From: an uncultured virus (IMG/VR IMGVR_UViG_3300034106_002431)
Lineage: Duplodnaviria > Heunggongvirae > Uroviricota > Caudoviricetes
Virus record (IMG/VR): IMGVR_UViG_3300034106_002431
Reading direction: 5' to 3' (one strand)
Length of the DNA stretch: 64,000 bases
Shown: positions 1-64,000 of the stretch, one piece after another
Layout: each line of letters starts with the position of its first letter
Numbering within the stretch: position 1 is the first letter of the stretch
Program-made: the position numbers and the translations under genes
Notes under the pieces: generated by a model
What the model was told of the DNA's origin: nothing
The model's input: only the letters and a program-made list of their open reading frames with translations
Database searches by the model: none

Positions 1-2937
1 AATTGTAAAAGGGTTTCTGTCTTTGTAGTCATAGTAGAAACCAGACTTTTTGTATGGATATATTTCATTGCCAAATCTTGTGCCAATAGGGTTTGGAGAT
101 GTTGAGTTAAATGCTTGAGAAGCATACTCAAGGTTTCTAAGTTTAACTCTATTCTTTAATATTCCCTTTACATTAAAATCTAAATGAGTTACTATTGCAA
201 GGTCAAGTGCTCTTGCATTTGATGGTGGGTAAATAATCATATTATTAACTACTTCATACTTTGTGTTAATCCAGTTTTCTCCTGGAACAACAAAAGAATC
301 ATTTGATGGTTTTTCACTGTTAACAAAATTTGATTCTGGCAGGTTTGTACCATTTTCAATATATTGAAAAGTAATATACGATTTTACTAAAGCATTTGAC
401 GTATCATACTTATAGTTTTTGTACGCTCTATTTTTTAAATCATCATAGTTTAAATAACCAGTAAACAACTGATTATCTAGTGATGAATATGTTCTTTGTG
501 TTGGAATGTTATACTCATCATATAGTTCTTTGTAAGTCCAAGAGCCAGTTTGTTCTTCTTCAACAAATACAGATGGCGCTGGGTAATTAATGTTAAATTG
601 AATTAAATCTAAGTCATATAACTCTTTGCCTTTTTCGTCTTTGATATATTGAGCAAAATATGTAAGAGGAATGTAGTCTTCCCAATAGCCCTGAACGTCA
701 ATATCTAATGTGTAATTTTCAAAATATGAAGATGGAGATAGAGTATAACTTGCTGTGTGCTCTTGAAATCCTTCTATTGAGTAAGAGTTTACTCCTCCTG
801 AATCAATAATTTCATCCCATTCTGCAGGATTAGTTCCAAAATAGTTATCTGTTGAATTGTATTCTACGTCAACTGTATCTGCATACAGATAAAAAACGTT
901 TTCACCACTTATAGGAATTCCTCTTTCATTAAACAAGTGCTCAATTTTTTTATGATTTCTTGCTGTACAAAAACCAACTTTATAAATTTTTCCAGAAAAA
1001 GTTTCTGTGAGGTCTGACTTTCCGCCTATATAAAACTTAAGGGTGTTTGCGTTACCAAAGAATGATGCAACATTTCCTCCAAAGTATTTAGAAACTTTTT
1101 CTATGTCTAGCCCTGCAGAAAATATCTCATTTACAGTAATCCCAGCAAGTGCATTTTCGTCATACCATGAAAATGTTGCAAGCGTTGTTGGCTCAACTGA
1201 GCCATACTTTAAACTATATACAACATCGCTATTGACTGTAGATATCTCAAAGTAGTCTGAAGAATTTTGAGACTCTATCCTAAAAAGTATTTGCTTTGTT
1301 GTTGGCTCTTGCAAAAATTTAAACGATCCGTAGAACGAACTAATCTTTTGATTTAAAAAGTTTAAGTTATCAAAATACATATATCCATTTTGCACTGGGC
1401 TAAAAGAAAAGAATTTCTCACTTTCATTTTGCATTGTTTGTAGTTGAGAATATAAACCGTCAATATTAGATGACCCTAAAACTATTTCTGGCAATGAATA
1501 TTCTGGTGTGCAAAGCATATTGTTTTCTACAGAAAGGTTATCAACTACTGCCTGACTCCACTTTCCAATGTTTGGATAAGAGTAGTTGTTTGTATAATCT
1601 GCAAAGGGATAGTCTATGTAAACTGATGATCCACTATATGCCTGATTAATTCCCTCTGGAAATTCAACACCTTGTCCGTATATAAATCTTTTCTTTGCTA
1701 ATACTAGAGGTACTTGATACGTATAAATTGCAACGCAATCAAGTTCTACTGGGGATACATCTTCGTATGCATAAAACCCAATCCAGTCTTGATCTTTTTC
1801 AAAAGAATTAAGTTTTGAAGGTAGTTGTAGTTCTGAAGTTATATAGTTAAGAGATATAACTTCTTCGCCATTTATGAGCATAGATGCATAGTTTTCTGAA
1901 ATGCGAACATGCATCAACATTGGTCTTGTCCATTCGCCAACATAATAAGAGCCAGAACTACTTCCAATCTTTAAAGTAAGAAATGGCCCGTCAACATAAA
2001 CACCATCATCAGAACTAATTGGACCAATAATTCTTTTAATGGTCGATGAGTCAGAGTTGATTCTAAGCCAAGCCTCCAATGTATACTCTTTGTATTGGCC
2101 TACCTCAGATAAAAATCCTAAGCCTGGAATAATTAAAGAAGGATCTCCATTGTTTGGTAAAAGTTTTGTAAGGTTTGATGCTCCATATACAAGTGGAATA
2201 CCAGTGTTCTTTGCCATAAGACTATTGTCTTTAACTAAATAATATCCTTTATTGTTTTGTAATCCATAGGCGTTTGCTTCAATTCCAAAATATGGACTTA
2301 ATGCTATATCTGATGGTATTGATATTTTTTGAACACCCAAAGATGATGAGTTAAACTCTTCACACCATTGGCCAGCGGTAATGCCATTAACAAGAAATTC
2401 GTAATCGTCTACGCTTGATGCACCACCAATATAATTGATCTTTAATACAATTCTAAACTCTGTATTATCTTCTGGAATATCAAATGTTTCAGAGATAAAA
2501 AACCACTTGTCTTTAACCGATGTTGTATAAGACTTAAGTCTTTGAATCGTGCTTCCTGAAGTTGTGTCATAGTATTCATAACCAATTTCAAAACTAGAGG
2601 CATAGGCACTTATTGAGTTAAAAAATGCACCTACTGAGAATGTAGACAAAGTATCGTTTAAAGATGAAAAGTTAACTATATTATTGCTTATACAAGTAAT
2701 TTGTCCAAAGTCATTCTCTGTAAGAATTCCTGTAATTTTTGTTGTTTGACTGTCTATAAATGGCTCGTCAGTAGTAGCATGATTGACCGCAGTTCCATTG
2801 GTTATTGTCCAAGAGGTTACATCTCTATCAGACTCATCAATTAAACTAATATAATCTGCAACGTCATCCAATGCCCAAAGAGCAATGGGATGTTCTGCAT
2901 ATATTTTTTCTGCATATAGGTTTGATGAACTAGACAT
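1..2937 (-). CDS. Large virion/tail structural protein, possibly LamG/ConA-like; runs off the left window edge
   Basis: ATG at 2937 reads MSSSSNLYAEKIYAEHPIALWALDD. Absent from the ORF track, presumably because no stop lies inside the window; I did not check every codon. Confidence 0.6.
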   Translation of the reverse strand, partial: MSSSSNLYAEKIYAEHPIALWALDDVADYISLIDESDRDVTSWTITNGTAVNHATTDEPFIDSQTTKITGILTENDFGQITCISNNIVNFSSLNDTLSTFSVGAFFNSISAYASSFEIGYEYYDTTSGSTIQRLKSYTTSVKDKWFFISETFDIPEDNTEFRIVLKINYIGGASSVDDYEFLVNGITAGQWCEEFNSSSLGVQKISIPSDIALSPYFGIEANAYGLQNNKGYYLVKDNSLMAKNTGIPLVYGASNLTKLLPNNGDPSLIIPGLGFLSEVGQYKEYTLEAWLRINSDSSTIKRIIGPISSDDGVYVDGPFLTLKIGSSSGSYYVGEWTRPMLMHVRISENYASMLINGEEVISLNYITSELQLPSKLNSFEKDQDWIGFYAYEDVSPVELDCVAIYTYQVPLVLAKKRFIYGQGVEFPEGINQAYSGSSVYIDYPFADYTNNYSYPNIGKWSQAVVDNLSVENNMLCTPEYSLPEIVLGSSNIDGLYSQLQTMQNESEKFFSFSPVQNGYMYFDNLNFLNQKISSFYGSFKFLQEPTTKQILFRIESQNSSDYFEISTVNSDVVYSLKYGSVEPTTLATFSWYDENALAGITVNEIFSAGLDIEKVSKYFGGNVASFFGNANTLKFYIGGKSDLTETFSGKIYKVGFCTARNHKKIEHLFNERGIPISGENVFYLYADTVDVEYNSTDNYFGTNPAEWDEIIDSGGVNSYSIEGFQEHTASYTLSPSSYFENYTLDIDVQGYWEDYIPLTYFAQYIKDEKGKELYDLDLIQFNINYPAPSVFVEEEQTGSWTYKELYDEYNIPTQRTYSSLDNQLFTGYLNYDDLKNRAYKNYKYDTSNALVKSYITFQYIENGTNLPESNFVNSEKPSNDSFVVPGENWINTKYEVVNNMIIYPPSNARALDLAIVTHLDFNVKGILKNRVKLRNLEYASQAFNSTSPNPIGTRFGNEIYPYKKSGFYYDYKDRNPFTI

Positions 2938-2962
2938 TATAAGTCTATTTTACCACAGAAGG

Positions 2963-4996
2963 CTACTTATTTATTTTAATTTCACAGTAGTCAGTGGTGC
3001 AGTACATTTCTCCTTGAGCCTCAAGATTTTCTGCTCCGTCATAGATAGCAGAAAAATCAATGTGCTTTAACTTGCCAATATATGACTCATACTGCTCTTC
3101 AGTAATCTGAGTATATGGCTGTTGCGGATATGTGTGATTTCCCATTGGTAGGAACGAAACTGCCTTTAATTGTCCCTCGTACATATGCAGCGCTGGAACA
3201 ACATGCTTTGACTCTGTTTCCTTGTCAAATGAAAGAGTTACAGAAACACCATTATCAGACCAGTACTTTTGAGCAGTTGCAGCAAGGGCAATCTTTTCAA
3301 ATAGTGTTACATCCTTTTCAGATCTTGGATGACCTGACTTAATTGGGAAGTAAACTACTGATGTATTTGCTGACACTACGTCATCTTCAATTGTGTACCC
3401 CGCTGCTTTGAACAAATGCATCATTGGATCTGTATTTCCAAATCGAACTGCACGAAGGAAGAAGTTTCCTCCAGGTCCCCAGTGAACTCCAGGAGTTGCC
3501 CCAGAAAGAATTGAAACTGATCCTGATGGCTTAACTGTTGTTACACGAATTGATTCACGAACACATAGCCATTCTGAATACTGGTGGTCATAGTGACGAA
3601 TCTTGTTGTATCCTTCATCCATCCACTCACGAACAATTGGCAAACCCTTTTGATCTGCAAATGATGCAATACCTGTTAGTGATGTACCAATACGACGATT
3701 GCGTTGCATGATACCGTTTGTTTGTGGCCAGTGTGTTGGAACAAGTGTAACAGTCTTTCCATAAAGGTATGCGAACTTCAGGGTACGCAGGAAGTCTTCC
3801 TTAGATTCATGACGATTCAAGTGCACTTCTACAAGTGTACATAATTCGTATGATTCCAATGGCTGCTCCGCACATGGGTTAAATCCCATCACACGATAAT
3901 CCTTACCGTCTGGCGCATCCTTTAGTCGTCCATAATTACGAGCAACATCAAGCCAGATAAAACCTGGTTCTCCGTTTTCAGTAATTAAATCTACATAGTC
4001 TTCGTACTTTGTTCCTACCTCTGCTGAGATAGAGTTGTTAGACATCCAAGCCCAGCCTGGATTCTCTGGGTCAAACGAGTTACGCTCTGGGAACATCTCT
4101 GAATTCTTTAGATTCATGAATGTGTCGTCTCCTGCAGTACCCAAAGCAAGTGTTGCTGATCTGCGAACATTGCCTGATACAACGCATGTACCAATAAGGT
4201 TTACCAAGTCTACAATGGCACGAGAATCTAGTGTTTCTCCGCCTCTGGAGCCGATTACACGGTCTATCTGGTCGTGCAACTTGATAAGAGGTGCAGGTCC
4301 TGATGCAACGCCTCCAAAGCCCTTAATGGGTGCTCCAAGAGGTCTGATTAAATCATAGTTAAACTTCTGAATGCTCTGGTTTGCTCTCAAGTATGAGTTG
4401 ATTAGAAGTCTGACTGACTCTACCCAGCCTTCACGAGTGTCTGGAATTTCGAACACCTGTTCTGGTTCTGTTGGGGTATAGATTGAGAAATTCTTATCCT
4501 GTCCCACTGTATCAAACCCTACACCAATACCAAGCATCAAGGCATCCATGACCCAAGCAAATAATGCCCCTGGATCATTCTTGTCAAGGTCCTTTGTTGA
4601 AACCATTGCACAGTTCTGTAGTGCTGCTGAGTTCTTCTTCTCCATAGTCATAGGAGTTCCAAATGCCCACATACCACGACCTGGTGGTGTCCACTTTAGT
4701 TCAAACATTCTTTGGAATGCTTCTTGTGCAGACTTCTGAGCCTTGTAATCATTCCATGGCAAACGGTTTTCTTTAGCATGGTTTTTCTGTACTGAATACA
4801 TCCCCTCGATTACACGACGACAAACTTCGTGCCATCTTTCCTTAGTTCCATCTTCCTTCATACGAGAATATGTACGAATAAAAGTAATTTCTCCAAGTGA
4901 ATTTTCTGCTGCATCCTTAAACCCAAATGGGCTTTCTTGGCTTTTGTACTTTTCTACGAAGTCCTCTGGAAGTTTAAAACTAAAAAAATCTGACAT
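2963..4996 (-). CDS. nrdJ: Class II (adenosylcobalamin-dependent) ribonucleotide reductase, monomeric RTPR type
   Basis: PPGRG, LQNC, VVSGNVRRSA, NPCAEQ, TVKPSGS and a C-terminal CxxxxC (CTTDYC). Confidence 0.93.
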   Translation of the reverse strand: MSDFFSFKLPEDFVEKYKSQESPFGFKDAAENSLGEITFIRTYSRMKEDGTKERWHEVCRRVIEGMYSVQKNHAKENRLPWNDYKAQKSAQEAFQRMFELKWTPPGRGMWAFGTPMTMEKKNSAALQNCAMVSTKDLDKNDPGALFAWVMDALMLGIGVGFDTVGQDKNFSIYTPTEPEQVFEIPDTREGWVESVRLLINSYLRANQSIQKFNYDLIRPLGAPIKGFGGVASGPAPLIKLHDQIDRVIGSRGGETLDSRAIVDLVNLIGTCVVSGNVRRSATLALGTAGDDTFMNLKNSEMFPERNSFDPENPGWAWMSNNSISAEVGTKYEDYVDLITENGEPGFIWLDVARNYGRLKDAPDGKDYRVMGFNPCAEQPLESYELCTLVEVHLNRHESKEDFLRTLKFAYLYGKTVTLVPTHWPQTNGIMQRNRRIGTSLTGIASFADQKGLPIVREWMDEGYNKIRHYDHQYSEWLCVRESIRVTTVKPSGSVSILSGATPGVHWGPGGNFFLRAVRFGNTDPMMHLFKAAGYTIEDDVVSANTSVVYFPIKSGHPRSEKDVTLFEKIALAATAQKYWSDNGVSVTLSFDKETESKHVVPALHMYEGQLKAVSFLPMGNHTYPQQPYTQITEEQYESYIGKLKHIDFSAIYDGAENLEAQGEMYCTTDYCEIKINK

Positions 4997-5057
4997 TTGT
5001 ATCGTCCTTTCAAAAACGGATTAAGTCATAAGTATAGCAGAGTTTTATAAAAAGTAA

Positions 5058-5088
5058 AACTCTCCCCTAAATAAGAGGTTGAGAGTTA
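5058..5088 (-). terminator. Possible hairpin/terminator between the SDR gene and nrdJ
   Basis: AACTCTC...GAGAGTT inverted repeat. Confidence 0.35.
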
Positions 5089-5092
5089 AAAA

Positions 5093-5755
5093 TTATTTAC
5101 CACTAAGTATATGATTTATCTCTATATGATTTATGTTAACATGTTTTGGTAGACTTGCTACCCATCTTATAGACTCAGCCATATCTTCAGCAGTTATTGC
5201 AATCTCTCTTTTTTCTATTTGTGTATCAATTGTACCTGGACAAATCTCAGTAACTTTAATCCCATACTCTGGAAACTCTAGCCTCATGGTGTCTACAAGA
5301 GCCATCATTCCTCTTTTAGCATTTGTGTAATTTCCACCAGATCTATATGGATACTTTCCACCAAGAGAACTAACAAAAATTATTGTTGCGGACTCTGACT
5401 TTTTCATACATGGGACAAAAAGTTGAGAAAGATACATTGGGCCAGAGACATTTATATCGTAGGCTCTTCTAAAGTTATCCATTGTTTCATTGATAATGCT
5501 GGTTGGTCCAGCACCTCCTCCTGCATTGTTTACTAGCAGGTCTAGAGTTATATCTTTGTATTGATCATAAAACTTTTTTAATTCGTTGGCATTTGTAATG
5601 TCCATTTGATAGACCTCTACATTATCCCCGACTAAGCCTGAAACTTTAGAAAGATCTCTTGAAACAGCAATAACCTTATATCCATTTTCAGATAAAAGTT
5701 TTACTGTTGCATAACCAACACCTTTACTGGCTCCTGTTACTATTGCTGTTTTCAA
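5093..5755 (-). CDS. Short-chain dehydrogenase/reductase (SDR)
   Basis: TGASKGVG Rossmann motif, NNAG, YTNAK catalytic motif. Confidence 0.92.
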   Translation of the reverse strand: MKTAIVTGASKGVGYATVKLLSENGYKVIAVSRDLSKVSGLVGDNVEVYQMDITNANELKKFYDQYKDITLDLLVNNAGGGAGPTSIINETMDNFRRAYDINVSGPMYLSQLFVPCMKKSESATIIFVSSLGGKYPYRSGGNYTNAKRGMMALVDTMRLEFPEYGIKVTEICPGTIDTQIEKREIAITAEDMAESIRWVASLPKHVNINHIEINHILSGK

Positions 5756-5757
5756 TA

Positions 5758-6387
5758 TTAGTGAATCCAGTGTTGTGGAACCATGATCTTTTCACCGCTT
5801 TTGACTAAGTGTGCAGTGTGATGATATGGTGGTGATGGTGGGAAGACAATAATGCTTCCAGCCTTTGGCTTTATTGCAAATGAATAATTTCCATTATGCT
5901 CTGCTTCTGCAAAATCTGCTTCTGGGCTTGCATTCTGCAAGACTCCGTCTGGAGAAGCAATAGTGAAAGATAATTCTCCGCCTTCATAGTCATCGTTAAG
6001 ATACATTACGAAAGAAACCTTTAGTCTCTCATCTCCCTCTTGCTGATCAAAGTGAGCACCCATGTAGGTTCCTGCTTGGTACTTCTTGATTGGGTACTGA
6101 GGAAATAGTTTTGGTTCATCTGTGATACCTTGAGCCTTTGCGTAATCTCTTGCAACATCGTCAAATGCCTTTTGCAAAGTATTATAGATATACTTATCTT
6201 TTTCGTCAGCCTCTGCAGTTAATGTAATAGTCTTGTCTGTTCCATAGACATAGTGTTGTCCACTGCAAGCCATCCACTCGCCCCATTCATCCTTGTTGTC
6301 GTTTTCAATTGCATCAACAAGTTTCTTTGGGTCTTCGATTACATTTGTGTAATAGTAAACCTTTTCTTCAAGTATTTCTCTGTCCAT
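5758..6387 (-). CDS. 2OG-Fe(II) oxygenase, prolyl-4-hydroxylase-like
   Basis: HFD...YLNDDYEGGEL...HHTAH...K. Confidence 0.88.
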   Translation of the reverse strand: MDREILEEKVYYYTNVIEDPKKLVDAIENDNKDEWGEWMACSGQHYVYGTDKTITLTAEADEKDKYIYNTLQKAFDDVARDYAKAQGITDEPKLFPQYPIKKYQAGTYMGAHFDQQEGDERLKVSFVMYLNDDYEGGELSFTIASPDGVLQNASPEADFAEAEHNGNYSFAIKPKAGSIIVFPPSPPYHHTAHLVKSGEKIMVPQHWIH

Positions 6388-6398
6388 TGTATATCTCC

Positions 6399-7061
6399 TT
6401 AGTATTTATTTTTCTCATAAAAACCTGTTACCTTCATAAATCCTACAGTAACATATCTTATGGGTCCTTCTCCTACAAACCTTACTCCATGCTCATATTC
6501 TTCGTTTCCTGGGAAAATAAGCAATGTTCCTGGTTTTGGCCTTAAGTCTGAATCTTCTTTATTTTTAAAGAACAAAGTTCCATCCTTATAGTCATCATTA
6601 ATGTATAGTATAGCAGCATATCTAATGGATGGGTCTGTGTGCTGGTCTGTGTGAGACTTTAACTCAACTCCAGCCTGCATTCTTTGTAGTGTCCCAAACC
6701 CAGCAAGTTCTAGAGATGGATCTGCTAGTTCTAATAGTTTGCCTAGTCTACCTTGAAGAGTCATGCTTATCTCTTTGGTCGTAATGTTTAGATTCTTGTC
6801 TTCCCATCCCTGAGTAATTTCAAATTTTCCTTCAGCAACAAGGTTTTCTACGTCGTCTCTTCCAAACTTCTCCATGCAAAATCTAGCAAGATTCTTTGTA
6901 TACTCTATTGACCACTCTTCGTTTGGAGTAGTCTCAATTATTTCCAATATAGTGTCTAACTCTTCTGGCTTTAAAAAATCTTTTACAAACAAAACTTGGT
7001 CATGGAAAACCTCAGTATCGTAGCCAGCGTCATCAAACTCTTTTTTTAGAAATGCTTCCAT
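6399..7061 (-). CDS. 2OG-Fe(II) oxygenase
   Basis: HTD...YINDDYKDGTL...HGV...RY. Confidence 0.88.
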   Translation of the reverse strand: MEAFLKKEFDDAGYDTEVFHDQVLFVKDFLKPEELDTILEIIETTPNEEWSIEYTKNLARFCMEKFGRDDVENLVAEGKFEITQGWEDKNLNITTKEISMTLQGRLGKLLELADPSLELAGFGTLQRMQAGVELKSHTDQHTDPSIRYAAILYINDDYKDGTLFFKNKEDSDLRPKPGTLLIFPGNEEYEHGVRFVGEGPIRYVTVGFMKVTGFYEKNKY

Positions 7062-7808
7062 TTACAAATCCTCAACCTTGTACTTGTTGCCGTCAGCATC
7101 TAACTTCCAGCCTTCTTTTAACAGTTCTTGCCATTCTGCTCTTTCAATTTCTTGCTTGGCTCTAGTCTCTTTCATTTCTTCAGCCCAGGCATCTCTTAGT
7201 TCTTGTGGATAGTCTGACTCTTCTCTATCGTCCCAGAACGAACCAATAGTGTATCTAACTCCACTGGTTATAAGAGTTACTTCGTGCATGTTATTAAATC
7301 CCCCGTCAAATGCAGCAAGCATTCCTACTTTAGGCTGAAGACTTATATCTTGATCTGGGAACTGCAACATTCCACCTTCAAAGTCATCGTTCAAATACAA
7401 AAATGCTGCATATCTACTTCTTGTAAAAGCACCAGAGTGTCCATGCTCATCTGTGTTATCAGAATGCTTTCTTGCATATGCTCCTGGCTCCCACTTCTGT
7501 GTGTGGTATCCAATTTGAGAAATTATCTTTGGGTCAAGGTCGTGAACGCTTGCAACAGCATTAACAATCCCCTGTTTGATTTGTGAGAATATGTCGCTTG
7601 GCAACCCTTCATTTTCTACATGCTCATCATTGTCTTGTGGCAATACTGAAGAGTAAGACTCGTAGAAAGATATGGGCATCCACGTAATTAATCCGAGTTC
7701 TGCATGCTTGTCTAAAACCTTTACAAGTTTAGCAGCAGTCTCTGCATCAACAAAGTTTTCATAAACAACTATGTCTTTGGTTATTCTTTTTTTATTATCT
7801 AGATTCAT
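7062..7808 (-). CDS. 2OG-Fe(II) oxygenase
   Basis: HSD...YLNDDFEGG...HEV...RY. Confidence 0.88.
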   Translation of the reverse strand: MNLDNKKRITKDIVVYENFVDAETAAKLVKVLDKHAELGLITWMPISFYESYSSVLPQDNDEHVENEGLPSDIFSQIKQGIVNAVASVHDLDPKIISQIGYHTQKWEPGAYARKHSDNTDEHGHSGAFTRSRYAAFLYLNDDFEGGMLQFPDQDISLQPKVGMLAAFDGGFNNMHEVTLITSGVRYTIGSFWDDREESDYPQELRDAWAEEMKETRAKQEIERAEWQELLKEGWKLDADGNKYKVEDL

Positions 7809-8677
7809 TTTATCCTTCTTTCTTTGTCAGCACTACTTTTATTAGGATTCTCATCTCTAAATTTTTGCATAATATCTTTTTGCATTTCCTGCCACTTTTC
7901 TTTGCCAAACTTTTCTTCATTTTCAAACCACTCTGAATCGCCAACAGAATACTTTGTCCAGTACATTCTTGAAAGATATTTTGATTTATGTTTTGCTGGC
8001 ATGACTCCATGAAGATATATATATTTTTCAGACATTAGAAAATCTGGATGACCTGATGGGAAAACAAGAAGGTCTCCAGCCTCTGGCTTATACATATACG
8101 CTTCTCCGTTTACTATAAAGTCAATTTCTCCACCTTCGTAGTCGTCATTAAAATAGGTTAAAGCAGTAATTGCAAACTTGTGTCCTGGGCTTACAATTGG
8201 CTCTCTTATATAGTCTGTATGGTATGTCATTGCTACTGAATCTTCAATATCTGGTGTATACCTTGCAATAGATGGACCAGTATATTCCCAATCGCTAATT
8301 ATATTTCCATTTTGATCTTTAATGTCTGGAACAATTTTATTTTCATCAAAATCAACATTATTTTTTGCAATATAGTCTTTTGTTGCTATCATAAAATTAT
8401 TTAAAATTTCCAAAAGAACTTGCTTATGCTCTTCTTGCTTTTCTGTTGAAGTTTCCACTTTTTCAGCATGCTCTATTTTTAAATTATCGTTGTATCCTTT
8501 AAATATTGGATTAATATATTCGCCAAACTTAGACCAGGGTGTCCATGGACTAAACAGACCGTCCTCTTCTCCATTAGACTCTTTTAAAAGGTTATAGGTT
8601 TTATCAATATCTTTAAAAAGACCCTTGTATACAAAAATCTTTGGATATATTTCAACTACATTGAAGGAATTTGTCAC
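7805..8677 (-). CDS. 2OG-Fe(II) oxygenase
   Basis: HTD...YFNDDYEGGEI...HGV...KY. Confidence 0.86.
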   Translation of the reverse strand: MTNSFNVVEIYPKIFVYKGLFKDIDKTYNLLKESNGEEDGLFSPWTPWSKFGEYINPIFKGYNDNLKIEHAEKVETSTEKQEEHKQVLLEILNNFMIATKDYIAKNNVDFDENKIVPDIKDQNGNIISDWEYTGPSIARYTPDIEDSVAMTYHTDYIREPIVSPGHKFAITALTYFNDDYEGGEIDFIVNGEAYMYKPEAGDLLVFPSGHPDFLMSEKYIYLHGVMPAKHKSKYLSRMYWTKYSVGDSEWFENEEKFGKEKWQEMQKDIMQKFRDENPNKSSADKERRIK

Positions 8678-9348
8678 GGCTTTCTATCTCCTGTGTGTTC
8701 TGTGATTTCCCAGAAGAACGGACATGTATATCTAATACCACTCTTAATCTCTGTTACTCCGTGAATATAGTTTTTATCCCCTGGGAAAAAATATGCTGCA
8801 CCTTTTTTAGGTTTAAACTGAACTCCTTGTAGTGGGAAGTAAAGTTCTCCACCCTCATAATCATCATTCAAATAGAACAAACTAGAAAGGTCGTAGTTTG
8901 GAAAATCATTTGGAGTTCCAGCATCTGGACCTTCATGCAGTTCTTTGTCTGCATGAGGCTTCTGTAACTGGCCAGGTAGCCATCTAACAATGGTTGTTCC
9001 AGTAGGAATAACCTTTACCTTGTAGAACTCTTCAACTATTGGCTTTAGTCTTTCAAACAGACCTGCAATAATTGGAGCAATCGATGGATCATTCTTATCT
9101 AGAGTAGGACTAGTAGCAACCCTGTCTTTCCAATAACTTGCTTCATATACAACAGTTCCATTTTCATTAACATGGCTTTCAGTAACATCCCAAATTGTTA
9201 ATGACTTTGCAGCCTTTTCTAGAAACTCTATTTCTTCTTGAGTCATAAAATTTTCTAACTCAACAATCATATCTTTGCTATTACCAAACCAGCCTGACGG
9301 TGTCATTGATGGTTTTCTTTGTACTACCTTATATTCATCCATGTTCAT
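8674..9348 (-). CDS. 2OG-Fe(II) oxygenase
   Basis: HAD...YLNDDYEGGEL...HGV...RY. Confidence 0.88.
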   Translation of the reverse strand: MNMDEYKVVQRKPSMTPSGWFGNSKDMIVELENFMTQEEIEFLEKAAKSLTIWDVTESHVNENGTVVYEASYWKDRVATSPTLDKNDPSIAPIIAGLFERLKPIVEEFYKVKVIPTGTTIVRWLPGQLQKPHADKELHEGPDAGTPNDFPNYDLSSLFYLNDDYEGGELYFPLQGVQFKPKKGAAYFFPGDKNYIHGVTEIKSGIRYTCPFFWEITEHTGDRKP

Positions 9349-10061
9349 ATTGTATCACCATTCGTGTTATCTTTAACTGAAAGTTTTAAGGCTTTTACTT
9401 CGTGAGAACCCAGACTTTCTCCCTTTTCATTAACAGCATCTCTATACCAATCTGTCCATTTCCCAGACTTATTGACTTCTTGTGCTGCTTCTCCGTAGGA
9501 TATGTTTGCTTTTTCTTTTGACCTGTCCTCATCTCTATATTTAACAAGTTCTATGACTGTGTTATTTAAACTTGTTAGAGATATAGGAATAACAGTTGCT
9601 ATTGGAGTTCCTGCTTTTATAACCACTCTTTGATTTGCTTTTCGTGCTTTAATGGCTAGTGGGAGTGGATTAGGATAAAAAGATGTACTGATCAAATTAG
9701 ACATAGTCTCAAAGTCTTCGCTGAAATAGTTTACTGGATTAATTGTCCAAATGCTGATGTCTGGATCTGTTTTAAAAACCAAACTAGTGTTTAAACTTAT
9801 AGAAGCCTGACCTCTTCCAGCATAAGAACTTGTTGGACTAAATATTTTTATATGCTGATCTGTTTGGTCAGTTATTCCATCCCATTCAAATTCAATATCT
9901 TCTGTGCAAGAAAGGTTCCATCCAACGACGTTTGCCTGTGTTACTGGAAAACATCTGTATGCGTGGTTTTCTGATGTTGCATCCATCCATTCTCTTTTGA
10001 TTGACATTGGGCTAATCTCAAAGTTACTCCCTTGCATTTTTTCTACTGAAATATTTAGCAT
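9345..10061 (-). CDS. Conserved protein, DUF6065-like
   Basis: REWMD...AYRCFP...ANVVGW N-terminus and GTPIATVIP near the C-terminus; start placed at the ATG overlapping the upstream stop. Confidence 0.55.
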   Translation of the reverse strand: MLNISVEKMQGSNFEISPMSIKREWMDATSENHAYRCFPVTQANVVGWNLSCTEDIEFEWDGITDQTDQHIKIFSPTSSYAGRGQASISLNTSLVFKTDPDISIWTINPVNYFSEDFETMSNLISTSFYPNPLPLAIKARKANQRVVIKAGTPIATVIPISLTSLNNTVIELVKYRDEDRSKEKANISYGEAAQEVNKSGKWTDWYRDAVNEKGESLGSHEVKALKLSVKDNTNGDTI

Positions 10062-10744
10062 TACTCTTGATCCCATTTTGAATCATACATGTCTGGTGTA
10101 TGATACTTTTTGCTGTAATCTAACATAGTTACAATTGAATACTTTGTTCCAGAGTGCACTGGCATTGCCTGATGAGGATACATAAAGTTAGACGGGAAGA
10201 TATAAAGATCTCCAGCCTTTGGCTTAATGTTTAAGCCCTGCAATCTAAAGAACAACTCTCCACCATCATAATCATCATTTACATATGCAACTAAAGAAAG
10301 AGTGCAGTTATAAGAATATCCATGATCATGATGCTCTTTAAAGTGTTGTCCTGGGCCATACTTAATAAAATTAAATGCCTCCCAATACTTAAGTGGCATG
10401 ATGTTGTAATCTCTTCTGTAATCTTCTACTGCTGCAAACTGTGCATCATAGACATCTTGCCACAGTTCCTGAAGATTTAATGAGTCTTGGCTTTTGTCTA
10501 ATTCTATATCTGTTTTCTTAAACTTAAAGTCAACGCAGTCTCTATAGTCTGGCATAAGTTGCTGATATCCTACATATGCTGGCATCCAGTGATATCTTTT
10601 TCCTTCTGCTGACAACTCTCCATATCCAGCAACTGATCCTAGATTGGCTTCAAGTCTGTTTATCACATCAAACTCTTTCTTAATTACGCCTCTATAGCAA
10701 ATAATTCCATTGCCAAGATCTTCTTTTTCTGTCCATGTCTGCAT
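10061..10744 (-). CDS. 2OG-Fe(II) oxygenase
   Basis: HHD...YVNDDYDGGEL...HQA...KY; AAGGAG RBS before the ATG at 10744. Confidence 0.88.
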   Translation of the reverse strand: MQTWTEKEDLGNGIICYRGVIKKEFDVINRLEANLGSVAGYGELSAEGKRYHWMPAYVGYQQLMPDYRDCVDFKFKKTDIELDKSQDSLNLQELWQDVYDAQFAAVEDYRRDYNIMPLKYWEAFNFIKYGPGQHFKEHHDHGYSYNCTLSLVAYVNDDYDGGELFFRLQGLNIKPKAGDLYIFPSNFMYPHQAMPVHSGTKYSIVTMLDYSKKYHTPDMYDSKWDQE

Positions 10745-10754
10745 TGTATTCTCC

Positions 10755-11522
10755 TTATTTGTATTCTCTGCGGGACCAAACTTTTTTAATGTACACTCCT
10801 CCATCAGGTTGCCGATAGAATTTTGCGTTATCTACCATTTTACCATATATCTCAGACTGCCCTAAAATTTCTATTTCGTGTTCCCAGTTTTCTCTTTTAA
10901 ATGGTAGTACCTGCATGTATGGGGTTCCAGCAGGGAGCGTTCCTTCCCAGCCTTCTGCTATAAAAAATGGAAAACTTCCAAGAAGATGTACCTTGTCAGA
11001 ATCTACAACTCCAGTTGTGTTCATAAACGGAAGATCAAACCTATTCATTGGTGTCATAAATAATGCGCTATAGCCTTCTGGCAACTCTAGGCCCCATGGA
11101 GAACTCCACGCAAAGTGGTACTGGTAGTATCCTTTAGGGTGTTCAAACTGTGGCATTGGTGGTCTTTGTGTACAGAAGTCTTTATACTTAGGGTCATCAA
11201 TTGTAACATTTATAATACCCTGAGAATTTTTAGCAAACTTTAAATCGCATGGAGTTTTAAAAACATATCCAGTTGCAAACGCATCCATGATTGCAGGACA
11301 CGCTTTCCATGTAGGGATCTTTCCATAATCATCTGTTGTGCCTTCTTTGGGAAATGGACAGACCTCTTTTGGTGCTTTATAGTATTCACCACTTGGCATT
11401 TTTGCAAATCTATCTGCATCCTTATACCAGTCTGGCATTTCTTTTTGTGTTGGTACTGGCGTAGAAATATTATCTTTATCTAACCAGGGTCTGAAAGATC
11501 TGAACTTAGCGACTAAAGACAC
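10755..11522 (-). CDS. Conserved phage protein, distantly like the neighbouring DUF6065-type protein
   Basis: TWKACPAIMDAF...GVVDSD...AGTPYMQVLPFKRE. Confidence 0.5.
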   Translation of the reverse strand: MSLVAKFRSFRPWLDKDNISTPVPTQKEMPDWYKDADRFAKMPSGEYYKAPKEVCPFPKEGTTDDYGKIPTWKACPAIMDAFATGYVFKTPCDLKFAKNSQGIINVTIDDPKYKDFCTQRPPMPQFEHPKGYYQYHFAWSSPWGLELPEGYSALFMTPMNRFDLPFMNTTGVVDSDKVHLLGSFPFFIAEGWEGTLPAGTPYMQVLPFKRENWEHEIEILGQSEIYGKMVDNAKFYRQPDGGVYIKKVWSRREYK

Positions 11523-12235
11523 TACTTGTGTCCTAGTTCATTAATGTCTGTCATTACGACAACACAATACTTTGTTCCCTCTTTCATAGGCAATGAAGCA
11601 TGCTCATAGATATAGTTTGATGGGCAAAGAACAATGTCTCCTATTTTTGGACTATGAGTGTAGTTGTCCATTCTTGGAAACCTAATTTCTCCACCTTCGT
11701 AGTCTTCGTTTATATATACAACAGCCGATACCGTACAGTTGTACATTGGACCGTGGTCTGCATGAATATTAAAGTGGGTTCCTTCTCCTTCATACTTTAC
11801 AAAGTTAAAGGCTTCATAATACACAACATTGATGCCCCAATATCTAGCATAATCATCAACACATAACTTTAACTTTTGATAAATTTCTTCATGAAGATCA
11901 ATAAGTTCAGAGTTGTGTTCATCTCTTGGTCCCAAGTTTTCTTGCTTAAACCTAAAGTCTACAGCGTCTCTAGCCTTCTTAATTGGGACATCAGAATTAG
12001 TTACTTTTGCTTCTGACCATTTATACTTACCGTTTCCGCCAAGATTTGATTCTAGAATGTTTATGTATCTTTCAGAATCTTCTTTTGAAAATACGTTTCT
12101 ATATAGGTTAATTCCTAATGCTGGGTTTTCAACTAAAATATTATTCTCAATAGTTCTTGATGGATATCTGTTTACTGCAGTTTCTGATCTATCCTTAGTG
12201 AACCAAGGGGTCTCATTTTCATCATAAGTTGTCAT
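11522..12235 (-). CDS. 2OG-Fe(II) oxygenase (paralog of 10061-10744)
   Basis: YEAFNFVKY, HADHG, YINEDYEGGEI, HAS...KY. Confidence 0.88.
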   Translation of the reverse strand: MTTYDENETPWFTKDRSETAVNRYPSRTIENNILVENPALGINLYRNVFSKEDSERYINILESNLGGNGKYKWSEAKVTNSDVPIKKARDAVDFRFKQENLGPRDEHNSELIDLHEEIYQKLKLCVDDYARYWGINVVYYEAFNFVKYEGEGTHFNIHADHGPMYNCTVSAVVYINEDYEGGEIRFPRMDNYTHSPKIGDIVLCPSNYIYEHASLPMKEGTKYCVVVMTDINELGHK

Positions 12236-12308
12236 AAATTATTTCCCTATTCCTTTGTTTTAGTTGTGATTATATTATATCACAAAACAATTGTCTAGAT
12301 ATTTTTTA

Positions 12309-12737
12309 TTAAACTGGTGAGATTTCTCTGGTTACTTGATTGTATGAAACCTTTGTTCCATTAACTGCAAAAGCACATTTTACCAAGAACACTTCTCCAG
12401 CAAATGCTGCATCATAAAGTTCTGCCTTTTCGTTATCAGAGTCCATACTCATTCTGTGGATAATCTTGTTTCCACATAAGAAAGCATACTGCTTATATGA
12501 GTCTTTTTCTTCTTGAGTCAGGGCTAAGAAGCCTTCATTTGCAGTTCCGTCAAATGATGTTCCATTCCAGGTTGAACCCTTTGTGGCTGTTGCCTTATGG
12601 TCTGTTATGTTCATACCAACTACAGGAAGACCTTTATCCCACTCAGAATCAAGAGAGGCTCTTACTTCCTCCGTAGTTCTAAGTGCTGAGATTACATCAT
12701 AAGTATCTTCAGTATCTTTAACAATTATTGCGTACAT
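12309..12737 (-). CDS. Hypothetical protein
   Basis: 142-aa ORF with AAGGAG RBS, directly downstream of the Pro/Phe-repeat gene. Confidence 0.7.
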   Translation of the reverse strand: MYAIIVKDTEDTYDVISALRTTEEVRASLDSEWDKGLPVVGMNITDHKATATKGSTWNGTSFDGTANEGFLALTQEEKDSYKQYAFLCGNKIIHRMSMDSDNEKAELYDAAFAGEVFLVKCAFAVNGTKVSYNQVTREISPV

Positions 12738-12773
12738 AGTTTAGATCTCCTTTAGTGTAGTATAACATATTTA

Positions 12774-13820
12774 TTAACACCCACAACTACCGCAGCAACC
12801 AGGGCATGCTTGCCAGCAATAACTTCTGATACATCCTGAACAACCACTGCTAGTGAAGGTTGGTGGGAAGAATGGTGGGAAGAATGGGAAGAATGGGAAG
12901 AACGGTGGGAAGAATGGGAAGAACGGGAAGAATGGGAAGAATGGTGGGAAGAACGGGAAGAACGGGAAGAACGGTGGGAAGAATGGGAAGAACGGGAAGA
13001 ATGGGAAGAATGGTGGGAAGAACGGGAAGAATGGTGGGAAGAACGGTGGGAAGAATGGGAAGAATGGTGGGAAGAACGGTGGGAAGAATGGGAAGAATGG
13101 TGGGAAGAACGGTGGGAAGAATGGTGGGAAGAACGGTGGGAAGAATGGGAAGAACGGGAAGAACGGTGGGAAGAACGGTGGGAAGAATGGGGGGAAAAAT
13201 GGGGGGAAGAACGGGAAGAATGGAGCAATAGTAGTTACGTTGTTAGATGCTGGTGATGTTGCTGATGTTCCATTAGCATTTACTGCTCTAACAGTGTAAG
13301 TCTGTGCTGTATTTGCTTCTTGTCCAACAGAGACTGAAGTTCCTGCTGTTGAGTTAGTCTTGCCATCTGATGCTGCCCAAACATAAGAGGTAATTGCACT
13401 TCCTCCGTTTGCTGGTGCTGTCCAAGAAACTGAGTCAGCATCTACTCCTGCTGTTGCAGTTGGTGCTGAAGGAGTTGCTGGTACTGTTGTTACTGTTACT
13501 GCAGCAGAAGCAGCAGATGCTGCGGAAGTTCCTGCAGCATTAGTTGCTGTTACTGTAAATGTTACAGATGCTGCTGACGCAATACCTTCAACAATAAGTG
13601 GAGAAGATGCTCCAGTTTTTGTTTGTCCAGTACTTGCTGTTACTGTAAAAGATGTAGCAGCAGGAGAAAGTGCTGGTAAAGAAAACGCTACAGAAACTGC
13701 TCCATTATTGAAGGCTCTTCCTGTTCCAACGTTTGTTCCTGTAACACCTGTTGGTGCTAATGGCTCCAAGAAGTCATTTGACGCTTGGGACTTTCTACCT
13801 GATTTCTTACCTGCTGCCAT
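12774..13820 (-). CDS. Fibronectin-III-domain virion protein with a long Pro/Phe-only repeat and a Cys-rich C-terminus
   Basis: FN3 signatures (VSWTAPANGGSAITSY, YTVRAVNANG); about 120 aa of PPFF/PFF; ends GCSGCIRSYCWQACPGCCGSCGC. Confidence 0.8.
   Translation of the reverse strand: MAAGKKSGRKSQASNDFLEPLAPTGVTGTNVGTGRAFNNGAVSVAFSLPALSPAATSFTVTASTGQTKTGASSPLIVEGIASAASVTFTVTATNAAGTSAASAASAAVTVTTVPATPSAPTATAGVDADSVSWTAPANGGSAITSYVWAASDGKTNSTAGTSVSVGQEANTAQTYTVRAVNANGTSATSPASNNVTTIAPFFPFFPPFFPPFFPPFFPPFFPFFPFFPPFFPPFFPPFFPPFFPFFPPFFPPFFPFFPPFFPPFFPFFPPFFPFFPFFPFFPPFFPFFPFFPPFFPFFPFFPFFPPFFPFFPFFPPFFPPTFTSSGCSGCIRSYCWQACPGCCGSCGC
12860..13222 (-). repeat. Tandem 9-/12-nt coding repeat (PFF/PPFF)
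   Basis: GGTGGGAAGAAY and GGGAAGAAY units on the + strand. Confidence 0.95.
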
Positions 13821-13852
13821 TTGTATCTCCTAATTTCTTATTGAATTTTGTA

Positions 13853-15451
13853 TTACGCTGTCAAGTCGCCGTAGACAACCCATGTGTTTTCTGCTCTCTT
13901 GAAAAGAGTTGCAGATGACCACTGAGTTCTCAACTTAAGACCTGGTGTTGCATTTACGGTAACTCCTGCTGCTCCAGCAATCGTTACTTGACCTGCACCA
14001 GTTTGAAGAATATCTAAAGATGTTCCTACTGGGTAAGCAATTGATGAATTTAGCGGAATTGTTAATGTAAGTGCTGATGCTGAACCCATTTCAATTAAAT
14101 CATCTCTGTGATCTAGCGTTGATAGAGTATAAGATGCTGTCTTTTGTGTAATTGGTGTGTATGAATCTACCTTTGTTGCAAGTGATGTTGTAACTGTTGA
14201 AGCAAAGTTAGCATCATCGCCAAGTGCTGCAGCAAGTTCGTTAAGGGTATTAAGTGCGTTTGGTGCACCATCAATAACTGCTGTTACTTCTGCAATTGCT
14301 TCAGACTTTGCTGTTGCGATTGCTGTTACAGTTGCTGTTGAAACTGGCTTGTCAGCATCTGATGTATTGTCAACATTTCCAAGACCTAGAGTGGTTTTTG
14401 TAACTGCTGCCACATCTGCAGTTGTTGCAAGAAGTGATGTGTCTGCGATGCCGTGTACATTTAGTGTTTCTGCATTGTGATCAGTAATTGCATCGTCTGC
14501 ATATGTCTTTGTTGCTACTGTTGAGTCGATATCAAACTGCTCATCTTCTGAGTTCCAGTCAATTCCAACGCCAGCAAGTGCTGATTGGTCTATAACTGCT
14601 CCGTTAACCGCATCTGTAAGTTGTTGCTGTGTAACAAGAACAGTTGTATCATTAATTCCATGTACATTTGATGTATCTGAATTGTGTGTCGATAGGGCTG
14701 TATCTGCTGCTTCGCCTGCTGCAGTAATTGCTTCTGTTTTAGCAGTTGATACATTTCCTGTTGTTGCTAGAAGAGAAGTATCTGCAATTCCATGCACATT
14801 TGTTGTATCTGAATTATGTGTTGAAATCGCAGTTGATGAAGCCGTTGCTGCATCTGCAATTGCCTCTGACTTGGCAGTTGACACATTTGTAAGAGTTGCT
14901 AGAACTGAAGTGTCTGCAATTCCGTGAACATTTGTTATGTCTGCTTCGTGAGCAGAAAGTGCTGTTGCAGCACCTTGTGCTGCGGTAGCAACATCTCCTG
15001 TTGTTGCAAGAAGTGCTGTGTCAGCAATACCATGAACAAGTGTTGTGTCTGAAGCGTGTGCTGCTAGTGCTACTGCTGCTCCTGTTGCTGCTGTATTAAC
15101 ATCTCCTGTTGTTGCAAGAAGAGCAGTGTCAACAATACCGTGAATCATAGTTGTATCATTTTGGTGGTTTGTTAGGTTTGTTCCCATTGTTAAATAAAAT
15201 TGTGGATCATCATTGATCGCTTGTGCCAACTCATCAAGAGAATTGAGAAGTGCTGGCATGTCGCCACCGATGATGGCTGCTAGTTCTGATGCATTAGCAA
15301 AGTACTGTAATGCTGACCATGTAGATGAGCCATTACCCATCTTAAACTTACTTGTGTCGGTTTCAAAACCGATCTCACCTGCTGCTAGAATTGGGTTTGC
15401 AGCCGTCCATTGTGCTGCAGTACCTCTGCGCTGTTGCATTCTTGTTGCCAT
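13853..15451 (-). CDS. Tail fibre protein with an Mtd/hyaluronidase-type N-terminus and HGIADT repeats
   Basis: QRRGTAAQWTAANPILAAGEIGFETDT; repeated H..DT.NVHGIADT; LNTLNELAAALGDD. Confidence 0.8.
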   Translation of the reverse strand: MATRMQQRRGTAAQWTAANPILAAGEIGFETDTSKFKMGNGSSTWSALQYFANASELAAIIGGDMPALLNSLDELAQAINDDPQFYLTMGTNLTNHQNDTTMIHGIVDTALLATTGDVNTAATGAAVALAAHASDTTLVHGIADTALLATTGDVATAAQGAATALSAHEADITNVHGIADTSVLATLTNVSTAKSEAIADAATASSTAISTHNSDTTNVHGIADTSLLATTGNVSTAKTEAITAAGEAADTALSTHNSDTSNVHGINDTTVLVTQQQLTDAVNGAVIDQSALAGVGIDWNSEDEQFDIDSTVATKTYADDAITDHNAETLNVHGIADTSLLATTADVAAVTKTTLGLGNVDNTSDADKPVSTATVTAIATAKSEAIAEVTAVIDGAPNALNTLNELAAALGDDANFASTVTTSLATKVDSYTPITQKTASYTLSTLDHRDDLIEMGSASALTLTIPLNSSIAYPVGTSLDILQTGAGQVTIAGAAGVTVNATPGLKLRTQWSSATLFKRAENTWVVYGDLTA

Positions 15452-15509
15452 TTATATATTCTCCTTATGGGGGCTGCCCATTAACTTATCTTATTATAAC
15501 ATCAATTTT

Positions 15510-15959
15510 TTAGTTGAAGTTATCTACTACACTACCGCCATCGAATACAACTGTCCAAACTGTCGAGTCTGGTCCACCTGCATCCAAACCTACACCCAAG
15601 GGGCTGTTGAATGATCCACCTTCATAGAACTGGGATACTATGAAACCAGTTCCATCAATTGCGGTATCGTGAATGTGCTGTGGTAAGTTATTTGTATCAT
15701 CGATAGTTGCTTGGGTATACCAAATTCCATCGTAATAAAAATTAACTCTGTTTGTTCCAGTGTCTAACCACTGAGTTCCATTAGTTGGTGAAGAAGGAGC
15801 AGTTGAGCCAACAGCCATTGATCGGTTATCGACATACTCCTTAGTTGCTGCATGGGCATTAAGAGTTGGGGCTCCTACTGTTACTGCATCTCCGAATGTA
15901 CCGCCGTTTGCTACGACTAACCCATTCTTGACCTTGAAGTCTTTATCGACTGTTGCCAT
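15510..15959 (-). CDS. Virion/tail fibre-associated protein
   Basis: MATVDKDFKVKNGL N-terminus shared with the neighbour; HAATKEYVD fibre motif. Confidence 0.65.
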   Translation of the reverse strand: MATVDKDFKVKNGLVVANGGTFGDAVTVGAPTLNAHAATKEYVDNRSMAVGSTAPSSPTNGTQWLDTGTNRVNFYYDGIWYTQATIDDTNNLPQHIHDTAIDGTGFIVSQFYEGGSFNSPLGVGLDAGGPDSTVWTVVFDGGSVVDNFN

Positions 15960-15994
15960 TTACTACTCCCTCTTCCAACTATTTTTATTTTTTA

Positions 15995-17620
15995 TTAAAC
16001 TAGAAGTGTACCCATAACAGTAACTGTTGAGTCATTGTTAGCGGTTGTTACCTGTAGTTGTACGTTTGCTCCTGAAATACCTGCTGAAATTGATGACGCT
16101 GAGCCATTTGTTCCAACAATTCCGTATTCAGTGATTGCAATGTTATCTGAAGAGTCAAGTGTCAAAAGGACCTTTGATATTTCAGTATGTGTTCCGTAGG
16201 CAACCTTTACAAGGTATTCTGCTGAACGGTAGTCAGCCTTTGCGAAGGCGTGTGCTACTTGAATTCCTGCTGTTGGTGCTGAAAGTGTTGCTGCGACCTG
16301 CTTAGCAACTGAGTTTAACTCAACTGAAGTAAATGAACGATTTGTTCCATCTACTGCAGTACGAGCACGAGCATCTGTAAAGTAAAGGTTTGTACCTTCT
16401 GCAAGATCAGTTGTTGTAGAATCTGCTACACCGTTTTCTGCGGTAATAGTAAGTCCTGCACCTGTTCCTGTGATTGTAATGTTTGTAAGTGAAGCACCAG
16501 TCAAAAGACTTGCTGCTGAAGACTTAGCACGAGCATCTGTGAAGTACTGTGTTGTTCCTTCTGCTACATCGTCTGTTGTAAGTGCATCTGCGTGTGCGAT
16601 TGCTGCTGCTTCTGCTGCATTTGCCTTTGAAGTTGCATCTGCTGAGGCAGTTGCTTCTGCTGCTGCTTGTGCAGCGTTAGCCTTTGAGGTAGCATCCGAT
16701 GATGCTGTAGCCTCTGCTGCAGCCTGTGCTGCATTAGCCTTTGAGGTAGCATCTGATGATGCTGTTGAAATTGCATTTGATTCTGCTGAATCAACATATG
16801 CCTTTGTTGCTGCATGTAGGTTGCTTGTTGGTGCACCTGAAAGTGTCAAAGCACCTGTCATTGTGTCGCCAGCCTTTGAAACCTTTGTTCCTACTGATGT
16901 AGCAAGGTCTGTTGCATAGTTTGGATTATCTCCAATTGCTGCTGCCAACTCATTGAGTGTATCAAGAAGTGCTGGTGCTGAATCTACAAGTGCTGCAATT
17001 TCAGTGTCTGTGTAAGCCTTAGCATCTACCTCTGCTTGGTCAGCGTATGCCTCGTAAGCAGTTGTGATTGCAGTTTCACGAGTGTCTGTGTAAGCCTCTG
17101 CTGCTGTCTGAGCAACGCTAATTTCTGTTGCTGTCTTGTATGCTGACCAAACCTCTGTTGAAAGGTTTGATGCATCATTGATCAAGTCATCTGCGTAGTC
17201 TTTAGCATCTTGCTCTGCTGTGTCAGCGTATGCTTCGTAAGCAGTTGTAATTGCTGTCTCACGAGTATCTGTATATGCTTTAGCATCTACTTCTGCTTGA
17301 TCAGCGTATGCTTCGTAAGCAGTTGTAATTGCTGCTTCTCTTCCATCTGTGTAAGAGTTTGCTGCTGCTTCTGCTGCATCTGCTGAACCTGCTTCATCAT
17401 AATAAGCATCTACTACTGTACGATCAAGTGAAAGTTCTCCACCTGCTGAAACATCAAACTGGTTTGATACTGACTTGACTAGTGTTTCTCCACCAATCAA
17501 ATCAAGAATGTATTGATCTCCTGCATTTTCTGTAAGAATTACCTCACCGTTGATTGTACCTTGTAGGCCTTCAACGACGAGTCCACTCTTAATCTTAAAA
17601 TCTTTATTTACTGTTGCCAT
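15995..17620 (-). CDS. Tail fibre protein with Ala-rich coiled-coil repeats
   Basis: LDTLNELAAAIGD, HAATKAYVD, DATSKANAAQAAAE repeats, EGTNLYFTDARAR. Confidence 0.75.
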   Translation of the reverse strand: MATVNKDFKIKSGLVVEGLQGTINGEVILTENAGDQYILDLIGGETLVKSVSNQFDVSAGGELSLDRTVVDAYYDEAGSADAAEAAANSYTDGREAAITTAYEAYADQAEVDAKAYTDTRETAITTAYEAYADTAEQDAKDYADDLINDASNLSTEVWSAYKTATEISVAQTAAEAYTDTRETAITTAYEAYADQAEVDAKAYTDTEIAALVDSAPALLDTLNELAAAIGDNPNYATDLATSVGTKVSKAGDTMTGALTLSGAPTSNLHAATKAYVDSAESNAISTASSDATSKANAAQAAAEATASSDATSKANAAQAAAEATASADATSKANAAEAAAIAHADALTTDDVAEGTTQYFTDARAKSSAASLLTGASLTNITITGTGAGLTITAENGVADSTTTDLAEGTNLYFTDARARTAVDGTNRSFTSVELNSVAKQVAATLSAPTAGIQVAHAFAKADYRSAEYLVKVAYGTHTEISKVLLTLDSSDNIAITEYGIVGTNGSASSISAGISGANVQLQVTTANNDSTVTVMGTLLV

Positions 17621-17638
17621 TTTTTATATCTCCTTTTA

Positions 17639-18085
17639 TTATGCCTTAAGTCCAATTCGTGCGAAACGAACTGTGACTGGCTTGATCGCTTGGTCTGGAG
17701 TGACTGTTAAGGCCACGGTATTTCCAGTGCGAGAGACATTAATGGTGCCAATATTCCCATCATTGTCGATTGTTCCGTATTCGCTGACATTTACATTTGT
17801 ACCGTCAACGAGAATTGTAAGTTCGGTTGCATAGAACTTGTTGTCCCCTGCAGTGGTCTTTGATATTGAAACAATATACTTGACCATACGCCAAACTGTA
17901 GCATCAAAGTTATCAACAACAGTTACGTTTTCAATACCAGTGATTGTATTTTCATTATTACCTGCAGAGCCCAAGTCTGTTGACTGAGCAGTTGCGGTAT
18001 CGATTAAATCTTCATAGTTTTCTTGAGTAGGTCTATCTCCTGTTTGGAATAGAGCCTTAACTGATGGAATTGATACTTTGGCCAT
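17639..18085 (-). CDS. Virion structural protein
   Basis: FQTGDRPTQENYEDLID; C-terminal EYG domain like that of 15995-17620. Confidence 0.6.
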   Translation of the reverse strand: MAKVSIPSVKALFQTGDRPTQENYEDLIDTATAQSTDLGSAGNNENTITGIENVTVVDNFDATVWRMVKYIVSISKTTAGDNKFYATELTILVDGTNVNVSEYGTIDNDGNIGTINVSRTGNTVALTVTPDQAIKPVTVRFARIGLKA

Positions 18086-18118
18086 GTAGTGATTATATCA
18101 TCCCTTTTAATAGTACTA

Positions 18119-18364
18119 TTAAAGAATATAGTTACTATAACCAATAACTTGAAGAGGAATTGGAGGTGGATTTGTTTTAGAGTATCCAAACACACTTACA
18201 TTTATAAACTGAACTCTAAACGGCAAAACCTCTTGAACCCTAGCCTTTGGCTGGAAGTGATCGATCTTTATTCTTTTGACATCAAGATCTTGAATCTGTG
18301 TATGAGCAAGCCTATGGGTTGTTCTGTAAAACTCTTGTGATAGTGGGGTTAGGTTTGTTGGCAT
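18119..18364 (-). CDS. Hypothetical protein
   Basis: 81-aa ORF translationally coupled to the upstream gene. Confidence 0.6.
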   Translation of the reverse strand: MPTNLTPLSQEFYRTTHRLAHTQIQDLDVKRIKIDHFQPKARVQEVLPFRVQFINVSVFGYSKTNPPPIPLQVIGYSNYIL

Positions 18365-18753
18365 TACTGCGTTACATCTTCAAGGATAACCATTGACCCT
18401 TTGGCTACCGTCCAAACTCTGCCTTCTGATAGAAGTTCTGTGAGTTGGATGTCGAAGATATCTCCTGTCTCAAGAAGTTCTGATTGAGAGGATGTAAGGT
18501 TTACAGTAAAACTTCCTTCTGTGTCCTGAAACTCAATTGGCTCAGGGGATAAAGAAACAACAACCTCATCAGTTGAAGGACGATAAATATCCATAGCAAC
18601 TTCCCAATCATCAAGAAGAAGTGGCTCTCTAGCATCATTGGTTACATAAACACGAAATGCTGCAGAATCTCCACGAACAACAGTCCAACGAATTTCTGGT
18701 GGTGCTGAACCTAGCGCATAAGAGTCTGTGGGTTGATTTCTGAAGGTAGCCAT
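18364..18753 (-). CDS. Baseplate/adaptor-like virion protein (paralog of 27975-28370)
   Basis: WTVVRGDS...FDIQL...VWT...G...DVT; leaderless TATAAT promoter. Confidence 0.55.
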   Translation of the reverse strand: MATFRNQPTDSYALGSAPPEIRWTVVRGDSAAFRVYVTNDAREPLLLDDWEVAMDIYRPSTDEVVVSLSPEPIEFQDTEGSFTVNLTSSQSELLETGDIFDIQLTELLSEGRVWTVAKGSMVILEDVTQ

Positions 18754-18765
18754 AATGTTATTATA

Positions 18766-19314
18766 TCACGACAATCCGTCTTTGAGTGCTCCCCAAGTAC
18801 CGTTGCCTTTTGTTTGAACAATTAACATTCCTCCAAGTGCAAGGGTTGCTTGAATTGCAACGACTGCTATATATCTTGCTGGTCCAGTAGATGGACGACC
18901 TGCAACAAGAGTTCCATTATTGTCTACATAAATTTTTGTTCCAGCAGGCCCTAAGTCTGTTGTGTTCATTTGAATAACTCCAGAGACAATAACAAGACCG
19001 TTGGTATTTGTTGCAATATCATTTTTCACCAAACCAAGAATTGGAACATCTGGATTATGGGAAACACTTGATGGATTATATTTTTCAACTAATGATTTTC
19101 CAGAAACACTTCCGCTAATAAAAACTGGAGTACCCTGAGAAATTGCTGCGTTTGTGGTATTTCTAACATCAATATATGCTGCTCCGTATCCTAATGGGGG
19201 AAGAATATTATTTAGCGCATCTACCAATACCTTGAAATCTCCGTGTACATTGACGGGATCTGAGGCAATAGGGTATGAAAGCGAAGTAGGATAGTTAGAT
19301 GCATATTGTGGCAT
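18766..19314 (-). CDS. Virion structural protein
   Basis: SLSYPIASDPVNVHGDF N-terminus; position in the structural module. Confidence 0.55.
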   Translation of the reverse strand: MPQYASNYPTSLSYPIASDPVNVHGDFKVLVDALNNILPPLGYGAAYIDVRNTTNAAISQGTPVFISGSVSGKSLVEKYNPSSVSHNPDVPILGLVKNDIATNTNGLVIVSGVIQMNTTDLGPAGTKIYVDNNGTLVAGRPSTGPARYIAVVAIQATLALGGMLIVQTKGNGTWGALKDGLS

Positions 19315-19416
19315 AATCTTTATTATACCACCCTCTGAAGTTGCTTTTTGAAAAATCTCATGATATACTTGGTAGTAACACCTACCAAGGTGTTATTGTT
19401 TTCTAAGGAGGAAACT

Positions 19417-19980
19417 ATGATTAAATTTATCGAAAGAAACAAAGAGATCATTAGCACACTCAGTATCGTAGCATTAGTAACTGTTTTGTCGAACGGAGCC
19501 AATGCTGATTCAGGTCTTGATACTAAGAACAATCTTAGCCTTGAACAGGCTCAGACATCGGAAACCACCTCGAAAGAGGTTTTTTTGGTTTCTAAGGCAA
19601 AAAAGTTAGAGAGTTTTGAGAATAAGGTTTCTCTGACTGATTTAGAACTAAAAGAACTGCTTTCGCTAGTAGGCTTCAAGGGCAAAGACCTTGTTGTGGC
19701 TTGGGCAGTAGCAAAGAAAGAATCTAATGGACGACCATTGGCCTTTAATGGCAATCACAAGACTGGCGACTCGTCTTATGGTATGTTCCAAATTAATATG
19801 ATTGATGCTCTTGGTCCTGATCGTAGAACCAAGTTTGATCTTGACTCAAATGCTGAGTTATTCAATCCCGTCAAGAATGCAGAGATTGCATACTATATGA
19901 CAAACGGTGGAGATGATTGGTCCTCATGGAAGGGCATCACTCCAAGAACCAAATACTGGATGGCTAAATTTCCTAAGTAA
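19417..19980 (+). CDS. Secreted lysozyme-like/lytic transglycosylase
   Basis: Signal/TM segment; AVAKKESNG catalytic Glu, SYGMFQIN, NAEIAY, WSSW; AAGGAGG RBS. Confidence 0.82.
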   Translation: MIKFIERNKEIISTLSIVALVTVLSNGANADSGLDTKNNLSLEQAQTSETTSKEVFLVSKAKKLESFENKVSLTDLELKELLSLVGFKGKDLVVAWAVAKKESNGRPLAFNGNHKTGDSSYGMFQINMIDALGPDRRTKFDLDSNAELFNPVKNAEIAYYMTNGGDDWSSWKGITPRTKYWMAKFPK

Positions 19981-19992
19981 TACATAAAAAAG

Positions 19993-20028
19993 AATACCCC
20001 CTTGGAGAAATCCTTGGGGGTATTTTTA
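19993..20028. terminator. Bidirectional intrinsic terminator
   Basis: AATACCCCC...GGGGGTATT stem flanked by A and T tracts, between convergent genes. Confidence 0.8.
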
Positions 20029-20037
20029 TGTTAAAAC

Positions 20038-20817
20038 TTACTGTGTGCCTCCCAGCCATACTGGAAGGAACTTTGAGGAGTTTGAAGAAAAATAATGACG
20101 AACAACATGTGTGTCTTTTTTGTCTTCAACATGCATTAAAACATCATCTTTGTCGAAGTATCTATGAAGATTCCTTGAACTAAAATAGTCAAATACCGAA
20201 TATTGAATTATTACCCAGGGTAATTGATAGTAGTCTTTTTCAGAAAGAAGTGTTTTATATTTTTCTAAAGTGTAGTTAATATATTGTTTCATTGATGATA
20301 GACACATGTTTTTGTGCTTTAAAATATTTTTACTAATAACTGTTATTCCATCATTTATAGCAGGGTATATCTTTAATGTTTTAGTTAGGTCATCACAGGT
20401 ATCTTCTCTGCTCCAAAGAAACTCTGTATTTCCATATTTTTCAAAAAGTTCTTCTGGATCTCTAAAAAACTCAGTATCTGTGTCCATATTAATAATATTA
20501 TCAAAATCAAAATCTTCTAGGCCTCTAAAAGCATTAACCCACCTATGCTCAACCACTCCTGCACTCCAAAATCCTGAGTGCCAATCTAAACTTATAATAT
20601 TATCAAAATGTATAAACTCTGTGTTTGGATCTTCTGGAAAATAAACAGAATGGCTATCTGGCAATCCAGGCTTATGAGAATAGTAAATTTTTACACTTAT
20701 GTCTTTGTTTATTTTTCTCAAAGTATTTAGTGAATGAGACAACTGCTTATACATATGGTTGTGCTCAATGCTTATCTTTTCATCAAGAACCATAGAAACC
20801 ACTATTCCATTTTTCAC
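20038..20817 (-). CDS. Putative GT-A glycosyltransferase-like protein
   Basis: SLNTLRK, IINMDTDTEF (DxD), INDG, Q and HYF elements of nucleotide-sugar transferases. Confidence 0.6.
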   Translation of the reverse strand: MKNGIVVSMVLDEKISIEHNHMYKQLSHSLNTLRKINKDISVKIYYSHKPGLPDSHSVYFPEDPNTEFIHFDNIISLDWHSGFWSAGVVEHRWVNAFRGLEDFDFDNIINMDTDTEFFRDPEELFEKYGNTEFLWSREDTCDDLTKTLKIYPAINDGITVISKNILKHKNMCLSSMKQYINYTLEKYKTLLSEKDYYQLPWVIIQYSVFDYFSSRNLHRYFDKDDVLMHVEDKKDTHVVRHYFSSNSSKFLPVWLGGTQ

Positions 20818-21338
20818 TCTAAATCTCCAAACATAAAAGATATGGCTGCTCTTGGAGTTAAAGATGTTACTTCATGCATAACAGTTTTTGGAACATAAAT
20901 AACATCTCCTGGATTAAGTGTATGCACCTCAGACTCGTCTTCATCAAATATTGTCCATGTGGCAGAGCCAACAAACTGAGCATAAATGACATCTATGGGG
21001 TCATTGTGCTTACTTGTTGTGGGCTCTTTAGTTGTAAAACTTACTGCCCCAAAATATCCAATGCATTTGCTAGGCTTTGATAACTCTTGGTGTAACTGTG
21101 TTAGTTTGTTTGCTTTATCTTCAACCCCTGGAAAATTTTTCTCATTAATGTTTTCTAGAGTCAATGTTAGTTTCTGAAAAAAGTTTATATTTCCGATAAC
21201 CTCTTTACCAAAAACTATTCCGTTCTTTGGATTGCTTAGATCATACGCATCATTAATAGAATTAATAAAATTGTTCCAGGAGTAGTCTTGATTAAAGAAG
21301 TTATTTACAACAACTACATTTCCCTTATTTGTTTTCAT
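20814..21338 (-). CDS. JmjC/cupin-type 2OG oxygenase
   Basis: HNDPIDV...QFVGSATW...LNPGDVIYVP...HEV. Confidence 0.8.
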   Translation of the reverse strand: MKTNKGNVVVVNNFFNQDYSWNNFINSINDAYDLSNPKNGIVFGKEVIGNINFFQKLTLTLENINEKNFPGVEDKANKLTQLHQELSKPSKCIGYFGAVSFTTKEPTTSKHNDPIDVIYAQFVGSATWTIFDEDESEVHTLNPGDVIYVPKTVMHEVTSLTPRAAISFMFGDLE

Positions 21339-21897
21339 TTTGAAGTTCCCATTGCTCTTCTGTTATTTGCCCTCTTACCACCTGAAGATATTCTACTCCC
21401 TTGGTAAACCACCAATGGTCTGGCTCAGCAAAGTGAAAGAAAATCATAGCAACATGATTAGTTTCTGGGTTAGGAAATTTTTCACGCCAGTGCATTTGAT
21501 CATTACCGTAGTACGCAAGTGCCTGATTTTTATAAAGAGTATATGCCTTGTCCTCAACAAAAAGGTCCCACGGCTCATTCTGATAAACACACATATCTAG
21601 AGTGTAGGTACATGCATTATCATCTTTGTGCTTATAAAGACTTGGTTCGGGATCTTGACCCTCATAATGTGCAAATAGGGTATATGTTGGAAGAAGTGTT
21701 TCACTATTAAATATTTCTCTGGCAGTTTCTGTTAGTTTGTCTGCCAACTCTCCTAAAATTGGTAGTCCACCATCTCCAATACAGTACCTGCTAAATCCAG
21801 GGTCAAAGCCAAAACTCTTAGGATTATCTAAAGATTGTAAAAGTCTTGAGTAATCCTCATCGCTTAACAAACTATCTACTAGTATTGGCTCTATCAT
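21325..21897 (-). CDS. 2OG-Fe(II) oxygenase-like protein
   Basis: LYKHKD...C.YTL...HWRE. Confidence 0.65.
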   Translation of the reverse strand: MIEPILVDSLLSDEDYSRLLQSLDNPKSFGFDPGFSRYCIGDGGLPILGELADKLTETAREIFNSETLLPTYTLFAHYEGQDPEPSLYKHKDDNACTYTLDMCVYQNEPWDLFVEDKAYTLYKNQALAYYGNDQMHWREKFPNPETNHVAMIFFHFAEPDHWWFTKGVEYLQVVRGQITEEQWELQNENK

Positions 21898-22565
21898 CTT
21901 AACCAACTAACGACTGCATACCTTTCTCCCTCAGTTACTGGAGACACAGAATGGTTGTATACATAAGTTGATGGGAAAACTATCATCTGATTTGCTTTAG
22001 GCTTAAAAGAAAGATTAAATCTTGGAAAATTTAATTCTCCTCCAGAATAGTTATCGTTAAGATAATACAAAGTTGACACTCTTCTATGGTAATCTGGATG
22101 ATCATCTATGTGATTTGTAAATTTTTGACCTACCCCATATTTTAAAATTTGATAAGAGTCATGCCAGGAGCAGGATATTCCATAATTATTTTGATAATTG
22201 TTTTCTATAGAAACCAAGTTTTCTAAAAAAAGATTAGCCATAGAGGTATAGAATGTTGAACTTACACTTGAGTAATCATCTTTTTCTGTTTCTGAATATG
22301 GAATACTGATGGTTTGTGTGTCTCTTGACTCTGTATTCACATTTGTCTCTACAGCATCCCCGATTCCAGTTTTTACCCGTGCTGCTTGCCATTCTATTTT
22401 TGCTGACAACATACCTTCTTCAAGGTCAAAAACAAAAGTTTTAAAAATATCTTCAGGAATTACATTTTCATAAGCCATGATTCCTGGTGCAATTTCGGTT
22501 CTTTCTATAGCCCTATATTTATTAAAAATTATTCCTTTATCGTTTTCCCAAAATACCTTTTCCAT
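21894..22565 (-). CDS. 2OG-Fe(II) oxygenase, prolyl-hydroxylase-like
   Basis: HID...YLNDNYSGGEL...HSV...GERY. Confidence 0.9.
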   Translation of the reverse strand: MEKVFWENDKGIIFNKYRAIERTEIAPGIMAYENVIPEDIFKTFVFDLEEGMLSAKIEWQAARVKTGIGDAVETNVNTESRDTQTISIPYSETEKDDYSSVSSTFYTSMANLFLENLVSIENNYQNNYGISCSWHDSYQILKYGVGQKFTNHIDDHPDYHRRVSTLYYLNDNYSGGELNFPRFNLSFKPKANQMIVFPSTYVYNHSVSPVTEGERYAVVSWLR

Positions 22566-22566
22566 G

Positions 22567-22806
22567 TTACCACTTCCCTAATGGACATACTGCCACTTGT
22601 AGTTTTGTTTTGGCTATCATAAAACATCCGCACTTTTTGCATTGTTTTGTTAATTTAATTAGTTCTGGACATGCTTTACAGATAGAGTATCTTTCTTCTG
22701 CTACCTCGGCAGTAGCCCACTCTGTTGAGGGGTTTACAATGTCCCAAGGCCTAGTTTCTCCCAAATTTTGTTTATATTTTTGCCAAGGAGTTAGTTCTTC
22801 TGACAT
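22567..22806 (-). CDS. Small Cys-rich metal-binding protein
   Basis: ERYSICKAC...QCKKCGCF...KTKL...CPLGKW. Confidence 0.7.
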   Translation of the reverse strand: MSEELTPWQKYKQNLGETRPWDIVNPSTEWATAEVAEERYSICKACPELIKLTKQCKKCGCFMIAKTKLQVAVCPLGKW

Positions 22807-22851
22807 TTATATCTCCTTCTATAGTTGTTTTATTCTATTATACACTATAGA

Positions 22852-25068
22852 CTAGCATCCGCAATCGCCATTACAACATGATGGGCAAGGCTCATAGCAA
22901 TAATTTCTGATACATCCAGTACATCCTCCTGTTGGTGTTGGTGCTACAGGAGTAGGTGCTACTGGGGTTGGTGCGACAGGTGTTGGCGCTACAGGAGTAG
23001 GTGCTACTGGGGTTGGTGCTACTGGTGTAGGTGCAACTGGTGTAGGTGCAACTGGTGTAGGTGCAAAGAATGGTGGGAAGAACGGTGGGAAGAATGGGAA
23101 GAACGGTGGGAAGAACGGTGGGAAGAATGGTGGTGCTACAGGTGTAGGTGTATTCCATGGAGTTGATGAACACTCTCCAAACTCTGTGCTGTAGTAATAT
23201 CCACAACTCTGGCATTGTGACTGATTAAGAATTGATGGATCTGCACAAATGTTAACAGGTGCTACTGGTGTAGGTGCTACAGGTGTAGGAGCAACTGGTG
23301 TTGGAGCAACTGGTGTTGGAGCAACTGGTGTTGGTGCTACAGGTGTAGGGGCAACTGGTGTTGGAGCAACTGGGGTAGGTGTATTCCATGGAGTTGAAGA
23401 ACACTCTCCAAATGTTGGTGACCAGTAGTATCCGCAGCCCTGGCACTGTCCTTGTGTAAGGATTGAAGGATCTGCACAAACATTAACAGGTGCTACTGGT
23501 GTAGGAGCAACTGGTGTTGGAGCAACAGGTGTAGGTGCTACAGGTGTAGGTGCAACTGGGGTAGGTGATACGCTAATACATTCACCAAACTCTTGGCTCC
23601 ATACTAATCCACATTCAGCACATTGTGACTGAGGAATTAAACTCCAGTCTGGGTTACAAGGGTTTACAGGAGTTGGTGCTACAGGAGTAGGAGCAACAGG
23701 GGTTGGTGCTACAGGAGTAGGTGTTCCATCACATGGAAATGCTGGTAATGCTGGGTAAGATGTTCCTTCTGGTCCATAAACACATACTGTTGCAGCCACG
23801 TTATTGCAACTAGTATTATTGGTGTCGCTTGTGTAATTAGCAGTAGTTCCATCGTTTTCTCTTGTAGAGCAATACCATTGATTTGTAGGTACAGGTGTTG
23901 GTACAGGAACTGGTGTTGGAGTAACTGGTATAGGTGTTACAGGTGTAACTGTGCATGTTGGATCTGATGGAGCAGAATTTGCTTGACATACAAAATTAGT
24001 TAAATTTGGATAAGCCTGAAGTGCGAGAGCCTCTATCTCTGCACAAGATGCTCCAGTATTGTTTCCAATTACACTACCATTTGAACAGAATTTTGCATAA
24101 TAAGTTGTTGATGGTATTGGAGTTGGAACAGGGATAGGGATAGGAGCAAAGTATGGTGGGAAGAATGGTGGGAAGAATGGAGGGAAGAATGGGAAGAATG
24201 GAGGGACTGGTGTTACAGGTGGTGCTGGTGCTACTGGGGTTGGTGCTACAGGAGTAGGAGCAACAGGTGTTGGTGCTACAGGTGTAGGTGCAACTGGGGT
24301 TGGTGCTACAGGGGTTGGTGCAACTGGTGTAGGAGTAGGTACTGCAACGCCTTCATAAACATCACCATACAAAATCCAAGAATCTGTTGCAATTTTTACA
24401 AGAGTTCCTCTGCTATATTGTCCATCTAAAAATAGTTGTGAGTTTTTGCTACCCACTGTTACTCCAGATGCTGGAACAAAAGTTGTTTTTGCTGAACCAG
24501 CCTCAACCAGATTGTACTTATATCCAACTGGGATGCTAACAGAAGAATTTAGCGGGATAGTTAAATTCATTGGAGATGATGCTTGTAGTAAAATTGTCTT
24601 ATTAACATCCAGGGCACTTAAAGTAAATCCAGTTGTCTTAATTACTACAGTATTATTATTTAGTAGAGATGGATCAAGATCAAATCTTTCATCAATACCG
24701 TTCCATTCAAGACCATCTCCTGCAAGGTTTGGATACTCTGCTGTAGCACCTTCGAGAGCGTTAATAACATATGCCTGTGATGCTAGATTTGCAGTATTTG
24801 CTATACCGTGGACATCTGTTGTCTTGTTTTGATGAGCAACACGTGCTGCTGTTTCAGCAGCGATTGCATCTGTAAGAGTTTTAAGGTGGTTTGCAATTGA
24901 GGGGATTGGAAGAGGGCCTGGTTCTGTTGCTGCTGCATCATAAGTGTCTGATCCATAGTGGTAAAGTCTTAATGCTGCTTGAATATCGGCTGGATCTCCG
25001 AGTCCTGGCATTTTGGTGTTGAACGGCCCAGTACCCGTAGGGGTTTTGTCAATATTTTCTGCTGCCAC
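22852..25068 (-). CDS. Pro-rich virion fibre-like protein with PTPVA and PPFF repeats, Cys-rich modules and a Cys-rich C-terminus
   Basis: N-terminal fibre domain related to the C-terminus of 13853-15451; many PTPVA repeats; ends GCTGCIRNYCYEPCPSCCNGDCGC. Confidence 0.8.
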   Translation of the reverse strand: MAAENIDKTPTGTGPFNTKMPGLGDPADIQAALRLYHYGSDTYDAAATEPGPLPIPSIANHLKTLTDAIAAETAARVAHQNKTTDVHGIANTANLASQAYVINALEGATAEYPNLAGDGLEWNGIDERFDLDPSLLNNNTVVIKTTGFTLSALDVNKTILLQASSPMNLTIPLNSSVSIPVGYKYNLVEAGSAKTTFVPASGVTVGSKNSQLFLDGQYSRGTLVKIATDSWILYGDVYEGVAVPTPTPVAPTPVAPTPVAPTPVAPTPVAPTPVAPTPVAPAPPVTPVPPFFPFFPPFFPPFFPPYFAPIPIPVPTPIPSTTYYAKFCSNGSVIGNNTGASCAEIEALALQAYPNLTNFVCQANSAPSDPTCTVTPVTPIPVTPTPVPVPTPVPTNQWYCSTRENDGTTANYTSDTNNTSCNNVAATVCVYGPEGTSYPALPAFPCDGTPTPVAPTPVAPTPVAPTPVNPCNPDWSLIPQSQCAECGLVWSQEFGECISVSPTPVAPTPVAPTPVAPTPVAPTPVAPVNVCADPSILTQGQCQGCGYYWSPTFGECSSTPWNTPTPVAPTPVAPTPVAPTPVAPTPVAPTPVAPTPVAPTPVAPVNICADPSILNQSQCQSCGYYYSTEFGECSSTPWNTPTPVAPPFFPPFFPPFFPFFPPFFPPFFAPTPVAPTPVAPTPVAPTPVAPTPVAPTPVAPTPVAPTPVAPTPTGGCTGCIRNYCYEPCPSCCNGDCGC

Positions 25069-25087
25069 TATAAATCACCTCTTGTCA

Positions 25088-25684
25088 TTATACCACCGTA
25101 ATAAATAAATGAACACGCTTTGGACCAGCCATAGGCTGCCAAGCGTCATCAATATATTCTACACCCTTTATTTCAAGTGGTAGTGCCAAAAAGCCTTGAC
25201 TGGTTATTAGTGGCTTTACTATAAGAGTTGTTGCTAAAGGACCAGAAGAATCTGGTGAGGATATTGAGTACTGGACATTAAAGGCATTTGATGTTGCTGC
25301 GGTTTCTCCAGAATCTCCATAAATATCGTAAACGTTTATTGGTGTTATTTCTAGTGTTCCATCAACAGCAACTTCCTCTTTAATTGAAGAGTAGTAGTTT
25401 GTTTTTAGGTTGAACATTGTCGTCCATTGTGTTCCAGTCGCTGTTGCTACTCTTTGAAAAACTGTTTTGTATGTTTCAGATGCTGGCTGAATGTCAATTG
25501 CAATATCTAATGCCTGAAGGCTTTGAACAATTGCAGCATTTACGTTAGCATCTTGTGGGTTGCCATTTGATGCTAGGATAATGCTTCCACGATCACCCTG
25601 TGGTCCTATATCTAAATCAAGACTAACTGTTTCTGGTCCACCAAAGACTGTTAGGTCGTCATTTGATAAAAGGATGTCTGCCAT
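25088..25684 (-). CDS. Virion structural protein
   Basis: DIGPQGDRGS motif; in the structural operon. Confidence 0.55.
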   Translation of the reverse strand: MADILLSNDDLTVFGGPETVSLDLDIGPQGDRGSIILASNGNPQDANVNAAIVQSLQALDIAIDIQPASETYKTVFQRVATATGTQWTTMFNLKTNYYSSIKEEVAVDGTLEITPINVYDIYGDSGETAATSNAFNVQYSISSPDSSGPLATTLIVKPLITSQGFLALPLEIKGVEYIDDAWQPMAGPKRVHLFITVV

Positions 25685-26820
25685 TATGCTCCTGTTACAG
25701 GAAATTCTGCAATAATGATTCCTGAGTTTTCGCTATTTGTGTAATTTAAAGCACCTGTAACAGAGAAAGAACCTGGTTCAGGTGATGCTGAAATTCCTGT
25801 ACAAAGAGTATATCCAGTTTTAGGTGTTAATAATATTTGTGCTACATATGTTCTAGATGGTTTAAATGTTCCAGTAAAGTTTTCATAAGTAACTGGATCA
25901 GTTAAAGATTTTTCTTTCCACGATAAAGTAACTGAATACTGTGCTGTTTCTGGAACAGATGTATTTGGAGCAATACCAGTAACTGGAGGAGTTACACCAT
26001 TTATTGCTAAGAGTGAAACTGGTTTTGCTGTCTTCGGAAATGTTGCAATTACTACTGCCCCGCTAATTGGCTCTGTTGTATATTCAGGATTTTCTGCAAT
26101 ATCTGCACCCTCTACTGAAAACTTATTAGCAGGTGTTCCAAGAATCCTATATGGCGCTCTAGGTGTTATAGTTATTTCTGCCTTGTATGCTTTGTCTGGT
26201 CCAAATGTGTAATCTGTAGTTGGTAATAGAGTTGTACCGTTTGGCTCAAACCATCTAACTGTTCCAAAATATTCTGCTGTTCCAATAACTGACGTGTCTG
26301 GTTCTGCACATGTAACTGGAACTGTTAGTCCTAGAATATTGTAATCTGATAAAGATCCTCTAGTTCCATCATTAGCACCAGTTACTTGATCTGTAACTGT
26401 TATTTTGCCAGTAAGTAGTGTTTGAACAACTTCGTATTGACCACTGCCTGGCAAACCTGCTGGCTTTTTAACTTCAACGTCATACACATACTCTGTTCCA
26501 GCAATAAGAGTTTCTGCATCTGTTGGTCTTATTGCACAAGAAACATTTGTGCCATCTTCTGATATTCTTGCAAAGCATCTTATTGGCTGTTGAACTCCTG
26601 GAGCAGTGGATATTGGTCCTCTAGCAGTAGCAATTGTAAATTGAGCACTATCATATGTTGAAGCCAAAGCATTTACATAATCTGGATCATTAGCAAAACT
26701 TGTTGGGGCATCGTAATGGCGTAAATCAAAAACCGTTCCATCGTTCTTTTTCGGGTAGATCTTAAACTCAAAGGTATCACCCTTATAGTAGTTAAAGTCA
26801 TAGGTTGCTGGAAATGCCAT
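25684..26820 (-). CDS. Baseplate-like protein with two C-terminal Ig-like repeats
   Basis: YKGDTFEF...YVYDVEV...LLTGKITV; duplicated F...Y.A.I...P...Y...FSV.GA...ATFP unit. Confidence 0.55.
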   Translation of the reverse strand: MAFPATYDFNYYKGDTFEFKIYPKKNDGTVFDLRHYDAPTSFANDPDYVNALASTYDSAQFTIATARGPISTAPGVQQPIRCFARISEDGTNVSCAIRPTDAETLIAGTEYVYDVEVKKPAGLPGSGQYEVVQTLLTGKITVTDQVTGANDGTRGSLSDYNILGLTVPVTCAEPDTSVIGTAEYFGTVRWFEPNGTTLLPTTDYTFGPDKAYKAEITITPRAPYRILGTPANKFSVEGADIAENPEYTTEPISGAVVIATFPKTAKPVSLLAINGVTPPVTGIAPNTSVPETAQYSVTLSWKEKSLTDPVTYENFTGTFKPSRTYVAQILLTPKTGYTLCTGISASPEPGSFSVTGALNYTNSENSGIIIAEFPVTGA

Positions 26821-26827
26821 GGTTTTA

Positions 26828-27559
26828 TTATACCACGCTGACGTAGACAGAATTGAAGATTACGGAGGCATCAAAGTCTGTTCTAATTTGAGGCACTGCT
26901 CCGTTGCCCCACATAGCCTTGTCTTCGATAAATATATTTTGAGTAACTGAAAGGTTGTAGACATTTTGATACTTAAGAGATCCTACAAACTGCACAAACT
27001 CCTGATCCTTACTTGCAAAATATGTCCTTAGCCAAACCTCGGTGTTAGCCGTATAGGTAGTTAGTTCAAAGTTATATGTTAGGAATACTTGGGATCCTTC
27101 GTTTATACCGTGGAAGTTTAGGGCTCTTTGATGACTATTCCAAAGGCTAGTGCATCCTTTTGGAAGGTATGTTTCATTTTGGGATTTGTCTTTTGTATCT
27201 AATAGTAGAGTTACCCATCCATCGTTTCCTTGAGATACTCCGAGTTTTGTTGGTTTGTCAATAGTGTTTGTGTATGATGCCCATCCTGCTTGTTGTCCTG
27301 AAGAAGATAAAGAACTTGCTCCATCTTTTCCTGCTGGACCTTTATCACCCTTTTGTCCTGGCTTTCCTTCTGGTCCTTCAGGTCCTTCTTTTCCATCTCT
27401 ACCGTCTCTACCTGCGGGTCCCTGTGGTCCTACTGGGCCAGGGACTGGAAGAAATGAAAGAGCATTATCCACAGTAGGAGATGCTTGACTTTGTTCTACT
27501 TGTGCAGCATAAGAAGATTTTTTTGCACCTGGAAAATCCATAGATTTAGAAACAGCCAT
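26828..27559 (-). CDS. Collagen-like (Gly-X-Y) virion protein
   Basis: GPVGPQGPAGRDGRDGKEGPEGPEGKPGQKGDKGPAGKDG. Confidence 0.85.
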   Translation of the reverse strand: MAVSKSMDFPGAKKSSYAAQVEQSQASPTVDNALSFLPVPGPVGPQGPAGRDGRDGKEGPEGPEGKPGQKGDKGPAGKDGASSLSSSGQQAGWASYTNTIDKPTKLGVSQGNDGWVTLLLDTKDKSQNETYLPKGCTSLWNSHQRALNFHGINEGSQVFLTYNFELTTYTANTEVWLRTYFASKDQEFVQFVGSLKYQNVYNLSVTQNIFIEDKAMWGNGAVPQIRTDFDASVIFNSVYVSVV

Positions 27560-27579
27560 GGAGTTATTATCTCACGTTA

Positions 27580-27975
27580 TTATGCTTGAATGTTTACATC
27601 AATAGATGTAATAATTCCATTTACAATATTAAAAGTTTGATTTCCAATAGTAAAGGATGAGTTAACACCAATTGGTAGTTCAGCATCTGCACCTTTTGCT
27701 GCAAGTAAATCCCAAATAAATCCTTCTGATGGTGTGTCTCCAACGTTTCCACCATTAGGATGCTTGCGATACCAAAGTTGTCCTTCGTATGTTACAACAT
27801 CTCCAACTGCATATCCTGCACCTGGGTTGTATTCACCATTGTAAGACCATAGTGCGTCAGCACCTGCGGGTCCCTGTAAACCTTGTGCTCCTTGTGGACC
27901 TTGAGGGCCTACGGCTCCTTCGTCTCCCTTGTCTCCAACTGCGCCTGGCATTGGAACAATCTTAATAACTGCCAT
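27580..27975 (-). CDS. Short collagen-like protein with a carbohydrate-binding-like module
   Basis: Gly-X-Y run followed by YAVGDVVTYEGQLW. Confidence 0.75.
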   Translation of the reverse strand: MAVIKIVPMPGAVGDKGDEGAVGPQGPQGAQGLQGPAGADALWSYNGEYNPGAGYAVGDVVTYEGQLWYRKHPNGGNVGDTPSEGFIWDLLAAKGADAELPIGVNSSFTIGNQTFNIVNGIITSIDVNIQA

Positions 27976-28370
27976 TATAGTGTACCCCCTGGTGTAACAT
28001 CGCCTAATACTTGAATGGTTCCAATAACAGGAGTCCAAACAGTGTCTTCAATCTCTTGTGGAATTATTACTTGTAAATCAAATGGCAACTGAGCCACGAC
28101 TGATGAATATTTTAATCCCCAGTTTTTTGTAACTGAAGGGTAGGCTGTAATATCAACAAAACCTTCTCCAGGCTCACAGTCCAGGGCATCTAAAACGTTG
28201 CCAGACTGGTCATAAGCAGTTGCTCTAAAAATCCATCCATCAGTATTGTAATAATCTACTTCATTATCTTCATAAAACTCTACTCTCAGAGTTCCAGTAT
28301 CTCCTCTAACAACGCTCCATTGCATAGTGACTGGATCGGCACCAAAAGCAAGAGAAGAGTGGTTAGGCAT
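27975..28370 (-). CDS. Baseplate/adaptor-like virion protein (paralog of 18364-18753)
   Basis: WSVVRGDT...FDLQV...VWT...GDVT; TATAAT-N6-ATG. Confidence 0.55.
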   Translation of the reverse strand: MPNHSSLAFGADPVTMQWSVVRGDTGTLRVEFYEDNEVDYYNTDGWIFRATAYDQSGNVLDALDCEPGEGFVDITAYPSVTKNWGLKYSSVVAQLPFDLQVIIPQEIEDTVWTPVIGTIQVLGDVTPGGTL

Positions 28371-28393
28371 ACTGTGATTATACCATAAAAATT

Positions 28394-28442
28394 GACTAAT
28401 ACCATGGTCGGTGGGTATAGGACAAACCAAGGTATTAGCCAA
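28394..28442 (-). ncRNA. Candidate small hairpin RNA
   Basis: TATAAT (28449-28454, minus), then a GGCUAAUACC/GGUAUUAGUC stem and a U-tract. Confidence 0.35.
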
Positions 28443-28635
28443 CAATAAATTATACCATAATAGACAAAACGGACATGATATTTAAAGTTATCAAATTGTT
28501 ATAATAGTCAATGTCCGATTTGTTACCATAAGTCTATTTTAGCCAGGTTAGGGATAGTGTATACTTTAAATATATAAGAAAAAAGAACTATCTTTATAGT
28601 TTTAAAAACTATCTTTATATATAGTATATAGCAAA

Positions 28636-28902
28636 TTATTTCTTAGAGTCAGAAATATGCTGAATTAGAATTCTATACAAGTCGTCAAGTTTTCTTTCTT
28701 GGCGATCTCGTGATTCTTCGGAATTAATTTTTTGTTCTTGAACAGCCAACTCTAATCTTGACATTTGATCTTTTAGTGATGATCCAGAATTTGGCTTAAG
28801 TTCGCTTAGATAATGTTTAACAAGCCACTTGATTCCAAATGCTATTGATGATACAATTGTAAGTATGGCTACGATTAGGGAAGCCCAGTCTTGCACAGTC
28901 AT
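28636..28902 (-). CDS. Small membrane protein (holin-like)
   Basis: N-terminal TM helix, ELKPNSGSSLKD motif, coiled coil. Confidence 0.55.
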   Translation of the reverse strand: MTVQDWASLIVAILTIVSSIAFGIKWLVKHYLSELKPNSGSSLKDQMSRLELAVQEQKINSEESRDRQERKLDDLYRILIQHISDSKK

Positions 28903-28931
28903 GACATTATTATAAGGGACGTTTATACTAA

Positions 28932-29702
28932 ATGAAAACAGACATACTCAATACGCTGGAGCATTCTAAGAATTTAATTATATCTCCCGACATGGATGGT
29001 TTTATGTCCGCAAAATTACTAGAGCGTTTTAACGGTTCGAAAATAGTAGGTTCATATGACAAGAATCTTTTATGTCTCGCCGACGGGATCAACCCAGAGG
29101 AATGCTTATTCGTGGACTGTGATATGAATCGACAAGAGTTTGTATCTCTCGGAAATCATATGCGTTTAATAGATGACAATATGTCAGTCGAGTCGTTCAA
29201 TCCAAATGTTCATTTTAATGTCTCGACATATAGCGACAAGTTTCCCTTCGCAACCGCTTTTTTGATTTCGTTCGCAATAGAGGCTGATCTGTCCGAACAA
29301 GACCTTATACGCATGGCTTTCGCTGACTCAACTCTCAAGAACATGGAGAAGTACAGCGATAACATGCGAAACTGGTCTACACGGATGGATCATTTTGCAA
29401 CAAGGTACATAATAGACAATTCGGACATTGCAAGAAAGAATGATGCACAAGCAAGGTTTGATTATGTTGATCAAGCATTTGTATCTAAACGTTATGGCAA
29501 GGAACGTTACCTGGATACCCTAAATAATGCCCTAGCAGGGCAGGAGATGAAGTTTGAGCCATTAGTCCAGGGTATGAAGTATGTATGCGATAAAGTTGGC
29601 AAAGAAACCGTTATACGGTATAATAGAGATATCATCTCTTATGCAGAGATTTTTACAGGGGAGTACTCTGTAACTTACGACCAAGAAAAGGAATGGGTAT
29701 GA
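28932..29702 (+). CDS. DHH-like phosphoesterase-fold protein
   Basis: IISPDMDG and FVDCD resemble DHH motifs I/II, but no literal DHH is present. Confidence 0.45.
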   Translation: MKTDILNTLEHSKNLIISPDMDGFMSAKLLERFNGSKIVGSYDKNLLCLADGINPEECLFVDCDMNRQEFVSLGNHMRLIDDNMSVESFNPNVHFNVSTYSDKFPFATAFLISFAIEADLSEQDLIRMAFADSTLKNMEKYSDNMRNWSTRMDHFATRYIIDNSDIARKNDAQARFDYVDQAFVSKRYGKERYLDTLNNALAGQEMKFEPLVQGMKYVCDKVGKETVIRYNRDIISYAEIFTGEYSVTYDQEKEWV

Positions 29703-29884
29703 CAAAAGACGAAGCAGTACAAATTATGATGGCCAGCATTAATGGAGATAACCTAGCATTGGGTCTACAGGCTGGTTTGGAAGAAACCGCACTAAAGGCA
29801 CAGATTGACCAGAGTCAGCCAAGCCTTGTGTTTATGATGGGAAATATTTACGATAAGTTACAAGAGGCCAAAGTAATTGGCTAA
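29699..29884 (+). CDS. Hypothetical protein
   Basis: Coupled ORF. Confidence 0.55.
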   Translation: MTKDEAVQIMMASINGDNLALGLQAGLEETALKAQIDQSQPSLVFMMGNIYDKLQEAKVIG

Positions 29885-30074
29885 GTATCAGTATCGTCCG
29901 ATTCTCGAAAAAATTGAAGAGGCTTATTTGGAGAATGCCAAGACAGAGTACAAACCAGGTTTTGACATTGAGTCCAATGTGCGACTTGTTATTGAAGCAG
30001 ACACTGAAGAGTTAGCAGATCTATCTCGTTATGGGTTTGTTGATATACGTATGTGGGAATTAGTTCAAGACTAA
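29877..30074 (+). CDS. Hypothetical protein
   Basis: Overlapping ORF in the same operon. Confidence 0.55.
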   Translation: MAKYQYRPILEKIEEAYLENAKTEYKPGFDIESNVRLVIEADTEELADLSRYGFVDIRMWELVQD

Positions 30075-30241
30075 GCACTATTACGTATGTAATTGGCTAT
30101 ATCGTGTGATGCGCCATGATAAGTACCGTGAAATTTTTGCTCTACTTGGTTTGCAATAGCAAACCTTAATTTCTGTTCAATCTGAAAAAGTAGAATTGCT
30201 TGTGCTTGTTCTGGACTTAGTTGTTGTTGATCGCTATCCAT
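30071..30241 (-). CDS. Hypothetical 56-aa protein
   Basis: MDSDQQQLSPEQAQ...IRNSA; not in the ORF track. Confidence 0.5.
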   Translation of the reverse strand: MDSDQQQLSPEQAQAILLFQIEQKLRFAIANQVEQKFHGTYHGASHDIANYIRNSA

Positions 30242-30401
30242 TTTTGCAACTACAATTCGTGCAGCAGGTTTCTGAAAATAATTTTACAGCCAGGTTTGGC
30301 TCTTCGGTTGGTCTTCCCATATTATCAGTAGATGGCATAGGCTTAGATTCAAATTGAAAATCTACATCCCAGGCATTTTCGAAATTGTCTAGGATTCCCA
30401 T
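30234..30401 (-). CDS. Small protein with a CCxxCxC tail
   Basis: MGILDNFENAWD...ETCCTNCSCKNG. Confidence 0.55.
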   Translation of the reverse strand: MGILDNFENAWDVDFQFESKPMPSTDNMGRPTEEPNLAVKLFSETCCTNCSCKNG

Positions 30402-30402
30402 A

Positions 30403-30513
30403 TTACTCTGCTACTGGTGGCTCTACTATTGCTGTTGCTGGCTTTGAACTGTGAGATGTTGTGCATGTGCATGCATCGCAACACATTGGGCCATCATAGG
30501 TTGATTCTGTCAT
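30403..30513 (-). CDS. 36-aa Cys-cluster peptide
   Basis: MTESTYDGPMCCDACTC...; TATAAT-N7-ATG. Confidence 0.5.
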   Translation of the reverse strand: MTESTYDGPMCCDACTCTTSHSSKPATAIVEPPVAE

Positions 30514-30713
30514 GAATCCATTATATCACAATTCTGAATAATTTTGTAAAACCCAAATAGGCTAAAATCTGAATATTTTGTCCAGATGTATGATACATGT
30601 ATTTAGAAAGAAAGACCAAAAAAGATAGTGAGCACATAACTCACTACCTCTCTCAGCGTAGACTAATTATCTAGTTAGTACTAGTAGGCACCAAATGATT
30701 GGCACCCGTACGC

Positions 30714-31004
30714 CTAACTCGATTTACTTAGTATAGGTACCACCTTGCGATCTAGGTAGGCTTTCATCTTTTGAGTATCTTTTGACTGTTTCAAATCTAT
30801 GTTAGCAATACCTAAATCTTTAACTATTTTAGATGTTTCTACTACAATAGTTTTAGCAAATGCAACACCTAATAGTTTTAATCCAATAGGAATCGCAACG
30901 ACTGCACCTATAGTTAAAACTAATATAATAATAGCCATAAATATAAGTGAGTACTGTACTATATTAGCAAACCAATCAAATGGTGTAGTTAAAAAATCTA
31001 GCAA
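30714..31004 (-). CDS. Membrane protein
   Basis: Long hydrophobic segment; AGGGAG RBS. Confidence 0.6.
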   Translation of the reverse strand: MLDFLTTPFDWFANIVQYSLIFMAIIILVLTIGAVVAIPIGLKLLGVAFAKTIVVETSKIVKDLGIANIDLKQSKDTQKMKAYLDRKVVPILSKSS

Positions 31005-31016
31005 TATAAAACTCCC

Positions 31017-31211
31017 TTAGTCTGATGTAGTTAGTGTTGATACTGAGGCAAGGTACTCTTCTCGTACCTTAGTCATAGCCCTATCTATTTGTGCATATGC
31101 ATTAGCACACTTATAGCAATAGGTCTCTGTGTTAATGCCTAACATAAAGGCATCTGTTCCACTATATACTAACTCTGTTGATTCACAGTTAATTACTTTG
31201 CATGTTGTCAT
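31017..31211 (-). CDS. Small Zn-finger-like protein
   Basis: CxxxxC...CxxC. Confidence 0.55.
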   Translation of the reverse strand: MTTCKVINCESTELVYSGTDAFMLGINTETYCYKCANAYAQIDRAMTKVREEYLASVSTLTTSD

Positions 31212-31408
31212 TTGTTTATCTCTTTTCTTTTGTGCATTGACATGGGTTAATTGTTATTTGTTTACCCTTGAGGGTTACCACTGCTAGGGTACTACATTGT
31301 GAGCATAGGTATATGTGCATTAGTATTCACTCTTATCTAGTATAGTAGGGATAAGTACTAGTATAGTACCTAGCACTGACAAGGCTAGGATAATAAGGGG
31401 TAGGCTCA

Positions 31409-31528
31409 TTAGTTACCCCCTAAAATAAAGGCTAGTACTATGGCTATACCTAAACCAATAAAAGCACCTATAGGGGCATAATCAGCATTTTCATCTAGCC
31501 AATCTTGTACATATGTAAAAGGGTTCAT
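31409..31528 (-). CDS. Small membrane protein
   Basis: MNPFTYVQDWLDENADYAPIGAFIGLGIAIVLAFILGGN; GAGGAG RBS. Confidence 0.5.
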   Translation of the reverse strand: MNPFTYVQDWLDENADYAPIGAFIGLGIAIVLAFILGGN

Positions 31529-31725
31529 TAGTTACACTCCTCACATGGGCATAGGGGGAATTCTAATTCTTGCTTAATTCTATTAGCAAGTAGCATAACC
31601 TTGTTATAGGTATCTGCACTAGCACCTCTAAAAGATACTGTTTTTCCATCTACTACCATTTGAGCAGCAATAGCGATTTTTTGGTCTAGTGATAGACCCT
31701 TGTATTGATTTGTTAATGTAGTCAT
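31528..31725 (-). CDS. Hypothetical early protein
   Basis: AGAAAGGTGG RBS before the ATG at 31725. Confidence 0.55.
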   Translation of the reverse strand: MTTLTNQYKGLSLDQKIAIAAQMVVDGKTVSFRGASADTYNKVMLLANRIKQELEFPLCPCEECN

Positions 31726-31964
31726 TTTGACCACCTTTCTTTTTGTATGTAATAATCTTAGCATTTATCCCCTGAAAAATCAAGGGCTGTGGGTGTGATT
31801 TAGGTCACTTATTCGCTAGGCTCATATAACAATTCGTTATCTTATTTGCTAGGCTCATTGACCTTAATTAACTCTATTTAATTTTTCTTATACTAGTATA
31901 ATAACACATCTACCCCTAAAAGTCAAGTCCTAACACGGCGTGTCGTGTGTGATGTCCATCACAT

Positions 31965-32031
31965 GGGGCCGCCCTATACAGGTACCCCATATACAGCCCC
32001 CTATATAGGCACCCCCCTATATAGCGCCCCC
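31965..32031. repeat. Degenerate tandem CCC(C)TATAYAG repeat at the strand-divergence point
   Basis: Four units: ccctatacag, cccatatacag, cccctatatag, cccctatatag. Confidence 0.7.
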
Positions 32032-32170
32032 TGTGGTGTAGATCACATGTGTGGTACATCACAATGTCCGATTTATCCCTTTTATACCCTCGTATTTGTC
32101 AGTGGTACCTGTTATACTTACTAGTATAAAGAAAGTCAGAAAAGGTTTCTGAACTAGAAAGGACAATAAA

Positions 32171-32365
32171 ATGTCAAACAGTATTTTCGGTCAAGGTTTC
32201 GCTACAGTTAGCGATTACCCAGCAGGTTTAATGAATACCTGCCAATGTGGTCAGGTTGTTTTAGCACCTGCTACAATTCACGAAATGTGTACACCAGAAG
32301 GTGACAAGTATGGTACAAAATGCTACCATAGTCGCTGTGGTCGTTCACTTCCAAAATCTAAGTAA
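32171..32365 (+). CDS. Small Cys/His-containing early protein
   Basis: AGAAAGGA RBS; CQCG. Confidence 0.6.
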   Translation: MSNSIFGQGFATVSDYPAGLMNTCQCGQVVLAPATIHEMCTPEGDKYGTKCYHSRCGRSLPKSK

Positions 32366-32427
32366 TTAGATAAATAAAAAACTTAATAAAATAAAATTAA
32401 CTAACAAAAAAAGAAAGGTTGTCAAAA

Positions 32428-32607
32428 ATGATAACATTAGAAAATAAAAAGTGCGTAGAGCACAACCCTATGAAATCTGCTATCTCAAATGTAGGAGATG
32501 AGCAATTCACTTTCTGCCAAGATTGTGAACAAAACATTGAGCGTTGGTATAACGATACTGACCCAGAACGTCTACCAATGTGGACAGATTGGAAGGTCTC
32601 TAAATGA
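32428..32607 (+). CDS. Small Zn-binding early protein
   Basis: CxxH...CxxC; AGAAAGG RBS. Confidence 0.6.
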   Translation: MITLENKKCVEHNPMKSAISNVGDEQFTFCQDCEQNIERWYNDTDPERLPMWTDWKVSK

Positions 32608-33327
32608 ATAAAGACCAAAAAAGAGAATTAGCAATAAACCTTGCTAAAGAAAAGTATGGTGACCAATGGTTAGCAGGGCTTTGGGGTTCTGCTGCTGTTC
32701 TACTTTCAGAAAAAGATTTTGACATAATTATAAAAGTAATGGAGAAATAAATGATTGACTTTTTTGTAAATGGTAATGCTTTATTTTGGTTTTCTATGAT
32801 CTGTTTATTCTATGGGTTTTATTTATTCGTAACGGAATAAATAAATTCCCTGCAAAAAAAGGCGCCCCCCTGTGACGCAAATCACATCAAAAATGTCCGT
32901 TTTGTGCGTGTCTAAACTTGACTTTTGGGGTTTCTTCTGCTATACTTCTAGTATAAAGAAAGTTGAGAAAGGTTCTCAAACTAGAAAGGGTCAAAATGAC
33001 TAATAGAATTTTCGAACAGGGAAACACCCCTCAAATGGCTGAATGGCTTGGCTATGTTAAGTGCTCAAAGTGTGAGCGTGTGACTGCGTGGGAAACCTGC
33101 GTAATGTGTCGCTAATCACACAAAATAGACGGCGTGTCGATTTGACTTTTCAGGGTTTCTCTGATAGTCTTACTACATAAGAAAAACTAAATAAAGGACA
33201 AATTGGCTAATGAGCCTAAGCAAATAAGTGTGATACAAATCACAATGAGCCTTAGCAAATAAGTAGCCAAAATGTCAGCCCCCAATGGTAAGATAGTCTT
33301 ATCAATTAAACGAAAGGAAGTCACTAA

Positions 33328-33525
33328 ATGACTTACACTGTAACACTAGAAACCTTTAATGGTTCTGTCAAAAAAATCAACCTAGCCTCTAAAGGTGCCG
33401 TTGCTCAATTCGTATCACAATACCCAACACAATTACCCGTTGGCGTATCTGTAAAAATCGCTTGCGATACTCTCGGACTTAGTGGCACAATTCGTGGCAC
33501 TCGTGTACTTACTAACTCAAACTAA
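33328..33525 (+). CDS. Hypothetical early protein
   Basis: GAAAGGAAG RBS with an upstream promoter. Confidence 0.65.
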   Translation: MTYTVTLETFNGSVKKINLASKGAVAQFVSQYPTQLPVGVSVKIACDTLGLSGTIRGTRVLTNSN

Positions 33526-33544
33526 GAATAGGAAAACTAAAAAA

Positions 33545-33751
33545 ATGGTAGAAATTAAACACTCTCTAAACTTCGTTACAGAATTTGACGAAACACATCC
33601 AATCGCTAAGCAAGCACTTGCTATCCCTCACGCAGATTTAATTGCTATGCTTGAAGGAATGCTAAAGGACCTTCTAGTGCCTGCAATACTTCCAACAATT
33701 GAGGACATCAACAAAAACGGGTCCTATGCAATTCTTAAGGTGGTTGCGTAA
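33545..33751 (+). CDS. Hypothetical protein
   Basis: ORF in the operon. Confidence 0.6.
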   Translation: MVEIKHSLNFVTEFDETHPIAKQALAIPHADLIAMLEGMLKDLLVPAILPTIEDINKNGSYAILKVVA

Positions 33752-33933
33752 TGATGACACGAAAAGACTATGTAGAAACTGCAAAAATTCTAAATAAATT
33801 TGTTGATGACATTGACTCAAATGATTTTGACCAATTAGTTTTTGAATTCAGTGAGTGGTTTGCTTCTGACAATCCTAGATTTGATGAAAGTAAATTCTAT
33901 GACGCTTGCGTAAAAGAAAAGGAAATAGCATAA
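33751..33933 (+). CDS. Conserved small phage protein
   Basis: MTRKDY...DNPRFD...F pattern. Confidence 0.65.
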   Translation: MMTRKDYVETAKILNKFVDDIDSNDFDQLVFEFSEWFASDNPRFDESKFYDACVKEKEIA

Positions 33934-34937
33934 TGAGAAAACTAATAGCATTTATTTTAACACTTTTGCTTATTCCAATCTCGTCTGCTAGTGCGAATGG
34001 TTCATCTTATCAACTTGTAACACCAGTGCTAACAACAACCTATGAACTTCCTGCAGAAACTTATAATTCTAGGTGGCGTACAATAGAAATTCCTTTTTCT
34101 GTAATTTTAGTTTCAGACGGAACTGTTGCTAGTTTTCATTTTAATTTAATAGATGCAGAAGGTTTTAAAATTAGTAGCAAGGAACTTAGTACACCATACT
34201 CAGGGATTGACACACACTATTCACCAAAGACTTGGGCTCAGAATACTAAGTGGACATTGTACTCTTTTGATAAAGCAAAATTGCCTATTAGACTACAAAC
34301 AGAAATTGAGTTTTGGAGAAGTACTGGCAAGGCTTCTGTTGTGCAAACATTTCCAATGAATTTTGTTACTCACAAAGATGATGTTGCAGAAAAAGCACAA
34401 ACAGATGCAGTAGCAAAAGCACAGGCTGAAGCAGTAGCAAAGGCTCAGGCAGAAGCAAAAGCAATTGCAGATGCAAAAGCCAAAGCAGAAGCAGATGCTA
34501 AAGCAAAAGCAGAAGCAGAACTAAAGGCTAAGCAAGAAGCAGAGGCTAAAGCAAAGGCTGATGCAGAAGCAAAGGCTAAAGCAGATGCAGAAGCAAAAGC
34601 AAAGGCTGATGCAGAACTTAAAGCCAAGCAAGAAGCAGAAGCAAAGGCAAAAGCCGATGCAGATGCTGCAGATTTGGCTAAAAAGTTAGCCCCAACTTGG
34701 TTCTGCACTAATGACACAACAAAAAACAAAATGACTCATGCAGAGGCTGTCATTGTGTGTGCACAGGTTGATAAAGAAATTAACGACAAAAGAATACTAG
34801 AAGCACAAGCACAGGCTATGAAAGAAAAAAGAGATTTGGTTAATGGAACTGCTTGCAAAAAGTTAAATGCTACAAAATTAGCAGGTGGAAAAAAGTTTAC
34901 TTGCAAAAAAATTAACAAAAAGTTAATTTGGAGATAA
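33933..34937 (+). CDS. Secreted/surface protein with a TolA-like Ala/Lys/Glu helical repeat
   Basis: Signal peptide (SSASA), AEAKAKAD repeats, C-terminal GTACKK...FTCKK...LIW module. Confidence 0.75.
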   Translation: MRKLIAFILTLLLIPISSASANGSSYQLVTPVLTTTYELPAETYNSRWRTIEIPFSVILVSDGTVASFHFNLIDAEGFKISSKELSTPYSGIDTHYSPKTWAQNTKWTLYSFDKAKLPIRLQTEIEFWRSTGKASVVQTFPMNFVTHKDDVAEKAQTDAVAKAQAEAVAKAQAEAKAIADAKAKAEADAKAKAEAELKAKQEAEAKAKADAEAKAKADAEAKAKADAELKAKQEAEAKAKADADAADLAKKLAPTWFCTNDTTKNKMTHAEAVIVCAQVDKEINDKRILEAQAQAMKEKRDLVNGTACKKLNATKLAGGKKFTCKKINKKLIWR

Positions 34938-34943
34938 TAAAAA

Positions 34944-34969
34944 ATCCTGAGCAAGATCTAAAACTGCTC
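34944..34969 (+). ncRNA. Mini H-type pseudoknot motif, copy 1
   Basis: ATC-CTGAGCAA-GAT-cta-AAAC-TGCTC. Confidence 0.7.
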
Positions 34970-35233
34970 CCAATTTTTTGGGGCGCCCCGTTCGGGCGTG
35001 TCGTCCACAAAGTTATCCACAGGCCTGCTTGTGTGAGTTTTATCACATGGCTTGAGCGTCTCACTATTTGGACTTACTCCCTAGTAACTTGATAATTTAT
35101 GTCTAATAGGCTAGACTTACATAGTAAGAAAAAATAAATAAAAGAAAGTCTATTCGCTTACGGCGTGTCTAACCGAAAATGTCAGACCCCTATGGTAGGA
35201 TAGAATTATCAACAAAAAGAAAGAGGTTGGCAA

Positions 35234-35443
35234 ATGTCAGCAAATGTCTATACAATAGAAAACCTACTTGTAGGAAAAACTTATCACTCTCGCACACTAA
35301 AGGGAGAAATTATCTCAGCCGAAAAGTCTGATGTATGGTATGAGGGTTGCGAAAGTTATCTTGTTCAGGTTCGTCCCCACTACTCAGCACCACTTAACTT
35401 AAAGGATACTTATCGTGTCCTAGCAGTAAGAATTGGAGACTAG
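35234..35443 (+). CDS. Hypothetical protein
   Basis: AGAGG RBS with an upstream promoter. Confidence 0.6.
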   Translation: MSANVYTIENLLVGKTYHSRTLKGEIISAEKSDVWYEGCESYLVQVRPHYSAPLNLKDTYRVLAVRIGD

Positions 35444-35719
35444 TAATGGGATACATAGAGATTTTTAGAATTGACAATGAGGGGGCAGGTTGGATAGACT
35501 TGTCTCAGGCAACAGATAAAGAATTGCTAGACCTAGAAATAGGTTTATTTCAGGAAGGGGCTATCTAATGGCTAAGATGAAAACACTATACACAGAAATT
35601 GAGAATTGCGAACAATGCTACGGGCAGGGTTGGCAATTTTGGGCACAGGGAGAGGACTTTGATACAGAGTCTTGCGATTGTAATCCACACCAATTATTTA
35701 TCACTAAGGAGAATAACTA

Positions 35720-35938
35720 ATGAACGAATACCTATACTCAGTAACTAGCACCAACGATAGTGATACCAATACACTTTGGGTTGGACGCTATTCTAATGCC
35801 CTTGACGCAGTAAATGTCTTTAATAGTTTTATTGACTATGGTGACGCTAAGGAATACAGAGTAGTTAATTTATCTGAACCTTCAGGTAAGTTACACACAA
35901 AAACTTTCTACACAACAGGAATGGTGGTAACACGATAA
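35720..35938 (+). CDS. Hypothetical protein
   Basis: AAGGAG RBS. Confidence 0.6.
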   Translation: MNEYLYSVTSTNDSDTNTLWVGRYSNALDAVNVFNSFIDYGDAKEYRVVNLSEPSGKLHTKTFYTTGMVVTR

Positions 35939-36216
35939 TGGGAAGCGTAACAGCAATTGGATTAGCAGATAGCGTATTAGATTTAGAAACGCAGATAGCG
36001 TATCACTTACAAGGTAATCACTATCCACCCGTACCACTAAGCATGGTTCAGCCTTGTATTGACGCTATTGACGCATACTATGATGAGGACTATGACCGAT
36101 TTATTGCTATGCCTGAAGGCGTATTCTATAAGGGTATGAGCCATGCCCCTGCTCATGCTATTGTAGACCAACACCACTTATCATGGTTCATTGACCCAGT
36201 AGATGAGGAAGAGTAA
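35938..36216 (+). CDS. Hypothetical protein
   Basis: HLQGNHYPPVP motif; coupled ORF. Confidence 0.65.
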   Translation: MGSVTAIGLADSVLDLETQIAYHLQGNHYPPVPLSMVQPCIDAIDAYYDEDYDRFIAMPEGVFYKGMSHAPAHAIVDQHHLSWFIDPVDEEE

Positions 36217-36462
36217 ATGTCTGATACAATGATTGCTATGGATTTAATACACGCTGATGATCTAACACCAAGCCAGTTAATGATTGGCGATTTAATAAAA
36301 GTTAATGATGACATTGTTGAAGTTATTTATTTAGAAAGTGATTCAACAGGAGATAACTATTCAGTAGAAACTCAAAACGAGTTTGGTGAAAAAGAAGTTG
36401 TGTTGTATAGTTACACTGATACAATTCCGTTTTATGTTTTTATTGAAGATGATGACGATTAA
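36217..36462 (+). CDS. Hypothetical acidic protein
   Basis: Coupled ORF. Confidence 0.6.
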   Translation: MSDTMIAMDLIHADDLTPSQLMIGDLIKVNDDIVEVIYLESDSTGDNYSVETQNEFGEKEVVLYSYTDTIPFYVFIEDDDD

Positions 36463-36677
36463 TAAATAAATTCCCTGAAAAAAAATGGGCGCCCCGTTCG
36501 GGTGTGTCTGGGGATAACCTGTGGATAACTTCAATCTACTCACGAGTAACCTATATATAATTTCTTTAAGAAGGAGCATTTTTTTTCCCAGAATTTTTGG
36601 CTGGGAAAATTTTTTTGTGATTTTAATCACACGATCAAGATTTGACATTTTTACCCTAAGTCTGCTAAGATTAACTT

Positions 36678-36827
36678 ATGAAGAAAACACCTGAAGAATT
36701 ACGCAGACTCATGGAACTAAGGCGTTCTAATGCTGCCTCAGCCGTGCCTTCAAAGAAATCCTATAACCGTAGGAAATGTCAGTCCGAAATGATACAATTA
36801 AAGAAATACAAAGGAGACCCCCTATGA
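36678..36827 (+). CDS. Small basic leaderless protein
   Basis: MKKTPEELRRLMELRRSNAASAVPSKKSYNRRK..., directly after a TTGACA/TAAGAT promoter. Confidence 0.55.
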   Translation: MKKTPEELRRLMELRRSNAASAVPSKKSYNRRKCQSEMIQLKKYKGDPL

Positions 36828-36991
36828 ACGACTACGCACTAGATGAGTACTACGCAACAACCTGCCCTTCATGCAAAGAAAATGCCGTTGATGACTATGA
36901 AGATAAGTGCACACATTGCTTGCTTGAAGAAATGTCTGCAACCTATAACGAAGACATCGCACTAGAAATGAGCCTAGGCCTTGACTACTAA
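36824..36991 (+). CDS. Small Zn-ribbon protein
   Basis: CPSC...CTHC; AAGGAG RBS. Confidence 0.55.
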   Translation: MNDYALDEYYATTCPSCKENAVDDYEDKCTHCLLEEMSATYNEDIALEMSLGLDY

Positions 36992-37706
36992 ACTAAAAAG
37001 ATCATTTGACAGAAAGGTCGCTAATGCCGTCTCACCTAATGGAAAAACCGCAACAATCGCTAACACATTTGGACTACCTGCTGGAAAGGCTTTCTCGTGC
37101 CCTGGTGCCACTAGTGTTTGTGAAAGCGTTTGCTATGCAGGAAAACTTGAAAAACTCTTCAAAGGAGTAAAGGCTAACCTACTACACAATTGGGACCTAG
37201 TCAAAGACGCAGACCATGATACTATAGAAGAATTGTTAACTGATATGATTAACGATTTTCGTGCAGACTGTGTAAAGAAAGACGCACCCCTACTCTTCCG
37301 CATTCACTGGGACGGAGATTTCTTTAATGATACTTATACATTCGCATGGAAGCATGTCATCCTTAACAATCCTGATATTCAATTCTGGGTATATACACGT
37401 GTTAAGTCTGCAGCCGTAATGCTTAAAAATATTGATAATCTATCACTATACTATTCAACAGACAGTGAGAATAAGTCTATTGGTATTGGACTTAAAACCG
37501 ATCATGGCATTCGTCTTGCATACCTTGCTAAGAATTTTGCTATTGGCCAGGCTGACATGAAAGAATTAACAAATAGACCTGGTGCTAAGTGTCCTGAAAA
37601 TAATAAACAGATTCCACTTATTTCTAAGCAGGGCTCGGCTTGCGTTTCTTGCTCATTGTGTGTATACTCTAAGAGTGATATCATATTTAGTGCGAGTAAA
37701 AAGTAA
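36981..37706 (+). CDS. Gp88-like phage protein (radical-SAM-like Cys cluster)
   Basis: FGLPAG..SCPGA...C...CYA, FRIHWDGDF, FWVYTR, CVSCSLC. Confidence 0.7.
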   Translation: MTTKLKRSFDRKVANAVSPNGKTATIANTFGLPAGKAFSCPGATSVCESVCYAGKLEKLFKGVKANLLHNWDLVKDADHDTIEELLTDMINDFRADCVKKDAPLLFRIHWDGDFFNDTYTFAWKHVILNNPDIQFWVYTRVKSAAVMLKNIDNLSLYYSTDSENKSIGIGLKTDHGIRLAYLAKNFAIGQADMKELTNRPGAKCPENNKQIPLISKQGSACVSCSLCVYSKSDIIFSASKK

Positions 37707-37958
37707 ATGAGTCCTTGGTTCTATTTACTAATGATGTTAATAGTTTTATTGTCTATTAGTGGTAGTTCTGGTATTTAAATAAATCCCCTGCCAAAAATGC
37801 AGGGCGCCCCCTGACCAGTCATTTGTCAAGTCACGACACGCATAAAAAATGTGATTAAGGACACACTAAAAAATGTCACTAAGATTTGTATTTATGACAT
37901 TTTTCTGCTAAAATTATACTATAAGCAATTAACCCCCACAACGAAAGGCAAGACCCAA

Positions 37959-38129
37959 ATGACACTACACGGATACACATACCAAATTGGTGACTTGTTC
38001 ACAACAAGCAAAACAGGCGTTACAGGTCGTATCGCAGGTTTCGAGCCAATGTCTAATAAGGTTACTAGAGTTTCACTCGTCCTAGCAAATGGCTCACGCC
38101 GTCTGGCTATGGTCAAGACATCTAAGTAA
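37959..38129 (+). CDS. Small beta-barrel (SH3/KOW-like) protein
   Basis: YQIGDLFTTSKTGVTGRI; GAAAGG RBS. Confidence 0.6.
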   Translation: MTLHGYTYQIGDLFTTSKTGVTGRIAGFEPMSNKVTRVSLVLANGSRRLAMVKTSK

Positions 38130-38232
38130 TCTCAAAATGTGAGAAATGTCAGATTTCGATTTGACATTTTTACAGGCAAAATGTTATACTTAGGTATAAC
38201 GAAAACAACCCTCTAACAGAAAAGGAAATACA

Positions 38233-38400
38233 ATGTCAGTAGCAACAGCAACATACAAAGTCGGAGACCTCTACACAACACAGAAGTCAAAGGTAACAGG
38301 AACAATCACAGAAATCACACCTAACCCAAACGGACAATCAGTTCGTGTTAAGTTAGATGTAAATGGTTCAGTTCGTTACACAACTTGGACGGCTAAGTAA
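38233..38400 (+). CDS. Small protein, paralog of 37959-38129
   Basis: MSVATATYKVGDLYTTQKSKVTGTI...; not in the ORF track (55 aa). Confidence 0.65.
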   Translation: MSVATATYKVGDLYTTQKSKVTGTITEITPNPNGQSVRVKLDVNGSVRYTTWTAK

Positions 38401-38411
38401 TCTAATTACTA

Positions 38412-38438
38412 ATTCCTGAGTATGAATAAAAACTGCTC
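38412..38438 (+). ncRNA. Mini pseudoknot motif, copy 2
   Basis: ATTC-CTGAGTAT-GAAT-aa-AAAC-TGCTC. Confidence 0.7.
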
Positions 38439-38474
38439 AACCACCCCCCAACTAACAGAAAAGGAACAGACCCA

Positions 38475-38897
38475 ATGGCACGACAAAAAGCAATCTCAGT
38501 AAAGATAGCAACACCAAAGGTAATCAAGGCACTAGAAACTCGTCTAGCAAAGTTAGAACTTGATTGGACTAATCAAGAAGCAAACGAGGCAAAGTATCAG
38601 AAGCAATACGATAAGTGGAAAAAGGAACTTTTTGACTATGCCGTAGCAAACATCAAGAAGGCAGAAAACCTACGCACCAACTATCGTAATTGGAATAACC
38701 AATTAAACATTGACTTCGACCTAACAGTTTCAGATAAGGATTTGCCTAAAGAGCCTGAGAAGGACTACGAAGTTCTACACCGACACTCATACAATGAGAT
38801 GAAAGAGGAACTATCAAACGCAATCCGTATCCTAAAGATGACGGACGAGGAAGTAGTTAGCACCAGCACTTACAATGCCGTTGCTCGTTATCTCTAA
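38475..38897 (+). CDS. Conserved actinophage-type coiled-coil protein
   Basis: AAAGGA RBS; helical composition. Confidence 0.65.
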   Translation: MARQKAISVKIATPKVIKALETRLAKLELDWTNQEANEAKYQKQYDKWKKELFDYAVANIKKAENLRTNYRNWNNQLNIDFDLTVSDKDLPKEPEKDYEVLHRHSYNEMKEELSNAIRILKMTDEEVVSTSTYNAVARYL

Positions 38898-38947
38898 ATA
38901 AATCAACACGACCACAGAAATGCGTGTATAAATAAATAGAGTGGAAA

Positions 38948-38974
38948 CGACCTGAGTATGTCGCTAAACTGCTC
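38948..38974 (+). ncRNA. Mini pseudoknot motif, copy 3
   Basis: CGAC-CTGAGTAT-GTCG-ct-AAAC-TGCTC. Confidence 0.7.
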
Positions 38975-39085
38975 ACCTTATACCCTGTGCTCCGTAGGTT
39001 CCCTGGGTGTATGGTTCGCCAGGCTAATTAGGGCGATCATAGAAATACTATAGAGCCAGTTCACACCAACTGCAAGAAGTGTAAC

Positions 39086-39111
39086 TACCTGAGTATGTAT
39101 CAAAACTGCTC
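39086..39111 (+). ncRNA. Mini pseudoknot motif, copy 4
   Basis: TAC-CTGAGTAT-GTA-tca-AAAC-TGCTC. Confidence 0.7.
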
Positions 39112-39186
39112 CCCGCAAGGGCCCTTGACAATTGTCAGTGGCACCCAGTACAATTAATGTAAACCAACTAACAGAAAGAGGCCCCC

Positions 39187-39603
39187 ATGGACCAGCCAGT
39201 AATCGACAATCACTACATGACACGAGAGTTTTTAGAAACCACTCTTGTGCAAAACAAAGAACGCATTCAGCAACTTGAAGAGCACATTCAAAAGGTAACC
39301 CAACGTTCATATGGCGAGGCTGCAGAGCGTTCACGTATGCAAAACGAAATGCAAGAGTGGACCTTGGAAGCAATGGAGCACGGAACAATCGATGAGTCTA
39401 CTGCACAAGAAATTGCAGACATTTGCGGATTCGAATTGTCAAAAGAATTTGAACTAGAAGTTACAGTTCAATATTCAATTACAGTTAATGCTCGTGATGA
39501 AGAATCTGCACAAAATGCAATTCATGATATTGATTTTGATTCAGTCTCATATGGTGAAGAAGTAACTTACTTATCATCCAGTGTTGACCGTATAGAAATT
39601 TAG
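39187..39603 (+). CDS. Hypothetical protein
   Basis: GAAAGAGG RBS with a strong promoter upstream. Confidence 0.7.
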   Translation: MDQPVIDNHYMTREFLETTLVQNKERIQQLEEHIQKVTQRSYGEAAERSRMQNEMQEWTLEAMEHGTIDESTAQEIADICGFELSKEFELEVTVQYSITVNARDEESAQNAIHDIDFDSVSYGEEVTYLSSSVDRIEI

Positions 39604-39618
39604 TAGGGGGCTACTAAT

Positions 39619-39645
39619 AAACCTGAGCATGTTTTAAAACTGCTC
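39619..39645 (+). ncRNA. Mini pseudoknot motif, copy 5
   Basis: AAAC-CTGAGCAT-GTTT-ta-AAAC-TGCTC. Confidence 0.7.
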
Positions 39646-39811
39646 CTCTCTTCCCTCAAAATTTTGGGGCGCCCCCTGTCAAGTCGACACGCCGATGCTT
39701 AGGGGTGATCTTTTACAAAATGTCCGATTTGTCCATGATTAACTATCCCGATTTGCATTTGTCAGTCCGTCCTGTTATACTTAAATCTCAACAACAAAAA
39801 GGAGAAAACTC

Positions 39812-40825
39812 ATGGCACATGACCTAGAAACACAAAACGGTAAGGCATCTTTTGCATCTTTCCGTGAACCTGCTTGGCATGGATTGGGTACCGTATTCAC
39901 AGAAGAAAAGACCACAAAAGAAATGTTAGACCTTGCTAACCTTTCTAATTGGAATGTTCGTCTTGAGGATTTGGAAACCCCATCACATTTGACAAGTGAT
40001 AAAAACTATCAGTACGTTTTGCGTACTAACCCTACAGATAACACACAGACCGACATTCTTGGTGTCGTTGGTGAGCGTTACCATGTAATGCAGAATGAAG
40101 ATTTATTCTCATTCGGTGATAACATTCTAGACGGTGGTGGTCGTTGGGAAACGGCTGGCTCAATCAAGGGTGGACGTGTCGTGTTCGGTGCATTGGCACT
40201 AGAGCGTGAAACAATTCTAGACCCTAACGGTGTTGCAGATAAGGTAAAGACTTATTTACTTATCAACACATCACATGACGGCTCAATCGCTATTCAAGCA
40301 TCTATTACACCTGTTCGTGTTGTATGTGCTAACACTCTTAACCTTGCACTAAATACTACACGCAAGAAGAATGGTGTCAAGCAATCTTTCAAGATTCGCC
40401 ACACACAGACAGCATCTGGTAAGGTTGCCGTTGCTCGTGAAACTCTTGGGCTTGCTCATAAGTACATGGATTCTTTTGACCTCATGGCTAACGCTATGAT
40501 TCAACAAGAAGTTTCTGCTAAGATGTTTAACGACATCATTCTTGCTGCATACCCAAAGCCTGAAAAGGATTCTAAGGGTGCTTTCAAGAAGTGGGAAAAC
40601 AAGGTTGATGTTATCAATGACATCTACACAGGCGAGTTTAACGGAATGATTGCTGGTAATGCGTGGGGTGCTTTCAATGCACTTACTGAGCGTTTAGATT
40701 GGCACCGTTCTGCTCGTGGTGGTTCTAACGAATCAATCCTTGCATCTGCAAGTGGTTTTGACCCTGCTATCAATGCAGAAAAAAATCGCTTACTAAAAAT
40801 TGTGCGTGAATTAACTAACGCATAA
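39812..40825 (+). CDS. DUF932 family phage/plasmid protein
   Basis: REPAWHGLG, ETAGSIKGG, NTSHDGS, TPVRVVCANTL, IRHT. Confidence 0.88.
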   Translation: MAHDLETQNGKASFASFREPAWHGLGTVFTEEKTTKEMLDLANLSNWNVRLEDLETPSHLTSDKNYQYVLRTNPTDNTQTDILGVVGERYHVMQNEDLFSFGDNILDGGGRWETAGSIKGGRVVFGALALERETILDPNGVADKVKTYLLINTSHDGSIAIQASITPVRVVCANTLNLALNTTRKKNGVKQSFKIRHTQTASGKVAVARETLGLAHKYMDSFDLMANAMIQQEVSAKMFNDIILAAYPKPEKDSKGAFKKWENKVDVINDIYTGEFNGMIAGNAWGAFNALTERLDWHRSARGGSNESILASASGFDPAINAEKNRLLKIVRELTNA

Positions 40826-40844
40826 ATAAAAAAATAAATAAATG

Positions 40845-40875
40845 CCACCTGAGCAAGTGGATGCAAAAACTGCTC
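40845..40875 (+). ncRNA. Mini pseudoknot motif, copy 6 (4 nt upstream of tRNA-Asp)
   Basis: CCAC-CTGAGCAA-GTGG-atgcaa-AAAC-TGCTC. Confidence 0.7.
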
Positions 40876-40879
40876 ACAT

Positions 40880-40953
40880 GGTCCGTTAGAATAGTTGGTT
40901 AGTTCGCTACCCTGTCACGGTAGAGGTCACGGGTTCAAGTCCCGTACGGATCG
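40880..40953 (+). tRNA. tRNA-Asp(GTC)
   Basis: Acceptor GGTCCGT/ACGGATC, anticodon arm CTACC-ctGTCac-GGTAG, T-loop TTCAAGT; no encoded CCA. Confidence 0.93.
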
Positions 40954-41413
40954 CAAGAAAAAATGGGGCGCCCCCTGTGATCTATATCACATGAGATTTT
41001 TGTCAAAACTTAATTACGATAGAGTGATATTTTTCCTGGAATTTAATTACGAAGAGTTGATTTTTTTCCCGAAACCTGCTAGAATTAATCTATGACCCAA
41101 ACCATGAATACTATAGACGACCTCATAAATGAAATATACGAAAGCAACTACTCTCACCTAGAGTTTGAAGAAAATATGGGTGGAGATGCTTGTGACTGCC
41201 ATATCCATACTACACTAAATACTATAGCATTTTATGCTGGGATAGAGGTAGGGTAATGCTAGGCTATGAACTACAAGATCTAAATGATATGACCTATGGC
41301 ATTGACTCTGCCCTATTGATGATAAACCAGGACGAGAACCCTGCTATTGCTAGATACCTATCCAACGCCTCAGACTTTCTTAATGGACTATGGGCAGAAG
41401 GGTACTTTGACTA

Positions 41414-41629
41414 ATGTGGACTAAGTATGATTATCTATGTACTGATTGTGATGCCCTGATTCAAATCACTGCTTGTGCTGATAAGGTTCTTGATCCTGCC
41501 TGTATTTGCGGAGGGTATGGAATAGTTATCCTAATATCAGAATCAGATGGCAATGCCCCTATCCTTACAGATGTGAGCAAGGTCACACCCCGTACAGTTG
41601 TAAAAATTGACTCCAACCCGTATAATTAA
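41414..41629 (+). CDS. Small Zn-ribbon protein
   Basis: YDYLCTDC...CIC. Confidence 0.5.
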   Translation: MWTKYDYLCTDCDALIQITACADKVLDPACICGGYGIVILISESDGNAPILTDVSKVTPRTVVKIDSNPYN

Positions 41630-41790
41630 TATATGGACCTAAACACATTTATCGAATACATCAAACTACATCTGATTAGTCTTGAACAAGACCTTGAAGA
41701 AAACCCTGCCTCTATCCATGTGGTAGACATTGAGGGACAAATCTATGCTACTAAACATCTTTTGTCAGTGGCAGAGGGTAGAATATAACT

Positions 41791-42069
41791 ATGATGAACA
41801 CACAACTAGAACCAAGACTGCAGAAACTGATTGATATGGGAGAGTCAGGAACTGACATCCTACACGGGGAACTTAAAAACCTTATTTACGAGGCTGAGAA
41901 AGAATACCTTGAAATCGAACAAGAAGAGCGTGAGGGTGGCTACTCTGACGCAATGCTATCTATGGACAGAACAAGGGCTGAAGGTCGTATGGACGCTCTT
42001 GTAGAAGTCTATGCCCTTACATACCAACTGGCCTTTGCTATCAGTGACAGGATTAAGAACAATGAATAA
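41791..42069 (+). CDS. Hypothetical protein
   Basis: TAGAAT-N6-ATG leaderless start. Confidence 0.6.
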   Translation: MMNTQLEPRLQKLIDMGESGTDILHGELKNLIYEAEKEYLEIEQEEREGGYSDAMLSMDRTRAEGRMDALVEVYALTYQLAFAISDRIKNNE

Positions 42070-42445
42070 CTTTATCGAAATGGACTTTGACGAGTGGTGT
42101 GACACATACAAGCCAATCATTAACCATATAGACAGTAATGCCTCCTTTGACAATGGAGACGGTGGTGTTATGTTTGAGACCTATGGTGATGAGGTAGAGT
42201 TTGTTAAGTCTCAATCCCCTGCCAATATCTGGATGTATGGTCAGGGTGATGACGGTGGTACCTATGTCTGGAATGGCTGGGGATTTGTAAATAGATTAGG
42301 ATACTTCATCACTGAGGTACCGTGCCCACCTGATACAGACATACAGGTCATGGTCGGAGAGCCTGACTTGACATGTGATTTCTGTGGTGATATACTTGAT
42401 GAAGAACTACCCCACGACCCACAATGCGAAGGATTGAACCAATGA
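42062..42445 (+). CDS. Conserved phage protein
   Basis: MFETYG.E..FV...IW...GWGFVNRLGYFITE. Confidence 0.65.
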   Translation: MNNFIEMDFDEWCDTYKPIINHIDSNASFDNGDGGVMFETYGDEVEFVKSQSPANIWMYGQGDDGGTYVWNGWGFVNRLGYFITEVPCPPDTDIQVMVGEPDLTCDFCGDILDEELPHDPQCEGLNQ

Positions 42446-42642
42446 AAGAAACATACACCTGCCCACGGTGCTTAATCCAATACGGAGATAGACACGAAGA
42501 AGATAACCTATGGTTTCTTAAAAATGCTGGGTACATAAGCCTTGGCTGCTGCGTAGAATGTGAAACACCTGAAGAAGGTGTAATCATTACTAATACTTGG
42601 AAAGACTATTGCGACTCAACAGGAATCGGAGCAAACAAATGA
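42442..42642 (+). CDS. Small Zn-finger protein
   Basis: CPRC...CVEC. Confidence 0.5.
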   Translation: MKETYTCPRCLIQYGDRHEEDNLWFLKNAGYISLGCCVECETPEEGVIITNTWKDYCDSTGIGANK

Positions 42643-42784
42643 ACGAATATAAAGTAGAAATCATCTTTGAACCAACAGGTGATTACATGACATTTAGATA
42701 CGAGGCTGAATCAGATAATGAAGAGGACCTCTGCAACGAAATTCTAAGCCAACTATCAATTGTATCTTTTAAGGAGCAAGACTA

Positions 42785-43150
42785 ATGGGAGCACGTATTA
42801 ACTTTGTATTTAAAGACGTCGAGGATGAAGCACACGTAGTTCTATATAGCCACTGGGGTGAGACTGAATGGCAACGGGACCTAGCAATGGCCCTGCAGCA
42901 TTCAAAGCCTAGGTGGAAAGACTACTCCTACTTTACCCGTATGATGATTAGTTATCTTATGCAAGATTCAATCCTAGAGGAAACGGGGTTTGGTATCTAT
43001 GCAATCACAGGCAGCAACTTTGATTTAGGTGAGACCACCGTCGTCATCGATATTGCTAAAGAAACTATCAATCATGTGGGCTCCACTGTAGTGGTTGACT
43101 GGGATAAATTTATGGTAGCATACCTGCCCGTTTTGGCTGAGCAGATCTAG
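42785..43150 (+). CDS. Conserved phage protein
   Basis: MGAR...VLYSHWG; AAGGAG RBS. Confidence 0.65.
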   Translation: MGARINFVFKDVEDEAHVVLYSHWGETEWQRDLAMALQHSKPRWKDYSYFTRMMISYLMQDSILEETGFGIYAITGSNFDLGETTVVIDIAKETINHVGSTVVVDWDKFMVAYLPVLAEQI

Positions 43151-43244
43151 GGAGTGGGTCCCCTAGATTAATAAGGTGGGAGGGGCTGGCGTGGGGCTTG
43201 CCCTTCCCCCTACTTTTTGGTACAATGGATAGAAGGAGATACCT

Positions 43245-43484
43245 ATGACTTATTCAGTTAGACGAACGGCAACGCATAATAAAGAAACTCGTATGGCAGA
43301 GCAGTTAGGCAAACTCCTTACCCAAGATTTTGCGGTAGATTTAGAAAGAGTAGGATTTTACATAGTAAGAAACCTACCCCTGATTAACTACCACAGACTA
43401 GAGGTTTTGAGTTTGACATCTATGGAAGAGTATGATAAACTTATGTTAGAGATGAAAGGACCCGCAAATGGACTACGCAGATAA
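43245..43484 (+). CDS. Hypothetical protein
   Basis: AAGGAG RBS, TACAAT upstream. Confidence 0.6.
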   Translation: MTYSVRRTATHNKETRMAEQLGKLLTQDFAVDLERVGFYIVRNLPLINYHRLEVLSLTSMEEYDKLMLEMKGPANGLRR

Positions 43485-43761
43485 GACAGGACTACTAGGT
43501 CAACTATGGATTGACTATCGTGAGGACGAGAACTTCTCGCTCTTTATGGAATACAACGACATTGGTTTGCCATTGTCCTATGTAGTGGCAGAAGGTTTGG
43601 TGCCAGCACTAACACAACTGGGCGAGGACTATGTTGATGAGACTATCGAGATGTTGTTTAAACTTCTTGAGATTACAGAACAAGAAGTGGAGTTGCTACC
43701 CAGAATTAATTTAGATTCAGTTCTAGAACTCGCACACCAAAAGAAAAACACAATCGAGTAA
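43468..43761 (+). CDS. Hypothetical protein
   Basis: YNDIGLPLSY motif; AAAGGA RBS. Confidence 0.6.
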   Translation: MDYADKTGLLGQLWIDYREDENFSLFMEYNDIGLPLSYVVAEGLVPALTQLGEDYVDETIEMLFKLLEITEQEVELLPRINLDSVLELAHQKKNTIE

Positions 43762-43972
43762 TCTGGCCCCTGCGGGGGCGCCCTATATTTTCTCATATGT
43801 CAAACCATGCAAACCACATTTTCAAAAGATGATTACGAACGATCAAAAATTTTTCCCCAAACCTAGCATATTACGATGGGCCAATTCTTTTCCCCAAACC
43901 TAGCATATCCTGGTTTGGCCAAACCTTATACCATACAAACCTTATATTGTCAAACCATGTTATAATTAAACC

Positions 43973-44224
43973 ATGCCACATCACTTTGCAAAGATGTATG
44001 AGAACAAGTCCCATAGACATGATTCTCTTTCTGACTCTGCTATCTTTAATGAAGCAGTAGGTTCTATAACGGGTATGTTGTATTCTATTGTTACTCTTAA
44101 GGCTTTCTTTCCTTTCTTTAGATCCCCTGCGGAAATCATTGATAATGCTGTTAATCATGCCCCTTATCCTATGCCGTCGCAAAAATCGGGGGAGTCAAAG
44201 TATACCCAATTAACCCTATGGTAA
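43973..44224 (+). CDS. Hypothetical protein
   Basis: TATAAT-N6-ATG leaderless start. Confidence 0.45.
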   Translation: MPHHFAKMYENKSHRHDSLSDSAIFNEAVGSITGMLYSIVTLKAFFPFFRSPAEIIDNAVNHAPYPMPSQKSGESKYTQLTLW

Positions 44225-44560
44225 ATAACAAACCTTTTATCCTGGTTTCTTAAATATTTGATAAAGGTTTTTCAAAATAAGATTACGATTATCGACAATT
44301 TCTCCCTGGTTTTGGGAGATTTTTTTATGCAGCAAATGGGCTTGACAAACCTTAAAAACTAGGATATAATGCCCAAACCCTGCATATGATGGTTTGACAG
44401 ATATGAAGGTTTGTGATACAATCCCCGACATAAGGTTTTGAGGTTTGGGGTTTGTCGCCCAGAAGATTACGACGCCATCTATAAAAGGGCCCTATACTCC
44501 ACTATCCTCCACTTTACTCCACTTCTAGACTGTCTAATAATATAATCAGTAAGATTAATC

Positions 44561-44913
44561 TGTGGATAACTTGTGGATAACTATGATATTTTTAGCCTAT
44601 TAGCCTGTGGATAACTATACTTGACAGGCAGACACATCCGTAATATACTTAGAATATGACTAAATTTGCAGCCTTTATATTCTTACTTCTCACATCACCA
44701 ATATGGGTAACGATCTTTGTTTTATTCGGTGCTGGCATCCTTGCTTTCTTTATTAACAACTGGCAAGGCTTTATCATTCCTATCATAATTGCTATTCTTT
44801 GGAACATGCCAGATAAAGAAAAGCCTACTACAGGGACTTCGAGTGTTCCAAAGGCTCCTCGTGAGACATATGGTCATATCTTTACCAAACCTAAGAACTA
44901 AACCTGTGGATAA
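44561..44913. promoter_or_regulatory. Cluster of perfect DnaA boxes (TGTGGATAA)
   Basis: 44561, 44572, 44606 and 44905; further copies at 35013 (TTATCCACA) and 36520. Confidence 0.7.
44656..44901 (+). CDS. Small membrane protein
   Basis: Two hydrophobic segments; TTGACA/TATACT promoter, leaderless. Confidence 0.6.
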   Translation: MTKFAAFIFLLLTSPIWVTIFVLFGAGILAFFINNWQGFIIPIIIAILWNMPDKEKPTTGTSSVPKAPRETYGHIFTKPKN

Positions 44914-45153
44914 CTATATTTTTGCGGTACAAGGATCAGACACCCTATGGGATAAGAACTCCCCACATGGGCATAAGGCTTCCTCACAGTGGCAGTTATC
45001 CTTATCTATCAAACCTTCATTAACAGGTAGAGGGTTGCAGGGTTTATTACTCTCATGGGAGACATATTCGCCACATGGGGAAAAGCCTATCTTGCCATAC
45101 TCACCAGCATGACCTATTCCTTTAGGGCTTGCGTTACATAGTTCTGGTTTCAT
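44914..45153 (-). CDS. Small Cys/His-rich protein
   Basis: Repeated PCGE.(V/L)SH unit; TAGAAT-N7-ATG. Confidence 0.45.
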   Translation of the reverse strand: MKPELCNASPKGIGHAGEYGKIGFSPCGEYVSHESNKPCNPLPVNEGLIDKDNCHCEEALCPCGEFLSHRVSDPCTAKI

Positions 45154-45229
45154 ATAGGTATTCTATCATGCTATTGGGGATTATGATGACATCTTTTTAT
45201 TCCCCGAATTTTATGCTATACTGGACGAT

Positions 45230-45823
45230 ATGATCAATTATAAAAATAGCAAGAGTTCTTCATTCCAAGAGTCGTTTGCCATATCTATGACCCAGGAGAA
45301 GAAGAATGGTTTCTATGTAGAGTTAGGCTCAGCAGACCCATATATCGAAAGTAACACCTATTTACTAGAATCTGAGTTTGGATGGAAGGGGCTTGCCTTA
45401 GAAATTGATGAAGGTCTGGCTCAAAGATATAACTCCTCTGACCGTACTAACAAGTGCACTAACGCTGATGCTTTAACCTTTGACTACCTGTCTTATTTTA
45501 GAGACAATAACTTCCCAAAGACTATTGACTTCTTGCAGATTGATATTGATGGACATGACAAAGGAAACTGTCTATTAGCCCTCCTAGCCCTGCCTATGCT
45601 ACAGTATAGATTTTCGGTCATAATCATTGAGCATGACCTGTCTCAAAACTACAAGAGAGCCTCCATGAGAGATGCTCAAAGAGAAATCTTAAGCAGCCTA
45701 GGATACAAACTAATTGGGCAAACCCTTAGTGAAGACTGGTGGATCGATCCAGAATCAGTAAACCAAGAAGCCTATAGATATGATATCTTCAACGGACATC
45801 CACTTATTGGAGAAGTAAAATGA
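45230..45823 (+). CDS. FkbM-family methyltransferase-like protein
   Basis: GFYVELGS...SNTYLLE...WKGLALE...IDFLQIDIDG. Confidence 0.78.
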   Translation: MINYKNSKSSSFQESFAISMTQEKKNGFYVELGSADPYIESNTYLLESEFGWKGLALEIDEGLAQRYNSSDRTNKCTNADALTFDYLSYFRDNNFPKTIDFLQIDIDGHDKGNCLLALLALPMLQYRFSVIIIEHDLSQNYKRASMRDAQREILSSLGYKLIGQTLSEDWWIDPESVNQEAYRYDIFNGHPLIGEVK

Positions 45824-46392
45824 ATGTAATCCAACACGCAGATGGCATATATGAAATAGAAGATTTCCTAAATGATGAAGAGCAAGAACTATTTCTATCT
45901 TCATGCACAGATGATGGATGGGAAGAGTCTCACCCAGGAAACATAACTAAGCCAATGACAAATGAAGAGTTTAGTCTAAGAGATAAACTGCTTGCTAGGC
46001 TAGGTACTTTTTTTGAAAACGTGGATTCTTTCTCTACTGTTAATCGCCTAAGAAGACTAACAACAGGTGAGTTTATGTGGCCTCACGTAGATGCTGGAAA
46101 GCCTCCAATACTTCCAGACACTGTAACCCCCATAGAAACTCCAGTAGAATCAAAGAGTATAGTCTTTGGGGTTGCGATATATCTAAATGACAAGTTTACA
46201 GGTGGTGAGTTATCCTACCCAGATATTGAACTAGATATCTATCCAAAGCCTAGAAGTGCAGTTATTCATAATGCTAAGTTTAACCATGAAGTTAAGACTG
46301 TTACCTCTGGTAATAGATATTCTATAACAGCATTTATTTATGGTGATGAGACTACCAAGTTTAATGGCCATGCCCAGGATAATAACCAATAG
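45820..46392 (+). CDS. 2OG-Fe(II) oxygenase
   Basis: HVD...YLNDKFTGGEL...HEV...GNRY. Confidence 0.88.
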   Translation: MNVIQHADGIYEIEDFLNDEEQELFLSSCTDDGWEESHPGNITKPMTNEEFSLRDKLLARLGTFFENVDSFSTVNRLRRLTTGEFMWPHVDAGKPPILPDTVTPIETPVESKSIVFGVAIYLNDKFTGGELSYPDIELDIYPKPRSAVIHNAKFNHEVKTVTSGNRYSITAFIYGDETTKFNGHAQDNNQ

Positions 46393-46424
46393 TGCCCTTT
46401 AGGGCATATGTAGGTTTACTACTT

Positions 46425-46754
46425 CTATTTTGCGCCGAACTCTAAAGACTTACCTATAGCATTATTGACCATGCGGACCAAACCTCGTCTCGTAATTTTT
46501 GACGCATCGAACGTCTCCGTATACCCACCTTGAGGCATATCTGCCTTATCTAGGAAATGTCCGTACTTAGTCCTTAGTGTGTCTAATACTAGAGATTCTA
46601 CTGCTCTTGCTTGATCCCGTTCGGAAAACCACCAATACTTAATTAGGACCCAGCCCTTCTGCCTGTGGCTTGCAAACCTTCTACCAGACACATCAGATAT
46701 GCCTATCTTAATAGCCTTATGTATTGGGCTATATAGTATATATAGTAGGGTCAT
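46425..46754 (-). CDS. GIY-YIG-like (T5orf172/MUG113-type) protein
   Basis: LYILY...IKIGIS...R...E...GYTETF. Confidence 0.65.
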   Translation of the reverse strand: MTLLYILYSPIHKAIKIGISDVSGRRFASHRQKGWVLIKYWWFSERDQARAVESLVLDTLRTKYGHFLDKADMPQGGYTETFDASKITRRGLVRMVNNAIGKSLEFGAK

Positions 46755-46802
46755 GTATCTATTATACTTGACATACCCTGTCAAAATCGCTATAATTAAG
46801 GT

Positions 46803-47009
46803 ATGATAAACATGGAAATACCTGACCCGTTTACTCAATTCAGAATAGATAAATACAACAGAACAAAAGGATTACGATATGATTTCTTTTCTGGGGAATG
46901 GGATATGGAGTGTGGTTGTTGTGGAGAACCCCTTAATGCTCCAAACCGAAAGACCATGACAAAAATTAGACTATACCATACAAGAAATGAGTGCTTAGGT
47001 GGATACTAA
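46803..47009 (+). CDS. Small Zn-binding protein
   Basis: CGCC...H...C; leaderless promoter. Confidence 0.5.
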   Translation: MINMEIPDPFTQFRIDKYNRTKGLRYDFFSGEWDMECGCCGEPLNAPNRKTMTKIRLYHTRNECLGGY

Positions 47010-47159
47010 TTGCTGCACTATATCTAAGGATAATGATGCTTTTTGGGATACCCACCAAACCATGTCAGATGGTCATATCTGGTGTGTTACCAAGTATATT
47101 GTTGATAAGGCTAAGGCTCAAGTTAAGTCTAAGTATGGCAATAAGAAAAGACATCGCCA

Positions 47160-47393
47160 ATGAAAAAATGTTATGCTACTAAAAATGATGGTAAGACCTG
47201 CTTTGCAAATGTAGCACATCCTAAACAATACTGTCATATCCATGACCCAAATGGAAAGTTTAGACAGCAATTAAAGCGTAAAGGTATGGGCAAGGGATAT
47301 ACTCCAAAATGTGATCATACTTGGTATATGAGGGAGCCTGGTATACAATGTACAAAGTGTTTAGTTATATGGGAGAGTGATGAAAGAGCCTAA
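47160..47393 (+). CDS. Small Zn-finger protein
   Basis: C.A...G..C...YCHIH and CDH...CTKC. Confidence 0.55.
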   Translation: MKKCYATKNDGKTCFANVAHPKQYCHIHDPNGKFRQQLKRKGMGKGYTPKCDHTWYMREPGIQCTKCLVIWESDERA

Positions 47394-47645
47394 GATAGCC
47401 CAAATGGACTGGCGTAGCCTTGGATATTGGCCCGTATGGAAAGATGGAAAAAAGGTATGGGTACCCAAAGACAAGATAAACACTGATGATGAACAAACTT
47501 AAACATGATATAATCGGTATATGAATAAATCTAAGTGTTTTTTCTGCGAAAAAGATGCAACTCATTACGATGTTGTAGTAGATCACGCTGACTACATAGT
47601 TGCAGATGTATGTCTAACTCATTTGTCTGTGAGCCATGTTTCATA

Positions 47646-47882
47646 ATGGACAAAAGAATCCTTAAAGATGGATCTGAGGTTGACTCTTTTAATAAGCCAG
47701 TTGATCTAGTTATTCATACTAAGGCCCCTGGAAAATGGAAATTAATTGATTTAGAAACAGGGGAAGAGTACCTTGGATCTGAGATAAGCACAGACTTTGC
47801 AGAAGTGCTTAGAGAAAAGGTTAACATTAATAAAATAGGCACTTGGGTAAAAACCAAGTGGAAACAAAAGCAAGTTGACTAA
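47646..47882 (+). CDS. Hypothetical protein
   Basis: HTKAPGKWKLIDLETGEEY motif. Confidence 0.6.
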   Translation: MDKRILKDGSEVDSFNKPVDLVIHTKAPGKWKLIDLETGEEYLGSEISTDFAEVLREKVNINKIGTWVKTKWKQKQVD

Positions 47883-47909
47883 ACCCTAACTTTAAGGTAT
47901 ACTTGATAT

Positions 47910-48194
47910 ATGGAACAATGGATTAATGACTATGCCTCATGGGTGCTTGCTCTCAGTGGGGTTGCAGCAATCTATTTTGTTGGAAGAAAACAAATTTGGG
48001 CATGGATCTGGGCTACATTTAATGAGGCTATGTGGATCTACTATGCCTTAGTAACTAAGCAGTATGGCTTTATCTTTGCTGCAATTGCATACTCTATTGT
48101 TTATATTAGATCTTACAGACACTGGAAAGACTTAGAAAAAGAACAGTTGTCTTGGAAAAGTTTTACACAATTGATATGGAAGGAAAACAAATGA
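47910..48194 (+). CDS. PnuC-like small membrane protein
   Basis: Three TM segments, GRKQIWAW, QYG. Confidence 0.55.
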   Translation: MEQWINDYASWVLALSGVAAIYFVGRKQIWAWIWATFNEAMWIYYALVTKQYGFIFAAIAYSIVYIRSYRHWKDLEKEQLSWKSFTQLIWKENK

Positions 48195-48476
48195 TGATTA
48201 ACGCTTTATTTTTAATACCAACTGCTATTGCAGCGTATTTACTGTGTTACTTTATAATGACATACAAAGTAGATCAAGACTAATTTTAGGAGAATAAAGA
48301 TGAGTATAGATGAAATGGCATTAAGAGAAGAGATAGCAAGAGAGATTGAAGCCCTTCCTATTGAACCATCTGTAACAAATGCATTAGGCATGCGTCTTGC
48401 TGCTGCACATGTTGCAAGAGGAAAAGCAAATTATATGGCCAGTATTTTTGAAAAACAAATGGACTTTGAGTAATAA

Positions 48477-48773
48477 GTGAGACACACAACAAAGATAGAA
48501 AAGACTAGGGTCTGGCCTCTAAGAGTTATAGGGAATATATGTGGTGGATTTGCTGGCAATCATTTGTTCAAGGCTATAATTCTAGATGAAGATGGCAATC
48601 TAGGTTGGCGTTATAAGTACCACGGTAAAATGTGGGTAGTGCTTAACAAACCTTACAGGTGGTGGGGCACATATTATGAACTTGATATTCAAGGACTAAA
48701 GGATGATCTAGATGGTGCTGGATGGGATGACTATGACGAGTTTGGTAAAGCCTACTGGGATAAAGATGAGTAG
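48477..48773 (+). CDS. Hypothetical protein
   Basis: 98-aa ORF. Confidence 0.5.
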   Translation: MRHTTKIEKTRVWPLRVIGNICGGFAGNHLFKAIILDEDGNLGWRYKYHGKMWVVLNKPYRWWGTYYELDIQGLKDDLDGAGWDDYDEFGKAYWDKDE

Positions 48774-48866
48774 GATACTTGTTTGTCCCGTCTGCAAAAA
48801 AGAATGGAACCTTCGATGGGGCATTATGGCTAATGAATCTCTATCTAATCACATGAAAGAACACCA

Positions 48867-49316
48867 ATGAAACCTCTTGCATACATCTTTGACGTAGACG
48901 GAACTCTAGCCAATGTAGATCCTTACCTTCACTATGTTCGTGGCTCTAATAGGGACTATGAGGCTTTTCATGAGGCTTCTGTAGATGCCCTGCCAAATAT
49001 AGAGGTAGTAGAAATGTTAAACAATGCTTTCTTTGATCAGATGCACGTCATTATTGTCACATCAAGAAAAGAAACTTGGCGTGGACTAACATCATATTGG
49101 CTTGCTAAAAATGACATTGGACATCATGCACTATACATGCGTGGTGATGATGATAACAGACCAGACTATGAAGTTAAAAAAGATATCTTACTTAAGATTA
49201 AGAAACATTGGAGCGTCGTTCATGCAGTAGACGATAACCCTAATGTAATTAGGTTGTGGGAAAATTATGGAATACCTACTACCAAGATCGGAACATGGGA
49301 CGGAGATAAGTCTTGA
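48867..49316 (+). CDS. HAD phosphatase like the T4 PNK 3'-phosphatase domain
   Basis: FDVDGTL, VTSR, MR...D.RPD..VK, VDD. Confidence 0.85.
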   Translation: MKPLAYIFDVDGTLANVDPYLHYVRGSNRDYEAFHEASVDALPNIEVVEMLNNAFFDQMHVIIVTSRKETWRGLTSYWLAKNDIGHHALYMRGDDDNRPDYEVKKDILLKIKKHWSVVHAVDDNPNVIRLWENYGIPTTKIGTWDGDKS

Positions 49317-49807
49317 CACAGACATCCCAATATGATATGATTAGATCATGAGCCAAAGAGTTAAGAAAATTTATAAGTGCGTTGAATGTGAGACTATGAT
49401 TACTATTGTAACCAAGGTTCACGAACTACCAGAGTCAATTATCTGTCCATGTGACAGCGTAGCAGAAAATCAGGGTGCAAAATGAGAAAGTCCAACAACA
49501 AAGCCTCTCAGCATAAAATTAAGAGAGCAGTTAAGAACAAGAAAAGAACACAGGCTAAGCCATACCTTTCAAAGTTTGAGCGTAAACAAAAAAGAATCAG
49601 AGAAGCAATTATTCTTGGAGCATTGAAGTCAGTGCCTAACTAGAACTGGAGATAGTCATGGTAGATCATGATGAGTTAAACAAAATATCAAAAGAACTAA
49701 AGCGTTACATTATTAAACAACATATGAAAACATATTATTATACTACTATTGGAATTTTATGTTTTCTGCTTGGAACATTCTTTGGATTACTAATTAAATA
49801 AGGACTA

Positions 49808-49882
49808 GCACCAGTAGCCAAGTTGGTTAAGGCACCGAACTCATAATTCGGCTATTCGTAGGTTCAAGTCCTACCTGGTGTA
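49808..49882 (+). tRNA. tRNA with CAT anticodon (Met or lysidine-modified Ile2)
   Basis: GCACCAG/CTGGTGT acceptor, CCGAA-ctCATaa-TTCGG, TTCAAGT T-loop. Confidence 0.9.
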
Positions 49883-49886
49883 CTAG

Positions 49887-49958
49887 ATCTCTGTAACTCA
49901 GTGGAAGAGTGACACCCTTCTAAGGTGTAGGTCGTAGGTTCGAATCCTACCAGGGATG
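49887..49958 (+). tRNA. tRNA-Arg(TCT)
   Basis: ATCTCTG/CAGGGAT acceptor, ACACC-ctTCTaa-GGTGT, TTCGAAT T-loop. Confidence 0.9.
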
Positions 49959-49972
49959 CTATAATAGTAGTA

Positions 49973-50035
49973 AGGGTGTGGTTAGAGTATGTGTGTCGGG
50001 AAACATATATGCTTTATGTTGCAACACCACACCCT
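49973..50035 (+). ncRNA. Candidate structured small RNA
   Basis: TATAAT at 49960; 10-bp closing stem AGGGTGTGGT/ACCACACCCT; inner 14-bp stem with four G-U pairs. Confidence 0.5.
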
Positions 50036-50063
50036 CCTAAATTTTGTATGAAAAACTATTTAT

Positions 50064-50801
50064 TTATCTAGCAGGATTCCAGAATAAAGAATCGTCTTCG
50101 TATATCTTTTTATCTAGTGTAAAATTTTCAAGAATTAAATCTTTTTCGCTTTGAGTTAAAGAATCGAACAGTCTTTTTGAAGCATCATTCTTAAAATATG
50201 TTTTGTCAATTTGTGATAAATCAACATCTAGTTCTACGCCTAAGTCTTCTGATATTTTTTTAACCAGCAATGTGTAATCCATATTTTTTAATTCATCAGT
50301 TCTAATAAACAAATTCGTTCTATTAATTCTATCATATATTAACTCTTCGTCATATTCCTTTTGCTCATCATGGAAAAATTGTGCTTCCTTAATAACAGAC
50401 ATTGCTGCTGGGTCTGGACTTAAAGCAAAATTATGCGCTTGAAAATCTTTCATGTAGTTCCAGTAAGATAACTTATCAAACAATTCTTCTTTTTCAACAT
50501 TGAGGTTTTCTCCTCTTATAACATGCCAATTTTCTTTGTCTATTAAGTCTGCTCTACCTGCAGCAGCATGACATACAGTGCTAACAAAAAACTCAGAAGG
50601 CTCTCTAAAAAGTGAGATAACATATGTTTCATCATCTATAAAGAATGGCCATCCACCGTGCTGTCTCATGTCTTCTGGCATTCTAAGATACTCAATACCG
50701 TGTTTAGCAAGAGTATCTTCCATAGGTCTGATAATATACTTTGTTAAGAATCTACCACCAGTTTTTGGTATGTGTAAAAAATAAACTTTGTTATATTTCA
50801 T
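50064..50801 (-). CDS. Sulfotransferase-family protein
   Basis: YFLHIPKTGG 5'-PSB motif; FREP..F.S. Confidence 0.72.
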   Translation of the reverse strand: MKYNKVYFLHIPKTGGRFLTKYIIRPMEDTLAKHGIEYLRMPEDMRQHGGWPFFIDDETYVISLFREPSEFFVSTVCHAAAGRADLIDKENWHVIRGENLNVEKEELFDKLSYWNYMKDFQAHNFALSPDPAAMSVIKEAQFFHDEQKEYDEELIYDRINRTNLFIRTDELKNMDYTLLVKKISEDLGVELDVDLSQIDKTYFKNDASKRLFDSLTQSEKDLILENFTLDKKIYEDDSLFWNPAR

Positions 50802-50930
50802 TTACTTTGCCTTGTGCTTTACTTCGTAAGGTGCGATCTTGGACTTAATACGACCATCTTTATATAATCTAACAATCCATCCATCTTTAATCTGAATAGG
50901 ATTAAACGCTGCTGCTTTTTTCTTTGGCAT
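50802..50930 (-). CDS. Small basic protein
   Basis: MPKKKAAAFNPIQIKDGWIVRLYKDGRIK...; coupled to both neighbours. Confidence 0.5.
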   Translation of the reverse strand: MPKKKAAAFNPIQIKDGWIVRLYKDGRIKSKIAPYEVKHKAK

Positions 50931-51232
50931 TACTTTACCATCCTAAATGGAGAATCAATCCAACTATCTGACTTAGCGACTGGAATACAGTTAGGTACTG
51001 GCTTTCCGTCTGCACCTGGCTTCATGCCTCTTTGTACATAGCCATCCCAGCAAGGTGCTTGCTTAGCAACTGTTTCAGCCTGGCAATCTGGACACTCTTC
51101 ACAGGTTACGTTTAGTTCTTTACAAGTTGGACAACCACAGTCTTCGTATGCCTTACCAATTGATGAGTCGTACATAGCCATAGCAACTTCTGAATCGATT
51201 GCTGAAGAAGAGCATTTTGGGCAGTTTGTCAT
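50930..51232 (-). CDS. Cys-rich protein with a CWDGY...VPNC module
   Basis: Several CxxC motifs; CWDGYVQRGMK...PVPNC. Confidence 0.6.
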   Translation of the reverse strand: MTNCPKCSSSAIDSEVAMAMYDSSIGKAYEDCGCPTCKELNVTCEECPDCQAETVAKQAPCWDGYVQRGMKPGADGKPVPNCIPVAKSDSWIDSPFRMVK

Positions 51233-51239
51233 ACTATAA

Positions 51240-51512
51240 TTATATCATACCGTTAAGCCTGTTGTAAGTCCTGATCCTGTGGCAGTTGGCACAAACCACT
51301 TCACACTTTTCTATTTCTTTCTTGATAGCCTTCCATGAAAAACCATCATGGATCATCCTTGACACATTGTACTTCTTATCTCTTATGTGATCAAAGTCTA
51401 GGATTATATGGTTACCAACACCACAGTCTACACAGCCAGAATCTTCTTTTATCTTAGCAAGCATCTTCTTATACTGCTGCTTATTATAGGTGTCTAACTC
51501 TTTGTCAGTCAT
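51240..51512 (-). CDS. HNH endonuclease-like protein
   Basis: CVDCG...LDFDH...EIEKCEVVCANCHRIRT. Confidence 0.85.
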   Translation of the reverse strand: MTDKELDTYNKQQYKKMLAKIKEDSGCVDCGVGNHIILDFDHIRDKKYNVSRMIHDGFSWKAIKKEIEKCEVVCANCHRIRTYNRLNGMI

Positions 51513-51539
51513 TGATATTATTATACCGCCAAATGTTAG

Positions 51540-51623
51540 GTCCCACACAGGCAATTCACCTGACTTGCGCCACGGTCTCTATCCAATGGGTAACTAATCC
51601 ATCACTAAGGTCCTGTGTGGGAC
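51540..51623 (-). ncRNA. Candidate ~84-nt small RNA
   Basis: TATAAT at 51635-51630; perfect 12-bp terminal stem GTCCCACACAGG/CCTGTGTGGGAC. Confidence 0.55.
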
Positions 51624-51638
51624 ACTTCTATTATACTG

Positions 51639-52682
51639 CTACTTTGAACTTATTTCTGCTACTCTCGCCTTTGAGAATTTAAGCATAGAACTTCTGATTG
51701 GCGAGTAGCCAAGATCTTCAGCCTTCTTTCCACAGGTATCAAGCATGAAGTTAAAGAACTTTTTAACTGAATCATTCTTTGAGTTCTTTTCTTTGTATGC
51801 TACACCATAGGTAAATGTAGATATGTTATAAGATAGTTTGTTTGGGTTCTTATAGTTTATCTTAACTACACCACTTTTATCTGGAATAAAATCTCCAAGA
51901 AATACAGAGGCTGCGCTAACTGTTGGTTGTATAAACCTTCTAGCCTCATTCTCAACAGACACTGTCTTTAGTCCTCTTGCATATGATATCTCATTATATC
52001 CAATAGAGCCATTTGTAGTGCTCTGTACCATTGCAATTCCATGTGATCCAGAAGCACTGTTCATATACTGCTTAGATATGTCTCCAGGAAATGCACTTGA
52101 AAAGTTTTTATTTCCTGGCTTTGTCCAAATTGTTGGAGCCACAGCATTTAAATATGAAGTAAAAACTTCTGAAGTTCCAGAACCATCAACACGGTATACA
52201 ACTCTAATCTTTGTTGCTGGTATCTTAGGTAGTTTTCCTGATATAAGGTTTTCTTTTAATATCTGTGGGTCGTTCCACATTGTTATTTGTCCCGCAAAAA
52301 CTTTAGCAAGAGTATCTTTACTCATCTTTATAGTAACTTTATATCCATCAAGTTTGTAGATAATTCCAATTGGCCCTGCTACTAATGGAACATATGTAAA
52401 CTCTTTTGATGGCTTTACTTCTGTCCCAGAGTAAGGAACATCTGACATAGCAAAGTCTGTTACTCCATTTGAAAACATATTCTTTCCAGCACCTGAACCA
52501 GATGCTCCATACACAACAGAATCTCCTGTTGATTTCATAAATTCGACCCTGCATCTGTCTATAAAGTTAGCAGCAAATGTGGATCCAGCACCTTGAAGGT
52601 TATCGGCATGTGAAGGGGTAATAAAAAAAGCATTAGCAAATATGGCTAATGCTGCTGATAAAGCAATGAATTTAAATTTCAT
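51639..52682 (-). CDS. pstS: Phosphate ABC transporter substrate-binding protein
   Basis: Signal peptide; GAGSTF, GSGAG, DFAMSD, YRVDGSGTS. Confidence 0.92.
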   Translation of the reverse strand: MKFKFIALSAALAIFANAFFITPSHADNLQGAGSTFAANFIDRCRVEFMKSTGDSVVYGASGSGAGKNMFSNGVTDFAMSDVPYSGTEVKPSKEFTYVPLVAGPIGIIYKLDGYKVTIKMSKDTLAKVFAGQITMWNDPQILKENLISGKLPKIPATKIRVVYRVDGSGTSEVFTSYLNAVAPTIWTKPGNKNFSSAFPGDISKQYMNSASGSHGIAMVQSTTNGSIGYNEISYARGLKTVSVENEARRFIQPTVSAASVFLGDFIPDKSGVVKINYKNPNKLSYNISTFTYGVAYKEKNSKNDSVKKFFNFMLDTCGKKAEDLGYSPIRSSMLKFSKARVAEISSK

Positions 52683-52758
52683 ACTTATAGTATATACGAC
52701 AAGGCTATAAAGTTTTGTTATAAATGGCAAACAAACAAAGAACTTTAGATGAATAATG

Positions 52759-52862
52759 GAGCAGTTTATGGACTTGCTCAGGTCTCCCAGGGTGCGACCC
52801 TGGCTTATCCGTACTCAGCAATAGGGTTGCTATAAGCAACTGCATGTATCATGACGGAATAC
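52759..52862 (-). ncRNA. Candidate multi-stem small RNA ending in pseudoknot copy 7 (52759-52784)
   Basis: TATAAT near 52870; stems TCCGT/ACGGA, GTTGCT/AGCAAC and CCAGGG/CCCTGG; then GAC-CTGAGCAA-GTC-cat-AAAC-TGCTC. Confidence 0.6.
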
Positions 52863-52873
52863 TATCTATTATA

Positions 52874-53290
52874 CTACTTAATTTTAATAGACTTGGGCTT
52901 TTTATCTTCAGGAACAATACGAACCACATTAACATGCAGCATCCCGTCCTTAAGTTCTGCAGATGTTACTTCCATATACTCTCCCAGTGCAAAAGATCTT
53001 ACGAACTTTCTTCCTGCGATTCCTTTATGAACTACCTCTGCATCTGTAACTTCAACAATCTCACCCTTGATAATCAATGTTCCGTTATCTACTGAAACAT
53101 CAATATCGTCTTTTGAAAAACCAGCGACAGCCAGTGAAATCTTGTATGTATCTTCATCTAGTTTGATTAGATCATACGGAGGGTATGACTGTGAGTTTGT
53201 TTTATGTGCTGTATTTAGGCGACTCAACTCTCTGTTGAAGCCAATAAAAAAAGGATCATTGAATAGATCCATAGCGTACTTTGTTACCAT
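52874..53290 (-). CDS. Small heat-shock protein (Hsp20/IbpA-like)
   Basis: YPPYD, AVAGF, HKGIAGRKF.RSF.L, A.LKDGML. Confidence 0.93.
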   Translation of the reverse strand: MVTKYAMDLFNDPFFIGFNRELSRLNTAHKTNSQSYPPYDLIKLDEDTYKISLAVAGFSKDDIDVSVDNGTLIIKGEIVEVTDAEVVHKGIAGRKFVRSFALGEYMEVTSAELKDGMLHVNVVRIVPEDKKPKSIKIK

Positions 53291-53404
53291 GTTATTCCCC
53301 TTTCAAGCGAATAAGTTAAATTACCCCCCTATTGGGCAGGTATAAATATTATAGCATAGAAAAGCAGGCCTGTCAAGTAACAAGCCTGCTAGTCTAGAGT
53401 GAGA

Positions 53405-53704
53405 TTACTTTACCTGGTTAGTAGCCTTGCCTCCACCAGATGACTTCTTTGCAGGAGCCTTCTTTGCGGTCTTCTTAACAACCTTTGCAGACTTAACTGC
53501 TGCATCTACCTCATCTACTGATGGCATCTTGCCGAATGCAGGATCGTTAGGGTTGGCTGCTCTCAATACAACGGGCACAAATGCTCCAAGTAGTGAGTAT
53601 GCTAGTGTCTGGGGATCTGTAACTCCAGAAGCATACATTGCTGTTGCTGCTCCAAGTACTGATCTTCCGTATGACGCCAGTGCGTTTTTGATTTGTTGAT
53701 TCAT
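53405..53704 (-). CDS. Small membrane protein (holin-like) with a Lys-rich tail
   Basis: LASYGRS...VLRAANPNDPAFG; AGGAGG RBS. Confidence 0.55.
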   Translation of the reverse strand: MNQQIKNALASYGRSVLGAATAMYASGVTDPQTLAYSLLGAFVPVVLRAANPNDPAFGKMPSVDEVDAAVKSAKVVKKTAKKAPAKKSSGGGKATNQVK

Positions 53705-53714
53705 AATTTTCCTC

Positions 53715-53873
53715 CTAGGATATTATTTTTGTTAGTACTGTAAAACCAATCCATAGACCAATAATTCCTGCGACTCCCGCAAAAACTGGTGGTGCTGGGA
53801 CTGGCAATTTGAATGCAGCAAATACTACACCACATCCAAAACCTGTTAATACTGATAGTATCACATCTTTCAT
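53715..53873 (-). CDS. XapX/DUF1427-like small membrane protein
   Basis: G..CGVVFAAFKLPVPAPP.FAG..GI.G.W.G; not in the ORF track (52 aa). Confidence 0.75.
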   Translation of the reverse strand: MKDVILSVLTGFGCGVVFAAFKLPVPAPPVFAGVAGIIGLWIGFTVLTKIIS

Positions 53874-54751
53874 TTTTTATTTTCCTCTACATATCGTTTA
53901 ATAAATGGAACTATTACGTTGACCTCTTCTGATGGTACTGCATTAATAAGCATATGGTTTATGCCTTTACTTTCAAGAGTCTTTACAAGATCATCAAACT
54001 GATCGTATGTAAGATAGGCAGTATCAAGGACAGGCTGTGGAACCTCTCCTTTTTTCCATACTGGTCTGACGACATGGTTTGTTAACAAGTCAAGTTCTTC
54101 TTCTGTTTTTCTAATAACAGGAGTAATGGCAATCATTACTTCTACACCCTTTAGTTCAAGAGGAATCTCTGCAGAACGATGCCTTAAAAAATCAGACCAT
54201 GCTCCACGAGCATATATGTGATATGGCAAAATAATTTTGTGACCATACTTTTTTGCTACTTCAAATACATAACTGTTTGTTGTTGAGACATATACGTCTA
54301 ATTTATTTTTATGATTTGGGTCACGCCAATATCCTGGAGAATCTTTGTCTTGATCCATTTCATTTAAAACTTTGAGAAATTCTATCATGTAGTTTGATCT
54401 GTCAAGAGGGCTTGATTTGTCATTAACATCTCCAACAACACCACCAACACCATCTTCATGATCTTTTATGTATCCAGAAATTAAATTAATCTGAAGCCTA
54501 CCTTTATCTATCCTGTCCATAGATCTATTTATCATAGAAAGATATTGAGGAGATATTGTATATGGACGAATGGCTACTAAGTACTTAATGTCTTCGCCTT
54601 TTTCTATATCTTTTGCTGTCTTTACAAACATGTCTCCTTCTGGGATATCATGTGTAAACATAACTCCAGAAAAGTTATGGTTGTTTAGGTTGGATGGATC
54701 TTTTGGATCCCCAGGGTTTCCCATTACTCCACCAAAATAATAAAATTTCAT
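53870..54751 (-). CDS. Luciferase-like (SsuD-type) flavin monooxygenase-fold protein
   Basis: YLVAIRPYTISPQY...GRLQINLISG. Confidence 0.65.
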   Translation of the reverse strand: MKFYYFGGVMGNPGDPKDPSNLNNHNFSGVMFTHDIPEGDMFVKTAKDIEKGEDIKYLVAIRPYTISPQYLSMINRSMDRIDKGRLQINLISGYIKDHEDGVGGVVGDVNDKSSPLDRSNYMIEFLKVLNEMDQDKDSPGYWRDPNHKNKLDVYVSTTNSYVFEVAKKYGHKIILPYHIYARGAWSDFLRHRSAEIPLELKGVEVMIAITPVIRKTEEELDLLTNHVVRPVWKKGEVPQPVLDTAYLTYDQFDDLVKTLESKGINHMLINAVPSEEVNVIVPFIKRYVEENKK

Positions 54752-54893
54752 ACTGTTACCTTAGCGTAATGATAATCACACAAATCAACTATTCTTGTTT
54801 CAGAGTTTGCCCATATATGGGTGCTTTCTTCTTCGCAAAACTCTTCTTCACAGATGAATAGGTTAATGTTCTTTGTGCTTTTTAATCGTATCA

Positions 54894-55304
54894 TTACATT
54901 ATTCTATCATAGTCTTCTGGGAGTAGTTTCTTTAACTTTTCAAATTCTGAAGATATTTTTTTTAAAGCAAAATCATGAGGGGCAAGCATGCCCTCAACTG
55001 ATGACCCATACTCATTATAGTAGTCAATCTGTGGACCAACTTCATTAATAAATGAACTCAAACCAGCCTGCACTTCTTCTATATATTGATATGCCCAATC
55101 ACGAGAATCTGAAACAAATTTCAAAAAATCCTCATTAGACTGATCTTTGTCTGTTTTGTTTGTATTCCTTGTTAACTGCTGCAGCAATAAAGCCTCTAAG
55201 GTCTTAGCAATAATAACCTTGTTAGCCCTTTTTTGTATAACGTATAAAGATAAGAAAAGCAAAGTTAGAGAAGACAAGATACATATAAAAATTAACTCAA
55301 TCAT
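54894..55304 (-). CDS. Membrane-anchored hypothetical protein
   Basis: N-terminal TM; FLKFVSDSRDWAYQYIE. Confidence 0.65.
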   Translation of the reverse strand: MIELIFICILSSLTLLFLSLYVIQKRANKVIIAKTLEALLLQQLTRNTNKTDKDQSNEDFLKFVSDSRDWAYQYIEEVQAGLSSFINEVGPQIDYYNEYGSSVEGMLAPHDFALKKISSEFEKLKKLLPEDYDRIM

Positions 55305-55540
55305 AATTCTTTACCCCCTTCTCTTACTAATAGAACAATCGCTCCATTATCTTCTAGTGCTTTTTTAACACGGATCATATACTCTATTGCCTGCTTTTTC
55401 TTTTCAACTGTTTCAAGAGACATAAAGACTTTTTCTTTTGCTTTAACAGTTATGAATGTGTCATTATCTACTAACTCTAAAGAAAATCCTTCAGGACATC
55501 TAAGAGATCTGAATGCTCTTCTCATCTGATCTGTATACAT
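55301..55540 (-). CDS. Hypothetical protein
   Basis: ORF in the operon. Confidence 0.65.
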   Translation of the reverse strand: MYTDQMRRAFRSLRCPEGFSLELVDNDTFITVKAKEKVFMSLETVEKKKQAIEYMIRVKKALEDNGAIVLLVREGGKEL

Positions 55541-55541
55541 A

Positions 55542-55823
55542 TTACTCCATTGTTAGGGACTGCCATGTTATTCCCCAGTCTGTCTTTGTCTTATGGCTAG
55601 AAAACTCTTTTGATATTTCCCCATTTTCTAAGTATACTCCACCCCAAACTCCCCACTCTTTTCCAGAAACTCCTACAGAAAAACATTCTTTTCTTACAGG
55701 ACACTTAGAGCATAGCAAGTCTACGGCAGGCCTTAGTAATTCATCTTCTTCATACTTATCAAAGAATACATTTGTATCATAATCTAAGCATGCAGCATTA
55801 TCTTTCCACTCATACTTATTCAT
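55542..55823 (-). CDS. whiB: WhiB-family transcription factor
   Basis: W...AAC...FF...CSKCPVRKEC...GVWGG. Confidence 0.92.
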   Translation of the reverse strand: MNKYEWKDNAACLDYDTNVFFDKYEEDELLRPAVDLLCSKCPVRKECFSVGVSGKEWGVWGGVYLENGEISKEFSSHKTKTDWGITWQSLTME

Positions 55824-55824
55824 A

Positions 55825-56037
55825 TTACCTTACATACTTGTCAGGTATTTCCCATCCAGTTCTAGAAACGACAAAGATCTTTTTTAAGTGCCAAGCATTA
55901 TTTTTTAATGCTCCCTGCTTTGATGTAAAGGCCTTATCTGACCTTGTCATCTCTACAACATCCCATCCATCCCAGGAAAGGTTGCTGTTCTTGGAAACAA
56001 TTGCTTCCATTTTTTCAAGAGAACTGATTGATACCAT
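55825..56037 (-). CDS. Hypothetical protein
   Basis: AAGGAG RBS; LSWDGWDVV. Confidence 0.65.
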   Translation of the reverse strand: MVSISSLEKMEAIVSKNSNLSWDGWDVVEMTRSDKAFTSKQGALKNNAWHLKKIFVVSRTGWEIPDKYVR

Positions 56038-56049
56038 TATGTGTGCTCC

Positions 56050-56400
56050 TTAGAAGTTGTATACGTTTGTGTTGATATTTTTTGATCTTGATAAATTTAC
56101 TATTCGAGAAGTCTGCTCTTTTGGATTAGAAACAAAAGCAAAATGATTAAAACTGTTCATGTTTTCTTCAATCCATTCGGGAGTAACTCTAAATAATTTA
56201 ATAGACTTTCCTCTAGACTTCATTCCTCTTTCAGAAAGGTTAACAAACTCAGATGCCATTGCACTAATATTTGATGGACCAGCAGTGTACAAGTAAAACT
56301 CCTTGTCGCTTTCTTCTAGTTCAGATAATGCGACTGCCATTGCTCTAAGAAAAATGTTGTAGTTGTTGAAACTAGTCGTTCCCTGCACCCCTACTATCAT
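56050..56400 (-). CDS. Hypothetical protein (SLOG/YspA-like start)
   Basis: MIVGVQGT..F.NY. Confidence 0.55.
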   Translation of the reverse strand: MIVGVQGTTSFNNYNIFLRAMAVALSELEESDKEFYLYTAGPSNISAMASEFVNLSERGMKSRGKSIKLFRVTPEWIEENMNSFNHFAFVSNPKEQTSRIVNLSRSKNINTNVYNF

Positions 56401-56785
56401 TGCTTATCCCTTCTCTTAGTTTGTCCAGTATGAATAACATCTTGTCTAATTGTACCTTATCCATGGTGCTCGTGTCAACTTGTATCGCAGAGTCTTTGCT
56501 GATCAAATTGTCTACCATTGGTGCTGTATAAAACCCATTGTCTTTAATCCAGTACGCTTCATTTTCAACAATGATAACTCTAACATTTTCTTTTTCTTGA
56601 CGAATTTTTGACTGGCTTTTTCTATTTATCTTTTCAATATATTTTCTCTGCTTGGAGTATTGATTATGGATCATAGATTGAGTCATCATGGGCTCATAAA
56701 CTTTTTCCTTTTTAAAGAAGACTATGTATCCTATTATTAATAATAAAGGAACAGTTAAAGCCAACGCTCCATACAGACTATTCAT
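56372..56785 (-). CDS. Membrane-anchored hypothetical protein
   Basis: N-terminal TM; AYWIKDN.FY.A. Confidence 0.6.
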   Translation of the reverse strand: MNSLYGALALTVPLLLIIGYIVFFKKEKVYEPMMTQSMIHNQYSKQRKYIEKINRKSQSKIRQEKENVRVIIVENEAYWIKDNGFYTAPMVDNLISKDSAIQVDTSTMDKVQLDKMLFILDKLREGISNDSRGAGND

Positions 56786-56819
56786 GAATGCCCCCAGATA
56801 ACGATTGTATCACTTTTCT

Positions 56820-57041
56820 TTAAACCCTCAGTCTCCAGTTCATGGCTTTAGGACCTTGCTTTATCATTTGAAACATATGGTGCTTATATTGTTCTGTTAG
56901 TTCTGCATAGATTTCTGGATTTACTAACTCAAGTTTGTCTGTTATAGAGTAAAGCATTTCGCCTTTTTCATCTATTCCAGCCATCTCTATGGCACCTTGC
57001 ATAATTAAATGCTCTACCATTGCTTGGCTTCTTAGGTTCAT
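56820..57041 (-). CDS. Hypothetical protein
   Basis: GID..GEMLY.IT motif. Confidence 0.6.
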   Translation of the reverse strand: MNLRSQAMVEHLIMQGAIEMAGIDEKGEMLYSITDKLELVNPEIYAELTEQYKHHMFQMIKQGPKAMNWRLRV

Positions 57042-57448
57042 TACTTCCCAGACTTCTTTCTAGCCTTTGCAAGTGCGTCAAAGTCCTTAACCTTTGTGTC
57101 GCCCAGATATCCCCATGCATAGCCATCATTAATCATCATGTCATTTAAAGACACTGTGTCATCATTAACGTATATCCAACCCAAGATACGGCCATACTTT
57201 TCAGATGAATCCATCTTCTCAGTCTTGATTACAACAGATTTGGCATCTTTTAGAGCCTTCTTTAAATATTCTTTAGACTCAAGGCCAAGAGCCTTTTCCT
57301 TAAGATCTTTTGTGCGAGACTCAGGAGTATCAATACCAGCCAATCTTACACGAGATGAAAACAAAATGTCAAACCCTAAATCAATAAGAACGTCAATGGT
57401 ATCTCCATCTACTACATTCTCTACTTTTCTTACATAATACTGATACAT
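57041..57448 (-). CDS. Thermonuclease (SNase-like)
   Basis: VVDGDTID, RVRLAGIDTPE, EKYGRILG. Confidence 0.9.
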   Translation of the reverse strand: MYQYYVRKVENVVDGDTIDVLIDLGFDILFSSRVRLAGIDTPESRTKDLKEKALGLESKEYLKKALKDAKSVVIKTEKMDSSEKYGRILGWIYVNDDTVSLNDMMINDGYAWGYLGDTKVKDFDALAKARKKSGK

Positions 57449-57459
57449 AATAAGCCCCC

Positions 57460-57744
57460 TTAGACCCAATGTTTAATTATAGCACTTACAGCAAGAATTG
57501 TCCACAGTATATTAAACCAAATAATTGTAGGCAAAGTCTTTACTGTCGATGACCAAATCAATGCAAGGCTTGATACCAATGCAAAGATGTATAGCCACCA
57601 CCATTGCTTACCGAATAGTAAGCCTGGAAATATAATAGATATTTTTGTCATAAAAGCAAAGAACTCAACAGTGTTTGGCTTGTTCCAATACTCTTTGTGT
57701 CTCATTGTCTTTAGAGCATTAATCCACTCTGTTCTAAATTTCAT
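57460..57744 (-). CDS. Small membrane protein
   Basis: Three hydrophobic segments. Confidence 0.6.
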   Translation of the reverse strand: MKFRTEWINALKTMRHKEYWNKPNTVEFFAFMTKISIIFPGLLFGKQWWWLYIFALVSSLALIWSSTVKTLPTIIWFNILWTILAVSAIIKHWV

Positions 57745-59285
57745 TTTAATCCCTCCAAAAATTTCCTGTGATCTACACATTCTGACACCTTGTAGTCTTG
57801 ATATTTCTTGTAATAGTCATACATATCAACACCCTTTTTATAGTCTGCAGAATTTTCTATATATGCTTTTGCAACATCTTTATTAATTGTGTTGTGTGCA
57901 GATCCCACAAAGGTCCAACTATTTGATGACCAGTGCTCTCCAGAGTCAAACTTGTTTGGAAGTCTGACATTCCACTTGTTAATTTTTTCTTGCAGATCTT
58001 TTGGCGCATTCTCATATGAAAACTTTTTCCAAAACTCTGTATCATTTCTTAAAGTCATATAGTGAAAATATATAAATTCAGAAATATTATTGTTCATACT
58101 AACTATGTTCTTGTTAAACTCTTGTCTTATCTCTTTCGAGTTCTCGAATAGCCATAGCGGATTGTCAAATATCTGTGTCAACTCTACAATGCTAACCCAA
58201 ATTGATGTTGCTTCTAGTGGCTCAACAAAGTTTGCTGCAAGGCCTACTGCAACACAGTTGTTGATCCAGGGCTCTTCATAGCATCCAGCATTAAACTTAA
58301 AGCCACCCTTGTCTTTTCTTGGATAGGTTGGCTCATAGCCTAAGAACTCTTCTATCTCTTTCACTGCTGCTTCTTCAGAGATAAGGGATGAGTCGTAGAC
58401 ATACCCACAACCAAACCTGTTCTGGAGTGGAATCTTCCACATCCATCCGTATTTCATAGCAATTGCTTCTGTGTAGGATGGAATCTTATCTGTCATCTCA
58501 ACAAAAAATGGAACAGCAGAATCTACTGGAAGAAAATCTTTATAACTTTTCCATTTAGAGTCATATACTTTTCCAATGATTAGCCTGTGAAATCCGCTAC
58601 AATCAAAAACAAAATCACACATAATCTTTTCATCATTTTCTAAAGTTAAACCATTTACATAGTTATCTTTATCTAGTGAGACATTTTTTATTGTGCCATC
58701 AACTACTTTAATTCCTCTTTCTTTTCCTATTTCTTTTAGTCTATTTGCTAGTTTGGTAGCATTAAAATGTATAGAAATATTTCCTATTTTTTTATAATCA
58801 TCTATAGGATCTTTTTTAGATACAAATCCGAAATCTCTCTTGTTTGCTTCCAAAGTAAAGGGGACTTTATTTGCTTCTGAAATTTTTTCTGTAAAGTCTA
58901 TCTTCTTTACGCTATTATTTAAAGCAATGCTTGCTGCAATAAGAGGGCTATTAGAAAGATACCTATCGTACACAGCATCAAAGCCTAGCGACCTATCTGT
59001 TGTAGAAAAACCATGGTAATAAAACTCTCCATCATTGTTCCAATTTGTAAACTTGATTCCATTTTTAATAGTTGCATCACAATTTTTTATTAGGTCAGAC
59101 AAAGGAATATTTAAATGGTCAAAGAAATCTGCAAGGTATGGGGTTGACCCTTCTCCTGCTCCCAAGATTCCTATTTCTGTTGACTCAATAACAGTTATGT
59201 TTAGGTCTGGGTATGATCTTTGGGCTTTAAGTGCAGTAAGCCATCCAGCACTTCCACCACCAACAACAACTATATTCTTTGTCAT
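57741..59285 (-). CDS. Tryptophan-halogenase-family flavoprotein
   Basis: GGGSAGW, GAGEGSTP, ATIKNGIKF.NW, FVFDCSGF, GWMWKIP, FVEPLEATSI. Confidence 0.9.
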   Translation of the reverse strand: MTKNIVVVGGGSAGWLTALKAQRSYPDLNITVIESTEIGILGAGEGSTPYLADFFDHLNIPLSDLIKNCDATIKNGIKFTNWNNDGEFYYHGFSTTDRSLGFDAVYDRYLSNSPLIAASIALNNSVKKIDFTEKISEANKVPFTLEANKRDFGFVSKKDPIDDYKKIGNISIHFNATKLANRLKEIGKERGIKVVDGTIKNVSLDKDNYVNGLTLENDEKIMCDFVFDCSGFHRLIIGKVYDSKWKSYKDFLPVDSAVPFFVEMTDKIPSYTEAIAMKYGWMWKIPLQNRFGCGYVYDSSLISEEAAVKEIEEFLGYEPTYPRKDKGGFKFNAGCYEEPWINNCVAVGLAANFVEPLEATSIWVSIVELTQIFDNPLWLFENSKEIRQEFNKNIVSMNNNISEFIYFHYMTLRNDTEFWKKFSYENAPKDLQEKINKWNVRLPNKFDSGEHWSSNSWTFVGSAHNTINKDVAKAYIENSADYKKGVDMYDYYKKYQDYKVSECVDHRKFLEGLK

Positions 59286-59488
59286 TACTTTCTCCCCCAT
59301 TTAACCTTATTCCAACCACGCTCATGGAAGTAATAAAGGATTGTTTTTGTAACTACCTCGAAACTTGCGATTGCACCTGCTGTAACTGGTTCTTTGGTTA
59401 TAAGCCAAGCAATAGCAAATGTATCTGCTGTTCCAATTATACGCCAGGTAATGGCCTTTAATGCTGATCTTTGTTTAGATACATTCAT
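59285..59488 (-). CDS. DUF2061 membrane protein
   Basis: RSALKAITWRI...YYFHERGW. Confidence 0.85.
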   Translation of the reverse strand: MNVSKQRSALKAITWRIIGTADTFAIAWLITKEPVTAGAIASFEVVTKTILYYFHERGWNKVKWGRK

Positions 59489-59536
59489 GCTGGCCACTCC
59501 ATATTTTTAGGACCTTTACTGATTATGTTCCAAACC

Positions 59537-60295
59537 TTAGATACCCATCTCTTTACGCTTTTGCGTAGCCGATATAGCATGAATGTCTGCCCCCAAATCT
59601 ACTTGTTCAATCTTATATCCGACATCTCTGCCATATACAATGTTAGTAATGTTAGGTAGTCTTAATACTAATGCACCATCCATAAATTCATCTTTGGCAA
59701 TATACTCTTTTACCTGATCAAACTTAAGTGGATCCTTCTCGCTTGTGTTGTAGGTATTACGAACCCCAAGAAGTACCTGCTCTGTTCTTTTCCCTGCCTC
59801 TTTGTAAAGAGCGTGATGTCCTTCATGCCATGGCTGATATCTGCCCAGCATAAGGGTTGTAGGGGCTGTCCAGTCGTGTAACTGGCAAGCAGCAATGATA
59901 AGGTCAGCCTCTTCTTCTACTGTCATCCCACAGGGGATTCTGACATCACATGACTCTGGGTCTTCCCACATCTTGTTTGTATCTTCAAATCTTCCAGACT
60001 CAATTCTGTCTACCCAAATTAAAATATCTGGCTTACCAAAGGCTGCACGGGTTAGATCAGTTGGGCATACGAAATCAACTATCACTGGAGCAACTCCCTG
60101 CTTAGAAATAAGTCTAGCCATGTCTCCCATACGTCTTGCCTGTTCAATTCTGTCTTCAGGGCTAAAACCTAGATCTGAGTTTACTGTTGCACGAACCTCA
60201 TCTGCATTAAGATGGATAGCGTTAATTCTTTCTTTGAGTGCCTTGGCCAACTCTGTCTTGCCTGCACCTGGCAGACCAATAATCTGAATAATCAT
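59537..60295 (-). CDS. Adenylyl-sulfate-kinase-like domain fused to a HIGH-type nucleotidyltransferase domain
   Basis: GLPGAGKT P-loop, LNADEVR, LGFSPEDRIEQARR; C-terminal GRYQPWHEGH...ISAT. Confidence 0.8.
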   Translation of the reverse strand: MIIQIIGLPGAGKTELAKALKERINAIHLNADEVRATVNSDLGFSPEDRIEQARRMGDMARLISKQGVAPVIVDFVCPTDLTRAAFGKPDILIWVDRIESGRFEDTNKMWEDPESCDVRIPCGMTVEEEADLIIAACQLHDWTAPTTLMLGRYQPWHEGHHALYKEAGKRTEQVLLGVRNTYNTSEKDPLKFDQVKEYIAKDEFMDGALVLRLPNITNIVYGRDVGYKIEQVDLGADIHAISATQKRKEMGI

Positions 60296-60855
60296 TTTTT
60301 CCCTATCTCTGTGTTTGGCATAATGTCAATTAACAAATGTACCCTATCTATTTCACTGCCATTATTTACATAGTGAGTTCTTGAGTTGTTTATTTCCCAA
60401 CATTCTCCAGTGCCCATCTTAACCCTATCATCTCCTACACCAAAGAATACACTGTCAGAAGTAACTACTGGGATGTGGTTTCTTCTTGAAAGCATTAGAT
60501 AGTCTCCTGCATCATGATGATGTGCTATATCTTGACCTGCTTTTAACTTAATCAAAAGGACCATACCTCTGACACCCTTGTGGATTCTTTCAAGGTCTGA
60601 GATTATTGGCTCAAGAATTTCAAGCAGCCCAGTATCATTAGATGTTTTCTGAGTAGAAAATTCTTCTCCTTCTTTCCACATAAGATCTGCGGTATAGACA
60701 AAGTATGAGTTAGTATCTTTATGAACATAGTAGTTATCTTGTCTTGATGTATTGATAAACCACTCGTCAGAAAAACTATCTATATAGTTTTTGATGGGCT
60801 CAACATCATACTTACTGTGTTGCTTAAAGTTAAAGTCTTCTAGCGTCTTTCTCAT
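60292..60855 (-). CDS. Aspartyl/asparaginyl beta-hydroxylase-family 2OG oxygenase
   Basis: HHD...RNHIP...GECWEINN...H.V.N....RVHLLID. Confidence 0.85.
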   Translation of the reverse strand: MRKTLEDFNFKQHSKYDVEPIKNYIDSFSDEWFINTSRQDNYYVHKDTNSYFVYTADLMWKEGEEFSTQKTSNDTGLLEILEPIISDLERIHKGVRGMVLLIKLKAGQDIAHHHDAGDYLMLSRRNHIPVVTSDSVFFGVGDDRVKMGTGECWEINNSRTHYVNNGSEIDRVHLLIDIMPNTEIGKK

Positions 60856-61451
60856 TTTGCCTCCAGGGTCTGATTAAAATCTTTAGAATATCCAAAGTTA
60901 ATAAAGTCAGAACTGTAGAAATCCTGAACCATTTTTATTGCCTCATCTGAATATTCTTGTATATATGATTCTACCACATAGTTGCCTACATTGTAAAATC
61001 CAAGTTCCCAGCCGAGTTCATCCTCTAACTCTTTTAGGTTTTCAAACTTATAAAGTCTTTCTACTTGAAGGATGTCCTGATCCATAATATAAAAAGACTG
61101 GGGTATGTGTAGCAGTGGGCTTATTGTAGATATTTTTCCTTGCTTAATGTTGTCTAGATATTGTGCAAAAGATATGTTTGTTTGATTAGTTTTGTTGTAC
61201 TGCTTGTAACAACTGTAGGTTCTTGTGTATGGATTTCTTACAACAGCAAAAGAAAATACTTTTTCATCTATTAAATTTGCCTCTTTTAAATATGAGTATG
61301 GGTCATGATGCCTTGGCCATTCTCTCTTCCAGTTATCCAAATTGTTTTCATCTAATATTTTAGAAATTGAAGAGCCTGCAGTTTTTGGTATGTGAACAAA
61401 CAAGACTGAACCATACTTTTTCCCTTTAATTATCATCTTGTTCAGACTCAC
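60852..61451 (-). CDS. Sulfotransferase family 2 protein
   Basis: FVHIPKTAGSS, FAVVRNPY.R.YS, H.PQ, KFENL, DF..FGY. Confidence 0.85.
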   Translation of the reverse strand: MSLNKMIIKGKKYGSVLFVHIPKTAGSSISKILDENNLDNWKREWPRHHDPYSYLKEANLIDEKVFSFAVVRNPYTRTYSCYKQYNKTNQTNISFAQYLDNIKQGKISTISPLLHIPQSFYIMDQDILQVERLYKFENLKELEDELGWELGFYNVGNYVVESYIQEYSDEAIKMVQDFYSSDFINFGYSKDFNQTLEAK

Positions 61452-62265
61452 TATTTATTTCTTTAACAAGTTTATGTACCATCGTATCGTTGTTCTGGTT
61501 CCATTCATCTTTAAAGTTAGTTGTGTTAGTGAACAACAATAGATCAGTTATCCCTTCATCCTTAAGATCAATTATTTGTTGTTTAACTGTTTGATAATTT
61601 CCAATTATTGACCACTTTAAGGACCTAGGGTTAAGCGCAAGTGAACTTTCTTCATACTCTTTAATATCTTCATCTGATTCTAAAATGGTTACATTAGCAC
61701 TGACCATTCGGTTTTTAATGCCATCAAACTTTTCTAGATTTTCTCTGTATGTGTCTAGCATACACAAAGAAGTACCATTAAACATTCTGACAGTCTCTAA
61801 AGAGTAGTCAGAAAAACCACTAAAAACCATTGGTGGTCTTATTTTTGTTGGGCAATACATTTTGTACATGTTTACAAAATTTCTCAAGTATGTAGTTCTT
61901 TTTTGAATGCTATCAACTGACTCTGATTCCCCAAAGATGTCAAACTCTAAATCTGGCTCATCTTCTCTTTGATGAAAATCACCAGCCACCCAGTTAAACA
62001 CGAGTCTGTTGCTATCTATTTGGTCATATCCTATAGTCATCATTCCAGCATACTGAGCACTTACGTGGTATGGCCTTAAAGCAATCATGTACTTTAATTT
62101 ATTTCCTGGAATTAATGCTGCTGCAGACTTTATAAAGTAGTCTCCTTGTTGTGAATGAAAAGTTAGCAAGACTGACTTATATCCAGAATCCTCTAGTTTG
62201 CTAGAAAGATCTTTTAGTTCTTGTACATTTTTATGCTGATCCCTCAACATGTAATGAATCTTCAT
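61426..62265 (-). CDS. Luciferase-like monooxygenase-fold protein (paralog of 53870-54751)
   Basis: LKYMIALRPY.VS.QY...NRLVFNWVAG. Confidence 0.65.
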   Translation of the reverse strand: MKIHYMLRDQHKNVQELKDLSSKLEDSGYKSVLLTFHSQQGDYFIKSAAALIPGNKLKYMIALRPYHVSAQYAGMMTIGYDQIDSNRLVFNWVAGDFHQREDEPDLEFDIFGESESVDSIQKRTTYLRNFVNMYKMYCPTKIRPPMVFSGFSDYSLETVRMFNGTSLCMLDTYRENLEKFDGIKNRMVSANVTILESDEDIKEYEESSLALNPRSLKWSIIGNYQTVKQQIIDLKDEGITDLLLFTNTTNFKDEWNQNNDTMVHKLVKEINSESEQDDN

Positions 62266-62495
62266 TACTGTGCTAGTTTTTCTCGCTCATCAATAACACT
62301 GATCATAAATGACATCATGCTATTGTAGCCATCTGGAATAGCCATGATTTTATTGTAGTGGTGACCACAGAAGAATAAATCTCCAGTTATTCCAGTAACC
62401 TTGACTAGTGCCTCTGCGTTGCATCGATCACAACGATCAAGGGGTGTAAGTGTCCATTCTTTTTCTTCAGCCTTGTCTTTGATCATACTAAACAT
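62265..62495 (-). CDS. Small actinobacterial Zn-finger protein
   Basis: LTPLDRCDRC.AEA...L.FCGHH. Confidence 0.7.
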   Translation of the reverse strand: MFSMIKDKAEEKEWTLTPLDRCDRCNAEALVKVTGITGDLFFCGHHYNKIMAIPDGYNSMMSFMISVIDEREKLAQ

Positions 62496-62499
62496 TATA

Positions 62500-62685
62500 C
62501 TACCGCTTTCTGTTATCAGTGGAATAAAATCCACTACCGTTGAATACTGCTCCTACATTAGAGTATACACGAACTAGAGGTGAATTGCAAGTTTCACATT
62601 TATATCCAGGATCGTTTTCTTGAATAGATCTTTCTTTGGTAAATCTTTGTGCACATGGCATACAATCATATTCGTACAGTGCCAT
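62500..62685 (-). CDS. FmdB-family zinc-ribbon protein
   Basis: YEYDC..C...C..C...FNGSGFYSTD. Confidence 0.88.
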   Translation of the reverse strand: MALYEYDCMPCAQRFTKERSIQENDPGYKCETCNSPLVRVYSNVGAVFNGSGFYSTDNRKR

Positions 62686-62795
62686 AGGCTACTTCTTCTT
62701 TTTTGCTTTTACTGTCCAAACAGGTGCGTTAAGATTATCGCCACCCCAGTCATAGCCAAGTGCTTTAACAACAAACCTAATTATTTTAATACGCA

Positions 62796-63014
62796 TTATT
62801 TAATTCCCTTTCCAAATTTAGCCCAGACTCTCTCATGTAGGTAATAGAATGTCATTTCTAATGCCATGTATGAAAGTGCGTATAGTCCAACATACTCCCA
62901 TTCAGCCTCACCATAAATTATATGGCTTGCTGCAAATAAAATTCCAGCAACAAAAGTAAAATGTACAAATGGCCAACTGATTGTTTTTAGTACTGATTTC
63001 TTTTTAGATTCCAT
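62796..63014 (-). CDS. DUF2061-like membrane protein
   Basis: KSVLKTISW...YYLHERVW. Confidence 0.75.
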   Translation of the reverse strand: MESKKKSVLKTISWPFVHFTFVAGILFAASHIIYGEAEWEYVGLYALSYMALEMTFYYLHERVWAKFGKGIK

Positions 63015-63658
63015 TATAGTGCCACAGGTCCCTTTCCTCCGCCACCAGATGACTTCTTTACTGCTGGCTTTGCTGATTTTTTTGCAGCATCTGCAGTTGT
63101 AGTCTTAACAGGTGTTGCTGCTAACTTGTTTAGTAGTGGAGCATTCTCTTCTCCAGTATAAACTGGACGGCCCCAACCAACTACAGCATTAACTAACTTC
63201 TTCTTGTTGTTTTTTACATATGCACGAGTCTTCTCTACGCACATTCCTCCGTTGCGCTGATCTCCCTTTGCAGTTCCTGAAGTGTTTCCTTCAATAACTT
63301 GGATTGTTCCATCGCCATTGTTCTTAATGCAAAGACCAACATGTGAAATACGATTTACACCATCATCTGGAAAATCAAAATAGATCCAGTCTCCTGCTTG
63401 TGGATCATCATTACGAGCATCTGACCAACGCTCATTCTTCTTAAACCAGTCTGATGCCTGAACTGTTGATGCAGACTTAGGGAATGACTTTACGCCTGAT
63501 GTAAATGCACACCAAGAAACAAAAGATTGGCACCATGGCTGGAAGTTAACCTTAATCCATGCACCATACTTTGTTTCGTTATCTTTTGGGCCTTCTATTG
63601 TGCCCAACTCTTTCTTTGCAACCTCAATGATTGCTTCTAGACTACCTTTTGCTGCCAT
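63014..63658 (-). CDS. CHAP-domain endolysin/amidase
   Basis: N.TKYG, QPWCQSFVSW, HVG, IEGNT; AAGGAGG RBS. Confidence 0.88.
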   Translation of the reverse strand: MAAKGSLEAIIEVAKKELGTIEGPKDNETKYGAWIKVNFQPWCQSFVSWCAFTSGVKSFPKSASTVQASDWFKKNERWSDARNDDPQAGDWIYFDFPDDGVNRISHVGLCIKNNGDGTIQVIEGNTSGTAKGDQRNGGMCVEKTRAYVKNNKKKLVNAVVGWGRPVYTGEENAPLLNKLAATPVKTTTADAAKKSAKPAVKKSSGGGGKGPVAL

Positions 63659-63729
63659 GATATGCCTCCTTATTGACATGTAGTTCTATTATATCAGAAC
63701 AATAGCATGTCTGTCAACAGGGGGATATA

Positions 63730-64000
63730 TTATATTTTTACTAGGGATGGATTAAGAGCAGACTTTGCTCCCGCAATAGCCTTTTCAATTTCAGAACAAA
63801 CAAATGCAAACTCTTCTTCAAAGATTTCTGGAGATCTATCAGGTCCCATTGCTGGGCTCTTTCCTTCTGCAATCATTGCCTCTTTTAGAGTTTTTTCGAT
63901 GTCATAGTTTAGGACTGTGCATGTAAAGTGCTTCATCACATATCCATCTTTATCAATTAAGTACTTCTCGTAGTTACCACCCATTTGCACTCCATCATAG
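63730..64000 (-). CDS. Glutathione-peroxidase-like protein, C-terminal part (begins beyond the window)
   Basis: GNYEKYLIDKDG resembles the GPx WNFEKFL motif. Confidence 0.6.
   Translation of the reverse strand, partial: YDGVQMGGNYEKYLIDKDGYVMKHFTCTVLNYDIEKTLKEAMIAEGKSPAMGPDRSPEIFEEEFAFVCSEIEKAIAGAKSALNPSLVKI

Follow-up and report, generated by a model that had tools for sequence, protein, structure and literature searches.

Phe-rich polymer tracts and oxygenase arrays change together in freshwater actinophages, suggesting oxidative tailoring of a candidate fibre protein

Few orphan genes of aquatic phages are as common as those for 2OG-Fe(II) oxygenases, which are usually annotated as metabolic or repair enzymes. 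The Mimivirus collagen lysyl hydroxylase/glycosyltransferase modifies the virus's own collagen repeats by hydroxylation and glycosylation. In Synechococcus phage Syn9, a tandem dioxygenase array was described by Iyer, Abhiman, de Souza and Aravind in 2010 (PMC2938197, available portion). Chlorovirus PBCV-1 encodes a prolyl 4-hydroxylase (P4H), which an earlier note on the present DNA cited as acting on the virus's own Pro-rich repeats. The enzyme does act on Pro-containing peptides, but the precedent is weaker than the note had it; according to the available part of a review, attempts to find hydroxyproline in purified PBCV-1 virion proteins failed (PMC7019647).

Here, we analyzed a cassette (5093 to 13820) in the tail region of an uncultured freshwater (lake) actinophage; the window, that is, the whole stretch of DNA analyzed, spans 64,000 nucleotides. 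All genes of the cassette lie on the minus strand at the coordinates in Table 1. Genes upstream of the repeat protein match Mtd_N and tail-fibre PHROGs, and its position and neighbors make it a candidate fibre-region protein. Its match to Pfam fn3 (E 4.6e-4) is under the cut-off and those of relatives are over it; at least 531 viral relatives were found. The stretch of about 120 Pro- and Phe-only residues noticed previously comprises 121 residues (200 to 320 of the protein; 68 F and 53 P). The repeat gene lies upstream of the oxygenases on the same strand, but not directly, because the gene of a 142-aa protein sits between them. The predicted SDR was confirmed (Pfam adh_short), but its presence in just 21/40 complete arrays makes it an accessory gene and does not favor a redox step of the cassette. 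Also encoded in the window are a sulfotransferase and proteins resembling a Trp halogenase and an APS kinase. RNA contigs (four runs, four studies) cover relatives of the array genes; as contigs, they cannot give transcription or its level. Five matches in bacterial genomes (75-91% identity) fell in unrelated MAGs, on contigs of just 4-17 kb, and are probably mis-binned phage DNA. A search for cultured relatives found none.

Table 1. Features of the two repeat-protein cassettes; core or variable status is counted over 40 complete arrays
Feature	Position	Strand	Remark
SDR (adh_short)	5093..5755	-	accessory, 21/40; class II ribonucleotide reductase next
Ox1, PF13640, Lys type	5758..6387	-	37/40
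Ox2, PF13640, Arg type	6399..7061	-	34/40
Ox3, PF13640, Arg type	7062..7808	-	38/40
Ox4, PF13640, Lys type	7805..8677	-	variable, 26/40
Ox5, PF13640, Arg type	8674..9348	-	38/40
DUFa, DUF6065 (PF19541)	9345..10076	-	Pfam E 2.5e-30
Ox6, PF13640, Lys type	10061..10804	-	core, 40/40
DUFb, DUF6065-like, dUTPase fold, invariant Cys75	10755..11522	-	core, 40/40
Ox7, PF13640, Lys type	11522..12235	-	core, 39/40
142-aa protein, no family	12309..12737	-	between repeat gene and Ox7
Repeat protein of 348 aa with two FN3-like domains, a Pro/Phe polymer, and a Cys-rich tip	12774..13820	-	closes tail-fibre block
8-Cys C-terminal tip of repeat protein	12777..12842	-	
Pro/Phe-only tract, 121 residues, 17 PFF + 17 PPFF; candidate substrate	12861..13223	-	composition
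259-aa protein, no family match, second cassette	20038..20817	-	
JmjC/cupin gene, second cassette	20814..21338	-	
Oxygenase-like gene, second cassette	21325..21906	-	
Oxygenase retaining prolyl-hydroxylase Arg + Trp	21894..22565	-	
79-aa CxxC protein, behind second repeat protein	22567..22806	-	DUF6171, E 6.5e-6, slightly under cut-off
Second repeat protein, 738 aa	22852..25068	-	

All seven oxygenases score above the PF13640 cut-off and carry the HxD...H triad and a basic 2OG residue. The triads had been reported as intact, and the reported split between Lys (genes at 5758, 7805, 10061, and 11522) and Arg (6399, 7062, and 8674) was likewise upheld. The triad and 2OG residues are 98-100% conserved in six families, and the first His of Ox2 in 71% (automatic alignment). 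The seven share 24-39% identity among one another, with Ox6 and Ox7 at 39%. The true start of Ox6 is probably the ATG at 10744, and in some loci a glutathione peroxidase-like gene stands in place of Ox4.

The Lys at the 2OG site had been taken as a sign of P4Hs. It does not separate prolyl hydroxylases, because OGFOD1, which is one, binds 2OG with Arg230 (PMC4396695). A Tyr and a substrate-binding Arg are conserved in all P4Hs (PMC4396695). The Tyr (Tyr140/Tyr310, three residues ahead of the first His) is absent from all seven; from Ox7 to Ox1 its equivalents are F, F, Q, M, A, T, and M, each 100% conserved within its family. The Arg161/Arg322 position, fixed by spacing from the YxND motif per the BaP4H alignment, holds C, C, Y, F, S, I, and L in the same order. 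Ox7, Ox6, Ox5, and Ox4 have no basic residue there or at the next position; Ox3, Ox2, and Ox1 have R, R/K, and K/R one position later, where HMMER inserts a one-residue gap, and in these three the Arg may yet be equivalent. With the Tyr absent and the Arg missing or out of register, the label "prolyl 4-hydroxylase" was not sustained. Ox6 and Ox7 retain the equivalents of Glu127, Tyr134, and Lys, and the best PDB match of their profile is the Bacillus anthracis P4H (E 1e-7), the PBCV-1 P4H being matched too. The nearest solved relatives of the oxygenases are mostly peptide hydroxylases (E 1e-12 to 1e-4). PKHD-type enzymes, whose substrate is unknown, score equal to P4Hs, and weak NCBIfam matches were obtained to peptide-maturing oxygenases (YhhC, E 0.025).

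Both proposed DUF6065-like genes were recovered, DUFa by Pfam and DUFb, which has no Pfam match, by sharing PHROG 7084 with DUFa and falling within the DUF6065 clusters of the ESM Atlas. For the predicted model of DUFb (pLDDT 94.9), all Foldseek matches listed were dUTPases or dCTP deaminases, and the DUF6065 fold matches these enzymes at a probability of 0.99-1.00 (E 1e-3 to 1e-2). dUTPases have five catalytic motifs. Motif 5 occurs in 0/71 DUF6065-like sequences, PxNR/PxHQ stands where motif 2 has RSG, the motif-3 Asp is present in 56/71, and the motif-4 Gln is partly kept. The family has an invariant Cys and an N-terminal extension; DUFa keeps the Cys, lacks the motif-3 Asp, and is specific to Pro-rich genomes. 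A profile search turned up a single fusion, between a DUF6065-like protein and a PF11397 GlcNAc transferase; none of 897 candidates was a longer, fused form of DUFb. DUF6065 comprises 4,668 clusters at 50% identity and often adjoins ribonucleotide reductase (RNR). Members in genomes without any Phe tract (hafunaviruses and cyanophage S-RIM4) lie beside nucleotide-metabolism genes.

A Pro/aromatic tract was found upstream of the array in 125/125 informative loci, 57/57 in the first set (23/80 too short) and 68/68 in a distant lineage (12/80 too short). Thus, the co-occurrence that the earlier note had asked for across related phages was observed. Of the unique FN3 proteins, 164 were followed by enough DNA to be classed: 66 combined a PP tract with the array, 1 had a PP tract without it, 2 had a non-PP tract with it, and 95 had neither; both non-PP proteins with an array have Pro-rich xFCP tracts. 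Enzymes served as the anchor in three of the four scans, and the only unbiased one, the FN3 scan, gave 40 PP with the array, 2 non-PP with it, and 9 non-PP without it. In an unbiased gene-presence profile (1,381 ORFs, 12 genomes), the genes present in 5/5 Pro-rich and 0/7 other genomes were array genes and oxygenase paralogues; genome-wide, almost nothing else tracks Pro-rich tracts. The array was absent genome-wide from relatives whose tracts are of the (GAF)n, FGFSP, or FSFTP type (0/7 genomes, versus 5/5 Pro-rich ones). These relatives carry another toolkit, two other DUF6065-like proteins and one oxygenase (7/7 non-PP versus 0/5 Pro-rich), with the oxygenase OxH in 7/7 versus 1/5. This toolkit is spread over loci 40-65 kb apart, and part of it has no adjoining repeat gene; no tie to DUF6065 was established for its 213-224-aa protein. 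DUF6065-like genes occur in 18/18 near-complete genomes irrespective of tract class.

On a core-gene tree of 11 genomes (the incomplete G027 is without core genes), tract states interleave with 3 changes, and the Pro-rich genomes form no clade (AU p 4e-58). In close relatives, whose RNR is 96-98% identical to the one in the window, the tract is of the other class and the other toolkit occupies two or three separate loci; short tracts coincide with short arrays (L059 and L067). Supported branches yield only 4-5 independent pairs, none with the opposite trend, and p is at best 0.06. Some lineage signal remains, because three genes of the tail go with the non-PP class as well (6/7 versus 1/5 genomes). 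The links of Ox2 with long PPFF tracts and of Ox4 against Tyr followed lineage and were set aside (many tests, uncorrected).

The tract is kept in frame with synonymous variation across 68 related array loci, which rules out an artefact or a non-coding repeat; with Leu at 1 per 5,505 residues, it is not a product of chance either. In a further 5,541 tract residues Leu was absent. Tyr, by contrast, is tolerated. Judged by composition, Leu is excluded from the tracts and the residue common to every type is Phe, not Pro. Phe hydroxylation, offered earlier as an alternative, is no less consistent with the comparative data than Pro hydroxylation. Among relatives, the tracts sit within large proteins of FN3, PASTA, or tail type. 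In the cultured cyanophage S-SCSM1, oxygenase genes flank a fibre that has a low-complexity insert of Arg, Gln, Pro, and Phe.

On the FN3 tree, the C-terminal module that separates tract from array changed 33 times, versus 8 times for tract class and 7 for the array. Relatives swap the Cys tip for a self-cleaving Hint domain (73/170), an S74-type chaperone, or nothing. The 142-aa protein accompanies Cys tips in 37/42 cases and other ends in 1/128; in the distant lineage it also accompanies non-Cys ends. It has no match in Pfam, PHROGs, PDB, or the ESM Atlas, and a complex prediction with the Cys tip, scoring 0.02, weighs neither for nor against an interaction. It is a candidate tip partner or assembly chaperone.

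The second repeat protein has an N-terminus of tail type, contains 32 PTPVA units as well as two tracts of PPFF, and shares the Cys tip of the first; in 7/8 genomes the second protein has a matching tract class and end. Its neighboring oxygenase (21894) has the Arg161 and Trp243 equivalents (R161 and W221) in 18/18 sequences, with Phe at the Tyr position, and matches BaP4H at E 1.3e-9. Its homologues have a Pro-rich gene upstream in 76/76 informative loci. Since it keeps the Arg, the P4H Arg test can be passed in this genome. By these residues it is the best candidate for a true prolyl hydroxylase here, acting on (PT)n/PTPVA; PTPVA, previously suggested for the seven, is more probably its substrate.

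We consider it about an even call that phage enzymes perform non-canonical oxidative tailoring of an aromatic polymer on the candidate fibre protein. That the enzymes probably tailor the polymer follows from related phages exchanging polymer type and enzyme set together. The earlier proposal that the enzymes modify the adjacent repeat protein thus gained the coupling and lost the plain prolyl 4-hydroxylase identity. Because they abut on one strand, the repeat and enzyme genes would form a single expressed run that closes the tail-fibre block. The hydrophobic PFF/PPFF polymer would be bound by the core of Ox6/Ox7 and DUFb, and its different positions may be oxidized by several Fe(II)/2OG enzymes, whose fixed pocket residues differ from one enzyme to the next. 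Plain trans-4 prolyl hydroxylation is probably not the reaction at work, and Phe is probably among the residues modified (by beta- or ring hydroxylation, desaturation, or cross-linking). An optional SDR, FkbM methyltransferase, sulfotransferase, or glycosyltransferase could finish some of the new groups. The exchangeable C-terminal module (Cys tip and partner, Hint, or S74 chaperone) presumably handles assembly independently of the enzymes, and two different proteins would display the modified polymer on the virion surface, for attachment or protection. A bolder reading, which we hold tentatively and rather doubt, is that in a large freshwater actinophage clade Phe-periodic fibre polymers are converted by one of two exclusive toolkits into a non-proteinogenic polymer, with DUF6065 as a new class of peptide-modifying enzyme or scaffold. 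Equally doubtful, taken jointly, are its products: hydroxy-, dehydro-, or cross-linked Phe, with or without oxidized Pro, in a ribosomally templated surface polymer swapped like a serotype.

Small-molecule synthesis or modification of a host molecule, with tract and enzymes co-varying through host matching or a shared variable island, is unlikely, but it has several points to its credit. Secondary-metabolite synthesis was proposed for the Syn9 array (PMC2938197, available portion); DUF6065 has a nucleotide-enzyme fold, often lies beside RNR, and exists without tracts; and halogenase-like, sulfotransferase, and APS kinase-like genes are at hand. It sits poorly with the change of both tract class and toolkit at separate loci in such close relatives, with short arrays accompanying short tracts, with a second enzyme-repeat pair of the same pattern, and with the loss of dUTPase motif 5 from 71/71 sequences. 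The original idea of seven collagen-type P4Hs making a hydroxyproline polymer we regard as distinctly unlikely. The missing Tyr140 equivalents and the Arg161 equivalents, replaced in Ox7 to Ox4 and out of register in Ox3 to Ox1, oppose it, the neighboring oxygenase 21894 does keep the Arg, and seven such divergent enzymes are superfluous for a single reaction, even though the array tracks Pro-rich tracts and Ox6/7 retain three P4H residues and match P4Hs best in the PDB.

The main task of the proteins might instead be binding or assisted folding, by which an aromatic polymer prone to aggregate would stay soluble until it is assembled, with catalysis secondary. The lost dUTPase motifs, the Phe-richness of every tract class, and the DUF6065-like genes of all 18 near-complete genomes would suit this role; the conservation of triads and 2OG residues (Ox2 aside) and the invariant Cys would not, and we rate it as improbable. 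Less probable still is a RiPP-like precursor, oxidized and then cut into small PFF/PPFF peptides serving as signals or antimicrobials. Two alternating short units, many tailoring enzymes, the Hint domain, and the YhhC match recall such systems, but no protease or exporter was found among the identified array genes, the tract sits inside large proteins, and the same C-terminal place is open to an S74 fibre chaperone.

If oxidative tailoring of the fibre polymer is true, tailed phages tailor their own fibres chemically, DUF6065 acquires a function, and enzymes that processively oxidize aromatic or Pro-rich peptides become useful tools. Ox6 alone matches 214 cultured-phage records. The locus offers a defined, synthesizable candidate substrate, for which the other tract class and toolkit serve as built-in negative controls.

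Compared with known systems, the array oxygenases share only the fold with the Bacillus anthracis P4H (5hv0), algal CrP4H, P3H1, PHD2, LH3, and PKHD-type enzymes; the substrate-binding Tyr is lost and the Arg is missing or out of register. DUF6065 differs from trimeric dUTPases and dCTP deaminases in having neither the RSG of motif 2 nor motif 5. The PBCV-1 P4H (PDB 5c5t) is likewise a virus-encoded oxygenase of the same superfamily, but it is one enzyme with the P4H signature and no Phe polymer. The Mimivirus enzyme (PDB 6ax6), a weak match, belongs to a giant eukaryotic virus and is a single bifunctional enzyme acting on collagen Lys. Bacterial operons of beta-hydroxylase and sulfotransferase with collagen-like or tail-collar proteins also have a repeat or fibre neighbor as the predicted substrate, with later sulfation; their oxygenase families differ, the repeats are Gly-X-Y, and the substrate is a prediction there too (PMC2938197, available portion). 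The Syn9 array also pairs tandem unrelated 2OG-Fe(II) oxygenases with a Cys-bearing dUTPase-fold protein, in a genome with Trp halogenase-like genes. In the available portion of its description, no substrate is named and small-molecule synthesis is proposed (PMC2938197), whereas here two exclusive toolkits occur, and the enzymes vary together with a protein that is their candidate substrate.

Gene calls and family searches bore out the coordinates, strand and gene content that the earlier note had assigned to the locus. The tract of the FN3 repeat protein was made of Pro and Phe only, as described there; its 121 residues comprise 68 Phe and 53 Pro, arranged as 17 PFF and 17 PPFF units. All seven oxygenases passed PF13640 and kept the HxD...H triad, and, in agreement with the note, four of them have Lys at the 2OG-binding position while the other three have Arg; their pairwise identity was 24 to 39% over aligned stretches. 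Two features had not been noted: a 142-aa gene between the repeat gene and the array, and an 8-Cys tip on the repeat protein. The 142-aa gene followed 37 of 42 Cys tips versus 1 of 128 other ends; in a distant lineage, a relative also followed non-Cys ends. The FN3 protein ended in a Hint domain in 73 of 170 unique proteins of either tract class (L013, L019, L020, L032, L035, L040, L073 and others), and HN near the end was kept in 31 of these. Two FN3-repeat genes lay within one locus at L126 and L228.

Features of the locus and its setting, with gene presence among the 40 array rows (of 68) that reach the cassette end, one locus being counted twice
Feature	Position	Strand	Presence (of 40)
FN3 repeat protein	12774..13820	-	
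Array	5093..12235	-	
Ox7	11522	-	39
DUFb	10755	-	40
Ox6	10061	-	40
DUFa	9345	-	38
Ox5	8674	-	38
Ox4	7805	-	26
Ox3	7062	-	38
Ox2	6399	-	34
Ox1	5758	-	37
SDR	5093	-	21
FkbM-like gene			11
Second cassette: PTPVA/PPFF protein containing small Cys-rich modules, Cys tip as in FN3 protein	22852-25068	-	
Second cassette, 20038-22806: DUF6171-like CxxC, prolyl-hydroxylase-like oxygenase, further oxygenase-like gene, JmjC/cupin gene		-	
Second cassette: 21894 oxygenase, the prolyl-hydroxylase-like one of the row above	21894-22565	-	
FkbM methyltransferase and oxygenase pair	45230-46392	+	
PstS-like phosphate-binding protein; Hsp20	51639-52730; 52874-53290	-	
Second tailoring-type island: Trp halogenase-like, APS kinase-like, Asp/Asn beta-hydroxylase-like, sulfotransferase	57741-62265	-	
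Glutathione peroxidase-like gene, inside some arrays and elsewhere	L069:15238-16011; L377:10032-10874		
DUF6065-like gene, hafunaviruses HSTV-2 and HF2	L287:5857-6726; L288:5866-6750		
Tail-fibre and oxygenase genes, cyanophage S-SCSM1	L376:4537-6349		

The tract is under selection as a protein. Across 68 related array loci (5,505 residues), tracts were composed of 51% Phe, 42% Pro and 2.5% Tyr, and synonymous codons varied (TTT 247, CCG 574, CCT 212), these counts being non-independent through phage relatedness and repeat expansion. Leu occurred once in these residues and never in 5,541 residues of 89 tracts of other classes, as found with a detector that itself favours aromatic-rich windows. 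Since Leu is one base from TTC and CCA yet nearly absent, the aromatic ring seems, from sequence, to be required.

Tract and array also varied together across relatives, the check that the earlier note had proposed. A Pro/Phe/Tyr tract was present in all 57 informative Ox5-anchored loci (57 of 80 extend far enough upstream) and in 68 of 68 informative loci of a lineage with Ox5 about 60% identical, 12 of 80 being too short and left out. An FN3-anchored scan recovered other tract types, FSFTP, FGFSP, FSVFGFF and (GAF)n, all without the array; in 14 of 170 unique FN3 proteins the tract was of the GAF kind and contained no more than one Pro. Downstream of these lay either the OxH oxygenase family, 79 of whose 80 loci have a tract upstream, or another DUF6065-like gene, with a tract in 45 of 49 loci and the remaining 4 too short. 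OxH, otherwise unclassified, gave no meaningful Pfam or NCBIfam match and has a 2OG-oxygenase fold in its predicted model. It stood in tandem, in one to four copies, behind Gly/Ser-Phe tracts (L158-L237); at L249-L278, (Gly-Ala-Phe)n tracts, with a collagen-like period without Pro, preceded Hint and a DUF6065-like gene. With tracts classed as PP or non-PP, four scans, three of them anchored on enzymes, gave 66 PP proteins with the array, 1 PP without, 2 non-PP with and 95 non-PP without (164 of 170 unique proteins). The unbiased FN3 scan alone gave 40, 0, 2 and 9, respectively. Both non-PP proteins with the array had Pro-rich xFCP tracts. A variant with periodic Cys (PxFCP) retained a reduced array (L077-L079).

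Linkage or kinship could also produce such coupling. On the FN3 tree, however, the C-terminal module (Cys tip, Hint, S74-type or short end), which sits between tract and array, changed 33 times, compared with 8 changes of tract class and 7 of the array. Among 12 large genome records (5 PP, 7 non-PP), array orthologues scored 141-460 bits in every PP genome, and no score above 123 bits was obtained anywhere in the non-PP genomes. In an unbiased 1,381-ORF profile, the only PP-specific genes were array genes and oxygenase paralogues; the non-PP-specific genes, namely, two other DUF6065-like proteins, one oxygenase, OxH and a 213-aa protein, were spread over loci 40-65 kb apart. On a core tree of 25 genes and 11 genomes (G027, without core genes, was dropped), tract classes changed three times and formed no clades (AU p 4e-58), and G005, G017 and G018 had an RNR 96-98% identical to that of the window, but fell in the opposite tract class. 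A second, unrelated upstream protein matched the FN3 protein in tract class and end in 7 of 8 genomes, and for 6 of 8 its last 40 residues scored highest against the FN3 protein of their own genome. Against this, independent pairs on supported branches numbered only 4-5 (p at best 0.06), three tail genes tracked the non-PP class (6/7 versus 1/5 genomes), and hafunaviruses and S-RIM4 carried DUF6065-like genes but no Phe tracts. In HSTV-2 and HF2, this gene has nucleotide-metabolism genes on one side and Gly-rich adhesin-like genes on the other.

The shortest tracts were accompanied only by Ox6, with or without Ox7, DUFb and a sulfotransferase-like gene. A glutathione peroxidase-like gene, inside some arrays, lay elsewhere in the genomes of G029 and the nearest record, G001, and was absent from the 7 non-PP genomes. 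DUF6065 was found in 18 of 18 near-complete genomes. The predicted DUFb model (pLDDT 94.9) found no matches other than dUTPases and dCTP deaminases, their probabilities being high but their E values 1e-3 to 1e-2; across 71 DUF6065-like sequences, Cys75 was invariant and dUTPase motif 5 was absent. One member was fused to a PF11397 GlcNAc transferase, a family that includes the Skp1 hydroxyproline transferase, and PF11397-type transferases and carbamoyltransferases occurred in a distant cassette of non-PP genomes.

The window is a portion of a tailed phage genome with freshwater Actinobacteria as hosts, as called from WhiB alone. Tail-fibre PHROG and Mtd_N matches lie upstream of the locus and a class II ribonucleotide reductase gene downstream. 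Among the matches listed, IMG/VR relatives number at least hundreds; the FN3 protein had no match among cultured phages. The second tailoring-type island adjoins a CHAP amidase, and relatives of the FkbM-oxygenase pair lie within the array, beside SDR, in other phages.

The earlier note proposed Pro and/or Phe hydroxylation and likened the Lys enzymes to collagen-type prolyl 4-hydroxylases (P4Hs); the profiles matched Bacillus anthracis P4H (BaP4H), PKHD hydroxylases, P3H1, PBCV-1 P4H, LH3 and PHD2, at similar levels. According to the portions of Horita 2015 (PMC4396695) consulted, Tyr140 is kept in all P4Hs and Arg161 (CrP4H numbering) in all P4Hs and P3Hs, and OGFOD1 binds 2OG by Arg, which undercuts the note's argument from Lys; Arg161 mutants lost activity by computation (Timmins 2017, PMC5684110, in part). 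The Tyr was absent from 7/7 array oxygenases, and the in-register Arg position held C, C, Y, F, S, I and L from Ox7 to Ox1; in Ox3, Ox2 and Ox1 the next position is basic, so the Arg test discriminates only for the other four. Canonical prolyl 4-hydroxylation of the tract is thus improbable. The 21894 oxygenase matched BaP4H at 1e-9, and kept Arg and Trp in 18/18. All 76 informative loci of this oxygenase had a gene of the (PT)n/PTPVA type upstream, the other 4 of 80 being too short. In S-SCSM1, two tail-fibre genes lie between oxygenase genes, and one of the two carries a long Arg/Gln/Pro/Phe low-complexity insert.

Pocket residues were fixed at close to 100% within each oxygenase family, family by family, as expected of distinct reactions. 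We consider it likely that the array enzymes act chemically on the tract; an even chance is given to the polymer being tailored by non-canonical oxidation, in which Phe probably takes part. The enzymes would bind the tract and oxidise it, and the polymer may be displayed on the virion, its purpose there being equally conjectural. Small-molecule or host chemistry, with an indirect coupling to the tract, is a less likely account, though it ranks above P4H chemistry; a chaperone role for the array proteins is more doubtful still, and release of peptides from the tract is very unlikely. The system is real and well coupled, and its function is predicted.

Viral hydroxylation of a virus's own repeats, the PBCV-1 precedent invoked in the note, holds as a known idea; hydroxyproline was not found in PBCV-1 virions according to the part of a review consulted (PMC7019647). 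Literature searches, with subscription journals largely outside their coverage, returned no paper on this system. The Syn9 array is of the same type, known in silico, and includes a DUF6065-like protein; the portions of its description consulted (Iyer 2010, PMC2938197) name no substrate. Relative to Syn9, the present locus offers a candidate substrate for a phage oxygenase array so far known, in those portions, without one.

What the first reader, a model, noticed from the sequence alone, without database searches (positions are those of the whole stretch)
34944..52784. Seven copies of a ~26-31 nt H-type RNA pseudoknot with a fully covarying first stem, at 3' ends of transcription units
Seen in sequence: consensus [P1 5']-CUGAGYAW-[P1 3']-N2-6-AAAC-UGCUC at 34944, 38412, 38948, 39086, 39619, 40845 (+) and 52784-52759 (-). 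P1 differs in every copy but always pairs: ATC/GAT, ATTC/GAAT, CGAC/GTCG, TAC/GTA, AAAC/GTTT, CCAC/GTGG, GAC/GTC. The loop GAGYA pairs with the distal UGCUC, and its C/U variation gives C-G or U-G, which points to RNA rather than a DNA site. Every copy is in the sense orientation and lies just after a stop codon or at the end of a non-coding RNA body; one is 4 nt before tRNA-Asp. The topology (short P1, A-rich linker ending AAAC) recalls preQ1-I aptamers, but the loop sequence differs and I do not recognise the family. Inference: a phage 3'-end cap or exonuclease block, a processing signal, or a protein/ligand-binding module.
Basis: partly seen in the sequence, partly recalled or inferred. Interest (0 to 1): 0.88.

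Follow-up and report, generated by a model that had tools for sequence, protein, structure and literature searches.

The report
Stop-codon-anchored phage RNA pseudoknot family
Seven copies of a tiny knotted RNA fold sit just behind gene ends in this phage; the same fold occurs in many unrelated phages and mobile elements, is absent from the RNA catalogue searched, and probably acts as a mechanical end-cap for messages.

Summary
All seven copies exist at the stated places (0 expected by chance), all in sense orientation.

Both helices of the H-type pseudoknot covary across related sequences:
- P1: 125 of 142 viral copies pair, against 3-7 of 142 in shifted controls.
- P2: changing a loop base changes its distal partner, e.g. 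G13->A goes with C34->U in 91 of 106.

The family is large. Named hosts of the fold include Lactobacillus and Anoxybacillus phages and Synechococcus phage S-CRM01.

No Rfam 15 family matches, and eight literature searches found no description.

Context rules:
- The CUGAG box starts at least 9 nt after the upstream stop codon, with a sharp floor and no 3-nt periodicity.
- What follows varies: SD plus start codon, a tRNA 4-13 nt away, hammerhead or twister ribozymes 0-2 nt away, T-runs, or terminators.

Best reading (0.4, untested): a compact roadblock that caps the 3' end of the upstream message. Main rival (0.27): a 5'->3' block like the coremin xrRNA of plant RNA viruses, the closest known relative.

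Earlier notes of this scan describe what appears to be the same family on other DNA.

The parts
34944..34969 (+). Pseudoknot copy 1: P1 ATC/GAT, loop CUGAGCAA, linker ending AAAC, P2 3' strand UGCUC. CUGAG starts 9 nt after the stop of ORF 33906-34937.
   Evidence: 43.8 bits
38412..38438 (+). Pseudoknot copy 2: P1 ATTC/GAAT. CUGAG starts 15 nt after the stop of ORF 38233-38400. The next ATG, at 38475, is 36 nt downstream.
   Evidence: 43.4 bits
38948..38974 (+). Pseudoknot copy 3: P1 CGAC/GTCG. CUGAG starts 54 nt after the stop of ORF 38475-38897. Metatranscriptome contigs of relatives break off on both sides of it.
   Evidence: (48.1 bits)
39086..39111 (+). Pseudoknot copy 4: P1 TAC/GTA. It follows a 111-nt non-coding spacer. 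It is followed flush by a CCC-GCAA-GGG hairpin and by a sigma-70-like site (TTGACA-18-TACAAT, 39125-39154).
   Evidence: (37.8 bits)
39619..39645 (+). Pseudoknot copy 5: P1 AAAC/GTTT. CUGAG starts 19 nt after the TAG stop of ORF 39187-39603. A hairpin at 39601-39616 overlaps that stop.
   Evidence: 47.0 bits
40845..40875 (+). Pseudoknot copy 6: P1 CCAC/GTGG with a long linker. CUGAG starts 23 nt after the stop of the DUF932 gene (39812-40825). The copy ends 4 nt before tRNA-Asp.
   Evidence: 36.3 bits
52759..52784 (-). Pseudoknot copy 7 on the minus strand: P1 GAC/GTC. CUGAG starts 92 nt after the Hsp20 gene stop, behind a hairpin at 52803-52787, and upstream of the PstS-like gene.
   Evidence: 38.5 bits
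40880..40954 (+). tRNA-Asp (GUC). Its 5' end, where RNase P would cut, lies 4 nt after copy 6. The order DUF932 gene - pseudoknot - tRNA-Asp recurs in relatives.

Best explanation
The element is a 26-31 nt classical H-type RNA pseudoknot transcribed as part of polycistronic phage and mobile-element messages. Its parts are: P1, 3-5 bp and free to covary, closed by C-G; L1 = CU; P2, 5-6 bp, usually GAGYA:UGCUC; one junction base; and an A-rich L3 ending AAAC. It is placed as close behind the upstream stop codon as a terminating ribosome allows, so the first P1 pair lies about 5 nt after the stop. Most likely it works as a compact mechanical roadblock that becomes the 3'-terminal structure of the upstream message. 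That would happen after transcription ends (T-run or terminator) or after the RNA is cut just downstream (RNase P at a tRNA, or hammerhead or twister self-cleavage). It would then stop 3'->5' exonucleases before they reach the coding region. Shown: the structure, strand, spacing rule, contexts and distribution. Inferred: that it resists nucleases, and in which direction.
For: Structure:
- P1 covaries.
- P2 covaries. With loop position 13 = A the partner is T in 91 of 106. With position 12 = G the partner is C in 107 of 114. With position 11 = A the partner is T in 94 of 119.
- Single cases add an inserted C-G pair and G-U wobbles. S-CRM01 copies carry two or three compensated pairs each.

Tie to the upstream ORF:
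- The stop-to-CUGAG distance has a sharp floor at 9 nt. Viral set: 3 of 127 at 0-8 nt, 19 at 9, and 57 at 9-13. Bacterial set: 0 of 94 at 0-8, 13 at 9, and 34 at 9-13.
- There is no such peak for opposite-strand ORFs.
- The floor is the same for P1 lengths of 3, 4 or 5 bp.
- The distance to the next start codon is far more variable, 9-180 nt.

It stays with the upstream fragment at cut sites:
- 13 of 227 copies lie 4-13 nt before a tRNA.
- Hammerhead III starts flush in L227 and twister-P1 starts 2 nt after in L250.
- Further hammerhead cores follow in L010, L015 and L221. These ribozymes cut near their own 5' ends (recalled).

End-of-unit cases:
- Canonical terminators follow within about 10-30 nt in several MAG loci.
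- T-runs follow within 10 nt in 36 of 227.
- Copies at the end of a gene block outnumber copies at the start, 14 to 7.

Sense orientation:
- In the viral set, upstream flanks are same-strand in 77, opposite in 12 and unassigned in 34 of 123.

The host range is broad, which fits a self-contained, host-independent device.
Against: - No RNA 3' end, half-life or nuclease assay exists. The only expression data are metatranscriptome contigs, which cannot show ends.
- The two helices are short, so stability must rest on unproven tertiary contacts.
- Where a canonical terminator follows, a second 3' barrier looks redundant.
- In S-CRM01 the fold sits between tRNAs, where there is no message to protect.
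- About a third of copies lie within 40 nt upstream of an SD and start codon (69 of 227). In Firmicutes phages the single copy precedes the scaffold and major head genes. Both also fit a role for the downstream RNA.
- The closest published relative, coremin, blocks a 5'->3' enzyme, not a 3'->5' one (PMC10520033 and PMC10321173, passages read).
- The block-end versus block-start count (14 versus 7) is weak.
Confidence: 0.4

Rival explanations
1. The fold is a 5'->3' roadblock of the coremin/xrRNA type. It would stop RNase J, or ribosomes sliding past the stop codon, coming from the upstream cistron. That would protect or insulate whatever lies downstream: the next cistron, a tRNA, a ribozyme or a structured leader.
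For: It resembles coremin: a 4-bp first hairpin closed by C-G, a loop starting with a pyrimidine, a spacer containing UUAAAC, then the loop-pairing strand. A tested heptaloop, CGAGUAA, differs from the phage loop CUGAGUAA by one base. Coremin stalls Xrn1 and scanning ribosomes and stimulates -1 frameshifting (passages of PMC10520033 and PMC10321173). The sharp 9-nt floor suggests that ribosomes cannot easily melt the fold. 69 of 227 copies lie within 40 nt upstream of an SD and start codon. In Firmicutes phages the single copy sits before the scaffold and major head genes. The conserved A-rich L3 would reinforce P1, the helix met first from the 5' side (inference).
Against: The fold is tied more tightly to the upstream stop than to the downstream start. 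It is cut away from the downstream RNA by RNase P, hammerhead or twister. Some copies are followed only by a terminator or a convergent gene. The second hairpin that coremin needs is not enriched: 27 of 226 against 24-31 in downstream controls. Some hosts are beta- or gamma-proteobacterial MAGs, groups that I recall mostly lack RNase J.
Confidence: 0.27
2. The fold is a processing signal that mimics a tRNA acceptor arm. The stacked P2 and P1 helices, with U at -1, a G:C first pair and a 3' A-C-C tail, would be cut by RNase P between U10 and G11. It would then punctuate polycistronic RNA as tRNAs and ribozymes do.
For: U10 is invariant and G11:C36 nearly so. After P2 the base is A in 70%, then C in 47% and 48%. 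ACC follows in 26 of 144 copies, against about 1% expected from composition. The element occupies the same niches as hammerheads that flank single prophage genes such as ardA (PMC3088659, passages; flanking ArdA and ArdC genes). The RNase P determinants and the cleavage of pseudoknotted tRNA-like structures are recalled, not tested.
Against: The stack is only 9-10 bp with no T-loop. A-C-C is absent in the Firmicutes copies, which have T-runs. A second cutting signal 0-13 nt before a tRNA or ribozyme would be redundant. It does not explain the stop-codon floor.
Confidence: 0.1
3. The fold is a translation-linked device. A pseudoknot at the mRNA entry site of the terminating ribosome would tune termination, recycling or re-initiation, coupling or uncoupling neighbouring cistrons, or would promote recoding at the stop.
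For: The geometry matches frameshift and readthrough stimulators: about 5-9 nt from the A-site codon to the first pair in 82 of 130 spacers measured. Coremin-type folds stimulate frameshifting in vitro (PMC10321173, passages).
Against: The stop-to-fold distance shows no 3-nt periodicity: combined viral plus bacterial counts are 32, 22, 13, 15 and 10 at 9-13 nt. All three stop codons are used, with TAA dominant. The downstream frame soon hits stops. Copies occur between tRNAs and after non-coding spacers.
Confidence: 0.08
4. The fold is a folding insulator or a recombination module. A fast-folding knot would isolate neighbouring structured RNAs from the ORF. Alternatively, its conserved 10+10 nt would serve as micro-homology for shuffling gene and tRNA cassettes between phages.
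For: It lies flush to ribozymes, tRNAs and DUF2800 RNA. Metatranscriptome contigs of relatives break off exactly at the borders of copy 3, at 38945, 38975/6 and 39015. It flanks accessory genes of many unrelated families.
Against: An insulator needs no sequence conservation in the loops. Recombination homology would not select for compensatory changes in P2. Shuffling may be a consequence rather than the function.
Confidence: 0.06
5. The fold is a very small self-cleaving ribozyme or a ligand-binding aptamer, preQ1-I-like in topology.
For: It has highly conserved loop nucleotides, a pseudoknot and a wide phylogenetic spread, which are the criteria for 'sophisticated' RNAs in PMC5737381 (passage read). 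It occupies the same genomic niches as hammerhead and twister.
Against: At 26-31 nt it is smaller than any ribozyme class I recall. It often sits directly beside a true ribozyme. It gives no Rfam hit to any ribozyme or riboswitch model. It has up to about 10 model matches per genome, behind unrelated genes, with no metabolic gene association.
Confidence: 0.05

Closest known systems
Coremin motif (xrRNA-C) and its Watson-Crick variant (xrRNA-WCC) of beny-, cucumo- and other eukaryotic RNA viruses (Dilweg et al.: PMC6546385 seen only in a search listing; PMC10520033 and PMC10321173, passages read)
   Same: Both are tiny. Both have a 4-bp first hairpin whose stem covaries and is closed by C-G, a loop starting with a pyrimidine, and a spacer containing UUAAAC followed by the strand that pairs with the loop. 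The topology is H-type, compared by those authors with luteovirus frameshift knots. Both lie in intergenic regions or 3' UTRs and are thought to act as mechanical blocks.
   Different: The phage fold has an 8-nt loop with a 2-nt L1 and a 5-6 bp Watson-Crick P2, against none or 3 bp. It lacks the required second hairpin (27 of 226, not enriched). It occurs in DNA phages, prophages and other mobile elements of prokaryotes, which I recall lack Xrn1. It is anchored at least 9 nt behind stop codons. Its nuclease resistance and direction are untested.
Luteovirid -1 frameshift pseudoknots (BWYV, PLRV type; described in PMC10321173, details recalled)
   Same: Both are about 28-nt compact H-type knots with a 1-2 nt L1, a single junction base and an A-rich 3' loop expected to lie in the minor groove of stem 1. 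Both sit about 5-9 nt downstream of the codon in the ribosomal A site.
   Different: The phage fold follows a stop codon, not a slippery heptamer. It shows no reading-frame periodicity. It also occurs between tRNAs and after non-coding spacers.
Class 3 plant-virus xrRNA (xrRNA-D; PMC6299227 section 5 part 1 and PMC11702639 section 3 part 1 read)
   Same: In both, a hairpin's apical loop pairs with a downstream strand, and bases are conserved just upstream of the 3' pseudoknot strand. Some are intergenic, 5-20 nt before a start codon.
   Different: Class 3 elements are 44-54 nt with stacked P1 and P2, an L2B motif and a ring around the 5' end. The phage fold shows none of these.
MALAT1 3'-end module: triple helix followed by the tRNA-like mascRNA cut by RNase P (recalled, no call)
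   Same: The order of parts matches: a compact A-rich tertiary structure, a few bases, then a tRNA(-like) RNase P site. The cut would leave the structure as a protective 3' end.
   Different: MALAT1 is a eukaryotic nuclear lncRNA with a U-A-U triple helix on an A-tract. Only 13 of 227 phage copies precede a tRNA.
Hammerhead ribozymes flanking single genes in prophages (Perreault et al. 2011, PMC3088659, passages read)
   Same: The niche is the same: between accessory or early genes such as ardA in polycistronic prophage RNA. Both are read as punctuation of long transcripts, and the two sometimes occur side by side.
   Different: There is no hammerhead core and no evidence of self-cleavage. The fold lies on the 5' side of the ribozyme and would remain on the upstream product.
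preQ1-I riboswitch aptamer
   Same: Both are small H-type knots with a short P1 and an A-rich tail.
   Different: The Rfam model gives no match. P2 is longer and the junction loop is only 1 nt. There are no queuosine genes nearby. The fold is multi-copy and lies behind stop codons.

Membership tests
Coremin xrRNA-C / xrRNA-WCC | First hairpin of about 4 bp whose stem sequence is free | tested here: met
   The modal P1 is 4 bp (70 of 142; 3-5 bp in 116 of 142) and all four pair types occur.
Coremin xrRNA-C / xrRNA-WCC | Loop consensus YGAD, YGNNAD or longer variants | tested here: inconclusive
   The phage loop is CUGAGYAW (8 nt). It starts with Y and ends A-W, but G is third, not second. The tested heptaloop CGAGUAA is one base away (passage).
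Coremin xrRNA-C / xrRNA-WCC | Conserved spacer (UUAAAC...) followed by bases that contact the loop | tested here: met
   AAAC stands before the P2 3' strand in all 135 rows of A1, but the scan pattern fixed it there. It is also kept in 21 of 22 variant copies found with the model. Loop-to-3'-strand pairing is proven by covariation.
Coremin xrRNA-C / xrRNA-WCC | A second hairpin directly downstream, required for Xrn1 resistance | tested here: not met
   A hairpin of at least 4 bp starts 0-3 nt after P2 in 27 of 226 copies, against 24-31 of 226 in windows 20-60 nt further downstream.
Coremin xrRNA-C / xrRNA-WCC | Stalls a 5'->3' exoribonuclease in vitro | not testable with these tools
   Needs an Xrn1 or RNase J digestion assay.
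preQ1-I riboswitch (RF00522) | Match to the family model, and a position in the 5' UTR of queuosine-related genes | tested here: not met
   No Rfam hit at gathering score or at E<=10. The flanking genes are DUF932, Hsp20, PstS-like, ArdA and scaffold genes, among others.
-1 programmed frameshift stimulator | A fixed reading-frame relation to an upstream slippery site inside an ORF | tested here: not met
   The fold follows stop codons. Distances of 9, 10, 11, 12 and 13 nt are all common, with no periodicity. Slippery heptamers were not searched for.
Self-cleaving ribozyme classes in Rfam (hammerhead, twister, twister-sister, pistol, hatchet, HDV-like) | Match to a family model | tested here: not met
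   The fold itself matches none. Hammerhead III and twister-P1 models match the sequence immediately downstream in some loci.
Intrinsic (Rho-independent) terminator | A G+C-rich hairpin followed directly by a U-tract | tested here: inconclusive
   A T-run of at least 4 lies within 10 nt in 36 of 227 copies, mainly in Firmicutes phages. Most copies have none and are read through into tRNAs, ribozymes or the next gene.

The most novel reading that the evidence does not exclude
This is the first prokaryotic counterpart of viral exonuclease-resistant RNAs. It would be a 26-31 nt self-sufficient mechanical knot that phages, prophages and conjugative elements of many bacterial phyla (and perhaps archaea) place exactly one ribosome footprint behind stop codons. 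Each cistron would then become its own stability unit. The 3' end would be made by RNase P, a ribozyme or termination and then capped by the knot, a bacterial analogue of the MALAT1 triple-helix/mascRNA module. Its likeness to the coremin motif of eukaryotic RNA viruses could reflect shared ancestry or convergence.
Probability: 0.35. Interest if true: 0.88.

Novelty: new variant of a known kind. Interest (0 to 1): 0.8.

Why it matters
- If the fold is a nuclease or helicase roadblock, it would be a general, host-independent way for phages and mobile elements to set message stability gene by gene.
- It would explain why tRNAs and small ribozymes sit where they do in phage operons.
- It would extend the xrRNA concept from eukaryotic RNA viruses to the prokaryotic virosphere.
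- Practically, a 27-nt portable end-cap with a simple placement rule (at least 9 nt after the stop) would be a useful part for engineering bacterial and phage gene expression.
- A covariance model of it would annotate many intergenic regions that are now blank.

Tried and rejected
- **Rfam.** The whole window at gathering score gave only 3 tRNAs. Region 38300-41000 at E<=10 gave nothing at the copies; a SNORD115 chance hit at E 7.8 overlaps copy 5 on the opposite strand.
- **Window identity.** Megablast of 34000-42000 against named phages gave no match. The window's own assembly is not held; the nearest record, G001, carries the same 7 copies.
- **High-GC actinophages.** Evy and Cali gave no model hit, so 'actinophage element' is too narrow a label.
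- **Promoter readings.** A sigma-70 promoter is rejected because the two conserved boxes are only about 6 nt apart. A phage-RNAP or N4-type hairpin promoter is rejected because the linker length varies, G-U wobbles occur on the sense strand only, and P2 covaries.
- **Readthrough or frameshift.** Rejected for lack of periodicity.
- **ToxI-like antitoxin.** Rejected because the copies are dispersed and not tandem (from memory of that family).
- **Coremin-type second hairpin.** Not enriched.
- **Spacer between copies 3 and 4.** It shows no fold signal.
- **Metatranscriptomes.** 24 runs hold small shares (0.06-0.18) of 37800-41100. Four were laid, all as contigs, so they give no RNA ends, strand or level. 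They show only that relatives occur in RNA libraries.
- **Literature.** Eight searches found no description of the phage element. Two 2026 genome-language-model preprints, searched by term, do not mention it. Supplements were not opened, and the supplementary motif lists of PMC5737381 could in principle hold it under another name.
- **Mis-registration.** My P2 columns were wrong, so that part of the output is void.

Full report
**What is in the window**

The seven sites exist exactly as described. The pattern CTGAGYAW-N3-6-N2-8-AAACTGCTC hits 7 times and never in 100 dinucleotide-preserving shuffles. Each copy has the same layout:
- a 3-4 bp stem (P1) that differs in every copy but always pairs;
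- an 8-nt loop, CUGAGYAW;
- a linker ending AAAC;
- the strand UGCUC, complementary to GAGYA in the loop.

All copies lie on the strand of their neighbouring ORFs. CUGAG starts 9, 15, 54, 19 and 23 nt after the stops of ORFs ending at 34937, 38400, 38897, 39603 and 40825. Copy 7 starts 92 nt after the Hsp20 gene stop on the minus strand. Copy 4 follows a 111-nt non-coding spacer that folds no better than shuffles (z -0.27). Copy 6 ends 4 nt before tRNA-Asp.

The window is a phage fragment of 38% G+C. It carries tail-fibre genes, a ribonucleotide reductase, many 2OG-Fe(II) oxygenase paralogues, PstS-like and Hsp20 genes, an endolysin, and genes best matched in actinophages (DUF932, GP88). Its own assembly is not held. 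The nearest record, G001, shares 81% of sampled words and has the same seven copies.

**The fold is real and it is RNA**

*P1.* In 142 non-redundant copies, 125 have at least 3 contiguous pairs. Only 7, 3 and 5 do when the 3' arm is slid by 1-3 nt. On a 135-row alignment the three inner pairs are 97% paired, and each takes all four Watson-Crick types (for example GC 59, AU 26, CG 26, UA 18). The covariation score is 0.317 against 0.064 in shuffles, exceeded in 0 of 500. The closing pair is C-G in 128 rows, with G-C in 2. My P2 columns were mis-registered and that part is void.

*P2.* The first pattern fixed P2, so I tested it in two other ways.
- A covariance model with P1 only (R1) was run over 49 viral records. 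The 20 lower-scoring places I fetched and re-scored (22 matches) included A11-U36, G12-C35, U14-A33, an inserted C-G pair and several G-U wobbles. Two copies had one mismatch.
- Three IMG/VR scans each forced one loop base to change and left its partner free.

| Loop change | Partner found | Among copies with a good P1 |
|---|---|---|
| position 13 = A | T in 91 of 106 | 67 of 70 |
| position 12 = G | C in 107 of 114 | 77 of 82; the other 5 are T, i.e. G-U |
| position 11 = A | T in 94 of 119 | 68 of 84 |

Copies in Synechococcus phage S-CRM01 carry two or three compensated P2 pairs each, for example GAAUA:UAUUC and AGGUA:UAUCU. The G-U wobbles would be C-A mismatches on the other strand, so the structure belongs to the sense RNA.

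*Geometry.* It is a classical H-type knot: L1 = CU (2 nt) across a 5-6 bp P2, one junction base, and an A-rich L3 of 5 or more nt across a 4-bp P1.

**Where it sits**

*Upstream.* Using crude ORFs (at least 50 open codons), the distance from the upstream same-strand stop to CUGAG has a sharp floor at 9 nt.

| Set | at 0-8 nt | at 9 nt | at 9-13 nt | more than 45 nt | no upstream long ORF | TGA inside CUGAG is the stop |
|---|---|---|---|---|---|---|
| Viral (n = 127) | 3 | 19 | 57 | 25 | 7 | 4 |
| Bacterial (n = 94) | 0 | 13 | 34 | 29 | 5 | 10 (some are chance in-ORF matches) |

Opposite-strand ORFs show no such peak. The floor is the same for P1 lengths of 3, 4 or 5, and there is no 3-nt periodicity. 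With a 4-bp P1 the first pair lies about 5 nt after the stop, roughly where mRNA leaves the entry tunnel of a ribosome holding the stop codon in its A site. That geometry is established knowledge, recalled.

*Downstream.* The context is varied.

| Set | SD + start within 40 nt | tRNA within 20 nt | Hammerhead-like core | T-run within 10 nt | Other |
|---|---|---|---|---|---|
| Viral (n = 131) | 46 | 12 | 3 | 19 | 51 |
| Bacterial (n = 96) | 23 | 1 | 2 | 17 | 53 |

Rfam run on 20 chosen loci found these directly after the fold:
- hammerhead III starting flush (L227);
- twister-P1 2 nt after (L250);
- DUF2800 RNA 2 nt after (L042, L263, L306);
- tRNAs (L057, L195, L305).

Several MAG loci have a canonical terminator 10-30 nt downstream. 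Flanks are mostly same-strand: in the viral set, 77 same, 12 opposite and 34 unassigned of 123 upstream.

**Who has it**

The organisms include Saccharibacteria and other CPR MAGs, Aminicenantes, Chloroflexi, Firmicutes (Lactobacillus and relatives, Clostridia), Bacteroidota, cyanobacteria (Calothrix), alpha-, beta- and gamma-proteobacteria and Methanobrevibacter MAGs. A few are chance in-ORF hits, for example in Pseudomonas.

Flanking genes are typical of phages and conjugative elements: ArdA, ArdC-N, DUF7249 (6), DUF3768 (2), DUF2958, minor capsid and scaffold proteins. In the viral loci DUF932 lies upstream in 14 of 35.

Named phages with one copy each are Lactobacillus phage phiAQ113, prophage Lj771 and Anoxybacillus phage A403. 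BLAST also matched phi jlb1, KC5a and six other L. helveticus phages at the same place; I did not scan those with the model. In phiAQ113 and A403 the copy lies between the minor-head gene region and the scaffold gene, and in Lj771 between a gene annotated as head maturation protease and the scaffold gene. In all three it is followed by a T-run.

The 49 viral records scanned carry 1-10 model matches each at E <= 1, weak ones included.

**Known or not**

No Rfam 15 family matches. Eight full-text searches found no description of the phage element.

Earlier notes of this scan describe what is evidently the same family on other genomes. They name the coremin motif (xrRNA-C/WCC) as the closest relative. 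I reached the spacing rule and the cut-site adjacency before reading those notes.

I took the coremin lead from the notes and checked it against passages of PMC10520033 and PMC10321173.
- Coremin is a 4-bp hairpin with a YGAD or YGNNAD loop (a CGAGUAA heptaloop also works), a spacer UUAAACUAC, and a required second hairpin.
- It stalls Xrn1 and scanning ribosomes and stimulates -1 frameshifting.
- The WCC variant forms a 3-bp Watson-Crick loop-spacer helix.

The likeness to the phage fold is striking: the 4-bp stem closed by C-G, a loop starting with C, and UUAAAC before the pairing strand. But the phage fold has a longer P2, and the second hairpin is not enriched (27 of 226 against 24-31 in controls). 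So it is not a member by that criterion.

**How it most likely works**

Three things tie the element to the end of the upstream cistron:
- the stop-codon floor;
- its retention on the upstream product wherever RNase P, a hammerhead or a twister cuts just downstream;
- its presence at unit ends before terminators.

I therefore read it as a compact roadblock that caps the 3' end of the preceding message, placed as near the stop codon as a terminating ribosome allows (0.4).

The main rival is a 5'->3' block, as in coremin, acting against RNase J or sliding ribosomes and protecting what lies downstream (0.27). It is favoured by the structural kinship, by the third of copies that sit just upstream of an SD and start codon, and by the position before the scaffold and major head genes.

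Lesser options:
- an RNase P site mimicking an acceptor arm, based on U-1, the G:C first pair, and an A-C-C tail in 26 of 144;
- a translation-termination device;
- an insulator or recombination module, given the contig break points at copy 3;
- a ribozyme or aptamer.

None of these functions has been tested. Metatranscriptome contigs show only that relatives of the region occur in RNA libraries.

**Limits**

- Copy sets were ascertained with patterns that fix parts of the motif.
- ORFs were not called with a gene finder.
- MAG contigs may be mis-binned phage DNA.
- Supplementary files of the papers were not opened.

Noticed in passing
window 34979-34989, 39665-39675, 40964-40974 (near-copy at 43775-43785, minus strand): A second repeat, T-run + TGGGGCGCCCC (a GC palindrome), occurs 3 times exactly (0.16 expected). 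It lies 10-25 nt downstream of pseudoknot copies 1 and 5 and of tRNA-Asp. The third copy is followed by the inverted repeat TGTGATCTATATCACA (40976-40991). Similar GGGGCG/GTGATC strings follow the pseudoknot in relatives (L013, L086, L102). It may be an operator or promoter module.
   Followed up: partly
window 38975-39085: The 111-nt stretch between copies 3 and 4 has no long same-strand ORF, no Rfam hit and no fold signal (z -0.27). Metatranscriptome contigs of relatives diverge exactly at 38945, 38975/6 and 39015, as if this were a swappable cassette bounded by the pseudoknots.
   Followed up: partly
window 5758-12235, 21894-22565, 45820-46392: There is an unusual pile-up of 2OG-Fe(II) oxygenase-like paralogues: at least 8 ORFs hit phrog_61, six of them in an array broken by two phrog_7084 ORFs, one by itself at 21894-22565 and one at 45820-46392.
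   Followed up: no
window, whole: The gene content is mixed. Cyanophage-style auxiliary genes (PstS-like 51639-52730, Hsp20 52874-53290, tryptophan-halogenase-like 57741-59300) stand beside genes best matched in actinophages (DUF932, 52% identical to Streptomyces phages; GP88). G+C is 38%. The host is unresolved.
   Followed up: partly
loci L042, L263, L306: The Rfam DUF2800 RNA (RF02960) starts 2 nt after the pseudoknot in three unrelated records. In two of them (L042, L263) it opens with the same ACCGUC string that forms stem III and the cleavage site of the hammerhead in L227.
   Followed up: no
loci L258, L265, L302, L110, L107, L028; phiAQ113 (L319 1600-1690); Lj771 (L321 1530-1600): In Lactobacillus phages the pseudoknot and its T-run are followed by a further conserved ~60-nt leader (GUAUGCC...GAGAGGCGAACUCGUA...AAAGG) that runs up to the scaffold gene start. 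This is a possible second structured element.
   Followed up: no
loci L193, L206, L209, L216, L220, L235, L248, L255, L261: In Aminicenantes, Thermodesulfobacteriota and other MAGs, a conserved stretch that reads in one frame as a short Cys-rich peptide tail (...C-x-E-G-C...) runs into the pseudoknot. My hand translation of one locus ends at the fold's own UGA. In several loci a canonical terminator follows. It looks like a small, highly expressed peptide gene.
   Followed up: no
Synechococcus phage S-CRM01, NC_015569.1 about 129.6-130.9 kb, 141.8 kb and 149.4 kb: In the tRNA clusters of this cultured freshwater cyanophage, pseudoknot variants with different P2 sequences fill the spacers between tRNA genes. 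They start right after one tRNA and end a few bases before the next.
   Followed up: partly
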